Assembly (NCBI RefSeq): GCF_004010195.1
Contig: NC_057711.1
Location: 135,311,444 to 135,375,443, forward strand
Direction of reading: 5' to 3'
Source: Chiloscyllium plagiosum
Lineage: Eukaryota
Length of the DNA stretch: 64,000 nt
In this document: in pieces, positions 1-64,000 of the stretch
Position numbering within the stretch: position 1 is the first letter of the stretch
Layout: each line of letters opens with the position of its first letter
Made by a program: the position numbers and the translations under genes
The notes under the pieces: generated by a model
Seen by the model: the letters and a program-made list of their open reading frames with translations, nothing else
Database searches by the model: none
What the model was told of the DNA's origin: nothing

Positions 1-599
1 TCCTGAAAAGATTCTACATTATGTCCATTACTATTCCATATGTTGGTTACATTGTGAAAGGTCTATTAGAATTACTCCTAAATTTGTTCTTTGTTTGTCT
101 GAGCCTCCATCTTCTTGTCCTACTCAACTTGACAAAATATTGGATATTGTCAATTAATACATATTGGATCATAATGCGTGTTTGTTCCACTTACACTGAA
201 ATTGATAAGTGGCAGCATACAAACGTCAAACTAACTGCTCAACTACGTGATTATGGAATTCAGTTTGATGTTAAATATGCTGTTGAGTAGTTGCTTACTT
301 AGGAGGGAAATCAAGTTTATGAGACTCTGGGATCAAATAAAGTTAACCAGCACACCTTAAAATTGCATTCTGTTTGCAAAGCTAGTCTGCAAGGGACTGG
401 TTACTTGAGTAGGATGAAAATGGAGCGAGAGACCAGGTTATCACATGGTGTGCTGAGGGCTTTAAAGCAGGAACTGCAAAGACCCAGGAAGGGTCATCTT
501 TCCACAAAGGGACAAAGAACATTCCACACAGACTCTTAGAAGGACATGATAGAAAATAGCCCAAGAAATCTGCAAGGATTCCAACACCCAATGATAATG

Positions 600-960
600 C
601 TGGAAAATGTTCAAACACAGTTATTAGCATGAGTGAATGTATCTTCAAATATCACCACCCACCTCACACGGCATGTACTATACACTCAGGATGCAGGTCT
701 CTGATGATCTACTTTGAGCAACAATATTGCTCCCATTGGAGCAGTATTATCTATCTTGGTTGAATAGTAGAGGATCATCAGTGGCCACCCTCTGCTTTGA
801 CATGATAGCCTAAGGATGGCAGGAACAGCAGAGTCTGTCGTATATATATTGGTCTGCCTGGTCAGATTCAGGAAGTGTAATCCTTTGAAGTTAGATACAC
901 TTCCCATTAAAATGTGCTTCCTGCAAAATTGTGTGTTGCAATCAGTGGTTCCCTACAACA
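600..960 (-). mobile_element. Degenerate Harbinger/PIF transposase fragment
   Basis: Minus-strand peptides GTTDCNT and SNFKGLHFLN resemble the Harbinger DDE motifs GAIDCTH and NRKGFHSLN. RGWPL resembles D.GYPL. Heavily frameshifted. Confidence 0.5.
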
Positions 961-1032
961 ATATGACAATTGGTTGAAGTAGCTGGAAGCAGATTCCCTA
1001 TTATGTAAAGCTGGCAGTGTTGCAGAGCTAAA

Positions 1033-1121
1033 AATAGAAATTGCTGAAAAAGCTCAGCAGGTCTGGCAGCATCTATGGAGAGAAATCAGAGTTAACACTT
1101 CAGGTCAAACTTTCCTCAGGA
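1033..1121 (-). mobile_element. Short Penelope-like pLTR insertion with decayed hammerhead
   Basis: 18-bp direct repeat CAGTGTTGCAGAGCTAAA at 1015-1032 and 1122-1139. Minus strand begins TCCTGAGGA. Homologous to copies at 26765, 28220, 39085 and 54597. Confidence 0.75.
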
Positions 1122-2139
1122 CAGTGTTGCAGAGCTAAAGTTTTGGCTTTCATTTTTAGTTTTAAATTACATTTTGTATGTAACTATTCTTGTTCACCAC
1201 CTGATGTAAACTCTTGTAAGAACATTTCTCAGAAGCCATCTTTGGTTGAAAAGCCCATATTTGTCCCATCATTCCTCAAAACCCAGATTAATATTCAACA
1301 TTAGTCACCAACCTCATAATTAATTCATATATTTCTTCCAATACATAAAAGTCTCCTTGCTTATCAGTGACCAGAATACTTTGCAGTACTCAAGACGCAC
1401 TATAGTTACACAACTTGTTTCTGGATTTTATTCCATTACTTTTTGCTGGACAGTTCAATAATTTATTGATTGCTGCTCTGCACTGGTTATACATATTGAA
1501 CATCCTGTTTACCAAGCGTCTAATTTCCATTTCAACTGCACCTTTTGTTATTGCATTGGAATTCAGGGAAAAGATCACAAGAAAGTTAAGAGTGGAATTT
1601 TTAAAAGAACTATATTTGAACTATTAGTTCTTTTTATTAAGAGTTTCCAAAAATACTTACTTATTCTGTGATTGATTCAAAATGCTGCTGTATTGTAATT
1701 TTGTTTTCTAAAATGTAAATGCTATTATGTAAAAAAGAATCAATGGCTTAAAATGTCATATTTGATCTTAATGATTTAATTTGACCTTTATCTCCATTTT
1801 ACTGTGACATATCACCATACATATTGATTAAAAATTCATAGTTCTGAAATATTTGCCCATTCTCCTGCTCACTGAAGTTGTGCAGAATATTTAGAATATA
1901 CATACTAGCTTGAAGCAATCATTAAAACTGATGTGGTTGGAAATAACTTGAACCTAATTCACCCTATGGAAATCTCAAGTGATCATACCAAATCATTTGG
2001 AAAAGATCAACTGCCGGATACATTTCCCAATGGGCAAATTGATTAAACAACCCCCAGACTCATTGGATTACTAAGCAAATCCATGTATTTTATAAATTTG
2101 AAAAAGTCCAGATCAAGAATGAAGTGGTAGTGAAAAGCT

Positions 2140-2328
2140 GAGCAAATTGCTTAATTGTCCATAGTATCCAGGGTTGTGTCTAGGCCAAGTGGATTAGCCA
2201 TGGGAAATACAGGTTTCCAAAGATAGGATGGGGGAATGGATCTGGGTATGATGCTCTTCAAGAGTGGTTGGTGTGAGCTCAATGGACTGAATGGCCTGCT
2301 TCCACATTGTAGGGATTCTATGGTTCTA
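2140..2328 (+). mobile_element. HE1-like V-SINE, 3' portion
   Basis: Ends in GGCCTGCTTCCACATTGTAGGGATTCTATGGTTCTA, matching the tails of the other copies. Confidence 0.7.
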
Positions 2329-2574
2329 AGAGCAAAGTGGGAGAAAAACCTAAGGCCAATATGGGAAAAGAACAAGGTGGAGTGCCTGGTGGGACAAAAG
2401 ATCCAAAGTCACAGAATTGATACCTCAGCTGGATGGCAGGGTAAGTTACAGATAAAATATTAATTTAATCCAATTATAACTTCAGCTAGATCAACTAGAA
2501 AAAAATAAACTCAAAGTTGATTAATTCCATAAACTTTAAGCAATTAAATAAATAAAACAGAGCTATACTGTGAC

Positions 2575-2800
2575 AGCAGTGAAGATGTTATGTCACAAAT
2601 GTGGGAATTGAGGAGAGTTTTGGTACGATGGGTAACAATATCTGTCAACATTTTGGTAGTCTAGAGAAATTTTAGCTCTGAGTTAAAGCCTGAGGTGCAT
2701 TGTGTAAACTAAAGAATTACTGGATTACCTGAACACACTGATCAAAAACTTTGTCGTATCTCTTCAAGTTAGATCGAGGTACAGGTGTGCTTGACAATCA
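2575..2800 (+). mobile_element. Degenerate CR1 ORF1 (zinc finger/coiled-coil) remnant
   Basis: MWE...ICQ...L..F.L...DYLNTL pattern, similar to the 16060 remnant. Very decayed. Confidence 0.4.
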
Positions 2801-2904
2801 GGACAGGAGTGCGTAATTACTAGGGTAAGGAAGCTTCAGTTCCTAGCTGCTAGCATGAAGTCTCAGACATCAAGGCTTCCTCTTAACAGTCAAAAGGGGC
2901 AGAT

Positions 2905-3267
2905 TGTTTATTTTTCAGGACTGGAGAGAGACCGCACGTGAGAACCAGACCTGTCTTGTCAGATTGCCAAAGGCATGATTACTGTATTAAAACAGATGTT
3001 GATTAATGATTAAATAATACATTCTTTTGTTAGGTACTTCATTAGAGTCAGGTTATTCCAACTCTTTTTTTTCACTGCAATGTAACTGTGTTGTAAGAAT
3101 AAAGTGCATTTTGATTAAAACTTTGTGGTGGACTAATTGAATCTCATCTGGAACATAGCACTTTATACTTAATAAGTATAAAATCAAATAAATATAAAAG
3201 TTAGGGTTTAGGCTTTTTCCTTACAATACTTTGGGAAGGATGGGGGGAGTCTGGTCTGTCCATAACA
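2905..3267 (+). mobile_element. Possible solo LTR
   Basis: Starts TGTT, ends CATAACA, has an internal AATAAA at about 3098. No clear TSD. Confidence 0.3.
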
Positions 3268-3951
3268 GCATGCTATAAAATATTTCAGTGTGGGAGGAGA
3301 GAAGTGTCTTACTCTTGTATAGCCCATGACACCTAGAAATGAGCTTGTAAAGGTGGATCAGAGATGACACTTTAAACATTGCTCATATTTACTGCTGCTT
3401 CCCAGACCTTACTATGATTCATTTATAATGACCAATGACGTGATCAAGATTACTTTGACTAGGATTTTTTTGTTCAACACATTTAGTCATGGCATGATGT
3501 TATGACCGTGGTTCAGAAACCCAAAGTACAATGCACATTTTTAACTTATAATTCCAAATGTGTTTGTTTTAAAGGAAGGCTATTACAGCCAGTTATGTTT
3601 ATGATGCAAATGAAGTGGCTGGCCTGAGGCAGAGAAACCCACAGAATGTCACAGCTAAAGATGCAAAGGGAAATCAAACAATAAACACTTCAAACAGGGA
3701 GGTGAAAAGGGAAATCAAAACACACTGGGTAATGATCTCTTGTGACTGCAAAGTTAATGAGGTACTGATGACACCCTGCTCAACAATAACCTACTTTCTG
3801 TGGAGTATTTCACAAATTGCAAACATATTTTTTGTTTTTCCTTTGAAGAATACACAAGGACAGGGGTTAATAAGTCAATCTGAACTCTACTAGAATTTGC
3901 TACTGGGACTGAACACTCTCAATCATGCCAGAAGGTGAAGCTACCCACTTT

Positions 3952-4255
3952 TTAGATTAGATTACTTACAGTGTGGAAACAGGCCCTTCGGCCCAACAAG
4001 TCCACACCGACCCGCAACCCACCCATTCCCCTACATTTACCCCTTCACGTAACACTACGGGCAATTTAGCATGGCCAATTCACCTGACCTGCACATCTTT
4101 GGACCATGGGAGGAAACCAGAGCACCCGGAGTAAACCCACGCAGACACGGGGAGAATGTGCAAACTCCACACAGTCAGTCGCCTGAGTCGGGAATTGAAC
4201 CCGGGTCTCTAGCGCTGTGAAGCAGCAGTGCTAACCACTGTGCCACCGTGCTGCC
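3952..4255 (-). mobile_element. HE1-type V-SINE, full length
   Basis: Minus strand reads GGCAGCACGGTGGCACAGTGGTTAGCACTGCTG (tRNA-like A box), GGTTCAATTCC (B box), the V-domain TGTGTGGAGTTTGCACATTCTCCCCGTGTCTGCGTGGGTTT, and a TAATCTAATCTAA tail. Confidence 0.92.
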
Positions 4256-4396
4256 ACTTCTACTAGTCTGTGTTTCAGTATTAGTGTGCTATGAAGATCA
4301 CAGGTGAACAGCCATCTTCTAATTCTCTAAACCCCTTGAATTAACATTCGAGATAGGACAAGTGCAACAAATTGGGATAAGCACACGTTTAGTGAT

Positions 4397-4589
4397 CATG
4401 ATTTGTAGATGCTGGTGTTGGATTGGGGTGTACAAAGTTAAAGATCACACAACACCAGGTTAGAGTCCAACAGGTTTAATTGGAAGCACACTAGCTTTCG
4501 GAGCGTCGCTCAATCATCAGGTGGGCGCTCCAAATGCTAGTGCTTCCAATTAAACCTGTTGACTATAACCTGGTGTTGTGTGATTTTTA
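4397..4589 (-). mobile_element. Fold-back Penelope-like mini element (AGCT-core subfamily)
   Basis: Inverted arms of about 65 bp. 12-bp TSD ACGTTTAG(T/C)GAT at 4385-4396 and 4590-4601. The left arm carries an extra tail. Same family as 17183. Confidence 0.8.
4489..4523 (-). ncRNA. Minimal type-I hammerhead ribozyme motif
   Basis: cac-CUGAUGA-uu-GAGC-gac-GCUC-c-GAAA-GC-UA-gug. Stem I is CAC:GUG, and the core contains the palindrome AGCU. Confidence 0.65.
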
Positions 4590-5155
4590 ACGTTTAGCGA
4601 TAGTTGTGTTGATGCAGACTGAATGGGCCTTCAAGCCTTTTCTGTGATGTATGCATCTACTCACCTGTGTTGCAATTGAAGTGCTAGAAGCTAACAAGCT
4701 ACTAAGCCTAAAGAATGGAAGCAGGAACAAGAAAATGACTCTCTCACATCCTAATTTCTGCATTCACTTACAATTAAAAGAAATCAGAACAGAATCCCAA
4801 CCAACCTACAATACTAAGAATCTGAAAACAACTGCTGATGTCACTGTTATTGGTAACGTTTACAATAACGGCTGCAACGATGTACAGTACATGAGCAATT
4901 CAGAGACTGGTCTTTTTTTTAACTTTTTTCTTTTGAACTCACTTCTTATCTCTACTCCCTGTATATGTATTGCGTTGCTAATTCTGCTCAAGTTTAATAA
5001 TTAATAAACTTTCTGAAATCATGAAAGCCTGGTTAAATTGGCTTCTTTTAAAACACAAATTGGTTTGGGTCTGGGAGAAAGGGAATCAGTTTGTTTATCA
5101 ATTGACCCTGCAATGACAAATGGAAAGTGCGGGTTAACAAAGCAGGGAGTCAGTA

Positions 5156-5276
5156 GGGCTTTTGCCCGAAACGTCGATTTTCCTGCTCCTCGGATGCTGC
5201 CTGAACTGCTGTGCTTTTCCAGCACCACTCTAATCTAGAATCTGGTTTCCAGCATCTACAATCCTTGTTTTTACCT
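5156..5276 (+). mobile_element. Short Penelope-like pLTR insertion starting at hammerhead stem II
   Basis: 11-bp TSD GGGAGTCAGTA at 5145-5155 and 5277-5287. Begins GGGC-TTTT-GCCC-GAAACGTC. Confidence 0.8.
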
Positions 5277-6689
5277 GGGAGTCAGTACATCTCTGGTCAC
5301 CCAGGTACTTGGAGATTTGAGGGAACCAACTGGATCTATAAAAAACTAGGGAAGCCTGCTATAATCTTGCTTGTAACAATGGGGATTATATGATTACAGA
5401 GCTGCCTTACCTGTGTTATGTAAGTCCCTGATTAATGCAATTGCCCCTTGAAGATCTTCCCATCACATAGACATAGAATTCACTTCCTCAGGAACCAAAG
5501 AAAGGCTTACGCCCCACACTGTAATAGTTGTGGCACACATTGCATTTTTCATTTCCATTTACTATTGGGTGAGAATGGAAAACAATGGAGATTCTCAGAG
5601 AAGGTGGCAGGTACACCCTGACAATTCAGCTACGTCCCTGCCCACTCCAAGCCCACTCCAAGCCTACATATTCCTTTCTTCCTTCTCTGCCCTGTCAATC
5701 TCCTCCAGTATGAAGCTTCCCCCATATACCCACTCAACCCTTTCATTTACTCCTCATGTTTTGTCCTGAGACACGAGCCAAACATTGAAATGCACTGTGT
5801 CCCCATCAAAGCCAGGGTGCTAGTGACTGTTAATGCCCCCTCATGGAGTATCTATGTCCTCCTGCGCACCATACTCTCCCACCTCTATGTGCTGAGTTGC
5901 TCCTTTTCACAATCATTTCACGCTGTCCATCCCAACGTGCTGCTTCCAATCCCCACAACTGACTTCTCCAAAGTCTTCAGTTCAGCAGTGGCCCTGATAA
6001 CAGCACCAACCGCACCTCCCTTCACTTTCAGTGAACAGAACACTTAAAATAACCATGGCCCTCCCCAACTTGAAATGACAGCGCGGATTGTTTAGTGACT
6101 AGACCCCTGACTGATCTCTGTGTGGCTCCCCAACTAGGTTAACACTAATCCCTGGGCTTGTGGAACTGGACCTGCAGGACAGACCATGGCCCAGTTCCTT
6201 GACTGTAAAGATATAAGACCCTGACCCTGACGGTCCAAGCGATCAACTCACTGTGTCCAAGTCTTTGAACTGAAATTGGATCAGCGGCAGGACTACCTGG
6301 CTGATGAGAGTTCCTGGTGATTTGCCTTCAAACTACTCCCCTTAGAGTTTGAGATGTGGCCAACTGGCTGATGCATGTTCAGGGTGTTTTCTGTGTAACC
6401 TGCTGGCACACGTTGCAGGGGGAACATTGCCACGGCACAGTGCTATACAGAAACATGTCCACCCCTTTTACAGGCCATTGTTGCTGGCAAACAGAACAGG
6501 CACTCTGCTTTAGTACTTGTGCTAAAACGCATGCCAGGACAGAAAGACTGTGACCCTGCAAATGCTGAATGAGGCAGCATTATGCAGATAGGCGGCAGCA
6601 CCCCAATTCTGTTTTTGCTGTCCTTAATGTGTTTCTCCTAGGAGCAGCAGTACCAAGCCGCACAGGAGTGGCAAAGACCAGCATGGATA

Positions 6690-7142
6690 GACTACAGGCC
6701 CATGGCTGAAGAAAGACTATAATTTAGAACCTTTAACTTTATTTCTTATTTATTACTATAAACTGAGGAGAGCTGTAATGTTAAACTTTTACCTTATTTC
6801 TTTATTTTTCTACTTTGTACTTATGATTTTGTACCCAAGATTGCACTGTGAATGGCGACATTGTAAACTTTTCATTGCCCAGGTAGTTCTGCTGTTACAT
6901 GGTAGTTTCGTCCTTAAGTGGCCCTACACCACACAAACATGTCACAATATAAATACCCATAAAGCATTGGTAGTGTAATCACGTTATAGGCAAGATGCAC
7001 TTTGAACATTTGCTTTGTAAAAAAAGCTTTCCTTATTCACCCAATCACGTTACCGTCGATACATGTGAATGAATATAGCAAAACTGCCTGTATTTCCTTA
7101 TCCTTGTACTTAAGTACACATGACAATAAAACCTAGTTCTAA
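6690..7142 (+). mobile_element. Non-coding element ending in a Rex1/Babar-like 3' tail, interrupted by a MITE
   Basis: Tail ...GTACTTAAGTACACATGACAATAAAAC matches the tail of the Rex1-like copy at about 38680-38710. The 5' boundary is uncertain. Confidence 0.5.
6880..7090. mobile_element. Tc1/mariner-superfamily (Tigger/pogo-like) MITE
   Basis: Terminal inverted repeats CAGGTAGTTCTGCT / AGCAAAACTGCCTG (12 of 14 match), followed by TA on the right. 211 bp, no ORF. Confidence 0.65.
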
Positions 7143-7197
7143 TAAAGGCAACATCCCCAATCCTATTTCTTCTGTTCTTAATGTGTTTATCCAAGGA

Positions 7198-7500
7198 ATG
7201 AGAGGGACAAAAAGTGTTGGAATCCAAGACAGACAAGCAGGAGGCTGGAAGAACACGGCAAACCAGGCAGCATCAGGAGATGGAGAAGTCGATGTTTTGG
7301 CTGTAACCCTGCAGGACTGGGAATGGGTGTGGGGGGAGATGCAGATAAAGGGGGTGGGGGTGACAGAGTGGTGAGGGGGGGGAATTGGAGACAGGTGGAG
7401 GGTACGACCTGGTTGGTTGATGGGAGGGATGAATCCGATAGGTAGCTGAGAGGAATGGATGGGAGGGGGAGGGGTTGGGAAGGGAATCGGGGGATGCTCC
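7198..7500 (-). mobile_element. Penelope-like 3' end fragment
   Basis: 12-bp TSD TTTATCCAAGGA at 7186-7197 and 7501-7512. Reverse complement of the 3' region of the 18165-18711 element. Confidence 0.8.
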
Positions 7501-7708
7501 TTTATCCAAGGAGTAGAAGTAACTTAATAGTTCTCAAATGATCCTGAAGAAATCAAGGATTTTCACTTTTTTAAAGTTTGTGAGATTCAGGCAACGTGGA
7601 AGTTTGGAATTGATTATAGACCTACTGTAAGTAGATGAATTGAGATCTGTCCTGATTTGATCAAAACAGACTTGATGGTCAGAATGGCTAAGTGCTATTC
7701 TCACATTA

Positions 7709-7982
7709 TCATAGAATCCCAACAATGTGGAAACAGGCCATTGGCCCAATAGGTCCACATGAACCTCTGAAGAGTAACCCATCCAGTCCCATTCTCCTAC
7801 CCTATTCCTCTGCATTTACCCCTGCCTAATGCCCCTAACTTACACATCACTGAACACTATGGACAATTTAGTATGGCCAATTCACCTAACCTGCACATCT
7901 TTGGTTTGCGGGAAGAAACCAGAGCACCCGGAGGAAAGCCACACAGACATGGGGAGAGCGTGCAAACTCCACACAGACAGTT
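7709..7982 (-). mobile_element. HE1-type V-SINE, 3' part (split by CR1)
   Basis: Tail and V-domain are present. It stops after CACACAGACAGTT, and the tRNA head resumes at about 11945. Confidence 0.85.
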
Positions 7983-9082
7983 AGGACAAAGAACAAAGAA
8001 CAAAAGACTTACAGCACAGGAACAGGCCCTTCGGCCTTCCAAGTCTGCGCCATTCCATATCCTCTATCTAAACCTGTTGCCTATTTTCTATAGATCTGTA
8101 TCCCTCTACTCCCTGCCCATTCATGTATCTGTCTAGATACATCTTAAATGATGCTATCATTCCCGCCTCTACCGCCTTCACTAGCTACGCGTTCCAGGCC
8201 CCTACCACCCTCTGAATAAAGAACTTTTCATGCATTATCTCCCCTAAACTTTTCTCCTCTCACTTTGAACTCGTGACCCCTAGTAATTGAGCCCCCCACT
8301 CTGGGAAAAAGTTTCTTGCTGTCCACCTTGTCTATACCTCTCATGATTTTGTAGACCTCAATCAGGTCCCCCTCAACCTCTGCCTTTCTAATGAAAATAA
8401 TCCTAATCTACTCAACCTCTCTTCAAAGCTAGTAGCCTCCATACCAGGCAACATCCTGGTGAACCTCCTCTGCACCCTCTCCAAAGCATCGACATCCTTT
8501 TGTAATGTGGTGACCAGAACCGTATGCAGTCTTCCAAATGTGGCCGAAACAAAGTCATATACAACTGTAAAATGACCTGCCAACTCTTGCACTCAATACC
8601 TGTCCAATGAAGGAAAGCATGCCTGCTCCACAGATGCTGCCTGACCTGCTGTGCTTTTCTAGCACTACACTCTCAACTCAGATCTCTCTGAACATCAATT
8701 TTCCCCAGGACACTTCCATTTACTATATAGTTCGCTCTTGAATTGGATCTTCCAAAATGCATCACCTCACATTTGCCTAGATTGAACTACATCTCCCATT
8801 TCTCTGCCCATCTCTCTAATCAATCTAATGGTATTATCTGCAAACTTGCTAATCAGGCAGCCTACACCTTCCTCCAAATCATTTATATACATCACAAACA
8901 ACAGTGGTCCTAGCACGGATCCCTGTGGAACACCACTGGTCACAGGTCTCCATTTTGAGAAACTCCTTTCCATTACTATTCTCTGTCTCCTGTTGCCCAG
9001 TCAGTTTTCTATCCATCTTGCTCGAACACCCTGGAGCCCATGCAACTTCAACTTCTCCATCAGCCTAACATGGGGAACCTTA
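7983..9082 (-). mobile_element. CR1/HER1-type LINE, 3' part of RT
   Basis: Peptides [30 protein letters not shown] and [15 protein letters not shown]. (TTCTTTG)n-type tail at 7985-8003. Confidence 0.9.
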
Positions 9083-11223
9083 GTGAGTTTTGAGAAGATT
9101 TGTAGCTCAGGTTGAGGTTTTGGATGTAGGTTTGCTCGCTGAGCTGTAAGGTTCATTTCCAGACGTTTCGTTACCCTGCTAGGTAACATCTTCAGTGGGC
9201 CTCACGCAAAGCAATGCTGAAAATTCCTGCTTTCTATTTATATGTTTGGGTTTCTTTGGGTTGGTGATGTCATTTCCTGTGGTGATGTTTTTTCCTGTGG
9301 TGAAGTCACTTCCTGTTCCTTTTCTCAGGGGGTGGTGGATGGGGTCCAACTCGATGTGTTTGTTGAGTTCCGGTTGGAATGCCATGCTTCAAGGAATTCT
9401 TGTGCGTGTCTTTGTTTGGCTTGTCCTAGGATGGATGTGTTGTCCCAGTCGAAGTTATGTCCTTCCTCATCCGTATATGAGGATACTAGTGAGAGAAGGT
9501 CATGTCTTTTTGTGGCTAGTTGGTGTTCATGTATCCAGGTGGCTAGTTTTCTGCCTGTTTGTCCAATGTAGTGTTTGTTACAGTCCTTGCATAGTATTTT
9601 GTAAATGACATTAGTTTTGCTCATTGTCTGTAAAGGGTCTTTCAAGTTCATTAGCTGCTGTTTTAGTGTGTTGGTGGGTTTGTGGGCTAAAAGTGTTGGT
9701 GGGTTTGTGGGCTACCATGATGCCAAGGGGTCTGAGTAGTCTGGCAGTCATTTCGGAGATGTCCTTGATGTAGGGGAGAGTGGCTAGGGTTTCTGGACGT
9801 GTTTTGTCTGCTTGTTTGGGTTTGTTGCTGAGAAATCGGCGGACTGTGTTCATTGGATAGCCATTCTTTTTGAATACACGGTATAGGTGATTTTCCTCTG
9901 CTCTGTGTAGTTCCTCTGTGCTGCAGTGGGTGGTGGCTTATTGAAATAATGTTCTGATGCAACTTCGTTTGTGGATGTTGGGATGGTTGCTTCTGTAGTT
10001 CAGTATTTGGTTCATGTTTTGCATTTCTGTAGACGCTGGTTTGAAGTTCCCCATTGGCTGTAGTTCCATATTTGGTCTGTATGTGTTGTTTTCCTGTAGA
10101 CGCTGGTTTGAAGTTCCCCACTGGCTGTTAGTTCTACTGTGCCATTTAGGAATGGCCATCAATAATACCCTTACTGGCATAAAATTCACTAAAGAGGAGG
10201 AAAACAACAACAAACTGCCATTCCTTGATGTCACAGTAGAACTAACAGCCAGTGGGGAACTTCAAACCAGCGTCTACAGGAAAACAACACATACAGAATA
10301 TGGAACTACAGCCAATGGGGAACTTCAAACCAGCGTCTACAGAAATGCAAAACATGAACCAAATACTGAACTACAGAAGCAACCATCCCAACATCCACAA
10401 ACGAAGTTGCATCAGAACATTATTTCAATAAGCCACCACCCACTGCAGCACAGAGGAACTACACAGAGCAGAGGAAAATCACCTATACCGTGTATTCAAA
10501 AAGAATGGCTATCCAATGAACACAGTCCGCCGATTTCTCAGCAACAAACCCAAACAAGCAGACAAAACACGTCCAGAAACCCTAGCCACTCTCCCCTACA
10601 TCAAGGACATCTCCGAAATGACTGCCAGACTACTCAGACCCTTGGCATCATGATAGCCCACAAACCCACCAACACACTAAAACAGCAGCTAATGAACTTG
10701 AAAGACCCTATACAGACAACGAGCATAACTAATGTCATTTACAAAATACCATGCAAGGACTGTAACAAACACTACATTGGACAAACAGGCAGAAAATTAG
10801 CCACAAGGACAAATGAACAACAACTAACCACAAAAAGACATGACCCTCTCTCACTAGTATCCTCACATACAGATGAGGTAGGACACCACTTTGACTTGGA
10901 CAACACAATCATCCTAGGACAAGCCAAACAAAGACATGCACAAGAATTCCTTGAAGAGTGGCATTCCAACCGGAACTCAACAAACACATCGAGTCAGACC
11001 CCATCCACCACACCTGAGAAAAGGAACAGGAAGTGACTTCACCACAGGAAATAACATCACCACAGGAAATGGCCCCACCAACCCAAAGAAACCTAAACAT
11101 ATAAATAGAAAGCAGGGATTTTCAGCATTGCTTCGCCTGAGGCCCACTGAAGTTGTTACCTAGTAGGGTAATGAAACATCTGGAAATGAACCTTCCAGCT
11201 CAGCGAGCAAACCTACATCCAAA
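9083..11223. mobile_element. Penelope-like element as a 2.1 kb inverted duplication (RT thumb + GIY-YIG endonuclease + pLTR)
   Basis: NVIYKIPCKDCNKHYIGQTGRKL (GIY-YIG) on both arms, and IKFTKEEENNNKLPFLDV (PLE RT C-terminus) on the plus arm. 13-bp TSD ATGGGGAACCTTA at 9070-9082 and 11224-11236. A 35-nt tail is present on the left arm only. Frameshifted. Confidence 0.93.
9159..9198 (-). ncRNA. Minimal type-I hammerhead ribozyme motif
   Basis: cca-CUGAAGA-u-GUUACC-uagcag-GGUAAC-GAAA-CG-UC-ugg. Stem I is CCA:UGG. A mutated counterpart lies at about 11144-11183 on the plus strand. Confidence 0.75.
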
Positions 11224-11224
11224 A

Positions 11225-11944
11225 TGGGGAACCTTATCAAATGCCTTACTAAAGTCCAAGTATATGACAACTACAACCCTTCCCCATTAATCAACTTTGT
11301 CACCTCCTCAAAGAATTCTATTAGGTTTGTAAGACATGACCTTCGCTGCACAAAACCATGCTGCCCATTACTGATAAGCTCACTTTCTTCCAAATGAGAA
11401 TAGACCCTATTCTTCAATATCTTCTCCAGCAATTTCCCTTCCACTGACTTCAGGCGTACTGGTCTATAATTACCTGGAGTATCCTTGCTACCCTTCTTAA
11501 AAAAGGGGATAACATTAGCAAACCTCAAGTCCTCCGGGATTATATCCATGTTCAAGGATGCTATAAAGATATCTTTTCAAGCCCCAGCTATTTCCTGTAT
11601 TGCTTCCCTCAGTGATCTTGGGTAGATTCCATCCGGACCTGGGGATTTGTCTACCTTAATGCCTTTTAGAATACCCAAAACTTCCTCTCTCCTTGTGCAA
11701 ACTTGACCTAGAGTACTCAAAGATCTATTCATAACCTCAATATCTGTCATGTCCCTGTCCTCAGTAAATACTGATGCAAAGTACTCACTAAGAATCTCAC
11801 CCATTTTCTCTGACTCCAGGAATAATTTTCCCCCTTTGTCCTTAAGTAGGCCAACCCCTCCATATATTTGAAAAAAAAGGCTTTGAGACTTTCCTTAATC
11901 CTGGTTGCTAAAGATATCTCATGACCCCTTTTAGCCCTCTCAAA
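11225..11944 (-). mobile_element. CR1/HER1-type LINE, upstream part of RT (continuation of 7983-9082)
   Basis: Peptides KSPGPDGIYPR, GNYRPVRL and QHGFVQRRSCLTNLIEFFEEVT. Confidence 0.9.
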
Positions 11945-12010
11945 GCTAGAATCGAACCTGGGTCCCTGGTGCTGTGAGGTTACAGTGCTAACTATTGAGC
12001 CAGTGAGCCA
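11945..12010 (-). mobile_element. HE1-type V-SINE, tRNA-like head (partner of 7709-7982)
   Basis: GAATCGAACCTGGGTCCCTGGTGCTGTGAGG...GTGCTAAC..TGAGCCA on the plus strand. Confidence 0.8.
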
Positions 12011-13217
12011 TATGGAATGTGATGAATGATGGGAACCCCTGAATTGTGGCAAATCTGTTGGTTAATTATGAGGGACGTAGTGACATACTGAAAAGAGCAC
12101 GGTGTTGAGCAATGTGATAGTACAGTAGATTAAGAAACTGCTAGAGCAGTGAAGGCAAGTGGAATATCATGGCAGGGGAGAAAGATGTAATGAAAGACCC
12201 TCCCCTGACCTAAAAAAACATTGTTTACTTGGCTTAACCCAGGCACTTCCATCAATGTTTTGACAGATACTTTGGAAAACCAACAATGAAGTATTTCCTT
12301 AATGTTAATAAAAGGGGAAATGCTTTAACTACAATCCTTTATACAATGAATGCAGAATGCATTTTTCGCCTGTGGATAAGTGGACACTGAATCTGTTCAT
12401 GTTTTGTGCAATGAGTTCCATCGCTGTTTAAAATTCAATACTAATTCCCATTTCTGCATGGCCACTTTTAATAAAGGTGCTAGAAGCAATTTACAAGCAC
12501 TCATAATAATTGTCCAGCTATTATATTTGTGATTCAGCCTTTTATTGTTTTTTTGTTGTGTGCAGCAATTAAAGTCAAATCAGAGGCATCTATTATCATT
12601 CCTGGCAGCTGCACACACAATTAACAAAAAATGAATCAGACAAATGGCAATAGAAAAATTACAATGCAATTCTGCGAATCCAAATAATAGTTGGGTTTTA
12701 CAGGGAAACCTTTTCAAAAGGGGGCTACCATATTTCATCAGACTGGAGCTAGTACATCACCCGAACAAAACAGAAAGGCTTGCCATAGTTACTACAAGCA
12801 TTGACATTATAAATATGTTCTTCTGAATGCTATTATTCAGAAGCTGCACAGAACAAGCTCATCTTTGGATATGTCAGAAACGCTAATAATGCATGTCTGC
12901 ATATTACAGAATAATTGTCGACTTAACCATCATCTAAAATCTCAATGGTTGAACCTTCATTTTTTTTTTGGAAAATCAGTTGTGATTCTTGTTGAGCCAA
13001 AGCCCTTATTGACTTTTAACACACAATTGCCATCACTAATCTTCAGCTCATTAATTATGCAATTGGCCTCTTCCAGACTTGACTATGGAACCATGTGATA
13101 GGAGAGCTCTCCAGGATTTTCATACCACTAGTGTCATATTTAATCCATGCTCCGCTGCAAGCCAGGAGCTGCTGTAAACAATGTATTCCTGACACTTTCT
13201 CCTGATTGACAGAACCT

Positions 13218-13396
13218 AAAAGGCAGGTAGCTCCTTGGTTGGCCAACAGAGTACCTGGATGTGATGGTGAATGGATTAGTTGAAATAAAGGCAGTGTATT
13301 TTCCTGAAAACGATGCCACCCCAGCAGATGTAGCCAGAGAGCAGCCTGGGTCAGCAATGTCGAAAGAAGGTCAGTGATCCACTGAGCTCCACTGAG
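13218..13396 (+). mobile_element. Harbinger-associated Myb/SANT-like ORF fossil, first exon
   Basis: Peptides KRQVAPWLAN, YLDVMVNGLVEIKAVYFPEND and QQCRKKVSDP, followed by the donor-like GAG|GTAAAT. A possible element end GAAAATTCCAGCC lies at 15130-15142. Confidence 0.6.
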
Positions 13397-13744
13397 GTAA
13401 ATGTCAACACTTTCTCTCTCCTACCATGCACTTACAGGGTCATCATTCAATCTTATGTTGCCACTGCACACACCCCTCCCCAACGTTCATTGATTACAGC
13501 ACTCAGTATTGTCTGCAACTGTACATTCAACAGTTCTCACCCACTCAACCTCTGCAATTACTAACCCTACCTGCCCATCCTACATGACACAAGCCCTCAT
13601 GTCCCTACATCTCCAATAATATCTCTTCCATCCACTTCCATTCTCTCCAATCCCTCCCTTTGTGCCATTTCAGGAAAGAAATCTCTCCAAAAGGGCCAAG
13701 ATCTGGTGGTATGATAGCAAGCATTAGTCTACTCATGCTTTGAC

Positions 13745-14255
13745 ATTTGCCAACCAGAGACAATCTAACCACCACCTCTTGACATTCAATGGTGTTACCA
13801 TCACTGAATCCTCCACAAACAACAACCTGGGGGTTACCATTGACTAGAAACTCAACTGGACTCACCACATAAACACAGTGGCTGTAAGTGCAGGTCAGAG
13901 GCTTGGAATACTGTCCACCATCTATAAGGCACAAATCAGGATTGTGATGGAATATGCCCCAATTTGCCTGGATGAGTGCAGCTCCAACAACAGTCAAGAA
14001 GCTTACCATCATCTAGGACCAAGCAGCCCACTTGATTAGTACCACACCCACAAACATCCAGTCCCTTCACCATTGAGGCTCAGTGGCAGCTGTGTGTACT
14101 ATCTAAAAGATGCGCTGTAGAAATTTACCAAAGTTCCTGAGGCAGCACCTTCCAAACCCAGAAACATTTCCATTCAGAAGGGCAAGGGAAGCAGATACAT
14201 GGGAACGCACCTCCTATAAGTTCATCTCCAACCTACTCACTGCCCTGACTTGGAA
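13745..14255 (+). mobile_element. Non-LTR retrotransposon fragment (CR1/L2-group, same family as 41060-42500)
   Basis: Peptides LTFNGVTITES, LGVTID.KLNWTHHIN and IYKAQIRIVMEYAP. Reverse-complement similarity to 41700-41990. Confidence 0.75.
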
Positions 14256-14592
14256 ATCCTTCACCCAAACCAGGGTATATGCTACCAGAGCTTTCCAGGC
14301 ATCAAAATCTGAATCTGAAGGAGGCCTATGGTGTTTTACTACAGGCCTAATACAAACAGGGGCAGTATTGTATCTGTTTCAGTGTCAGTCTAAAGGTTTT
14401 GTAAAGATGCCTCACTGTGTTTGTAGAAGGCAGCCTTTTGTCAATAGCAGTCATCCCCGTATAGTCTGAGGACATTTAAAGGAAGTAGGAATATGTGAGT
14501 TCTCTCGTGTGTATACATCATGGCTGCCCTCAGGATAACTGGTGCACACCTTGCTGGTGTATGCTGGGATATGCTGGTAGTGATGGAGTTGG

Positions 14593-14829
14593 GGGTAGAG
14601 ATTGTGGTGCTGGAAAAGCACAGCAGTTAGGCAGATTCCGAGGAGTAGGAGAATCAATGTTTTGGGAATAAGCTCTTCATCAGGAATCAGCCCTTCATAA
14701 GCCCTTCTGATGAAGGGCTTATGCCCGAAACATCAATTCTCCTGCTCCTCGGATACTGCCTGACCGGCTGTGCTTTTCCAGCACCACACTCACTCTGATC
14801 TCCAGCATCTGCAATCCTCACTTTCTCCC
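14593..14829. mobile_element. Fold-back Penelope-like mini element
   Basis: Inverted arms (GCTGGAAAAGCACAGC / GCTGTGCTTTTCCAGC). CTGATGA-A-GGGC-TTAT-GCCC-GAAACATC at 14707-14734. Flanking direct repeat TG(A/G)TGGAGTTGG. Confidence 0.8.
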
Positions 14830-16059
14830 AATGGTGGAGTTGGACAAATGTCAGGACAAGCATCTGGAAAGCCGCCAGGAGTTAACTGATCTGATTTCAT
14901 AATGAGAATTTGTACCATCTTGGAGAAGTCTTGCATGGACCTGAGGAGAGACTAGATAATATTGAGGCACAAATACATAGAAATAAGGTAGTTGTTGTTC
15001 AATAACAAGATTCAGAACTCACTACTAATCACCACTGGAAAATTTTCTCAGATTTGGGAATATGACTTTTTTCATTTGTACTATATTTTTCCACCTTTCT
15101 AACCTTTGCCCATGTCATTCAAGGCAGCAGAAAATTCCAGCCAATATATCATCTGATATCAATCCTGAAAATGTTTTCTTTGCTGCTCAAAAGTTGACCA
15201 CCTTACCATAGACTATCTGCAGCCAACTGACGAGGTTAATGTATTTGGTGGTTTAAGAATGATTTTAAAAAAAAGTGCAGTAACAGCGAGCACAAACAGT
15301 TTAAGCGGGATTAAGCATGGTCATTCATGTGAAATGCAAAGACCTCTAGGGGTAACCTACTCAGTAATCTTCATTGTGCTCTGCTATGGTCATCTCCCAT
15401 TTATTCCAGTGTTAACTAATTCCTTTCCTTTCAGCTTAATTGTAAAGAGGAAGCACATCCCAATTTCCTCTCCAACCCTCCACCCAAACCAGGGTATATG
15501 CTACCAGAGTGCTCCAGGCATCAAGATCTGATCTGAAGGCAGCCTGTGGTGGTTGATGATGGCCCTAATACAAGCAGAGACCCAAATCTAATTAGAAAGA
15601 AGGTAACTCCTGGCACCAGTGATTTAAAAGTAACAGCAGCTGTGAGCAGTGACAGATTCCAGATAAACAAGAGTAAAATCTCTCAAGAAATTATACACAA
15701 TAGAAAGTAAGGAAATGAGTGTGGTATTAGAGCTAAATGTTTAGTTTATTATTCATCTTAATTATTGCAAAGATAATATATTTTAGATCAATGAATAGAA
15801 TAAAGGGGCTCAATGACAGAAATAGATCCAAGGGCACACAGTAAATATAGTAAGTACAGGAAACTAAATAGATCCAATTTGCTTTAAATAAGTGTCTGTT
15901 CTACATAAATCAGAACCAAATAGCAATTCATTATTAAATGATTTCAAATCAAATTTAAACATCAGCTAATGAGCATTAAACTCAAGAATTCTATTAGTTC
16001 TAGATTCTAATTACAGCAATTAAAAATTAAGGTTAGCAAAAACAAAATCATGTGTTTAG

Positions 16060-16560
16060 GCTATGATAAAGGGGAATGCATGGATACTGAGGCTGTCCTG
16101 AGCTTCCACATCTGCAGTCAATGTCTCTGGCTTAAGGCACTCTGACTCAGAGCTATTGAGCTGAAGCATGAGTTAAGAAACATTCTGACTCATAGGTGTG
16201 GTTATGAATTTTTGGTTTGCTTTCTCCAGAGTGTAGTTGCAGCACAACAGAAAGCACAGGTGCAACAAGGAGAGAGTATGACTACCTGTCAGCATTGGGA
16301 GAACAAAGAATAACACACCAGGAGTTCCCACAGTCAGTGGTTATTTCCAAGAAAGTGCACTGTACATACTAACTGTGATTAAAAGGGCTGTGGGGCAAAT
16401 GGTCACAATAGTAACCGTGGCACAATGGAACAGGAGGATGTCCAAGAGTTGTTGGGGTCAACTAGAATTTGAAGAAAATAGAGAAAAGGAGGAAGATTGT
16501 GGTTACAGGCAATTTAATAATGAGGGAGGATAAATAAAGATATCTCCCCTACCTGGTGTA
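16060..16560 (+). mobile_element. Degenerate CR1 ORF1 (zinc finger, coiled coil, SGNH-esterase start)
   Basis: Peptides HICSQCLWLKAL*LRAIELKHELRNI and KIVVTGNLIMR (compare VVIGDSIIR). Confidence 0.55.
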
Positions 16561-16629
16561 GATTGGCAAAGGTAACAAAATACAGAAATTAAATGGGTTT
16601 AAAATATCTCTACAAATAATCAGTACTTT

Positions 16630-17160
16630 GTACAGAAATGGCAAAAAGGTATAATTCTTCTCAGAAGCAACCAAATTAGAGAAGAATGACGTGGAACACA
16701 AGTTTTGATATTATGGAGGTGGCAGTGCCTTGGATACAGTACCCCTCCAAATTAAACACTAAAACTGAAGCTGAGCAATAGAAAGGTATACTGTATTTGG
16801 TGGATCCAAATGCAGTTTAGGTTATTAACAGACAACCATTAAGGAGAATAGATGCTTTTGAAGTTGTATTAAAATATTTTTTACTTTATCCAATTTAAAA
16901 AAAAATATAGAAATCTCAAAGAAGCAAGATTTAACACAAGTTCAACTTCCAGTCGCGTCTGTAGACTATTTGAACTTTGCAGATGACCGAGAAATTGTGA
17001 ACACAGAGCTTCAAAACTGAATTCTTAAGGGACAAAATTGTTGTTCGAATTCTTGATGAAACATTATCAGCTTACTTACAGACCAATGGAAAATGTAACT
17101 TTGAAGAAAACTTTCCAAATCACACTGAAGCCGAAGACAGAAATACTCAGACAGATCCTG
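16630..17160 (+). mobile_element. Degenerate Gypsy/Ty3 gag fragment
   Basis: Peptides ARFN, ENCEH-like and LRDKIVVRILDETLSAYLQ resemble the Gypsy gag motif ARFN..Q...CEY..LIRDRIVVGI.D..LSEKLQ. Confidence 0.6.
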
Positions 17161-17182
17161 AGAGAAGACCAACAATACCAGA

Positions 17183-17312
17183 CTACCACCTGCTGAAGGA
17201 GCGTCGCTCAGAAAGCTGGTGTGCTTCCAATTAAACCTGTTGGACTATAACCTGGTGTTGTGTCATTTTTAACTTTGTACACCCCAGTCCAACACCGGCA
17301 TCTCCAAATCAT
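17183..17312 (+). mobile_element. Short Penelope-like pLTR insertion (AGCT-core subfamily)
   Basis: 12-bp TSD AACA(A/T)TACCAGA at 17171-17182 and 17313-17324. Contains cac-CTGCTGA-AGGAGCGTCGCTCA-GAAAGCTG. Matches the 4397 element. Confidence 0.8.
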
Positions 17313-17544
17313 AACATTACCAGAGCAACTGAGTCTCTTTATAAGAAAAAGATACATGGAAGAGGCACATGAGAAGCTTTTAAAGGGAATAGCCTTAAAA
17401 TCTGATGCAAAAAAGTGTTAGCACTAAACAGTAACAATGCCTTCAGGTGTAAAAACTTCCAACCATTACAAACAAATACTAATTTACGAAAACTGTAGAT
17501 GAGTTTCAGAAATCGTGCAGAAGGGGATAATTAATTAGGCCATT

Positions 17545-17942
17545 GAGTCATAGAGATGTACAGCGCAGAAACAGACCCTTCAGTCCAACTCATCCATGCC
17601 ACCAAGGTATCCGAAAATAATCCAGTTCCATTTGCCAGCATTTGGCCCATGTCCCTCTAAACTCTTCCTATTCATGTCACATCCAGGTGCCTTTTAACTG
17701 TTGTAATTGTACCAGCCTCCGCCATTTCCTCTGGCAGCTCATTCCACCCATGTCCCACCCTTTGTATGAAAACAATCCCCCTTAGGTCCATTTTCACTCT
17801 TTCCACCTCACCTTAAACCTATGCCCTCTAGCTTTGGACTCCTCCAATCCTGGGGAAAAAACTTTGGTTGTTCACTCTATTCTTGCCCCTCATTATTTTA
17901 TAAACCTCTATAAGGTCACCCCTCACCCTCCAAAGCTCCAGC
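17545..17942 (-). mobile_element. CR1/HER1-type LINE 3' end
   Basis: Peptide [13 protein letters not shown]. Tail GAGTCATAGAGATGTACAGC on the plus strand. Confidence 0.85.
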
Positions 17943-18164
17943 CTTGCCTGTGTCATGCTATGTAAACAAAAACAAACCTGATCTAATGCCAGATTTTGGT
18001 AGAAGTAGTAAGTGCCACAAGATACCAGCAATGGTTATCTGGGAAAGTACCAGGGAGCTAAGGTTTAAATGGGAGAAAGTAATTTGTCAAATATACAAAT
18101 GAAGAAGGCTTCATGCATGGGGCAGTTGGTGATATGTGGCCTACCTACCATTGACAGGGACTGA

Positions 18165-18711
18165 CCTGACCCACCAATCACCACTCATTTTAATTCCCCT
18201 TCCCACACCCTTTTAGACATGACCATCCTTGGTCTCCTCCATTGCCACAGCGAATCAGACCGCAAATTGAAGGAACAACACCCCATCTTCCGTCTGGGCA
18301 GCCTACAGCCCGGTGCACTCAACATTGAGTCCTCCAATTTCAAATAACCTCCCTTCCAATCCCCCGGCTCCCTTTTTAGCCCCTCCCCCTCCCTCCCTTC
18401 CATTCCTCTGGTCGACCCTTCCTTCCAGCTACCAACTGGATTCATTCCTCCCATCGACCAACCAGGCCGTACACCCTACCTGTGCTCACAGAGCCCTATC
18501 TCAGCATCCTGCCCCCTTCCCTATCCAAAATCCTCCCCTACCCCACCCTGTTTTATCTGCAGCTCCCCCACACCCACCCTCAGTCCTAAAGCAGTGTTAC
18601 ACTTAAAATGTTGACTTCTCCACGTCCTGAAGCTGCCTGGCTTGCTGTGTTCTTACAGTCTCCTACTTATCTACCTTGGATTCCAGCAGCTGCAGGTTTT
18701 TTTTGTCTGTC
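18165..18711 (+). mobile_element. Penelope-like element 3' end (GIY-YIG C-terminus + 3' region)
   Basis: 18165-18347 translates to PDPPITTHFNSPSHTLLDMTILGLLHCHSESDRKLKEQHPIFRLGSLQPGALNIESSNFK*, with the HF, RKLKE and P.GLN motifs of the PLE endonuclease. Imperfect flanking repeat TTGACAG..GG.ACTGA. Confidence 0.85.
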
Positions 18712-18891
18712 TTTGACAGAGGGCACTGATGAATGTCATTCTGTGTACCACTTTTAATGTGACACAATGCAAACAAATTTCTGCCCACTACTCAGATGAA
18801 CGAATCATTTGGCAAAAGGAGTTTCACAAGGATCTTTACATCGATCACAATTATTTATTATCTATGATTAGACTTGGGAATCAGAAAATCA

Positions 18892-19185
18892 GGGTGGCAC
18901 AGTGGCTCAGTGGTTAGCACTGCTGCCTCATAGGACCAGGTTCAGTTCCAGCCTTGGGCAACTGTCTGTGTGGAGTTTGCACATTCTCCCTGTGTCTGAG
19001 TGGGTTTCCTCTGGATGCTCTGGTTTTGTGCCACAGTCCAAAGATGTGCAGGTCAGGTGAATTGGCCATACTAAATTACACCTAGTGTTAGGTGCATTAG
19101 ACAGAGGGAAATGTGTCTGGGTGGGTTACTCTTTGGAGGGTCGGTGTGGACTTGTTGGGCCGAAGGGCCTGTTTCCACACTGTAG
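18892..19185 (+). mobile_element. HE1-type V-SINE
   Basis: GGGTGGCACAGTGGCTCAGTGGTTAGCACTGCTGCC ... GGGCCTGTTTCCACACTGTAG. Confidence 0.9.
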
Positions 19186-19454
19186 AGAAAACAATATTAC
19201 ATTTCCGAAAAAGAACAAATTGGTGGGCTTTAGATAATTCATTGGAGGACTGTAACAAAACACAAGAAGACATTACTGACCTTGTAGATCAATATTGTCA
19301 TTGGGACATCAAAATAAGAAAGTGTGAAGTAATGCATTTTAGGAGGAAGCAAAAGAAGGCACCATATTCCTTGGGAAACAGGTAATTAAATGTATTATAG
19401 GAGCACAGGGATTCAGATATACATATCGTCAAAAGTGATCAATGTGTTTAAAAG

Positions 19455-19618
19455 AGAACAAGTTATTGCAGATGCTGGAATCTGTACTGAAAGCTAAAAA
19501 TGCTAGAGATAACAGCTGGTCAGAGACCTGATTAAAAGTCATCCAGAATTGAAACATTAGCTTGCTTTCTCTCCATGGATGCTACCTGACCAGCTGTTAT
19601 CTCAAGCATTTTTTGGTT
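19455..19618. mobile_element. Fold-back Penelope-like mini element within an old CR1 fragment
   Basis: 16-bp TSD TCAATGTGTTTAAAAG at 19439-19454 and 19619-19634. Arms GAGATAACAGCTGGTCAG / CTGACCAGCTGTTATCTC. Confidence 0.8.
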
Positions 19619-20209
19619 TCAATGTGTTTAAAAGGGTTTGGAAAAAGAAAACAGAAAACAAAGACTTATTTCGAAAAGGATAGATTTGAAAAACAGAAAT
19701 ACCTCTGTACAAACTTGTCAGACCGTACCGGGCCTTTGAAACTAATTAGGATATATCTTGGTTTTGTGACGAGGGTGCAGTCTGCTATATGTGTGCTATC
19801 CTGAATTAAGTTCAATGTGTCTGTCTGTAGATTTTTAATTCAGCTACCTCATTACAATTTTATCTCCAGGATTACTGCCCTTCAGGTGTTTGCTCAATTT
19901 AACTCCAGTAGTTTGAGAGATAATCCAAAGATGGAAGTTGAAGGAGTAGCCAGGCAAAAACTGTTAGCATGGAGTGTCGATGATCAAATACGATAGTCTT
20001 TTTCATTGATGTCTTGCCGGAAGTGTTGATGAAAGCGTTGATGTTAGAGCAGGCTGCTGAGACAAGGAAGGGGTGCTTGGAGGCATTAGAAGTCAGCAAC
20101 AAGAATGTTAAAACAGGATGCTAGATTTATAGTATCCACAGAAAATGTTTTAATTAATTAATCTGAGTACAGGGCCACATCCACCTATAACCTGCAGTAA
20201 ACCAAGTTG

Positions 20210-20392
20210 ACATAGTCATACCAGATCTTACAGCTGCTCTCTCACTAGACTGAGAAGGCTGCTGGTCATTTAACCTTAAGACCAGCACACCTCTGGTGAG
20301 GGGACAAGTTGAGAAGGAGGGCACTTCATGATCACCTCAGCTGGTATAGGAATTGAACCCACGCCGTTGGCATCCCTTTGAATTGCAATCCT
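20210..20392 (-). mobile_element. Second tRNA-derived SINE family
   Basis: Minus strand reads GATGCCAACGGCGTGGGTTCAATTCC (B box) then CTTCTCAACTTGTCCCCTCACC. Homologous to the copies at 25600-26165 and 53270-53472. Confidence 0.65.
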
Positions 20393-20614
20393 GCAGTACA
20401 CATGATAACGACTCTTCCCTCCATTTGCTCAACTTAACTTCACCTCATCACATCACACTTCACAGGAACATCTGATACTTATGTATTTCCTCATATCCCA
20501 TCAGTGAGTCCATAACTCTCACTCTTCCTCATCCTAAAGCAATATCATGCCCCTCCTTTACAGTCATCCTCACCTGTATTCATCCACCAGCTGAACACAG
20601 TACACTCACACATC

Positions 20615-20722
20615 GACTCATAGTGATGTACAGCAAGGAAACAGACCCATCGGCCCAACTCATCCATGCTGACCACATATCCTTAATTAATCTAGTCCAA
20701 TTTGTCAGCATTTGGCTCATGG
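20615..20722 (-). mobile_element. CR1 3' tail fragment
   Basis: TCATAGTGATGTACAGCAAGGAAACAGACCCATCGGCCCAAC on the plus strand. Confidence 0.75.
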
Positions 20723-21994
20723 GTCTGTCCTCCCTTTCTTCACTTGATAAGAGAGCACAGAACACTGGGAATAGAAAAAGAGGAAGTGGGCGAGAGACCG
20801 GGATTCAACACAGCACAGATGATACAACTGACAATTGCGGAGGTAAAGGTCATTGAGACTGGTAGAGTTTCAATATCCCTACTTGTCAGAGGTAGGGAGC
20901 TCTCAGCTTTCCACTGGCCATAAGGCACTCAATCACATTGGCTTGGTTTCAAGATGAAATGAAATATCATATTCATAATGGTAACCTTCAATATACTCAT
21001 ACCTAATTCATGTCTTTTATCTCCAACAGAGACTAGCCGTTCAGCAGAAGGTAGTCAAAAGGGCCAAAAGTGAATCCTCAGAGGAGCTGAGGAGGGTGCA
21101 CCTTCACAGGAAGCACTCAGACCAGACATCACCCTAGGATATTCATGCTTTGATAGGGCCAGTAAGGCAGATGGCTGGATTGTCACCTGATGACTCACAT
21201 TTGAGTGCTGAGGAAGAGCAGATGGTAGAGCCAGGCACAGCAGCAGACTGTCTGCATTAATCTCCTTTTGGAGTTGCACAGACTGCTCTCTGCACAACAA
21301 TCTGAATTGAATCTTTCAGAGACGAAGCAAGCCATGCACAGCTAGCATTCTCTTAAAATCCCAGCATAAGCAATAACTGTACATTCCACTGGCCATACAC
21401 AACAACAAAAAGTGTGGAGCTAACATTGTCCTTAGTGCAAGTATCTCCAGCTCTGTTCCTGTTCAGACATCCCTAAATATTATATCCTAGAGGGAAACAT
21501 TGCAAGTCATGGAGGCATTGAGCCAGTTATGAGGACCACAATGAGGCAACTTGATCCATAATTTAACTCATGTGGGATAGCATGACAGGTCTTCAAAGTA
21601 GACCCACCACAATTACTGAGAGAGTAGAGAAGTCCACGTCAAGAATGACTGGTATGATCCTTCAGACCACTAATACTCACAATGCCCCATGCTATAGCTT
21701 ATTAAACACTCCAGTCATATACACTTTGTTTAGTCTCCGGATCATAAAATGTCAAGCATCTTTAATAGTTTGATAGACATCTTAGCTTTGCCCATTAATC
21801 ATTTTGATGATCTGCACCAAAATGCTCTCCAACACAATTTTTGGTTTAACACAGTTTTTAGACTGATTTGTTTCAATAATAGTCCTGTTTACAAAAGAGT
21901 TGAAAAAAATTCATCATATGCTCTTAGTTGTAATTGACTTTGATAGGTTTAGTTTAGTTTAGTTCAGTTAAAACAGAATTCCAAATCTCAGCCA

Positions 21995-22155
21995 ATAAAG
22001 AAAGAAGATACTTTTCATGATCTTAGACAATCTCAAAAGGTTTAAGAGCTGATGAAATAATTTTAAAGTGTAGCCCCTACTGTAACATAAAGAAATAAAG
22101 GAGACAATTTGCACTCAAAGTACTGAATTAGTTTTCAAACACAGCAATGTAACTT
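21995..22155 (-). mobile_element. Deu-domain SINE remnant (SacSINE1/AmnSINE1-like)
   Basis: TTTTAAAGTGTAGCCCCTACTGTAACATAAAGAAA..ACAATTTGCAC resembles the reverse complement of the Deu domain as I recall it. Confidence 0.45.
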
Positions 22156-22253
22156 TCAGCATTTGAGCAGGAGCATATATCAAATTAAAAATCAAATATA
22201 ATATAAAAATAATTTTATCAGGTGGCTCAGGGTTTACAATAATAACACAATAA

Positions 22254-22830
22254 AGTACAGCACAGAAACAGGCCCTTCAGCCCACCAAGCCTGCACTGAT
22301 CCCTAATCCTTATTTAGACATGTTGCTTACTGCCCAGACATGGTTTCTATCCCTCTGTTTGTCTCTGAGTCATGTGTCCATCGAGATATACCTTAAACAT
22401 AGCTAACGTGTCTGCTTCCACTACCTCCACTGACAGAGCATTCCAAGCACCCATTACCCTCTGTGTGAAAACCTTTCCCCTCATTTCTCCCCTAAACTTT
22501 GCCCCTCTCACCTTCAACCTGTGCCATCTTGTAGTTGACCTTTCCACCTTGGGAAAAATCTCTGACAATCCACCCTATTTATGTCTGCCATAATTTTGTA
22601 AACCTCTATCAGATCACCCTTCAGCCTCTGTGTTTCCAGTAGAAACAATCTGAGTTTATCCAACCTTTCCTCATAACTAAAACCCTCCAGAGCAGGCAGC
22701 ATCCTGGTAAACCTCCTCTGCACCCTTTCCAAAGCATCCACATCCTTCTGGCAGTGAGGCGATCAGAACTGTAGGCAATATTCCAACTGTGACCTGACGA
22801 AAGGTTTGTTTATGTGTAACACAACGTGCC
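22254..22830 (-). mobile_element. CR1/HER1-type LINE 3' end
   Basis: Peptides [26 protein letters not shown] and FTQRVMGAWNAL. Confidence 0.88.
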
Positions 22831-23054
22831 AACTTTTATATTTACAACTGTAGCACGAATAAGTAAAGATCGTTTACCATTCTAAAAGTTATTTTTTCTA
22901 ATTTAAGCACAAAATTATATTTGCTTATTTCCCATGGGATAATCTCTTTGCACTTCACCTCCTCAGTTTTTATCTCTGTACGTTTACTCTTTTAGCATTC
23001 TTCACGAACATCTCCTCTACTTATCGATTCAGTTTTCAATATTTGAAAAGTACA

Positions 23055-23890
23055 ATGGGACCTTGATCAAATGGGCCAATGGAAAGTGGCAGATGGAATT
23101 TAATTTTGGATAAATGTCAGGTGCTGCATTTTGGAAAAGCAAATCTTAGCAGGACTTACACTCTTAATGGGAAAGTCCTGTGGTGTGCTGCTGAGCAAAG
23201 AGAGTGCAGGTTCATAGTTCCTTGAAAGTGGAGTCACACGTAGATAGGGTAGCGAAGAATGCATTTGATATGTTTACCTTTCTTTGTCTGTGCATTGAAC
23301 GTAGGAGTTGAGAGATCATGTTGCAGCTGCACAAGAATTTGGTTCGCCCATTATTGGAATACTGCATGCAATTTTGGTCTGCCTGCTATAGGAAGGATGT
23401 TGTGAAATTTGAAAGGGTTCAGAAAAGATTGACAAGGATGTTGCAAGGGTTAAAGGGTTTGAGCTGGAGGGAGAAGTTGAACAGTTTGGGACTATTTTCC
23501 CTGGAGCATCAGAGGGGTGACCTTATAGAAGTTCATAAATCATGAGGGGCATGGATAGTGTAAATAGACAAGTTATTTTCCCAGGGGTAGGGGAGTCCAA
23601 AACTAGAGGGCAGAGGTTTAGGGTGAGAGGAGAAATATTTAAAAGGGACCTAAGGGGCAACTTTTTCATGCAGCGGGTGGAATGAACTGCCAGAGGAAGT
23701 AGTGGGGGCTGGTACAATTACAACATTTAAAAGACATCTGGATAGACTTATGAATAGGAAAGGTTTAGAGGGATATAGGCCAATTGCTGGCAAATGGGAC
23801 TAGATTAGATCAGGATATCTGTTTGGCGTAGACAAGTTGGACTGAAGGGTCTATTGCCGTGCTGTATATCTCTATCACTCTATGACTCCT
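23055..23890 (+). mobile_element. CR1/HER1-type LINE 3' end
   Basis: Peptide LVRPLLEYCMQFWS..RKDVVKFERVQKR. Tail CTCTATCACTCTATGACTC. Confidence 0.9.
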
Positions 23891-24149
23891 ACAAGTATGA
23901 CACTAAAAGTCACATTTTTTGTATAATCTTTGAAGTCCAAATTTATGATAAGATCAGAAATAAATTGTCTGCAGGAAGTACAACATAAAATTTTAATGGT
24001 GTACATTTTGCATTTTGCTATTAGCTTTTTATGAAATACTTTGGATTCAAAAATATTGTTGAAATTAGATTTTTAATAATTTTGTATGTACGTGCAAAAA
24101 TTGGGCCAGTTTCCAACAGCAAGCATGTAACTGCCATGAGGCTCTTATG

Positions 24150-24730
24150 AATGCATACATGAGGAGCAGCCATTAACCACTTTACACTCTGCCATTCAAT
24201 ATAATTATGTTTACCCCATTCCCGCCTAACCCTATTAAGCAAAGAGGTGAAAACTTATCGATAGTCTATCTACTTCTGTCTTAAAATTATTCAAAGACAC
24301 TGCTTTCTCCAAATTTTGAGAAAGGCAGTTCCAAATACTCATGACCTTCTGTGAGAAAAGGGGTTCTCCTTTACTCTGGCTTAAATGGATGGCCCATTAT
24401 ATTAAAACAGTGGCCCCCAGTTCAAGATTCGTTCACAAGGGGAAATATCTTTTCCACATTCACCCTATCATGATGTCTTAGGATCTTATATGCTTCCATC
24501 ACCTCACCTCTGACTCCTCACAGATATAAGTCCCCAGGTCTGTCCAACCTTCCTGTAGAACCTAAAGTGCCCATTCCAGGTATCAGTCAAGTAAAACATT
24601 TCTGAATTGCTTCCAACATATTTCCATCCTGGCAGGTAGGACTAGATTGGGTTGGGATATCTGGTCGGCATGGCCGGGTTGGACTGAAGGGTCTGTTTCC
24701 GTGCTGTACACCTCTATGACTCTATGACTA
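24150..24730. mobile_element. Old CR1 3' end (minus) abutting a younger CR1 tail (plus, 24631-24730)
   Basis: The minus-strand segment follows the CR1 3' layout. The plus segment reads GGACTGAAGGGTCTGTTTCCGTGCTGTA..CTCTATGACTCTATGAC. Confidence 0.65.
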
Positions 24731-25599
24731 TAGTTCTATTCACAGTTTCACCATACCAATTGCTTATGTAACTATGTGACCTACATACTTTTGTATTCAG
24801 TTTGACTCACAATAAACAATAACAATGCAGTGTTGAAGTTTAGAAATGTAGATGGATTTGAGATATGCTAAGAGGGAGCAGAGAGGGTGGTACATGTTGG
24901 ATGTCAATGGGGTTGCATGGGACCAGTACCCATGGAATGTGTCCTGAGATATTGATGTCTGGTCACCAACATGGCAGTCCTTTGGAACAATTGTCAAGCT
25001 GAAATCACCAGTCACCACATTGAGAATTCTCAGCGTAAAGTTTGCCTGCAGCAGGTGGTAACTTATGTAATAATTAGGCCAGATGTGCAGTTAATAAAGT
25101 CATTAACAAACAAACGTCCACCTTCATAATCAACTAGCCACTGCCTACTGAGTGTCCCTCATTGATGCCCAAAACATATTAAGTTACAGCAAGTTATTGC
25201 TGGCATTGAGACAAGCATCGTTGGATTCATTTCTCTCATAGTTCTGCTGCATTCCTCACCATAACCTACAATTTTCAGGCACCTATAAGATTCTACCCCA
25301 TATCCTTTTGTAGCCTTCTTATCTTCTCTTCACTTCTTTCTTTCCTAATTATCTTTCATCAGCAAATTTAACAACTGTATCTTCAGCCCTTTAATTCAAG
25401 CCATTCATATAAATCATAAAAAAAAGTTGAGTCTGACATTTTATGAAGTGTTTCTACTTGGTCTCTGCTGAGAACCGATTTTAGTAATCCATTTTGGGAC
25501 TGTTTTTCAGTGTTACCAAAAATTACTTTGTAGCAGTTCCCTATAGTGACCTTCAAGATAGCTTTTGTAACGACAATCTGTAATTAGAAAGGACAGATA

Positions 25600-26165
25600 G
25601 GTAAAATCACCATGGTTCTACTCTCTCATTACAGGGAGACAACTGGCAGTGTTTTAACTGGAGGGTCACCCACACCTTATCAAGGAGAGGAGCTAAGAAT
25701 GAACATAATCCCGACAGTGTGGAAACAGTCTATTTGGCCCAACAAGTCCATACTAATTCTCTGAATGGCATCTCACCCAGGCCCATTGCCCCTACCCTAT
25801 TTCTACAACCCTGCATTCACCATGGCTAACACATCTAACCTACACATCCCTGGAGACCACAGGGTAATTTATCATGGCCAAACCATCTAACTTGCACATG
25901 TTTTGGACTGTGGGAGGAAACCAGAGCACCTGGAGGAAATCCACATAGTCATGTGGAGATTGTGCAAATTCCACACAGACAGTTACCCAAGGATGGAATC
26001 GAACCTGGGTCTCTGGTACTGTGAGGCAGCAATGCTAACCATTGACCCACCTTAAAGAAGAAAGGGGTTTCATAGTTACCTCAGCCAGTACAGGATTGGA
26101 ACCTGCACTGCTGGCATCACTGAATTACAAACTATCCACCCAGCCAATTGAGCTAGCTGACTGTC
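25600..26165 (-). mobile_element. Second tRNA-derived SINE, interrupted by an HE1 SINE
   Basis: Pieces 25600-25700 and 26055-26165 join into the 20210/53270 family. Confidence 0.6.
25702..26051 (-). mobile_element. HE1-type V-SINE
   Basis: Tail, V-domain and head (GGAATCGAACCTGGGTC..GCTAACCA) are all present. Confidence 0.88.
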
Positions 26166-26764
26166 TCAAAGGATCAATACCCTGGGCAAGAAATCAATGT
26201 GGTTTTAGATCACTCAACTTTATGTTTTAATTTTTTTTGCACTGGAACCTAATTATTTTAAGGGATCTACCTTTTTTATCCTGTAAGATAAATAATGAAT
26301 GCAAGGCAGACTCATTCAATGTGACATTTAGCATTGAGCAGAACCATCTGAATATTGCACAAGAAGGATCAACTTCAAAATGCAACTAAGATTTCACTTA
26401 TGCATTATTCAGATTAATCCTCTTATCATGTAAATATCATACCATGTTGGGCAGTCACTATTTATCTCACAGGATGACAAAAGACACATGAAAATGAGGA
26501 AAACATCTGTAAACACAACAAAATTTGCACGTTCCCACCTTATATTGTTTTTCCAAAAGAAACACACTTTTTAAAAAAAAACACTTATCCAACAAAAAGC
26601 ATCAAGTAAGAAGAGCTCAATGAGGTTGTATGTTTCTGAGCTTCATTACATCAGGAAAGCCAAACAAATTCACCTTCTCACCTCCTAAAAGAAAGAAAAC
26701 AATTGGAGCAAAGGGAAGATGTCAGGCATCAGGAGATGCAACAGCGCCACAGATGAAGGTATAT

Positions 26765-26860
26765 TAGGAACAAAAATAGAAATTGCTGGAAAAGCTCGGC
26801 AGGTCTGCAGAAGGAGATCAAGAATTAACATTTCTGGCCGAGTGACCCTTCCTCAGAACT
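26765..26860 (-). mobile_element. Short Penelope-like pLTR insertion
   Basis: Minus strand reads agtt-CTGAGGA-AGGGTCACTCGGCCA-GAAATGTT-aatt. Flanked by GGTATA on both sides. Confidence 0.7.
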
Positions 26861-28219
26861 GGTATACCTCAGAAGATATATCAGGAACACCTACAACAGT
26901 CATTATTTATTTTCCTTTCCAGAATACTGATTAAAGTCCTGGTTGAGTTTCTCCAGCCTAACGTTTTTGACGGGGGAATGGGGCATCTCTGATCACTGGC
27001 ACTTGTTCGAAACTAACAAGTTGCTCCAACCATTGTAATACCTGACCTTACACAGACAAACACACATCAGTTATGCTGTTCTGCTAGGGGTTTTGTAGCA
27101 GTCTGAGCTAAGGAATCACAGGCAATTCCAGCAGGTATTCGTCAGCTCCAATATATAACCAGTCTCTGAAGTGAAAACACCTCAGTAAAAAGAGAATGCA
27201 ATTTTTTAATGACATTGTGGAGGTGATATAATTCACCCTACCTTTAGCAAGGAAAACGTTGTATGAAATGTCATTCTTTATTGACCATCTCACTTTAAGT
27301 CAAAGGATGCAATCTGGGCATTAAAAATCTAATAACTTTCTTTTTAAAATTTACTGCTAAACACCTGGATATGGGTTTATGTGTCATTATGCAGAACCTG
27401 AGCATGCTGCATAATATGGATACTTTTAATTAGCCTGTTTAAAGAGGCTAAGACATACTGATGGAGCACACGGAACTTGAACTAAGGACTCCTAGCTCAA
27501 AAAGTAGGACACTACCACTGCATCACAAGAGCCCCAGCTGCAGAAGCTAAACCAACTTTCACAAACTGTATCAGCAGGGTCTGGTCTGTTCTTAATAAAT
27601 GTATTGAGAAGTAATAATGAATAATAATCAGATTGTACATTTCAGAAATGAATAACAAGTGTTTTTTTTTCACATTTTGTCCACTAATTGACATGTTTCA
27701 CTTGGATATTATTTAAGTAACATTGAAAATGCTGTGCAGGAGCAAGAATACTGACACCAAAAAGTGGTCTTTTGACCTTCTGTAGAATTGCATGTGGCAA
27801 ACTCAAGATTAAATCCCAATATCTTTATGTTGGGATTTGACAATTCATGATTAAGTTTCCATCAGCAGAAAGTGCCTGGCTGTATACCAAGAATTGTGAG
27901 AGTTTGAATGAGTTGAATATGCTTCAGCTTGTATTTAAAGTTATTATAGATTCACCTGTCATCTGTATTTGGATCCTAGTATCATTTTCCTCTATCTATT
28001 TGTCTTTCTGACCTTGGTAATGTGTTTTACAGAGACACCAACTCAAGTTCAACTCTGCTACTTAAAGCCAATCCGCATCTCTTAAGGGAAGATGCATTTT
28101 TACAATAGCAGGTCCTGAAGCCATTCTAGAACACAGTTCAAATTGTGAAAGAAATAAAAATCAAAGTGTCAAGCTCCAACGTTCTCCAATAGACTTCTGG
28201 AGATTTGTAAGTGATTTAT

Positions 28220-28428
28220 GAACAGAAGTTGGAAAAGCTCAGCAGGTCTGGCAACATCTGTGAACTAGAAATTAGAGTTAATGTTTCAGGTTCAATACTC
28301 TTCCTCAGAACCCAAAACATTACCTTTGATTTCTCTTCAAAGATGCTGCCAGACCTACTGAGTTTTTCCAGCAACTTCTATTTTTGTTTCTTATTTACAG
28401 CATCCGCAGCTCTTTCGGGTTTTTTTCA
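28220..28428. mobile_element. Fold-back Penelope-like mini element
   Basis: Arms GGAAAAGCTCAGCAGGTCTGGCA / TGCCAGACCTACTGAGTTTTTCC. The centre lies at CTTCCTCAGAA (about 28300-28310). Confidence 0.75.
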
Positions 28429-29502
28429 AGGGATACATGTCTATTTTGACACATTTTTGAAATTTTCAAACACTTCCATGTAATATTACAAGGCTAGTGA
28501 GTTCTGTTTATAGGAGTGTCTGGATGAGTGGGTTGGGAGCAGGAAGGTGAATTGAGGGCATAGGATAACATGGAGATCTGAAAGATGTTCAAGAGGCTTG
28601 ATAGGGTAAAGACATTGAGAGGGATGGGAGTGAGGAGCTCTGGGGATTGACAATGGCTTGGGTATAAAAGGATGTGAGAATGAGAAAGTGAGGGGGCTAC
28701 AGGATTGAGGGGGTGAGGAGTGCTGGTGGTGAAGGTGGTTTAGGAAGAGGAGTGACTGAAGGGAATTTGAACAAAGTTAGTTGAGAGTATACTGGCATAG
28801 ATACGGGCCTTAGGATGATGGTTTAACATTTTTAATGTGGTTGAGGGCTGCTATTTAAGTTCTGGAGATATGATTGACAGAGTCAAAGTGAATAATGCAT
28901 GTTGATGGAAATGCAGATTGATGGAGAGGGTTGAGGGAATTTATGGTATGTTGAGATGATTAGGGAGGTTTGAGGGGCTAATGGGGGATTGGAGGTGAGT
29001 GTTTAAAGGGTTTTTAAGGGTGCATGTGGGTAAAATGGTGAGGAGGTGAGGGGAGCGATAGAAGTGAGGAGATAAGAGATGTATGAAGGGGTAAATAGTG
29101 AGGGGATGAGCAGATAGGGAGTGAAAGTAAGGTGTTCTGTAGAAGTCTCCAAGTCTCTCAGAGTGAAGGTGAGCTTTTTTATAACATCACTGTAACTCAA
29201 GGCGTTTCCATCGGCTATGACTGCTTCAGTTGATGAAAATCCCACTGCCCAACATTGCCAGCTAGGAACTGGAATCACAACATCAAAAATCTCCTAATTC
29301 CCAACTTTCATCTGAAACACGAATATCCAGCCCAATATCCAATGCAGTAGGATCTCTTCATCACTGTAGATTTGACAAGGGCAGAGATTATGAGACCTCA
29401 ATTTTAAATCAGAGCAGAAATTGATGTTTGCTGAGATTCTGGGCAAGTGATTCAGAAAGGTTCAGAGAGATTTAGACTCCTCGGCTTTATTTAATTTTAA
29501 AA

Positions 29503-30495
29503 AATGGAAATAAAGTTTAATTTAGATAAATATGAGGTGCTATATTTTGGTACAATATATAAGGGCAGTGCTTATACACTTAAAGGCAAGGACCTGCAAA
29601 ATGTTGCCGAACAAAGAGACCTTGGGGTGCAGGTTCTTGATTCCTTGAAAGTGGAGTCACAGGTAGACAGGATAGTGTAGAAGGTGTTTGATATCCTTGC
29701 CTGGTTAGTCCGTGTATAGAGTATATGAGTTGGGAGGTCATGTTGTGGCTGTACAGAACATTGGTTAGGCCACTTTTGGAATATTGCATTCAATTTTGGT
29801 CTCCCTGCCAGAGAGAAAATGTTCAGAGAGATTTACAAGGGTATTGCCAGAGATGGAGGAATTGAGCCATGGGGAGAGGCTAATTAAGCTGGAGCTATTT
29901 TCCCTGAATTGTTGAAGTTTATAAAATCATGAGGGGCATGGATAGCATGAAAAGCCAAGGTTTTTTCCCCAGGGTCCAAAATTAGGGGGCATGGCTTTAA
30001 GGTGAGAGGGGAAAGATTTAAAAGGGACCTCAGAGATATGCACAGGGAATTGTGTATATGGAATGAGCTGCCGGTCTTGAAGAAGGGTTACACCTAAAAT
30101 GTTGACTTCTCCACTTTCTGATGCTGCCTGGCTTGCTGTGTTCTTCCTGCCTCCTGCCTATCTACTTTGGATTCCAGCATCTGCAATTTTTTGTTGTCTC
30201 TAAGAGGAGGTGGTGGAGACTGGTACAATTAAAAACATTAAAAAGACATCTGGATGGGTATATGAATAGGAAGGATTTAGAAGGATATAGACCAAATGCC
30301 GGCAAATAGCACTAGACTTATCTAGGATATCTGGCCAGCACGGATGAGTTGAACTGAAGGGTCTGTTTCCAAGCTGTATGACTGTATGACTCTAAACACA
30401 ATTAGATTAATTTATCTGGTCGCATGAACAAGTTGGAATGAAGGCTCTGTTTCTGTGCTGTACATCTCAATGATTCTATGACTCTATGACTCTAA
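29503..30495 (+). mobile_element. CR1/HER1-type LINE 3' end with a PLE insertion and two consecutive tails
   Basis: Peptide LVRPLLEYCIQFWSP. Tails at about 30310-30395 and 30400-30495. Confidence 0.88.
30074..30202 (+). mobile_element. Short Penelope-like pLTR insertion inside CR1
   Basis: Splits CR1 GAATGAGCTGCC|AGAGGAGGTGG. Begins gtc-TTGAAGA-AGGGTTACACCT-AAAATGTT-gac. Matches 18580-18710. Confidence 0.78.
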
Positions 30496-30520
30496 ATCAC
30501 GAGAGATATTTAATGGTTAG

Positions 30521-30784
30521 TCCAGTGATTATAATGAGGTCAGCTAGGTGGACCTCATAGAATTAGAGTTCCCTGATTGGGGCTGTTAACCTGGTCCAAT
30601 TCGGGAGCCCTGGCTGACAGATATAAACAGGAGTGTCAGACAAAGAAAAAAAATATGAAGAGGGGTGTCAGAGGTTCTGTTCTAAGAGCTGGCTCTGAGG
30701 AAACCAAACCAATGTCAAGTATTATTCATGTGTGAATAAAGGGTGACTTGATGATGGGTTACCAATCTCTGCGGAGTTATTTCA
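30521..30784 (+). mobile_element. Solo LTR
   Basis: TATAAA at about 30622, AATAAA at about 30735, ends TTATTTCA. 5-bp flanks GTTAG/GATAG. Second copy at 50844-51069. Confidence 0.75.
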
Positions 30785-31633
30785 GATAGTTGTTCCAATA
30801 TTGCCCATTTTATACATTCACCCAAAGTCAAAACTATTTCCACTGTCATTCTGAAGTCCAAAAATAGTTACACTCTAGTCTTAAATCCATGTGCAACTGT
30901 TTGAGACAGTATTATGCTTCGATATTTGAAATGACAGTGTGCTACTCAATGAATAAATTGTATTTCTATTTCAAAATATGTCCATCATCACTTTTCAGTA
31001 AATAAAGCTGCTTTCAGATGAGCCAATCTACAACTACATTCTGACTTTTTGACAGTTTATGTGTTTCATCTGCTGTGGGAGCAGTTCAGTGGATATAAAC
31101 TTGATTATATTGGGTGGGATAATTTATGACAAATGCAAAGGTTAATTAGTGTTAATTGTTAATTGCATCCACTGTACTAAACTCATTGTTGCATTGATGG
31201 GAAATGCTGCAATTCTGTGCCCAACTGTGCCCACCTCAGGCTATTTTTCAAGGGCCAATTAAACAATTATCATTTCCCTTGCTCCTTTTCTGCATCACAT
31301 GAATCAAACTTTTTAAAGGGATGCTGCATAACACATTTAATACCCGAGCAATGACAGAATTACTGGCAGTTGTAAATGTCAGGATTGTAAATGAGTAGCA
31401 AGAGAGATACAAATACAACAATGAAGCACAGAAAAATGAACTTTGAATCCACAGTGAATCAACAGCTTAAAAAATGGATATTAGACTATACTTGGAGTTT
31501 ATCAATATTTGCTATCAATGTTTGAAAGTGCTCAATTATTTTTAAATATACCTGTTCTTAATAGCTTTTTGTACTTGCATTGCTTAACGAGGTCAAATCA
31601 AAGAATTCCTACAGTATGGTAAAAGGCCATGCA

Positions 31634-31836
31634 GGAGAAAGTGAGGACTGCAGATGCTGGGGATCAGAGCTTAAAAATGTGTTGCTGGAAAAGCGCAGCA
31701 GGTCAGGCAGCATCAAAGGAGCAGGAGAATCGACGTTTCGGGCATAAGCCCTTCTTCAGGAATCCTGAAACATCGGTTCTCCTTCTCCTTTGATGCCGCC
31801 TGACCTGCTGCGCTTTTCCAGCAACACATTTTTAAG
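31634..31836. mobile_element. Fold-back Penelope-like mini element (young)
   Basis: Arms CTTAAAAATGTGTTGCTGGAAAAGCGCAGCAGGTCAGG / CCTGACCTGCTGCGCTTTTCCAGCAACACATTTTTAAG. Extra tail on the left arm. TSD AAGGCCATGCA / AAGACCATTCA. Confidence 0.85.
31727..31764 (-). ncRNA. Minimal type-I hammerhead ribozyme motif
   Basis: gauuc-CUGAAGA-a-GGGC-uuau-GCCC-GAAA-CG-UC-gauuc. Core intact, stem I weak. Confidence 0.65.
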
Positions 31837-32689
31837 AAGACCATTCAGACTATTGAGTCCACACTGACTCTCTGAGGAGTATCTCACCCAGACTCAGATT
31901 CTTATCCTATTCCTGTCACTCTATCTCCCATGGCTAACCCTGCTAGCCGACACATCCCTGGACACTCTAGACAATTTAGCATGGCCAATCCACCTAACCT
32001 GCACATCTTTGAACAGTGGGAGGAAGCCCACGCAGACATGGGGAGATTGTGAAAACTCCACACAGACAGTTGCCTAAAGATGGAATCGAACCTGGGTCTG
32101 TGGCGCTGTGAGGCAGCAGTGCCAATCGTTGAACCACTGTGCCACCCTCCACTGGAGGCTTTTTAGAATTGGCTCTGTGGCACAAACAGTCACTCAGAAA
32201 TGACACGATCAAAACAATCACAAATTAAAGTCAATAACCTGCATTTATTTAGCAACTTCCAATAGTCACGATGAGGCATGGACTCCACAGCCAGTGAAAT
32301 ATGGCTTAAGTGCAGTCAGAAGTTAAATGCAACTGCTAATTTTCACAAAACAAATCACCAGATTTGTGCAATACAACAGTGTGGACAGTAAGAAATGTTT
32401 TTTTTTGGTTTGAGAGTTGACAGTAGGTAGTTATATAATCTTGAAATCAGACATAGCTATACCAGTGTTGTGGGTTGTGTTGGACTTTTGTATATGTTGT
32501 TTATCTCTAGAAAATGAAAAAATTAAGCTAGTTCTAAATCCAAACAATTTATTTACAGAGCATTACAACATCTCAGAACTTGCAAATGTGTTAACACACA
32601 TATGGTCACTACCCATTTCCTTTCAGAAACTGAGTGGAGGCAGTCACTTAACACTGTCACTCAACTCACAGGCTTAAGCAATCAAACAA

Positions 32690-32850
32690 GTCATAGAGTC
32701 ATAGAGATGTACAGCATGGAAACAGACCCTTCGGTCCAACCTGTCCATGCCGACCAGATATCCCAACCCAATCTAGTCCCACCTGCCAGCACCCAGCCCA
32801 TATTCCTCCAAACCCTTCCTATTCATATACCCCAGGGAAAGCAGCCCCAA
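32690..32850 (-). mobile_element. CR1 3' tail
   Basis: GTCATAGAGTCATAGAGATGTACAGCATGGAAACAGACCCTTCGGTCCAAC on the plus strand. Confidence 0.85.
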
Positions 32851-33679
32851 CTTCCTCGTAAATCTTTTCTGAATCCTTTCAAATTTCCTTCTTCACTGCC
32901 CTTAAAACTTCCAATTTTGGTGTTCAAGCATCAGGAAACAATCAAATGTTGAATAATTAAACCATAAAATTCGACAGTTAAAATGAATAGTTTCATGTAA
33001 AGAATAATGAAAAGTTGGGATTCTCTTCCTCAAACAGATTTTGTGGTTAAAGTAGTTGGAAAAGTCAAAGTTGTTATGGAAATGTTATATGTTAGGTATT
33101 GATGTTAAGGAATATGTGTCAGAGTGAATAAATGAAGTAAGGATGCATTCTTACAGGTTTTAAGGGATGATTCATCTGCAGCTGTTTGAGTTGACCAGAT
33201 AATCAGTATTTTTCATAATGTTTCTTGAGTAAGGTGAACTATAGAATGAGTGTGGCACTGAGGTTGGCCAACTAGCCTATCATATCAGCACTGGCCTTCT
33301 GAAAGTTCAATTCACTTAGTGTCATGCCCCTGCCTTTTTCCTATAACCTGAAAATGGGTAATCTTCAGATAATCAAATTCCCTTTTGAAAACCATTATTG
33401 ATTCTGCCTCTACCACATTCTCAGGCAGTACATTTCAGATCTTAACTATTCACCACGCAAAAACATTTTTTTTTGCATACCATTGTTATTTCTTTTTCTA
33501 ATCATCTAAGGTTAATATCCCCTGCTTCTTGATATTTGGACCATTGTGAGGTTTCTTCTAACCAATTCTATCCAGAGTCCATGTGATTTTGTGTACCTCC
33601 ATTAAATCTCTGTTCAACCCTTCCTCCTCCGAGGAAATATTGGACAAGACACTTCTGCTGTGACGGGAATTGTAATGGT

Positions 33680-33825
33680 CATCTGAGAGGGGAGAGATTT
33701 ATCTTATTAAAAGACAGCACCAATACAGCAAAGCATCAGCTTGAATTATGTGCTCAGGGCTTGGAATGGACTTCAACCTATAACCTTTAATGTCAGAGCC
33801 AAATATTCAACCAATGAGCCAATGA
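33680..33825 (-). mobile_element. Deu-SINE (SacSINE1-like) head remnant
   Basis: Minus strand reads TGGCTCATTGGTT...AAGGTTATAGGTTGAAGTCCATTCCAAGCCCTGAGCACATAATTCAAGCTGA. Confidence 0.5.
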
Positions 33826-34779
33826 TTCCACTGTGTCAAACTAGAAGAAATACTGCTCAACTTAGAAAGATCTGACAAGAAAATCAGAAAATTCTACGAT
33901 GGACATTGAATTGTTAAACAGGACAACAGTATAGAAATAGTGTGCATATGCTTATATTGTGCATGGTAAAAATGGTCCTGAAGGACAGCTGAATTGCAAA
34001 CTCACTGTTGCAATTAGTTATCTTTTACTGCTGTTCATGGTTATTGTCAGCAACAGGTTGCGCGATTTGCATAAATGATTTCCTTTGATGCAGTTTTCAG
34101 TGAAAAAGTAAATCTCAAATCTACTGTACCCTAACAGTAGGTACATAAATTTACTTCAAAGTGAAGTCTTCTTTTCTGGAATCAAATGTTCTTGGTTTTA
34201 AGAAAATGTATAAAAATGCATATACTTCCGGTTCATAAAACAATTCAAGCCGAATGCCTTTATAACCTGATTTAGACCATGTATTAGCTTTCTTGGTGCA
34301 TACATTATATATGATACTCAAAGTACAAATTTATTTCAGTTATAATATTACCGTTAAAAGTCTTAATACATTAATTTGTATCCTTCCTTTAAAGAACACT
34401 TTACTTTGCAGAAAGTGTTGAAGTGAAACATACCTTCAAAATAAAGCTGGATTAGTGAAAGTGATTCAAGCCAAATGTCAAGTAAGATAATTCACATCAT
34501 TAACTAAGGATTCTTGTTTACTTCCTCTTACTTTGCAGCTATTAAATAATAGACCAAGACAATTAGCCAGAGAAAATGTCATAGGTAGACCAAGGAATTA
34601 TTGTCCAAATACTGATGGTCAGTGAACAAACTTGCTGCTAGTTTATAACAGCAGGAAATTAAGACACACTTTAATGAAGGGAAACGTTCATTGTCAAGAA
34701 TGCTAAACCTAACACAACTACGTATTACAGTGGTCAATTCCAAAAATGTATGGAAACTTTCAATATGTTGAAAGAAGAG

Positions 34780-35570
34780 CAACAAATGAACTATGAGGAT
34801 AGGAAAGCCAACTTTGTGGTCACATTAGATAATGTCAGCATAGATTGATAGGAGAGTGGTCATTGGTGATTAATTTATTTGATTTTGTTTAGATGAGAAG
34901 AATGTGGTGAGTGCTGAAATTTTCAGATGTTTGATAAGGTGCCAAATAAAAGCTACGCAATGAAACAGAGGTACTCAGGAAAAGTAACATTATACACAGA
35001 GAAGTGACCAGATTGCAGAAAGTACACTGATGTTTTGCCGGTTTGTATGTTAAAAGGGGCAGTGTGTTATTGATACCTGTGTCCAGATCTCCTTCACTTT
35101 CTATTAGGCACAGGATGACTAATACTGAGGTCTGCTGATAATCTCAAATTTGGGGCGTGTCAAACTATGATAAGGAATGCTGGAGACAGCAGGATAGAAA
35201 CAAGTTAATGCAGCAAATATTTGGGTAGCACTACTGAGCACAGATAACTGGTAAGAAGAATATTTTGGGAAACAATAATTAAAGAAATCATAACTTAAAT
35301 GTTGAAGACTCCATTCCTTTATTTCACAAAGTATAGGGTTATAGATCGTTGAACATAGCAGCGAGTTAGAAAGGCCATAAAAAGATAAGAGGACTTAGAA
35401 ATTTTATGCACAGAGCTTTGGAAATGCATGGAACTTGAATGAGACATTAATGAGGCAAAAGTTCCAGTATTAAAACATTGGTCTATATTTCTTTCCATAC
35501 CATATCCCCACTCGTAAGAAGCATGTTAGAGCTGTGCAAAAAAGGATTGAACCAGAAGAAAGGGAGGTTG
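34780..35570 (+). mobile_element. Very old CR1-like RT remnant
   Basis: Peptides FDKVP and SADNLKFG plus a VQKR-like motif, in CR1 order. Confidence 0.45.
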
Positions 35571-36264
35571 AGAGTGCAATGGTTGACAAGTTGAGAGCTC
35601 AAACATCGTGGCAGTGTAGAGCAATTAGTTAGAATGTGAAATAATCTATACAGCAGGAGGCACAGCTCTGAACCATAACTACCACCTTATCAACTGATAT
35701 TTCTGAATACTAAACCAAAGAGTTAGGATGTATGGTTAAATGGTGGCTGATCACCAATGGTGCTAATTATCTTATAAACACCAGATTAAACATTTAGACT
35801 TCAGTTTATAAATCATGCAATAAAGTTTAACTATGTGCATTGGCTGGTAATTATGAATTAAACTAAAATACTGGGACAAATAACAGAGGAGAGAAACAAC
35901 AAGTTGCCTAAAGGCTTATGTCAGCCAATCACATTGGTCAGCAAAACTCCAAAAACAACAGATCTGGAAAGAGACAGAAAAGAAGGCCTTTTGGTCCATC
36001 GAGACTGCTGTGTAGATGGTCATGTGCAGTGAGATACTGCTAAGCAGTCTCCTGTCATTGCTAAGAATCTGGCCCCAACTTTATAGAGGGGATGGTGCAT
36101 GGAAGGGCAGAACAGCAATATCCCATTAGCACAGATTATACTTCATCTCCTAGATGTCGGGCAGACCCAGAGATACGCGGTTGCTAACGCTGTTGGACAG
36201 ACTGCCTACTCCTCTGCTATCCTGGACTGATGCAGCAACACTTCGTGAAAAATCCAGAGGTAGA

Positions 36265-36435
36265 TACTCTCATAGAATTGAGAAGCATCTGGATGGGCAT
36301 ACGAAATGCTAGAGCATAGCAGGCTATGGACCAAGACCAGGTGAATGGGATTAGTGTAGTTTGTCGCTTGTTTGTTGGCATGGCCATGATGGGCTGAAGG
36401 GCCTGCTCCTGTGCTATCTGACTCTCTGACTCTCT
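36265..36435 (+). mobile_element. CR1 3' tail
   Basis: GCATCTGGATGGGCATA..GATGGGCTGAAGGGCCTG..CTCTCTGACTCTC. Confidence 0.7.
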
Positions 36436-36545
36436 CTGAATGTTCATTGTGAAGCTTGTGTACTAGGGACTGTTACTGGGTGAATGGTGGAGTTGAATTA
36501 CACTGAGTAGTATGAGAGGTTCCTTGTGATCATGGATTCACTGGC

Positions 36546-36750
36546 CTTGTCCACTCGTGTGAGATCATTAAACTTCTTGTGGCCAGGTTGTCGGATCCAG
36601 ATTCCTGGCATTGATTTCCTTGGTCACCTGCTCCCAATTGCTTTGGTGAGTGGCACTTGACAGTCTCATGGCTCTACATGGAACTCTGCCTAGCTCTTAC
36701 CCTTCTTAGCTTCAACATTAAAGCTATGGCCACCACATCTGAGAATTCCA
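36546..36750 (-). mobile_element. Harbinger-associated Myb/SANT-like ORF fossil, first exon
   Basis: Minus-strand peptides EFSDVVAIAL, WEQVTKEINARNT and HKKFNDLTRVDK match the Myb/SANT-like pattern F.D..L..L...W..V...VNA....QCRKKFNDL. Confidence 0.7.
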
Positions 36751-38194
36751 TGTTCCATTTGTCAAATTCTAGCCACATTACTCAGCGCAGCCTCTCCTTC
36801 ACAGGGGAAGACTTCTAAGAATAGCAGACTACTGCACTGTAGGAGAGCTCTGCTGAGTACAGAAGCAACTGGCAATATGAAGGGGATGTTAACAGCTAGG
36901 AGCCTGCTCAACCTGACGATGCCATTAGATAAATGAGGTCAAACGTCAGGTTTGCCTGATGGCCACCTTGAATGGAACCAAGAAGAGTGTGGTAAATTAA
37001 TTTCTAGCCGTACACATCGTCCTCCACACCCAACAACCTGGAAGGAAACAAAAGCAGTGTGATGTCGACAGCACATCTATATGTGGCAGATCCAATCAAG
37101 CCAGAGGGGAATCACTTTCTTTTGCCATTGTTATGTGCAAAAGTCCCCGCAAGACAACTATAGATACAAGTTGTATTCTAAATTTATTTTATGTTTCGGT
37201 GCCATTTTTACATGAGTAACTGTTGCCATTAAAGCATATTTAATCTGAGTATGACCTTGCAAGTTCAATATTTTTGCGGTTGTTTATTCAAATTAAAAGC
37301 ATCAGAACTATGTTGCTGCTTATAAAATTAATTGTGTAGATAATTTTTACTTGTCTGTTGCACAAGAGATAACAGATCTATCCATCCTAACCAAGACAGG
37401 AAAAGGTTCAATGCATCTTGGCATGTCGCCAACATTAGTGAAACACATCCATCATTGAATAAAGAAGTGCCTCTTTCCTAACCTTTACTGATTGTGACTG
37501 CCATAGCTGGGAGAATCCATGGGTAATAGCCAGAGAAATACCAAAGATGGTATGAACATGAAAGCAAACTAATTGAATTGCTAACGAATACAGAATTTAA
37601 TTGGTCTCTTGACACCTTTGTTGTCTCTGATTTGTCACTCTACTGGTCCAACTTTCAGCATTGCAAGAGCCAAAGTGACCCTTCATTAGAATTTGGGAAA
37701 ACCAAAAGCATTGTCTTTAGGCCCCACTATTCACTAGTCATCAACTAATTTATAAGCTCCATTCCAGATTCTCTTCTTGATCTGTGTTTGAGGATTAACT
37801 GGACCCTTTGCAATCCTGATTGATTAGTGGACCCTGAGCTCAGTTTCTGAATCCATAACCTCCATCACCAACATCATTTCACATACATTTTATTTCTCAC
37901 CTCTTCTCTATCCCAATCCTCCATAAGCCTGAGCCTCTCCAAAACCCAGATATTCACTCTCTAACTTGTAATAAAACTGTTTCACCATGTGCCATTGACC
38001 TTTATTGGTTCCTGATGTCATAATGTCACAATTGCAAAATGTGTCTTCTTCTTACATGTGCTTCTTTACCTCTGTAATCTCCTTCAATCCTTCAATCCTT
38101 ATGACACACTTTTCTCTTTGGAAGTTAATAATCCATTTGGGTGCACAATCAAGATGCATCTTTGCTGATGGTTGAAGGAACGAACCTTTGAAAG

Positions 38195-38735
38195 GCGGTT
38201 TCCACCACAGATGCAACGTAGAAAACATACTGTTCGGGTGCATAATGGCCTGGTACGGCAACTACTCTGTGCGAAACTGTAAGAAACGACAGAAGATTAT
38301 GTGCACAGCCCAGACCATCACAGAAGCCAACCTCCTATCCATGAACTCCCTCTACATTTCTTATTGCTATAGAAAGACTGCCAACATCATCCAAGACCCC
38401 TCCCACCCAGTAATGCCCTCTTCCAACCTCTTCCATCAGGAGGAAGATACAGAAACTTGAACACATGCACCAGCAAGTTCGGGAACAGCCTCTTCCCTGC
38501 TTTAATTAGATTTTTGAATGGACTTTCAAACTTCAAATGCCATTGATCTTGTTAATGTTGATCTGGCTTCACGCGTGTAAATTATATGCCTAATTCTGTC
38601 CAAGTTTTCTTCACCCTATGATCTGTATGTCCTTGCTTACTACGACCTACCTGTACTGCTGACAAAACAAAGCTTTCCACTGTACTTAGGTACACATGAC
38701 AATAAAACAAATCAATTAATCAATCAATTAATCTA
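38195..38735 (+). mobile_element. Rex1/Babar-type LINE 3' end
   Basis: Peptide RCNVENILFGCIMAWYGN..TAQTIT..NIIQDPSHP, then PSGGRYRNL and NSLFP. Tail CACATGACAATAAAACAAATCAATTAATCAATC. Confidence 0.85.
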
Positions 38736-39084
38736 TCAGATTTTGCCACTAGCGCTGCCTATAATGTCACGTGTCATTGTGGTGTGTTGTTTCCACATTG
38801 GATTTCTGTTGCCAAGTCAATGCAGTCACTGGTCGTCATGGTGATGGATGCCAGAACACAGTAGCATCTCTGACTTCTTCCATCATTTGCTTGTGACTCT
38901 CATGTCTGATCATCGATGTCGAAAGCCTTCATATCATACATGCAAGCAACGATAAAGAAGAAATCTGTGGGTGCTACCGAGTTGTCTGGCTCTGGTTCCC
39001 GCACTACACAGGAATTCTTTGTGAATGGGACCATCTTCCAACCTGTAGAGTTTCCACAGGTAATAAAACTGCCTCTAACAAAGG

Positions 39085-39175
39085 CAGAAATGGCTGAAAA
39101 AACTCAGCTGGTATATAACATCTGTGGAGAGAAAGTAGATTTAACATTTCAGGTCCAGTAACCATTCCTCAGAAG
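39085..39175 (-). mobile_element. Short Penelope-like pLTR insertion
   Basis: Homologous to the 1033 and 26765 copies. Ends CCATTCCTCAGAA. TGCCTCT repeats lie nearby on both sides. Confidence 0.65.
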
Positions 39176-39627
39176 TGAGTTGCCTCTTTTTAATGAGTTT
39201 GAATAAATTTGGGATTTATTCCCTCGAGAAGGCTTCCATAGTTTTATTTCTATGATTGGCAGGAGAGTGAAGGAGGAAGGAGTGTTGCTAAAAGCCCCAT
39301 TATGACAAACCCAATAACAAACTAATTAGAGAGAGGGACAGTTGGGAAAGAAGGAAATGTAGGCTGACAAAGCAAGAGGATATGGTAGCATTGCAAAGCA
39401 GCTACCCAGATAACAATAAGTCCCAGAGTGGGACAGGAAGGGACATCAGATACAAACATAGAAAAGCAGCAGTAAAGAGAGTCAAAAGGGCTGTTACAAC
39501 ACTGGAGATAGGCAGCTAAATAAAATCAGCCTCTGTATTTGTAAGACAGTAAAATTAAAATCATTGAAGAGCCCCCAGTAGTTACTCCAATGGTTCCCTA
39601 GCAGACTTTTGAATAACCACCCTCAAG

Positions 39628-39910
39628 CAACTGTCTCTGTGGAATTTATACATTCTCCCTGTGTTTGTGTGGGTTTCCTCCGGCTGCTCCGGTTTCCTCC
39701 CACAGTCCAAAGACATTCAGGTAAGGTGGATTGGCCATGCTAAATTGCCCCGTAGTGTCCAGGGATGTATAGGTTAGCTATGAGAAATGCAGGGTTACAA
39801 GGATAGGGTAGGGGGAATGGGTCTGGGTGCGATGATCTTCTGAGGGTTGGTGTGGATTTTTTGAGCTGAATGGCCTATTTCTATACTGTAGGGATTCTAA
39901 AAAGATTCTA
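39628..39910 (+). mobile_element. HE1-type V-SINE, 5'-truncated
   Basis: V-domain and tail GGGATTCTA are present. Confidence 0.85.
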
Positions 39911-40224
39911 TTAAAAAAACCAATCCCATACTTCGCAAATAATGATTTCTTGACACTGGTTTTGTACCTTAAAGAAAAGACTTAACAATTAATTAAACAC
40001 ACCATAGCTTTAGCAGAGAAAAATTGAACACGGTAATTGAATTGTACATTTTCAACATGAAACATTTTTTTCAGTCTCCATTTACACAAAAGATTGACAG
40101 ACAAACAAAAACAGTTAGGGAATAAATGAAAAGAAATAACAAAACTGACGAGATTACTTAAATTGTTTAACAATGCATTGTCTCACAGGTATAGTTGTGG
40201 ACTCCTACATTGCTTTCCTAGAAA

Positions 40225-40422
40225 CATTGGATTAGGTGGATTAACCCATGCTAAATTATCCATAGTGTCCCGTGATGTGCAGGTTAGGTTGGTTAGCCAT
40301 GGGAAATGGAGAGTTAAAACAGTAGAGTAAGGGGATGGGTCTGGGTGGGATGCTCTTTGGATGGTCAGTATGGTTCAATGGGCCAAATGGACTGCTTCCA
40401 CACTATAGGGATTCCATGATTC
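40225..40422 (+). mobile_element. HE1-type V-SINE, 3' portion
   Basis: CCATGCTAAATT..GATGTGCAGGTTAGG..TTCCACACTATAGGGATTCCATGATTC. Confidence 0.75.
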
Positions 40423-41059
40423 TGTGACCTATGATTGATCAGGGTCACCTTTTCAGTTCAGTCAGGGGCAAGACTCTGAACTCAACTTCCTGCTCTTCTG
40501 GAAGCTGGTGTGCGAGATTAGGCAGGGAGGTTTTAACTCTTCATGTTGTGTCACCAGCATCCAAAAATCTCCCTGGAAAACACATCCCAAGCCCAATAAG
40601 TTCAACTCAGGATCTGCCCTGAGAAACTGATCAGGGTAACTGAAGTCTCAGTTACTACTTATCACCATTGCTTGAGTATAGTGTTTTTTCCAGACTTGCC
40701 AGAACCAATTCCCTGGTACTGTGTTTGTTAATAGCTAACTTCTGCTGTCTGTTTAACCACAATACTGTTCCCAGAGTCGCTGTGTCGGAAGGAACCTTTT
40801 TAATGAAGAATCAGCTGACAATTAAACTCCAGATCTGAGCTCACAAACAAAACTTTGTCTGTTCTGTTCTTTTCCTTTTACTACAAGCTGGCTCATTAAA
40901 GCCCACAGTCATCTTCTGCTCACAATTCCCAGTTCGCATCTCCCAACCAGAATTGACAAAAGAATAAAAATAAAGATAAATCAACAAAGGTTCTAACAGC
41001 AAAAATTGGCAAAAAGGCAAACTTAGTGGATCAATACTTAAATGCGTATGGAATGTTTT

Positions 41060-42500
41060 TCATTCATTCATGGTACATAGGCATTGCTGGCTGGCCAGCA
41101 TTTATTGTCTGTCCCTAATTATCCTTGAGAAGGTAGTGATGAGCTGCCTGCTTGAACTGTTGTAGTCCTTGTGTTGTAGGCTGACCTACAATGCCCTTAG
41201 GGACAGAATGTCAGGCTTTTAACCAAGTGACACTGAAGGAACAGCAATATATTTCCAAGTCAGGATGGTGAGTGACTTGGAGAGGAGCATGTTGATGGTG
41301 GTTTCCCATATATCTACTGACCTTGTCCTTTTAGATAGACGTAGTCATAGGTTTAGAAGAGGCTGGGTTGAGAGTGTGGTGCTAGAAAAGCACAGTAGGT
41401 TAGGCAGCATCTGAAGAGCAGAGAATCGACATTTTGGGCATAAGCACTACATTTGGAATGATGAAGGACTTATGCCCAAAACATTGATTCTCCTGCTCCT
41501 CGGATGCTGCCTGAACTCTGATCTACAGCATCTTTGGTCCTCACTTTCTACCATTTGGGAGATGCTGTCTGAGGATCTTTGGAGAATTTTTGCAGTGCAT
41601 TGTGTAGCTAGCAGACACTCCTGCTACTCAGCACCAGTGCTAGAGGGAGTGAATGTTTGTGGATGTGGTGCCAATCAAGCAGGCTGCTTTGTCCTGCTTC
41701 TTGAGTGTTTTTGGAGCTGTACCCATCTAGTCAAGCAAGGAGTATGCCATCACATTCCTGACTTGTGCCTTTTTAATTGTGGACAGACTTTGGGGAGTTG
41801 GGAGGAGAGTTATTGGCTGTAATATGCCTAGCCTTTGGCCTGCTGTTGTTGTCACTTTGTTTATGTAGTGAGGCCAGTTGAGTTTCTGATTAATGGTAAA
41901 CCCAAGGATGTTGATAGTGGGGAATTCAGTGATGGTAACACCATGGAATGTCAAGAGGTAGTGGTTAGATTGTCTCTAGTTGAAAAAGATCATTGCCTGC
42001 CATTCGTCTACCGTGCATGCTACATGCAACTTGTCAGCTCAAGCCTAGATAATGTCCAAATCTTAATGTACTTAAGTATGGACTATTTCAGTATCAGGGG
42101 AGTCGTGAATGGTGCTGAACATTGTGCAAGCATTGGCGAACCTCCCCACTTCTAACCTTCTAATAGAGGGATGGTCATCGATGAAGCAGCTGAAGATGTT
42201 TGGATCTGGAACACTACCCTGAGGAACTCCCTGCACAGATGCTCTGGAGCAGAGATGACTGACCTCCAACAACCACAACCATTTTCCTATGTGCCAGGTA
42301 TGACTAACCAGTGAAGAGTTTGCCCCTGATAGCCATTGATTCCAGTTTTGCTAGGGCCCCTTGAAACTACACTCAATTGAATGCAGCCTTGATGTCAAGA
42401 GCGGTCACTCTCCCCTCCCCTCCCCTCTGGAATTCAGCTCTTTCATCCACGTTTGAACCAAGGCTGTAATGAGGTCAGGAGCAGAGTAGCCCTAACGGAA
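41060..42500 (-). mobile_element. Non-LTR retrotransposon (CR1/L2-group RT, distinct from HER1)
   Basis: Peptides GVPQGSVPDPNIFSCFIDD..FANACTMF and ILGFTINQKLNW. The 3' end on the minus strand reads ACAATAAATGCTGGCCAGCCAGC..(ATGA)n. Confidence 0.8.
41366..41550. mobile_element. Fold-back Penelope-like mini element
   Basis: Same family as 14593. TGATGAAGGACTTATGCCCAAAACATT lies at the centre. Confidence 0.75.
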
Positions 42501-42516
42501 CCAAACTGGGTATCAC

Positions 42517-43390
42517 AGAGTCACAGGGTCACACGACACGGATTCAGATCCTTCATTTCAACTCATCCATGGCAACTAAGTTTCCTAAAATGAACTAGTC
42601 CCATTTGCCTCATTTGACTCATATCCTTCTAAATCACGGGAGGGAAGTACCTGTCCAAATGTCTTCTAAATGTTGTAATTGAACCAGCCTCCACCACTTC
42701 CTCTGACAGCTCAGTCCATATATGCACCAACCTCCGTGTGAAACATTTTTCCCTCAGGTCCCTTTTAAATCTTTCCCCTCTCACCTTAAATCTATGCCCT
42801 CTAGTTCTGGACTCCCCTACCCTGGGCTATTCACCTTGGCTATTCACCTTATATTAGATTAGATTTATTTATTTATTTATATATTAGATTCCCTACAGTG
42901 TGGAAACAGGCTCTTCGGCCCACCAAGTCCACACCGACTCTCCGAAGAGCAGCCCACCCAGACCCATTCCCCTACATTAACCCCTACACCTAACACTACA
43001 GGCAATTAAGCATGGCCATTTAACATAACCTGCACATCTTTGGACTGTGGGAGGAAACCGGAGCACCCGGAGGAAACCCACGCAGACACGGGGAAAATGT
43101 GCAAACTCCACACAGACAGTTGCCCGAAGTGGGAATTGAACCCGGGTCCCTGGTGCTGTGAGGCAGCAGTGCTAACCACTGAGCCACCGTGCCGCCTCTC
43201 TGCTCCTCATGATTTATCCACCTCTATAATGTCATCCCTCAGCCTCCAGCACTCCAGTCCTTTCCAGTTTCTCCTTCTAACTCAAATCATTCAATCCTGG
43301 CAATATCCCTGGCAACATGTTTCTGTACCTTGTCTGGTTTAGCAGCATCATTCCTGTAGCATGGTGACCAGAATTGTACGCAGCATTCTT
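42517..43390 (-). mobile_element. CR1 3' end interrupted by an HE1 SINE
   Basis: CR1 3' sequence at 42517-42852 resumes at 43197. Confidence 0.8.
42853..43196 (-). mobile_element. HE1-type V-SINE, full length
   Basis: Minus-strand head GGCGGCACGGTGGCTCAGTGGTTAGCACTGCTGCC. Expanded (ATTT)n tail. Confidence 0.92.
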
Positions 43391-45039
43391 ATTAATGGCA
43401 CAAACATTGATTGATAACTAGAGTCTTATAGCATTACACATACATCGTTAAAAGGAGATCAAAGAGCTAAATATTCAAGGATATGTGAATTTTTAAAAGG
43501 ACAGGAAGGAAGGAAAGGCTGGAGTGGTAACGTTGTTGTCAAGGGATGGAATAAATATGATAGCAATAAATGATCTTGGATAGCAAAATGTAGAATCCAT
43601 ATGAGTGGAAGTAAGAGATTAAAAAGGAATGACATTGCTGGTGGAAGTAGTTAATAGGCCCCCTAACAGTAGCCATACAGTAGGACGGAATAAATAGAGG
43701 ACATGTACAAGACAGCACATGAATCTTGGATGATTTTAGTATTCAAGTAAGTTGGGACAGGCCGAGATAGCTGTGAGGCAACATTCAGAATTTAGAACAG
43801 TATCCCAGAAAAATATGTTGTCAATCCAGAAATCAGTCTTTTGTTTAAATCTGGTAAAGCGGTTGGTATAGTAAATGATGTCAGAATCAAGGACCCCCTA
43901 GGGAACAATGACCAGAACATGGTGGAATTTAGCTTTCAGTTTGAGAGAGAGGAACTTGAGTCAAAAACAACGGTGCTAAACTTAAATAAAGGCAAATATT
44001 AAGGAATGAGGGCAAAGCTGGCTGGAGCGAACTGGGAAAGGAGTTTAGTTACAATGCTGCTTCAGAAACAATGGCAGACATTTCAGAAAATAGTTCATGA
44101 TTCACAGCAAAGATATATCCCAGGAAGAAGGATTCTAGGAAGAGGATAAGCCAATGATGAACGTTAGAGAAAGCATCAAACTAAAAGAGGAAAAACATAT
44201 ATTTGGTAAAGATCAGTATGAGAGGATTGGGAACATTTTAAAAACCATCAACAGATGACCAAATAACGAAGTGGGAGAAGTTAAACTTTCAAGTAATGTC
44301 AAGATGTCCAGTGACAACTTCTTTAAATGTATAAAAAGGAAGGAGAAGGCCCTCAGAGAATGAGCTTGGGGAAATAATAATGGGGAGCTCGGAAGTGACA
44401 GAGGCATTCAATAAATATATTACAGTAATAATATTCCAAAATGACTAACCAAAGAAGGGACAAGATGAAGAGAGGAAAAAAAATGATTGCCTCACTCGAT
44501 AAATGCTGGACAGTTAGTGATACCTACATCCTAAAACAAAAAAGAACAGAAAAGGTGTGAGGGAAATGAACAGAACAAAAGGTCTATATGTTCCCTAGAC
44601 CCAAATATGATGCATTTTACTGTATTAAAGAAAACTGCTATAGTAATAATAATGTACTGGTAGTAATCTTTCAAAAATACTTAAATTATGGAAAAGTATT
44701 TTCATATTTTCCAATATGAAAACTGCTAATGTAAAACTTATTTAAAAAAGAAAGAAGATTAAAAAAAGGTTAACTACAGTTCAGTTACCCAGACTGTTAT
44801 TCAGGAAAATGTTAGAGTCTGTTATTAAGCATGTAATAGCAGAGCATTTCGAAATACATAATATGATCAAGTGGATTCAACATGACTTTATGAAGGGGAA
44901 CTTATGCCTGACACATTTAATGGAATTCTTTAAGAAGGTAACAAGCAGAATAGATAAAGGGGAAACATTGGATGGAATATATTTGGATTTTCAGAGCGCG
45001 TCCAATAAGTTGCCACGCATTAGGCTACTTAGTAAGATA

Positions 45040-45305
45040 AATAGAATAGCCTTTGTTGTCACATGCACTCAAATGAGAGCTGTGCAAAGTTTGTAATGGC
45101 GCCACTTTGCACCATCTTAGGTGCAGGGTACCCAGGTATTCGATATCTTAAGCGTTTGTTATAGAATTGGAAGAGTTCAAAAAGAATTGTCTCAAATAGG
45201 AATACAAAGTTTTAAAAAGTACTCCAAATTAGGCAAAATCCAGAATAGGAATAAAAAAGTATCTTTGGAAAATACTTAAATTATAATCCTTTTCACTGAG
45301 TCCGA
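45040..45305 (-). mobile_element. Rex1-tailed non-coding element inserted in CR1
   Basis: Splits the CR1 peptide LLSKI|..HGVGG. The minus strand ends GAGTGCATGTGACAACAAAGGCTATTCTATT and resembles 6690-7142. Confidence 0.55.
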
Positions 45306-45562
45306 GCCATGGTGTTGGAGGTAATTGCAGATTGGTAGAGAACTGACTAAATAGCAGAAGATAGAGTTGGGAAAAAAGGGGACATTTTCCCAATAGTAGG
45401 CTGTGACTAGTTGCAGGCGACAGGGATCGATGTTGTGCACAGTTATTTACAATATATATTAATGACTTGGAAGAGGAAACTGAGTGTTCAAAGTTTGTGA
45501 GAAGATTTGTAAGTCGGGTGCTCGTTGCTGTGGTTCTGTTCGCCGAGCTGGAAGTTTTTGTT

Positions 45563-45602
45563 GCAAACGTTTCGTCCCCTGTCTAGGTGACATCCTCAGT
45601 GC
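45563..45602 (-). ncRNA. Minimal type-I hammerhead ribozyme motif
   Basis: gca-CUGAGGA-u-GUCaCCU-agac-AGGgGAC-GAAA-CG-UU-ugc. Stem I is GCA:UGC. Confidence 0.72.
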
Positions 45603-45916
45603 TTGGGAGCCTCCTGTGAAGTGCTTCTGTGGTGTTTCCTCCGGCATTTATAGTAGCCTGTCCCTGCCGCTTCCGCTTGTCAGTTTCAGCTGTCCGCTGT
45701 AGTGGCCGGTATATTGGGTCCAGGTCTATGTGTTTGTTGATGGAGTTTGTGGATCCACAAACTCATCCACAAACTCCATCAACAATCACATCGACCTGGA
45801 TCCAATATACCGGCCACTACAGCGGACAGCTGAAACTGACAACCGAAAGCGGCATGGACAGGCCACTATAAATGCCGGAGGAAACACCACAGAAGCGCTT
45901 CACAGGAGGCTCCCAA

Positions 45917-45956
45917 GCACTGATGATGTCGCCTAGCCAGGGGACGAAACGTTTGC
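45917..45956 (+). ncRNA. Minimal type-I hammerhead ribozyme motif
   Basis: gca-CUGAUGA-u-GUCgCCU-agcc-AGGgGAC-GAAA-CG-UU-ugc. Confidence 0.72.
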
Positions 45957-48379
45957 AACAAAAACTTCCAGCTCGGCGAACAGAACCACAGCAAACTGAG
46001 TGTACTACCAGCAAGTTTGTGGAAGACATAAAAATTCTGGGAAGGCAAGTGGTGCGGATGTCACAAAGAGTTAGCAGAGGGACAAAGACAGTTAAGCAAG
46101 TGGGCAAAATTTTGGCAGATAGAATATGATGTGGGAAAATGTGAAGGTATCAACTTCTGTAAGAAGAGAAGTTGAATATTATTTAAATGGTGAAGAACAG
46201 CAGGATGTTTTAGAACAGAAGGATTTGGGACTCCTCATACATTAATCATAAAAAAAGAATCATCCAGGTTCAGTGCGTAATAGAGAACAGAGAAGGTAAA
46301 TGGAATGTTGGTCTTTATTCAAAAGAGAGTGGAGTATACATGTATGAAGTCTTGCTGAAACAAAACAAAGCACTGGTCAGAGTACAGCTGTAATATGGTG
46401 AACGTTTTTGTTGCCCTTCTAAGCAAAGATATACTAGCATTGAAGGCAGTCCAGAGAAGGTTCACTAAGCTGATATCAGGTATGGAGGAACTGTCTTACG
46501 AGGAGAAGTTGAGTAGATTGGGCCTGGACTCAATGGAATATAGAGGAATGAGAAGCAATCTTATTGAAACATACAAGATTCTTGGCAGGGTAAATGTTGG
46601 GAGTTTGATATCCCTTGTGGGAGAGTTTAGGTGTGTGGTTGAAAAGAGAATACTTGCCTATTAACTGGAGCAGAGTGTTTAAGAAAAGAGAGGTTAAGCC
46701 GGATCAATATAAAATGTTGGTTCAGTCACACTGAGAGTATTGCACGCAGTTCTGGAATCCACGTTTTGGAAAGGATGTGATTGCACTGGAGAGGGTGCAG
46801 AGCAGATTTCCCAGATTGTTGCCTGGGTTGGAGGGTTTTGGTTATGAAAAGAAATTGGCTAGATGGGAGTTGTTTCCTTTGGAACAGAGGAGACTGAAGG
46901 GAGATGCAGTTGAGTTGTATAAAATTCTGAGGGGCAACGATACAATAGACAGAAAGAAAGTTTTCCCCTTGATGACCAGTGGCAGGTATTTAAGGTAAAA
47001 GGCAGAAGGTTCAGAGGACATGTGAGGAAAAATGTTTTCACCTAGAAGGTGGTGGGAATCAGGAACTCACTGCCTGTAAGAGTGGTGTAGACAGAGACCC
47101 TTCTCACATTTAAGAAGTATGATTAATAGTGGCCGTCTTCTCTCTAGGATGAGAGATTTTAAAACTAGGGAGCCTAAGGTGAGAGGAGAGAGATTTAAAA
47201 AAGACATGAGTGGCATTTTCTTTTACCCAGAGGGTGGTTTGCATGTGGAATAAACTTCCTGAGCAAGTGATGAATGCAGGCGCAGATATAATGTTTAAAA
47301 GACACTTAGATAAGTATTTAAACAGGAAAGGTTTAGAGGGATATGGGCCAAGTGCAGACTAGTTTAGTTTGGGATTATGTTCAGCATGGACTGGTTGGAC
47401 TGAAGGGTCTGTTTTTGTGCTGCGTGAATCTATGACTCTGTAAGTATTTAGTTGTAAACTTGCAAAGTCATGTCATACAAAACTCATGATGAAGTGCAGG
47501 AAAATGGGATTGGAATAGTTAGATGTCTGGTTTTAAATCAGTGCAGACTCAACAGATGAAGGATCCTTTATATGCTGTAGATCTCTTTGACTGTGGGGCA
47601 AAATCTCAGAATAAGGAGTCACACATTTAAGACAGAGATGAGGTGGAATTTCTTCTCTCAGATGGTCATGAGTCTGTGGAATTCTTTATCTCAACAGACT
47701 GTCGAGGCTGGGTCACTAAGTCAAGATAGACAGATTCTTAATCCATAAAGGTTATGGAGAAAGGGTAGGAAACTGGAATTGAGGGTTATCAAGTTATCCC
47801 TGATCTCGTTGAATAATGAAGTAGACTCGATGGGATGAATGGTCTATTTCTGCTCTTATGTCTTATGGTGTTAAACCTGCTGAAAGCTAGAGGATCACAG
47901 GGCAAGTAAACTTTTACAGTTTTCTTAAGTTACCTTGCAAACCAGTCCGAGCAAAACTACTTCTCCAAGTCTGCATACAATGGGCTGATGATAAAATTAT
48001 TGATGATATCAGACAGCTGCATGACCTTGAATGAGACCCTGTGAACATTCCTGTATGTGCCGAAGACAGCATAATTATAGTTGTTTTTCTGTACTTGCAC
48101 AATTTGTTTTTGGTTCTGGTTGTTTGTTACATTGTATAAGAGAGAGAGTTTCATACCAAGTTGTCGGACTTCACCTCGGGTCGTGAACAGTGCCAGGAAT
48201 GAACCTCAGCTCCCAGAGCAGCCATCAATTGAGGGGTCCCTGTTGTGCTGGGGAACACAAGACTTCTTGCTCTCCTTTTCTTTCTTTCTCATCTTTCTTA
48301 GACTGTAGATGGTCATATTTCAATCTTTTTATTTACTTTCTTTTCCTTTTTTTATTATTCGTATTTAAGCAAATTGCTA

Positions 48380-48677
48380 TTAGATTAGATTACTTACAGT
48401 GTGGAGACAGGCCCTTCGGCCCAACAAGTCCACACTGACCCGCCGAAGCGCAACCCACCCAGACCCATTTCCCTCCACCTAAAACTACAGGCAATTTAGA
48501 ATGGCCAATTCACCTAACCTGCACATTTTTGGATTGTGGGAGGAAACCAGAGCAAACATACACAGTTATGGGGAGAATGTGCAAACTCCAGACAGAGAGT
48601 CACCTGAGATGGGAATTGAACCCAGGTCTCTGGCGCTGTGAGGCAGCAGTGCTAACCACTGTGCCACTGTGCCGCCC
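48380..48677 (-). mobile_element. HE1-type V-SINE, full length
   Basis: TTAGATTAGATTACTTACAGTGTGG ... CTAACCACTGTGCCACTGTGCCGCCC on the plus strand. Confidence 0.92.
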
Positions 48678-49199
48678 ATTGTTGAGTCTTCTCTTAACTA
48701 CATTTAACCGAATCTGAAAAGAACCACTTGGATGCACTCTGTGGGTTTCCAATGCCCTGTGATGCTCTCTTCTGCTCCCAGTCATGGACATACTCTCCAC
48801 CCAACCAACTGCGAGGAGGAACACTCCTCATGAATCTCAGGCAGTGCCCTCCTGCTCCATGAATTATCACTTCCATCCAGCACAGAGCTAATGAAACTTT
48901 CTGGATTCCTGTGAAAGATTGAGAAATGAAATAAACCCCAGGTCAATGTCTAAACTGGATGAGGAATCATTTCATTCAACCTGGGTAGATCAGAATCTTC
49001 ACTCTCCATCACAAGCTCTGTTCTTGAGTCACTTATTCACTTCCATTCCCTGTCTGAAGTAATTGCCTGAGGCTGAACCAGACATTCCACAACCTTGGCA
49101 TCACATTCACACCTGACAAGAGCTTCTAAACATAAATCCAGAGGAGACCACCTGTTAAAAAAAGATAATACTTAGAAATGATTAGGACCAAAGACCAAG

Positions 49200-49600
49200 G
49201 GTAATAGGAACAGGAGTAGGTCATGTGATCCCTTGAGCCTGCTCCACCATTCAATAGGATCCAAAATTCTTCACGTCCACTTTCCCAACCTTTCCCCATA
49301 ACCCTTGGGTCAAGAATCTATCTCAGCATTAAATATGCACAAGGGCTCTGCCCCCACAGCTCTCTGTGGCAAGAAGTTCCAAAGCCTCACAACTCTCTGA
49401 GAGAAGAAATTCCTCCTTATCTCAGTCTTAAATTGGTGCCCCTTTAATTTGAGACAATGCTGTCTGGGCCTAGACTCTTCCATGAGGGGAAATGTCCCCT
49501 TAGCATTAACAATGCCCGTAATGAATCATGTATGTTTTATACTGAACCTCCATTTTGAGGTACACAAGATGAGTGAAACCAGAATACTGTATTCGCTGGT
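49200..49600 (-). mobile_element. CR1 3' end
   Basis: ATAGGAACAGGAGTAGG..CCCTTGAGCCTGCTCCACCATTCAAT tail and CTCTGAGAGAAGAAATTCCTCC on the plus strand. Confidence 0.75.
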
Positions 49601-50006
49601 ATGACATTTTTTTCCTTTCTGATACCCACACCATTGCTAAGATCACCTATTTCCCCCTCCTTTACATTGCCACACTACCCCTACTTCTGCTTGTTTGCTG
49701 CAGAAACTCCTTTCCACCCAGAACTAACTGTTCCAAGACCCTTCTGGGCAGGCTTTTTATACTCTGGTCAATTTAAGGTCATCAAAACCCATGCTCACAC
49801 CAAATCCTTTTGACCAATCAGCCCTGTACTTGGGAACAAACTGTCTTTTATGCATCAGCTCAATTTAAAAATTCTTCCTTTCTCTCCAAAACATTCCAAG
49901 GCTTCATCCTTGTCTATTTATGGGATCTACACCAGCCATAAAATCCTACAAGAGATTGACATTTCTCCATATATAGTCTGTTGGTCATCCCCAATTTTGA
50001 CTACTC

Positions 50007-50301
50007 TGGTGGCTCAGTGGTTAGCACTGCTGTCTCACAGCACCAGAGACCTCAGTTCAATTCCAGTCTTAAGTAATGGTCCATGTGGAGTTTGCACATT
50101 CTTACAGTGTCTGCATGGGTTTCCTCCCACAATCTGAAGATGTGCAGGTTAGGTGAATTAGCTATGCTAAATTGCCCATACTGTTAGGTGCATTAGCCAA
50201 GGGTAAATGCCAGGAAATGGGTCTGGGTGGGTTACTCTTTGGAGGGTCAGTGTGGACTTGTTTGGGCCAAATAGCCTGTTTCCACACTGTAGGGAATCTA
50301 A
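50007..50301 (+). mobile_element. HE1-type V-SINE
   Basis: GGTGGCTCAGTGGTTAGCACTGCTG ... CCTGTTTCCACACTGTAGGGAATCTAA. Confidence 0.9.
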
Positions 50302-50414
50302 CCGAGCTTTGACACGTTACAAGTTTTGAGAATACTCCTGTGAAGTGCCTTAGCAAATTTACAGGATTAAAAAAAGCTATTATCTTTGTAAAATTGCTTC
50401 ACTGCTCATTTCAA

Positions 50415-51241
50415 GGACAGAATTTTACATTCTGTTGCCAATGAGATTTAAGGGTTTGGGGAATGTGCAGTTCCTCAGATAGCCTTCCCTCCAACCTGTT
50501 GTAACCTCTCCACTGTTTTATGGTGAGATGGCCATGTTCTAGGCCACCTTTTCCAGTTGATGACCTTAAGGAGGCAATTAATGATCACTTAAAAATTGGT
50601 ACCCACCAAACATCAGTTTTTCAGTCTGACCATTGGAATTCAAGGCTATGACATGTGTTAGTAAGGTGACCCTGCTTAGCTTTTTCGCTCCCACAAGATC
50701 TCAACGGCCTGTTTGCTCTCCCTAGCTACCCAAGTCTCTCAACCAGCACTCTCCTCACTTCTCACGCCTCGTTTCTCCATCCTGAGATGCCTGCATGGTT
50801 ATGAACTCCTGATATCGAGGCTCTGAGTAGTCCCAGTCTTATCTGAAATAACTCTATGAAGGCCGGTACTCTGTCACAAGTTACTGTTTATTTCCACATA
50901 CATAGCACATGACACTGACCCAGCTAGCTCAGAACCAGCTCCTAGAGTGAGCAGAACCTCTGATGTTTCTGTATATAGCTGTCAGCCAGGGCTCCCTAAT
51001 TGGACCAGATTAAAAGCCCCATTCAGGGAACTCATATTCCACGAAGTCCACCTCGTTCCAATCACTGCATTGTCCGCTACAGACGTTGGCACTGCTGGGA
51101 TTACAGAGTTGCAGGCAGCTCGCTGAGGTAGGACTTTGTCTTGCAGAAAGAACTTGGAACATTAGCGAGCAGTGGGTCATTCAGTGTCAGTGGTGATGCA
51201 TTGGTTACTGCTCTTCAAGTGTCATCCTAAACATTCTGGCC
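50415..51241. mobile_element. Possible non-autonomous Harbinger-like element containing a solo LTR
   Basis: The ends GGACAGAATTTTA and TAAAACATTCTGGCC are imperfect inverted repeats. Confidence 0.35.
50844..51069 (-). mobile_element. Solo LTR (same family as 30521-30784)
   Basis: Minus strand runs TGCAGTGATTGG...GAGTTATTTCA. 5-bp flanks TTATC/TTGTC. Confidence 0.78.
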
Positions 51242-52209
51242 TGAGATTCACAGTCAATCATCCTGACAGCTCCCTCACCTTACAACTGAGTTAAAAATCA
51301 TAGTTTCTGGCTTTGAAGTTTCAGTGATTGCACATGCACGGTAAATTGTTTTATTGGTTCGAACTGGTGATATTCTATTGGGTGATTTATTTGGGAAATA
51401 TTAGCAATTACATTTTTAAAAGCCTGGTCTTCCAGTAATGCAGGTTATCCATGAAAACCAAATGAATAAATTCACCTGCTCAGCTATGTTACTGGTTTTC
51501 CTTTTCACATTTTATTTCAACATGCTGCTTCCATTTTTTTTCGAAATGCATCAAAGTGTGCGCAATTCTTCTCTAGGTAAGGGAACTGAATCATTCGGAA
51601 TGATGCCTGTTTAGTTCTGCAGTCTTTATGCACAAATCACTTCTGCCCTTCCTCCTCCTGGCAATGACCACTTCTGGAAGAAAGCCATGAAAAATTTATT
51701 GCACTAAGAATGCAAATTGCAACCATTGCGAATCTTTAATCCGTGGGCGTCCTCATCAATAGACATTGTCAGCAGAGAATTCCACGAGAATTTGTTCTGC
51801 TTCACACACTATAACAGTTTCATTTTCATCTCTTTCATAGCGTTAAGTTTTATTACAAGTCCTGTTTAACAAACTGTGTGTTAGAGGATTGTGACTGTCC
51901 TTGTATGGATTATAATGTGAAAGAAATCATATTACTGTCATTGAATATGCATATGCTGTGAAATGAAACCGGTTATTCAGTGACAGCCAATTCAGGGAAA
52001 AACATACATAAACCTGAATGATTTTTTGATAAGATGTCACAATATTCGAAATATATCAAGGCATCTTTCATAAATCTGTTACTCCACATTCTAATCTTAT
52101 TTCTGCATTATGACACGAAATATGCTTTTGTAGACCTTCCAACTGATGTTTTTTAAAGCAAGTAAGGATCCAGTTGAGTTGCAAGGACCTATTGAGGAAT
52201 CTGTTTAAA

Positions 52210-52390
52210 TAAACAACACCTTCCATTTAGATAGTGCTTGTAATGCAACAGAATATCCAAAGATGCTTCACAATTTTAATGATTAGGAAAACAAAACTGA
52301 CCCGAATCCACAGATGGAAATGTTGAGATAGGGGAGTAAAATATTGGTAAGAAATATAGTTTAAAGGATTATCATAAGAAGGCTACAGTT
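52210..52390 (-). mobile_element. L2-like 3' end remnant
   Basis: CATTTAGATAGTGCTTGTAATG..ATCCAAAGATGCTTCACA resembles the reverse complement of the L2 3' stem-loop tail. Confidence 0.45.
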
Positions 52391-53269
52391 GGTAAAAAGC
52401 AACATTCAGGTGTGAAGAGGGTTCAAGGATGCAAGGCTATGGAGGCTTTAAGCATAACAATGACCTGCCAAATGCAATAATCCTATGTATGAATTATTTG
52501 TTCACTCCATGCTTAATATTTAGTGAACTTTAAATAAAAATTCTACATGGCGAAATATTCCTGGGCATGCAGCTTTACAATTTTCCACATATTTTCCCAT
52601 TAAAGTAGCCTAAGATTAGTTTTGCATATATTTTCATATGTCACATAACATGCTGTAAGGGACTCACTCAAATTCATAACAGGGGTGTAACCAGCAGAAA
52701 GTCAGCCAGAGCTGCTGCTGAAAAATAATGCACACCTGCAGGCAAGCAATCAATGCTAATGGGAACAATGCAAGAATCAGCCTTCATTTAATTATATGCA
52801 ATCCACATTCAATATATCGCTGAGCCAAGGGTGCTTGTTCTAGATTCCTGATTTTGTTCAAATTATCTTTCAAAAGGCATGGCTAAATTCCAGAGAGGAA
52901 AAAGAAACAGGAGATTACTTTCTGATTCTGGATTACCATCTCAGCCCATCTCAGTAAACTCATTTGAAAGAACAGACAATACTGTGAGGAACCGGTTTTA
53001 CTGAAGTTATCTTCTGACATCGGTTATACACGATCAAGAATGTTGGGCTAAATGTTGCCAGGTACTGACTGGCACAGGCAATGGCGAGTCAGTTGGGAAA
53101 TCATGGCAAGCTCAGAACGGTTAGGTTTTCAAAATCAAGAAAAGAAGTCTGAGTTTCATCACACGCATTTATTGCCAAGATGAGAATCTTACCATGAAGT
53201 GGTGAGAGGTCTATTTGCATGCGTTAACATCTCATTACTACATGTTGTCAACTCACTGATGCAAAGGTT

Positions 53270-53472
53270 AGAGGGTCTGTTAGCTGGATGGTGGGTCTCT
53301 GATGAAGAATGATGCCAACAATGTGGGATCGGTTCCCATGCTGTCTGGAGTTATCATGAAGGATTCTCCTTCTCAACCTCTCCCCTTGCTTGAGGTGTGG
53401 TGGCCCTCAGGTTAAACCAACACCAATCATCCCTCTCTGTGTTCCAGTAGAACTAAGGTGATACTGCCTTTG
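53270..53472 (+). mobile_element. Second tRNA-derived SINE family
   Basis: GATGCCAACAATGTGGGATCGGTTCCC..CCTTCTCAACCTCTCCCCTTGCTTGAGGTGTGGTGGCCCTCAGGTTAAACC. Confidence 0.65.
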
Positions 53473-53639
53473 CTATTCCCCAGTGTGGGAGACAGAGAGG
53501 GGGGCAATTCCTGATGTGAAAGATCACGTACTTGAAGGCTCCAGCTCACTGGTTGCTCCTCCATGCCCTCACCTTGGTCTTTAGTCCAGGTAGGCCCCAT
53601 TGTCAGCAATGAGCTGCACTTTCTGCTAAACAAAATTGG

Positions 53640-55560
53640 AATCAAAGAGGGACCGACCAGATTAACATCATCAGGGCACACCTCCAACTCACTTGTAATC
53701 CATTTCACTTTGGAGCACACTTTGCATTCTAACACTTTTTTCATACCTCTTGGCTTCCAGGACAAGCATCCATCTCATATATTGGAGGACAGAATATCTC
53801 AGGGCCTCTTGATTAATCTTTTCAGATTGGGGTTAAGATTGTGCCAAATTGGATGCTGTCACCATATCTGCCATGCCTTGCTTTTGCCTTTCTGCTCCCT
53901 CCATCAGGGTTCAGGGGTTTGCAGTCCTTCAGTCTTGCTGTTTAGTGCAGGCAGCTTGTCATGACTTGTCAGCAGGCATCAGTCAAAGGATGAGGATGCG
54001 GTTGTATGGCGCAGTGCTACATCAATGCCACACCTTCAGAATGTGTCAGCAGCTTCAAAACACACTGATTATGTTTCAACCAAATGGCTATGAGTCAAAA
54101 TCAAAGAAGAGTTGTTCCCAGTTAAGGGATACTGCCATTGGTCAGGAATTCTGCTCCATTACAGTACAGACCATCAGTTCTGCAGGTCCAGTACAAGTCC
54201 AGAGATGAGCAGTGACCTGCACAGAGATCCGTCATTGATTTGGTCACTTTGCCAATCACGGTTTCCTTCCAAGTCAGTCTGGGTAGGTTGTGGTGATCTC
54301 TGGGGATCTGTTCATTAAAAGTCAAGGCAGGCTAGCAGGAGCCAATTCTGATGGTAGGGAAGTCAGTTTCCAGGGATTACAGGCAACATGCAGACAGCAG
54401 AGGAGACTATACTTACAACAAGGGGTAGATGAACTTATAAGAATTAGCAATGTTACTACATTGGAGGTCATGAGTTACTGCAAAAGGAAGGGATCAACAA
54501 TGGTCACCACAACACTAGCTTTGACAGAGGGGAGGGAAGTGCTTTTGTATGGCTCAGCTGAAGGGCTTCAGGAGGTATTGGTGGGAGATGAAGACTTAAA
54601 AGAAAGAACCAAAACAGATATTGCTGGAGAAAATCAGTACAGTCTGCAAGCATCTGTGGAGAGAAAGCAGAGTTTTTCCTTCGAGGGTCACTGGACCTAA
54701 AATATTAACTCTGTTTTCTCTCCACAGATGCTGCCAGACCTGCTGAATTTCCCCAACAATTCCTGTTTTGGCTTCAGCTTTCCAGCATCCACAGTCCTTT
54801 ATTTTACGTAAGGAAAAAAGTTGGGCGCCAATGTATAGAACCTCATCACTGATGGAGTTGACACAGAGTGCACGACAGAATGGAGGATGACAGTTTGGGA
54901 GAGGTTTAACTAGGTGAATGAACTGAGCCAACAATTCAGTATGCAACCTGAGCTATCTGCCACTGTCATCCGAATTGTAAATGCATACTTGGATTGGAGA
55001 AGGTCAGTGATCATAGCTGGAGTGGGTGGAATAAGTGTCCTGCTTTTGTCTGAAGGTGAGGGCCCTAATTGTGAGTGATGTGAGGCCTCTCACAGAAAAT
55101 TATATTAGTTAGGCAGCTACACAGAGCAAGTTAAAGACATCTGTAATCATAGAATTCTGCAAATAAAATATACGCAGTGTCCAACCACGTGGGCGACAAA
55201 TCCCAACCACTAGCAATCCTGACCATGCCATCGGTCATTACAAATCGATCATAGACATCACTGTGGGCAGGAGTAATAACAGGTGACCTGAAAAATGTCA
55301 GAATTCACAAAGACAATCCAAGTTCGCAAAGACTGCACAAGAGTACAGAGCTGAATTCCTCTCACCTTGAACTGCAAATATTTAACAACACACTTTTATG
55401 CAATGCTACCTTTCCTGGGTGATGTGTCGATGCAAAGTTTCAGAAATGCCTTTGCACTTATGGTCTGGTCTACTGTATTTACATAACAATTCTTATGCTT
55501 TGTATATATCTGAATAATGCCCACTATGTCAGATGTACAAGCATTCAATGACCTTCCTTG
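53640..55560 (-). mobile_element. Degenerate Gypsy/Ty3 pol fossil (RT, RNase H, integrase)
   Basis: Minus-strand peptides in canonical order: LKLCID, VFANLD, YDRFVMTDG (RT); VADSSG, SHQYLL (RNase H); STAPYN and KWI (integrase region). Many deletions. Confidence 0.55.
54600..54806. mobile_element. Fold-back Penelope-like mini element
   Basis: Arms AGCATCTGTGGAGAGAAA / TTTCTCTCCACAGATGCT. The centre lies at GAGGGTCACTGGACCT. Confidence 0.75.
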
Positions 55561-55661
55561 TTAGAATTCTCCATGTCCACTATACTGAGGACTATATTAG
55601 ACTATCATCTGCATGTGATGTAAGTGCTAACTGCTGACATTGCTAAGGACCTGTTCTGTTT

Positions 55662-55748
55662 AAGAAGGGCATGTGCCCGAAACGTCGAATCTTCTGTTCC
55701 CTAGATGCTGCCTGACCTGCTGTGCTGTTCCAGCAATAAAGTTTCAGC
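55662..55748 (+). mobile_element. Short Penelope-like pLTR insertion
   Basis: Begins AAGA-A-GGGC-ATGT-GCCC-GAAACGTC. Confidence 0.75.
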
Positions 55749-56046
55749 TGTTTCTAATATTCCCATGAACAATGGATCTATTTAAAGCTGGGGACAATCT
55801 CATTGTACCATGAATTTACAGGGGAATTGAAGGAAATCCAGGACCAGTAGCAAGTGTGAACATCTGCCAAACATGAACAATCACAGGTGATGCCCCCTTC
55901 TGGATGAGGACGATGGCCAGGACCACCAGTGTCTATCGTCCGTGATGCCATTTCTCCATCATGAGCAGGGCACATTTCCATAACAGACTAGGAAGGTCCC
56001 CAGACACCATCACAGAACTGTTCATCTGCTGGTGTGGGACTGGCAG

Positions 56047-56138
56047 GGTAGACAGGCAGGAGGCTGGTAGAACACAGCAAGCCAGGCAGCACCAGGAGGT
56101 GGAGGAATCCACATTTCAGGTGTAGCTCTTCATCAGGA
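56047..56138 (-). mobile_element. Short Penelope-like pLTR insertion
   Basis: Minus strand begins TCCTGATGAAGAGCTACACCTGAAATGT. Same family as 30074 and 18165. Confidence 0.72.
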
Positions 56139-56282
56139 CACCCAGAAGGGGTGGGTGACCATTATATCTCAGTGGTCATTGAAGAGAAAACCATATTAGT
56201 TTTTTTTAATGCAAATAGCTGCTTCCAAGGATTCACTGGGGACATATATAGAACGTCTCAATACTTAGCCTACAGTGATATA

Positions 56283-56672
56283 AGTCATAGAATCACAGAG
56301 TATACAGCACAGAAACCAACCCTTCACCCCAACCAGTCCATGCTGAACATAATCCCAAACTAAACTAATCCCAACTGCTTGCACTTGGTCCATATCTCCC
56401 CAAACCAGTCCTATTCATGAACTTATCCAAATGTCTTTTAAACATTGTAACTGTACCCATGTCCACAACTTCCTCTGGCAGTTCATCCCACACATGAACC
56501 ACTCTCTGTGTAAAAATGTTTGCTCTCATGTCCTTTTTAAATCTTTCTCCTCTCACCTTCTGGTCTTGAAATTCACCACACTTGGAAAAAGAGACCTGCC
56601 ATTCACCTTATCTTTGCCCCTCACATTTGTAAAAACCTCTCCAAGGTCACCCCTCAACCTCCTCTGCTCCAG
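56283..56672 (-). mobile_element. CR1 3' end
   Basis: Peptide RGERFKKDMRANIFTQRVVHVWDELPEEVV. Confidence 0.85.
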
Positions 56673-57116
56673 TTTATGTCACTACAACTCATTTTCTCAT
56701 GATGGAATCAACCCTACAGCCCAGGTGGTAGGCATGACCAATATAGCTGCAATCCTAAGGACACTGCTTGTCACTGGCAACTCGGGAGTTTTTTTCTTCC
56801 TGGCGGTGGAATATGAATAAAGTTTTCTGCACTCATTGTTTCTTCACGATGTGCTACACCTACAAGCACACAACATGGGTGCTGGGGAGAAATAAGCTCC
56901 ACTGCTGTTTAGCAGTGTTGTGAGGGTCTTTTTAAAAAGTATGTATATAAACAGGAGATTAAGAATCTCCTCAGTTCAGGCAATGGACTCTGAGCTGACT
57001 GGCCATAGCCAGTGTACTGTGGGGGAAACGTTCTCTTGGTCTGGGGCATTAAAAAAAAATGTGTTTTTATTTAAAAAAAAAGCTACATTCCTCCCAGGGG
57101 CGTAACACTATTGATG

Positions 57117-57150
57117 ACACACACACACAAACACACACATGCACACACAC
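57117..57150. repeat. Imperfect (CA)n microsatellite
   Basis: ACACACACACACAAACACACACATGCACACACAC. Confidence 0.85.
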
Positions 57151-58317
57151 TTCATTGGTGTGCCATATCATAACACGGCTGAGGTCATATATAGAAAGAA
57201 ATATGACAGAAATCAATGGACAGCTCCCTGATTTGCAGTAAATATGTTTAAAGGCTCCTGTGGTGGTGGTAGATTCCCAGCCTCTGAGCCTCAAGGCATG
57301 AGTTCAAATTCCTCCCGTTCCAGTGTGGATCTTAGCAGCTCTCTGAGCAGAAATGTATATGAAATATGCACAAGTTACCAGTGACCATCAGTATGACATC
57401 CTGGAAGCTACCATGGTGCTGCTCCCTTTGAGAAGCAAACTTCTGCTCTCTTTCAGTAGCCACATGCCTTACTGAGAGGTCAAGGGCTACTGTCTGCAAC
57501 CGTGACTGATGACTCCATTATGCAGCCCCTTGACTGAGTCAGAGCTTAGATACAAAGCTGCCCATTCTTCCATTAATGTCATCTTGAAGCAGAGGATAGG
57601 CCTCCTCATGATGAGGTTGTGATGCTTGGTTTGGCCTAGGGAGTCCTCTAGTGAGAGAAAGTGCCACACAACGTACTCTACATTTCTGGAGCAGGCAAAG
57701 AGGGAATGTGATGGCGACTGAACAGTTGGGAAGGCAGCAGCAAACCTCTGAGGAGGAAAATGACGATGCTGAGCAGAAGGAACATTGTGTTCACTATGAT
57801 AGAGCGCTACACAAGGCCCAATTGACAGCTGGTTCCAACAGGTCTGAGTTGGGTGAAGTGATCATTCATGGACTATCAATTTGTTTTTGCTTGAAAGGCA
57901 AGCTGCTTAATCCAAGTAGCAAAAGCAGATTTTTTTTAATCACTTTTCTGCACTTTTCTGTTTTCCAATAAAAGTTAACTCTTTCAACTGTTTGAAAGCT
58001 TTCCACAATCTGATATTGCTGCATTGGACAATGACAAGATGCTATACTATGAAGGGCATTGGGATTCCCACAGATAGGGTTCCAGCATGATATAGTATGA
58101 GGAATGCGGAGCTTACATTGCTTCATTTTTGTAGTTGCAGTTACAATGACAGTCCATCAGAAAGATGATGATGTTCAGTAGCAATACATTGACAGATGTG
58201 AGCTTCTCTTCAAGTGAAATATCACAAATACAACCCAACTATGTGTCCTCGCAAGCTGTTTAGTTTTTGTTTCCCTCCTACTAGGTGTGCTGTGAAGAAC
58301 AATCTATACGTGGCCAG

Positions 58318-58685
58318 CATAGAATCCCCACAGTGCGGAAAGAGAACATTCAGCCTAATACTACCCAACTTCCCATCCAGACTCAGCCCCCACCCTGACC
58401 CCCATTTCCTGAAGAAGGGCTTATGCCCGAAATGTCGATTCTCCTTCTCTTTTGATGCTGCCTGACCTGCTGCGCTTTTCCAGCAACACATTTTTAAGTC
58501 CCATTTCCAATGGCCAATCCACCTAACCTCGCATCTTTGGACTGTGGGAGGATACCAGAGCACCCGAAGGAAACCCACGCAGACACGGAGAACGTGCAAA
58601 CTACACAGACAGTCACCCAAGGGTGGAATCAAACCCAGATCCCTGATGCTGTGATGTAACAGTGTTAACCAATGAATCACTATGA
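58318..58685 (-). mobile_element. HE1-type V-SINE interrupted by a PLE fragment
   Basis: Tail at 58318-58400. V-domain and head at 58509-58685. Confidence 0.82.
58409..58499 (+). mobile_element. Short Penelope-like pLTR insertion starting at the hammerhead core
   Basis: CTGAAGA-A-GGGC-TTAT-GCCC-GAAATGTC. 9-bp TSD CCCATTTCC at 58401-58409 and 58500-58508. Confidence 0.82.
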
Positions 58686-58799
58686 GGCCCATTGATTGTG
58701 ATTGACTCGCACACGGGTACATTTAAAAATGATGCTGGCAGTAGAAAGCTTGGAAAATCCCAATTGTAGCGAGTACAAGTTTCATTGAGGAGAGTCAGG

Positions 58800-58885
58800 T
58801 AGTGTGAGCTGATAGCGTGAGCTAATGCTGTGAGCTGATAGTGTGAGCTAATGCTGTGAGCTTGTAGTGTGAGCTAGTGCTGTGA
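58800..58885. repeat. 13-bp minisatellite with 26-bp higher-order period
   Basis: About 6.5 units, mostly alternating TAGTGTGAGCTAA and TGCTGTGAGCTGA. Confidence 0.85.
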
Positions 58886-59911
58886 AGGTATGGTGTGTGA
58901 TACGCAATCAATGGGTTGCAAATGAGATGTGTAGCTTTACTCAACATGCCATCATAAAATATCTTTCCCGGGACAGCCCACAACAGGGTTTCAATGCACA
59001 GGGAATCTATTTTAAGAACATGGTCTCAGAAATAGGAGCAAGGGAATACGTTTTAGTCAATGTTTTGATAAAATTCATCTCAAAGATGTTTTTGATTTGT
59101 TATTGAACATTTGATTATTATTTAAGTTTTTTTTTCTGCGCTTCTTAGGATGTAAAAGAGGACACACAGCCTCAGGATTTTACCTCTGGGCAAGTCACAT
59201 GTCAGTATAATATACATCTCTGATTCACATCAGGCCATTCACAATACTGGTTCAGAAGAATTAACAAGAAACACTATCTGTGGTCATTTTAATAGGGTCA
59301 GAACACATCAATCTCAAACATCTAAATTGGTGATTTTCATTCTTTCCTTCCCGTATCGTTGTCTTGAAGTGAAAGGTTTTCCTGGAAGATACTGATCTTC
59401 ATGCAAACACATTTGGCATTTTAGTTTTCATTTCTTTTCCTGGCATGCATTACAGTGACATGAATCATGTTAATATGTTTCCTTCCGATCACTTGCATAT
59501 CATGTCCTGCTTGTAACAAATACGGCTTTCTCTGGCTTTTCTTCTACTCCTCCAGCAATGTTTGACAAAACACATTTTCCTGAAAACATTGCAATCTGAA
59601 TATGGGAAATTGCTCTTGTCAATCTAGCTCAGCGATGAAAGCTTAGCATTGTGACAGTGAGCTGCATCACTTTTAGCAGTTTTCGCGAGGAAAAGACAAG
59701 AGACATCTGCAAAATAAACAAATCTCCACAATTTCTGCCACAGGAATTTTTCAAAAAAAAACTGTCTTGTATGTTTTACATGCCTTTGGCTGCATTTAAA
59801 TCATTTAAATCGTTGTGGAATGTGCACACTGCTGGCCAGTGATGGAGAAGAAACAGAAAAGTTGGCAATGATTCTGAGAGGAATCAATGAGACCAACCAG
59901 TGCCAGCATGA

Positions 59912-60505
59912 ACATTAGAATGTCAGAAATAAGCCTCTGACCCATCAAGCCTACTCCACCCTTCAATAAGATCATGGCTGATCTTCTCGTGGATTCAGCT
60001 TCACTTACCCAGCCGCTCATCATCTCCCTTACTCCCTTTACTGTTCAAAAATCTTTTAATTTTGCCTTAAAAACATTTAACGAGGTAGCTTCAACTTCTT
60101 CAGTGGACAGGGAATTCCACAGATTCACAACCCTTTGGGTGAAGGAGTTCCTCCTCAGCTCAGTCCCAAATCTGCTCATCTTTATTTTGAGGCTATGCCC
60201 CTTAGTTCTAGTTTCAACCAACAGTGGAAGCAACCTCTCTGCTTCCATCTTATCTATTTCCCTCATAATTTACATGTTTTTGTAAGATCCCTCCCTCATT
60301 CTTCTAAATTCCAATAAATTTAGTCCCAATCTACTCAATCTCTCCTCATAAGTCAATCCTGTCAACTCAGGAATCAACTCAGTGAACCTCCTCTGCACCC
60401 CCTCCAGTGCCAGTGCATCCTTTGTCAAGTAAGGAGACCAAAACTCTACACAATACTCCAGGTGTTGCCTCACCAGCACCCCATACAGCTGCAGCATCAC
60501 CTCTA
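59912..60505 (-). mobile_element. CR1 3' end
   Basis: Peptides LVRQHLEYCVEFWSPYLTKDALALEGVQRRFT and RRNSFTQRVVNLWNSL. Confidence 0.88.
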
Positions 60506-60651
60506 TGGACACAGCTCCCTTATCCTCTTGTGCAAAGCCACTATCCTGGTCTTCCAAGAAGTTGTCTCCGATGGTAGCTCTCCCAGTGATAGCACAGACA
60601 TGTACGTCCCCTGCCTTTGTCACTGGCACTAGGCAAGTGATTTTTCCTACA

Positions 60652-60790
60652 GAGGCAGAGAACACAGGAGAAGCTCAGCAGGTCTGACACCACCTGGGGT
60701 GAGAGAAACCGAGTTAGCATTACCAGTTCTGCAGTTCTGAGAAAGACTCATACTGGACTCGATACGTTAACTCCGTTTCTAACTCCACAA
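60652..60790. mobile_element. Decayed fold-back Penelope-like mini element
   Basis: AAGCTCAGCAGGTCTG..GAGAAACCGAGTTA arm, then TTCTGAGAAAGACTCATACTGGACTCGATACGTTAACTC. Confidence 0.55.
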
Positions 60791-62080
60791 GTAATGTCTG
60801 TCCCCTGAGGTACTTGGCATCTCTATAAGGGCAACAAACCTGGCATCTGGCCGCTTAAGCCTTATGCAATTGGAGATGGCATTGCACATGGGTATAGCTT
60901 GAGTGTGGGATGAAGACCCAGAATTCAACTAGGTGTTACATTCCAATTAGAAATGCAATCTGATATATCTGAGAAAAAGGCAAGGTGACAAGTCTAAATT
61001 TTGCTGCTGATTAGTTGGAATATTTTTGTATGACCAGTAATTACTAATGACATCACTCTGATAAACTAGGTGACAGTAGTTACTAAGCTTAATAACACAT
61101 GAGAGCTGAGCTGGAAAGAACCAGATCAGTTCATGCAAGCTGCAAGGATTATTTATTTTGACACCATTTATTGTACCAGGAGTTGGAAAAATAACAATAG
61201 TACCTTTTCACCCTGAGGTGCTTCAGCATTCTTGCTGTTTCAATTATGCTCTAATTCAGCTTCCTCTGAAGATCCTGTTAATAATAGCTCCAAACCAGTT
61301 TACTAATTCTGTTATTAGGACTGCAGAAATAAAAAGAAGGCCATTCAATCCATCATATCTATACTGGAATATTTGCTAGAATAAACAAAAGCATAAAATT
61401 TAAAACTGGAGTTTGCCAACCAAATTTTCCTTCTTTTTTAACTATTGTGTTCTAAGATATCAAGTAGCGATGCTGCATTCTTCGTAATCTCTTGGTATTT
61501 CAGACTAGTATGAAGTTACTGCCATCAGTTATTTTTCTTTGAAGCACAATCGATGGGTTACAAATGATAGATTCTGCCTTCATCCGACATGCCATTAAAA
61601 AAGGAAATGTTCAAGAATCTTTCTCTGGACGTTCCACAACGGGGTTTCAATACGCAAACAACTTATTTTGAGAACATATTCTCAGAAATAGGAGCAGGGA
61701 ATAGGATCAGTCGAATCTTCTCAACTTTTCTGTATCATCTTCAGTTTCATCTTCACTATCCTTGATTTAAGAGAAATAAAGAACCTGTCTATCTCAGCCT
61801 TCGATATATTAAACAAGGGCACATCATCAATCCTCTGTGGTAGAGAATTCTAAGGATGCACAGACATTTGACAGAGTGAGCAGCCCTATGGTCCAGTAGG
61901 ACTTAATTTCACATCAGCCCCAGCTCTATGAGCCCTAATTATCATCTTTTGATCGTATCTTATTGAATACATTTTGGAAATCCATGCACTTGTATGTAAA
62001 GTTCCTCCTTTATCAATCCTACTGACCACATCATCAAAGCACTAATAAATTTGTCAAACACAATTCTCTGTTCACAAAAC

Positions 62081-62360
62081 CTCACAGCGCCAGAGACGCA
62101 GGTTCAATTCCAGCCCCGGGCAACTGTCTGTGTGGAGTTTGCACATTCACCCCATGTCTGCGTGGGTTTCCTCCAGGTGCTCCGGTTTCCTCCCACAATC
62201 CAAAGATGTGCAGGTTAGGTGAATTGGCCATGCTAAATTGCCCATAGTGTTAGGTGCATTAGGCAGGGGTAATTATAGAGTAATGGGTTTGGGTGGGTTA
62301 CTCCTCAGAGGGTTGGCGTGGACTTGTTGAGCCGAAGGGCCTGTTTCCACACTGTAGAGA
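62081..62360 (+). mobile_element. HE1-type V-SINE (5' end clipped)
   Basis: CTCACAGCGCCAGAGACGCAGGTTCAATTCC ... GGGCCTGTTTCCACACTGTAG. Confidence 0.9.
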
Positions 62361-62399
62361 TTCAACGATTTCTAAGTAAAAAAACCAAGGTATGAAGCT

Positions 62400-62542
62400 T
62401 AGCAATCTTGGATAGGCACATGAAGATAATACAATGAAGGGTATGTTGGTTAGTTTGATCTTAGAGTAGGATAAAAGGTCGGTGCAACATTGAGGGCCGA
62501 AGGGCCTGTACTGTGCTGTACTGTTCTATGTTCTATGTTCTA
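62400..62542 (+). mobile_element. CR1 3' tail
   Basis: GGGCCGAAGGGCCTGTACTGTGCTGTACTGTTCTATGTTCTATGTTCTA. Confidence 0.8.
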
Positions 62543-62897
62543 AAACTCAGCTCAAGGATGAGTGATTAGGTGGCTGTTTTTGACTGACATGTATGAACCA
62601 AAGGGCATCGTATTTTTGTGCTGTAGATCTCAATGACTTTAAGTGTTAGGTTTGGTGAAGTTTACAGAAAGTTTTTCTTGTTGAGCCCTAGTGACGTTTT
62701 CCACATGAATTTCCCAAATCAGTCTCAATAGCTATGTACCGAACCTCTGTGGTATCACACTTGTCATATTCTCTGTGCTCCATGGGCTGAAGTGCTGCCC
62801 CCTGGTGGGATTTGTTTTACCAGTACCATCTTTAAATCCCAGCTTTGCACCAAGTCGAGTGCTAGCAGTGTGCAACCACCCTGTATAGCTCTTGTCA

Positions 62898-63580
62898 CAG
62901 GATCATAGAGTCGTTCAACATGGAACAGACCCTTCAGTTCAACCAGTCCATACCAACCATAATCCCAAACTAAACTAGTCCCACCTGGCTGCACTTGGCT
63001 TACATCCCTCCAAACATTTCCTATTCATGGACTTATCTAAATGTCTTTTAAATAATGTAACTATACCCGCATCTACCATTTCCTCTGGAAGTTCATTCCA
63101 CGCATTAACGATATTCTGTGTAAAAAAATTGCCTCTCATGTCTTTTTAAAATCTTTCTCTTCTCACCTTAAAAATATGCCTCTTAATCTTGAAATCCCGC
63201 ACCCGAGGGAAAAGACATCTGCTATTCACCTTATATATACCCTCCATGATTTTATAAATCTCTATGCGGTCATCCCTCAACTTCCTACGCTCCAGTGAAA
63301 AAAGTCCCAGTCTATCCAGCCTCTCCTTATAACTCAAACCCTTCATTTCCAGCAACATCCTGGTAAATCTCTTCTAAACCCTCCCCAGCTTAATGACATC
63401 CTTCCACTAACAGGGTGACCAGAGTGGGACACCGTACTCCAGAAGAGGCCTCACGAATGTCCTGTCTAATTTCAACGTAACATTCCAACTCTTATATTCG
63501 AAGGTCTGAACAGTGCAGGCAAGAGTACCAACTACCTTTTTAACCATCTTGTCTGTACATGACACACATTTTAAAGATTT
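62898..63580 (-). mobile_element. CR1 3' end
   Basis: Peptide [33 protein letters not shown]. Confidence 0.88.
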
Positions 63581-63589
63581 ATCATCGAT

Positions 63590-63922
63590 TCATAGAATCT
63601 CTACAGTGTGGAAACAGGCCCTTCAGCCCAACAAGTCCACACCGATCCTCTGAAGAGTAACTCACCCAGACCCATTCCCCTACCCTATTATCCTATACTT
63701 ACCCTGACTAATGCACCTAAACTACACATCTCTGCACACTATGGGCAATTTAGCATGACCAATTCACCTATCCTACACATCTTTGGACTGTGGGAGGAAA
63801 CCAGAGAAAACCCACGTAGACATGGGGAGAATGTACAAACTCCACATAAACAGACACCTGAGGGTAGAATTGAACCTGGGTCCCTGGTGCTGTGAGGCAG
63901 TAGTGCTAACCACTGAACCACC
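63590..63922 (-). mobile_element. HE1-type V-SINE
   Basis: CATAGAATCTCTACAGTGTGGAAACAGGCCCTTC ... GCTAACCACTGAACCACC on the plus strand. Confidence 0.9.
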
Positions 63923-64000
63923 ATAGCTCTTGGTCCCATTGCATCAGTCAGGAGGAAATTATTACCCTGTTTTGCCAACAGATGCTGGTGGTTGGAGCAT

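Follow-up and report, generated by a model that had tools for sequence, protein, structure and literature searches.

Short hammerhead-bearing repeats in Chiloscyllium plagiosum are probably pLTR insertions of several Penelope-like element families

Introduction

The 64,000-nt stretch of Chiloscyllium plagiosum DNA analysed here (the window) contains many short repeats that resemble MITEs and carry hammerhead ribozyme motifs. Are they DNA transposons, retroelements that move by means of their own ribozyme, or pieces of larger elements? We consider that they are short pLTR insertions from at least seven ORF-bearing families of Penelope-like elements (PLEs), and that the short copies of the putative Neptune type are likely dead run-off copies of the uncut, capped 5′ end of the RNA (probability about 0.75). 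As a class the finding is ordinary, since a description of minimal PLE hammerheads on truncated and inverted ends appeared in 2014, and the repeats are no new mobile class.

Results

Repeats in the window

Repeats of hammerhead-bearing families were found at all 21 positions listed in the original prediction. It had spoken of about 19 elements of 90–240 bp; every position held, while the number is 21 and the size range fails for the insertions at 9083, 45488, 18165 and 7198 (2142, 507, about 550 and about 300 bp). Exact CTGANGA...GAAA boxes occur at 10 of the 21 sites, in 11 motifs (4520, 9195, 26856, 28308, 31759, 39172, 45599 and 56136 on the minus strand; 14707, 45920 and 58409 on the plus strand). 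Judging from sequence motifs, families A and B are probably Neptune-type and families C and D Poseidon-type. The repeats are as follows:

1033–1119, minus strand: A3 (Neptune-type) solo arm, short 3′ end, core decayed; 20-nt duplication with one mismatch (1013–1032/1120–1139)
4397–4589: family B head-to-head pair; left arm (minus strand) with the tail and with a core at 4520 that has one mismatched base in stem II, right arm short; 12-nt duplication
5156–5272, plus strand: A1b solo arm starting inside the core, long tail; 15-nt duplication with two mismatches
7198–7500, minus strand: A2 copy, 5′-truncated, core decayed, long tail, about 190 nt of 3′ UTR kept; exact 12-nt duplication
about 8612–8692 (approximate ends), plus strand: A1-type tail without a core, not listed before; no duplication was found around it
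9083–11224: family C (Poseidon-type) head-to-head insertion, 2142 bp; tail on the left arm, intact motif at 9195 (minus strand); frameshifts interrupt the RT C-terminal and GIY-YIG coding sequence present in each arm; duplication with a 12-nt exact core
9159–9198, minus strand: intact minimal hammerhead of family C, fitting the full descriptor; PLE ORF start codon at the base of stem II, frame open to the tail end
14593–14829: A1 head-to-head pair, short left arm, tail on the right; 14-nt duplication with two mismatches
17183–17312, plus strand: family B solo arm with a mutated core, running from the predicted transcription start as far as the long tail end; 12-nt duplication
18165–18712, plus strand: A2 copy, 5′-truncated, about 550 bp; GIY-YIG C-terminus (to 18347), 3′ UTR, decayed core at 18586 and tail, in that order
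19455–19618: A4 head-to-head pair, core decayed; exact 16-nt duplication
26773–26871 (approximate ends), minus strand: A3 solo arm, core at 26856
28220–28424 (approximate ends): A3 head-to-head pair, core at 28308 (minus strand); no clear duplication was found
30074–30202, plus strand: A2 short arm, start at about −3, core decayed, long tail
31634–31836: A1 head-to-head pair; tail and intact motif at 31759 on the left arm (minus strand)
39085–39178, minus strand: A3 solo arm, core at 39172
41366–41550: A1 head-to-head pair, decayed
45488–45994: family D (Poseidon-type) head-to-head pair, 507 bp; each arm opens within the final GIY-YIG codons; motifs intact at 45599 (minus strand) and 45920 (plus strand); arms differ at three linked subfamily-diagnostic bases
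54608–54808 (approximate ends): A3 head-to-head pair, truncated cores
55659–55745 (approximate ends), plus strand: A1 short arm starting inside the core
56047–56142, minus strand: A2 short arm, core at 56136
58405–58499, plus strand: A1 short arm, start at about −4, core at 58409; 9-nt duplication
60652–60785 (approximate ends): A3/A4-like pair, decayed

The window contains 31 arms; nine other regions, totalling 527 kb and chosen without regard to these repeats, have 11.2–23.6 per 64 kb, and for intact motifs 3.9 per 64 kb, compared with 4 in the window. The arms are thus genome-wide, and to call them a swarm overstated the case.

Links to Penelope-like elements

All seven families have copies joined to an RT or GIY-YIG frame, the motif lying downstream of it, and each family is therefore the pLTR of a PLE. 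ORF links were found elsewhere for A1, A1b, A2, A3, A4, B, and D, and inside the window for C. The RT and GIY-YIG assignments rest on tblastn among the copies and on motifs recognized by eye, because the Pfam scores were under the curated cut-offs (E 0.004–0.09). In family B, a partial pLTR–ORF–pLTR tandem at locus L151 has its motifs 2517 bp apart and the endonuclease part deleted, and the long end of the family falls at the ATG of the ORF. A and B have a Cys-rich linker ahead of the endonuclease, which C lacks; in C and D the ORF begins in the hammerhead. Exact-match copy counts in the genome were 1704, 15571, 2653, 4349, and 7473. The view that the repeats derive from PLEs is therefore upheld, since the arms are PLE 3′ ends and each family is the pLTR of an ORF-bearing element.

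Hammerhead motifs

The full descriptor of a minimal type-I hammerhead comprised the core, a stem II of at least 3 bp, GAAA-NN-U-H, and a stem I with three of four pairs. Four motifs at three sites fit it (9195, 31759, and 45599 on the minus strand, 45920 on the plus strand), and no match was found in 200 approximate dinucleotide shuffles of the window. These four comprise the three constructs named in the original prediction, plus the other arm of the pair at 45488. The other side of the inventory is decay: at 17 of the 21 sites decay or truncation prevents a fit to the descriptor or only a partial core is left, while 3 sites fit. All 21 sites belong to such families, with whole, truncated or decayed motifs as had been proposed, and the motifs are, to judge by their sequence, real minimal hammerheads of PLE pLTRs. 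An Rfam search returned 17 matches at E up to 10, with no hammerhead family among them.

Over all DNA examined there were 202 descriptor matches. The core tetramer was ACGT or AGCT in 159 of them, in line with the palindrome expected of intact copies, and G10.1-C11.1 was G-C in 161. Among motifs so listed, the stems covary between families and the core is fixed. The stem I and stem II pairs quoted earlier were all present among the 202 matches, while their details need correction in three families: stem I of A1 usually has a U-U mismatch (ATTC:GATT), stem II of B is GGAGC/GCTCC, and stem II of D has an internal mismatch.

Arm ends, pairs and target duplications

Among 179 arms sampled in the 527 kb, 101 had an opposite-strand partner within 2.3 kb. 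Only 12 had a same-strand neighbour of the same family within 1 kb, all of them in pairs, and no tandem arrays were seen. The head-to-head pairs are asymmetric: in 73 of 77 the tail is on one arm only, one arm being long and the other short. Total pair lengths range from 83 to 2142 bp, and arm lengths and spacing vary. Target duplications are of variable length (10–18 nt, mode 12–13 nt), with a duplication score of at least 10 in 57 of the 77 pairs and in 0 of 400 mismatched flanks.

The 3′ ends form two groups, 35–40 nt apart. For family B, 50 of 101 lie at +80 to +93 and 43 at +119 to +126; families C and D are split in the same way. The 5′ ends of 133 Neptune-type arms from the 527 kb cluster upstream of the core, with 51 at −12 to +2, 2 at −29 to −13, and 25 further upstream. 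The breakpoints are spread over about 15 nt. A further 31 arms stop within the core (+3 to +24), and 14 begin at +25 to +33, around the predicted cut. None of 15 Poseidon-type C and D arms starts at −12 to +2, and no pile-up was found there; about four C arms start at −17 to −19, and D is without a cluster.

Predicted transcription start, extra G and poly(A)

Long copies, but not short ones, have a TATA-like box that precedes an initiator-like A by about 30 nt. This spacing predicts a transcription start in the pLTR, at A(−8) in family B and A(−4) in the A families, and it is there that the short Neptune-type copies begin. The foreign base before the initiator-like A was G69/T22/A9 in the first 100 of 4338 family B matches, compared with G19/A21/T60 one base upstream in 100 rows (Fisher p about 1e-12); for A3 it was G47/A27/T26 in 100 rows. 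These counts were made by hand, with the first 30 rows of the B start-position and A3 counts script-checked. After removal of long copies and of bases that the partner arm or the duplication could supply, family B kept G in 12 of 16 cases, compared with 0 of 8 at the two neighbouring positions, A1c kept 4 G of 9 junctions (the A1 excess is weak), and A3 kept 12 of 25 (moderate). Only B is a blind test, because counting in A1 and A3 began after the pattern had been spotted by eye. In L1 and SVA, an extra 5′ G is the sign of a capped full-length insertion (PMC11702581, PMC3287187), and the excess here probably marks a copied cap.

The RNA run is a 3′-primed poly(A) library labelled as from the same organism, which shows transcription at the family and not the locus level and, being 3′-primed, cannot show 5′ ends. 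Family B RNA has poly(A) after +57 and +60 in 337 and 414 reads, where the DNA has no A-run; in the 17183 arm these family-level reads end at 17247–17250, downstream of ATTAAA at about 17230–17235. This poly(A) site lies upstream of both reverse-transcription start positions. A1 and A3 also give short copies, and no poly(A) signal was noticed in either. One RNA back-joint occurs in 3 reads of the library, and a genomic tandem fits it too. The reads gave no reported pile-up of ends at the cut, a weak test, as the reads are blind to a 30-nt product.

Discussion

A proposed mechanism

The PLE protein may nick both target strands about 12–13 nt apart. Reverse transcription would then start internally on the RNA, one target strand using the short position and the other the tail position, an arrangement suggested by the two internal start sites of PAc, the Poseidon element of Anolis carolinensis (Frangieh 2024, PMC11167929). 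Joining of the two cDNAs would give a MITE-like palindrome. When start sites in the 5′ pLTR are used, the cDNA would end at the cap 90–130 nt away, just upstream of the core, and would often gain a G there. In family B the poly(A) site, located after the hammerhead but ahead of the start sites, would strip these sites from most 3′ pLTRs, a loss that would favour the short product. The hammerhead would be uncut in the RNA templates of short copies, and is predicted to act only in the RNA of the parent element, as a dimer or with protein help. The TATA-like box is missing from the short copies, and they decay.

With some hesitation, we favour the view that most short Neptune-type copies are complete and not truncations. 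Internal priming in the 5′ pLTR would run off at the cap, the two strands being primed at different sites and at times on different RNAs; B copies would be mainly the family's own first 90–130 bases, and promoter-bearing orphan pLTRs could be ORF-less sources. Such longer, ORF-less copies could supply RNA for the PLE protein in trans.

Alternative explanations

The same PLE origin would allow the short copies to be ordinary 5′-truncations of cDNA begun in the 3′ pLTR, arising by RT stalling or repair trimming at the hammerhead fold or at a protein-binding site. Truncation is the standard reading (PMC4209133, PMC8557442) and C and D look like it; moreover, 31 of the 133 Neptune-type arms end inside the core, long arms spread broadly, and stem II palindromes give microhomology for arm joining. 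However, a stall is expected at the 3′ foot of stem II, while the main cluster is found ahead of the core, the interval −29 to −13 is almost empty, and a stall would not predict a G excess at one TATA-initiator-spaced position, so that we find truncation unlikely. An origin of the short copies as cDNAs of the 3′ cleavage product of the hammerhead is very improbable. The 14 arms starting at +25 to +33 would suit such an origin, but they amount to about 1.6 per nt, near the 1.4 per nt just upstream and inflated by the alignment anchor. Furthermore, a start at +29 is seen in only 2 of 101 B arms, the core, located 5′ of the cut, is present in most short copies, and the reads, weak as they are as a test, gave no pile-up there.

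The original prediction went further and suggested mobility in their own right, the short elements being retrozyme-like non-autonomous retroelements that cut and circularise their own RNA. The very high copy numbers (exact-match counts of 1704–15571) would agree with this, pLTRs are movable in trans (PMC3846280), and non-autonomous PLE derivatives and PLE-derived retrozymes are known, also in one chondrichthyan (PMC8557442; 10.64898/2026.07.22.740005). Against it, the families are pLTRs of ORF-bearing PLEs, the TATA-like box is missing from short copies, most cores are decayed, there is no fixed unit, and head-to-head motifs lie on opposite strands and thus cannot form a dimer within one RNA. 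Retrozyme-like head-to-tail units, each with a hammerhead, were not seen among the sampled arms, with 12 of 179 in same-strand pairs and no arrays. Nor did a lineage apart from the parent PLE emerge in A1, the family for which a tree was made, as short and long copies interleave (33 changes compared with 29.8 shuffled, in 88 columns of low resolution). We therefore hold self-propagation to be improbable. A DNA MITE origin of the palindromes, with terminal inverted repeats, is hardly credible and had been dismissed from the start, rightly so: many arms have an opposite-strand partner, but the repeats show no fixed-length duplication, no symmetric inverted repeats, and no uniform unit length. 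The duplications and arm spacing vary, the tail is one-sided, with a 35–40 nt difference between the ends, and the arms are PLE 3′ ends.

Significance

For annotation, the number of arms at risk of being misfiled as MITEs is about a million, as extrapolated from 527 kb. If the short Neptune-type copies are indeed run-off products, hundreds of thousands of copies record the PLE RT copying capped, uncut RNA in vivo. They would form a genome-wide in vivo record of how PLEs produce tails, inverted ends, and solo pLTRs, one that also bears on whether the hammerhead cuts before reverse transcription, and the run-off reading agrees with the one in vitro PLE system.

Comparison with known systems

The motifs resemble the PLE hammerheads of 2014 in the type-I core, the extra base before stem II, G10.1-C11.1, the short stem I, the palindromic 15.2–16.2, and the several consensus families per genome. 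Motifs are mostly single in both (ascribed there to truncated PLEs), with opposite-strand pairs 100–700 bp apart. We extrapolate to about 216,000 descriptor matches, compared with 4,000–9,000 reported in coelacanth and Xenopus with different descriptors. The available text of that description contains neither start-site clustering nor a G excess and does not name this host.

EN+ PLE insertions (PMC3846280, PMC8557442) likewise have head-to-head inverted pLTRs, a tail at one end (30–40 bp there), and duplications, with TATA and initiator-like motifs in a pLTR that extends into the first codons. Duplications are longer here (mode 12–13 nt compared with 8–10 nt), and the tail asymmetry is counted. 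Those papers favour self-priming or endonuclease resolution. Our pair data are compatible with two start sites on two strands. In PAc (PMC11167929), too, two internal RT start sites define the tail, both target strands are cut and extended, the ORF begins at stem II (as in families C and D), unprocessed RNA is the main template, and no read ends were seen at the cut site. In vitro, the start site of PAc did not differ between strands, whereas nearly all pairs here have one of each; furthermore, A and B are, judged by motif and unlike PAc, Neptune-type, and in B it is at the tail end that the ORF begins.

Animal non-LTR retrozymes (PMC7229834; 10.64898/2026.07.22.740005) share the type-I hammerhead, non-coding short copies, and PLE-related sequence. 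They form head-to-tail arrays with mostly canonical hammerheads and circular RNAs, whereas the copies here are single or head-to-head, with minimal and mostly decayed hammerheads. Full-length L1 and SVA insertions (PMC11702581, PMC3287187) similarly have an extra G at the 5′ junction and a fixed start; in contrast to these, a complete cDNA here would be only 90–130 nt, because priming is probably internal and near the 5′ end.

Hammerhead motifs and repeat families

All 21 positions listed in the original prediction held copies of hammerhead-bearing repeats. Both core boxes were exact at 10 sites of the window, and the full minimal type-I descriptor fitted four motifs at three sites:

9195, minus strand: full descriptor match
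31759, minus strand: full descriptor match
45599, minus strand: full descriptor match in the head-to-head pair at 45488
45920, plus strand: full descriptor match in the right arm of the same pair

These four compare with no match in 200 approximate dinucleotide shuffles of the window. Signed positions given below (such as +28, about where the cut is predicted) are numbered from C3 of the core. The stem pairs predicted from the sequence were present among the descriptor matches, and the tetramer was ACGT or AGCT in 159 of the 202 matches in all DNA examined. The predicted size range of 90-240 bp was too narrow, being exceeded at four sites, two of which (9083 and 18165) contain GIY-YIG coding sequence within the window. 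No hammerhead model in Rfam matched the window at E up to 10, where only chance hairpin matches were obtained. When eight motifs were folded as monomers, stems I and II were formed by 9195, and z-scores were mostly weak.

The copies sorted into families A1 (with A1b), A2, A3, A4, B, C, and D. Exact 25-34-mers from five of them matched the 3.56-Gb genome 1704 (A1), 15,571 (B), 2653 (A3), 4349 (C), and 7473 (D) times, while reversed-sequence controls gave 0 matches. Nine regions chosen irrespective of these repeats (527 kb) contained 148 arms (single copies of an element end), or 11-24 per 64 kb. The window contains 31 and is somewhat rich in arms, yet not special. Extrapolated to the genome, the counts come to roughly one million arms and some 216,000 motifs that still fit the descriptor. 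From the arm set, 5 of 184 near block edges were left out. Since there were few reference copies for A2, A3, and A4 (2, 1, and 1), the 5' ends of these arms are imprecise. Three A3 copies (L357, L359, and L363) have identical flanks on contig C1, probably because the region was segmentally duplicated or because they travel within a larger repeat.

The window also holds other repeats. A SINE-like repeat with a tRNA-like end is abundant (at 3953-4258 and in seven or more other places; repeat families D1-D3 and D8), and we take it to resemble the shark HE1 SINE. Positions 11271-12061, 44746-45096, 60270-60674, and others are presumably CR1-like LINE fragments, a label based on peptide motifs. Several of the hammerhead-bearing ends sit inside these fragments.

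Relationship to Penelope-like elements

The peptide encoded at 18177-18344 gave 69,153 first-look candidates as a query, and among the matches listed, most of the best loci continue through a 3' UTR into an A2 motif. At other loci, GIY-YIG ends run into motifs of A1 (L162, L170, L122), A1b (L008), A3 (L104), A4 (L066), and D (L161), and an internally deleted family B copy (L151) has the order pLTR-ORF-pLTR, the pLTR being the end repeat of a Penelope-like element (PLE). The long 3' end of family B falls at the ATG of its ORF. In families C and D a frame opens at stem II and is uninterrupted to the end of the tail; likewise, the ORF of PAc, the Poseidon of Anolis carolinensis, starts at stem II in the available text of PMC11167929. 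Pfam scores were sub-threshold (RVT_1, E 0.0044; GIY-YIG, E 0.012-0.089). Every family is almost certainly a PLE end. Judging from the Cys-rich linker (PMC8557442, in part) and from the ORF start, A and B would be Neptune and C and D Poseidon.

Insertion structure

The 3' ends of family B were bimodal, with 50 of 101 at +80 to +93 and 43 of 101 at +119 to +126; those of C and D lay at about +70 to +78 and +105 to +116. The second, longer end is the PLE tail, which has been documented (PMC3846280, PMC8557442, and PMC11167929, each in part). Families B, C, and D gave 77 pairs in head-to-head orientation (81 minus four duplicate pairings), and 73 of them joined a long end to a short one; nine window pairs read by eye were all of this kind. 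In 57 of the 77 the flanks were duplicated over 10-18 nt (most often 12-13, chance extension included), compared with 0 of 400 mismatched-flank controls. At 10 of the 21 listed window sites a duplication scored at least 10. The variable duplications and the unequal ends within nearly all pairs rule out DNA MITEs, as predicted; the MITE-like look arises because the repeats are head-to-head PLE ends with duplications.

Several pairs have further features. At 9083-11224 complementarity between the two arms is 99% over 353 nt of their inner parts and 93-94% further out, which may reflect synthesis by fold-back or a later conversion close to the junction. In several long pairs (L064, L215, L222, L274, and window 45488) the arms are near-equal in length (e.g., -89/-87, -108/-100, -157/-155) and look as though both cDNAs stopped together. 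A family C arm at L249 (G000:C1, about 8,039,410-8,039,500) is flanked on both sides by family B sequence, and represents either an insertion in the end of another PLE or a junction between families.

It had also been proposed that the short repeats might be mobile in their own right, like retrozymes. The defining feature of retrozymes is their tandem units (PMC7229834 and 10.64898/2026.07.22.740005, available text). No head-to-tail tandem arrays were found among 179 sampled arms, 12 of which had another arm of their family on the same strand no more than 1 kb away, in pairs only, and retrozyme identity is unlikely. Moreover, short copies (74) and long copies (35) were not separated on a tree of A1: the number of label changes was 33, compared with 29.8 when labels were shuffled (this 109-copy, 88-column tree has low resolution and covers A1 only). 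These results argue against independent mobility.

Arms within a pair are usually of the same subfamily. Position 14 of family B agreed in 21 of 23 pairs, and independent use of two templates is not supported as the rule. A 2-nt indel in B differed between the arms in 11 of the 49 pairs that could be called, which recurrent slippage can explain because the discordant arms mostly agree at position 14. In two of 13 D pairs (window 45488 and L276) the arms are distinguished by several linked sites, an indication that two templates are used at times, with gene conversion as the alternative. The window arms 45599 and 45920 differ at +4, +11, and +17, matching the two D subfamilies, and 45920 is mosaic, its upstream part being of a-type.

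5' ends of the short copies

Among 133 Neptune-type arms in the 527-kb sample, 51 started at -12 to +2, 2 at -29 to -13, and 25 further upstream; the others started at +3 to +24 (31), +25 to +33 (14), or beyond (10). None of 15 Poseidon-type arms in this sample started at -12 to +2; a start-site cluster was weak in C and not found in D. In family B, 54 of 101 arms, conditioned on holding +29 to +62, started at -13 to +4 regardless of 3' end. If short copies were made from cleaved template, they would begin at the hammerhead cut site; there was no clear peak of arm starts there, and only 2 of the 101 B arms began at the cut. In long copies an initiator-like A, at -8 in B and at -4 in the A families, is preceded by a TATA-like box some 30 nt upstream.

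The base before the start of full-length L1 and SVA insertions is often G (PMC11702581 and PMC3287187, in part), and copies ending at the cap would therefore be expected often to carry G before the initiator-like A. This base was G69, T22, A9 in the first 100 of 4338 family B matches, compared with G19, A21, T60 one base upstream in the first 100 of 3545, and G47, A27, T26 in 100 of the A3 matches listed (counted by hand, the first 30 script-confirmed for B and A3). With long copies excluded, and leaving aside bases that the partner arm or the duplication could have templated, G accounted for 12 of 16 unexplained junction bases in B, against 0 of 8 at the two neighbouring positions, for 12 of 25 in A3, and for 4 of 9 in A1c. 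The G excess is strong in B, moderate in A3, and weak in A1. The window B copy at 17183 starts at the G-excess position, and its G falls within the duplication.

Family B RNA

In X23, a poly(A) single-cell run with the same species label, of which about 2 in 100 reads were used, 1849 and 2407 family B reads were found on two references, derived from many loci. Poly(A) was added after +57 and +60 (337 and 414 reads), with ATTAAA or AATAAA 12-15 nt upstream and no A-run in the DNA at these points; past the site, which precedes both 3'-end positions, same-strand depth dropped from about 1150 to 336. Read ends were not reported to pile up in this library, which is blind to 5' ends and to a 30-nt cut product. 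A rise in depth at about -17 to +4 was not taken as a start signal, since its distance from the poly(A) site corresponds to one read length. At the family level, the B pLTR serves as a poly(A) site in X23, at positions that correspond to L057:1529-1532 and window 17247-17250, and B copies lying in introns in the sense orientation could cut host transcripts short. At 55726-55735 the tail of an A1 copy contains AATAAA, which was not seen in most A1 copies.

Proposed mechanism and comparison with known elements

PAc initiates internally at two sites and cuts and extends both target strands, with uncut RNA as the main template and protein-assisted cleavage (PMC11167929, available text); cleavage by PLE hammerheads is described as weak and dimer-dependent (PMC4209133, in part). 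In our proposal, the two target strands would be primed at different start sites, and cDNA primed inside the 5' pLTR would run off at the cap. Polyadenylation might bias family B towards this product, and the resulting short copies, having no promoter, would be dead. We give such a run-off step in the origin of short copies a probability of about 70%. The RNA would come from either autonomous elements or promoter-bearing orphan pLTRs.

Among the titles, abstract openings, and passages covered by the literature search, which extended to neither subscription journals nor Repbase notes, we found no report of PLE copies that are start-anchored and bear an added G. Inverted pLTRs, the tail, the duplication, and TATA-initiator motifs are already known in PLEs (PMC3846280 and PMC8557442, in part), as is a transcription start site inside the pLTR (PMC2377424, in part; general background in the available text of PMC6155905). 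The PLE ends in the available text of PMC4209133 have minimal hammerheads, most of them single motifs in truncated copies, and that text also records pairs on opposite strands; the same is true here. The window repeats thus join a known class, to which they add a modest mechanistic extra.
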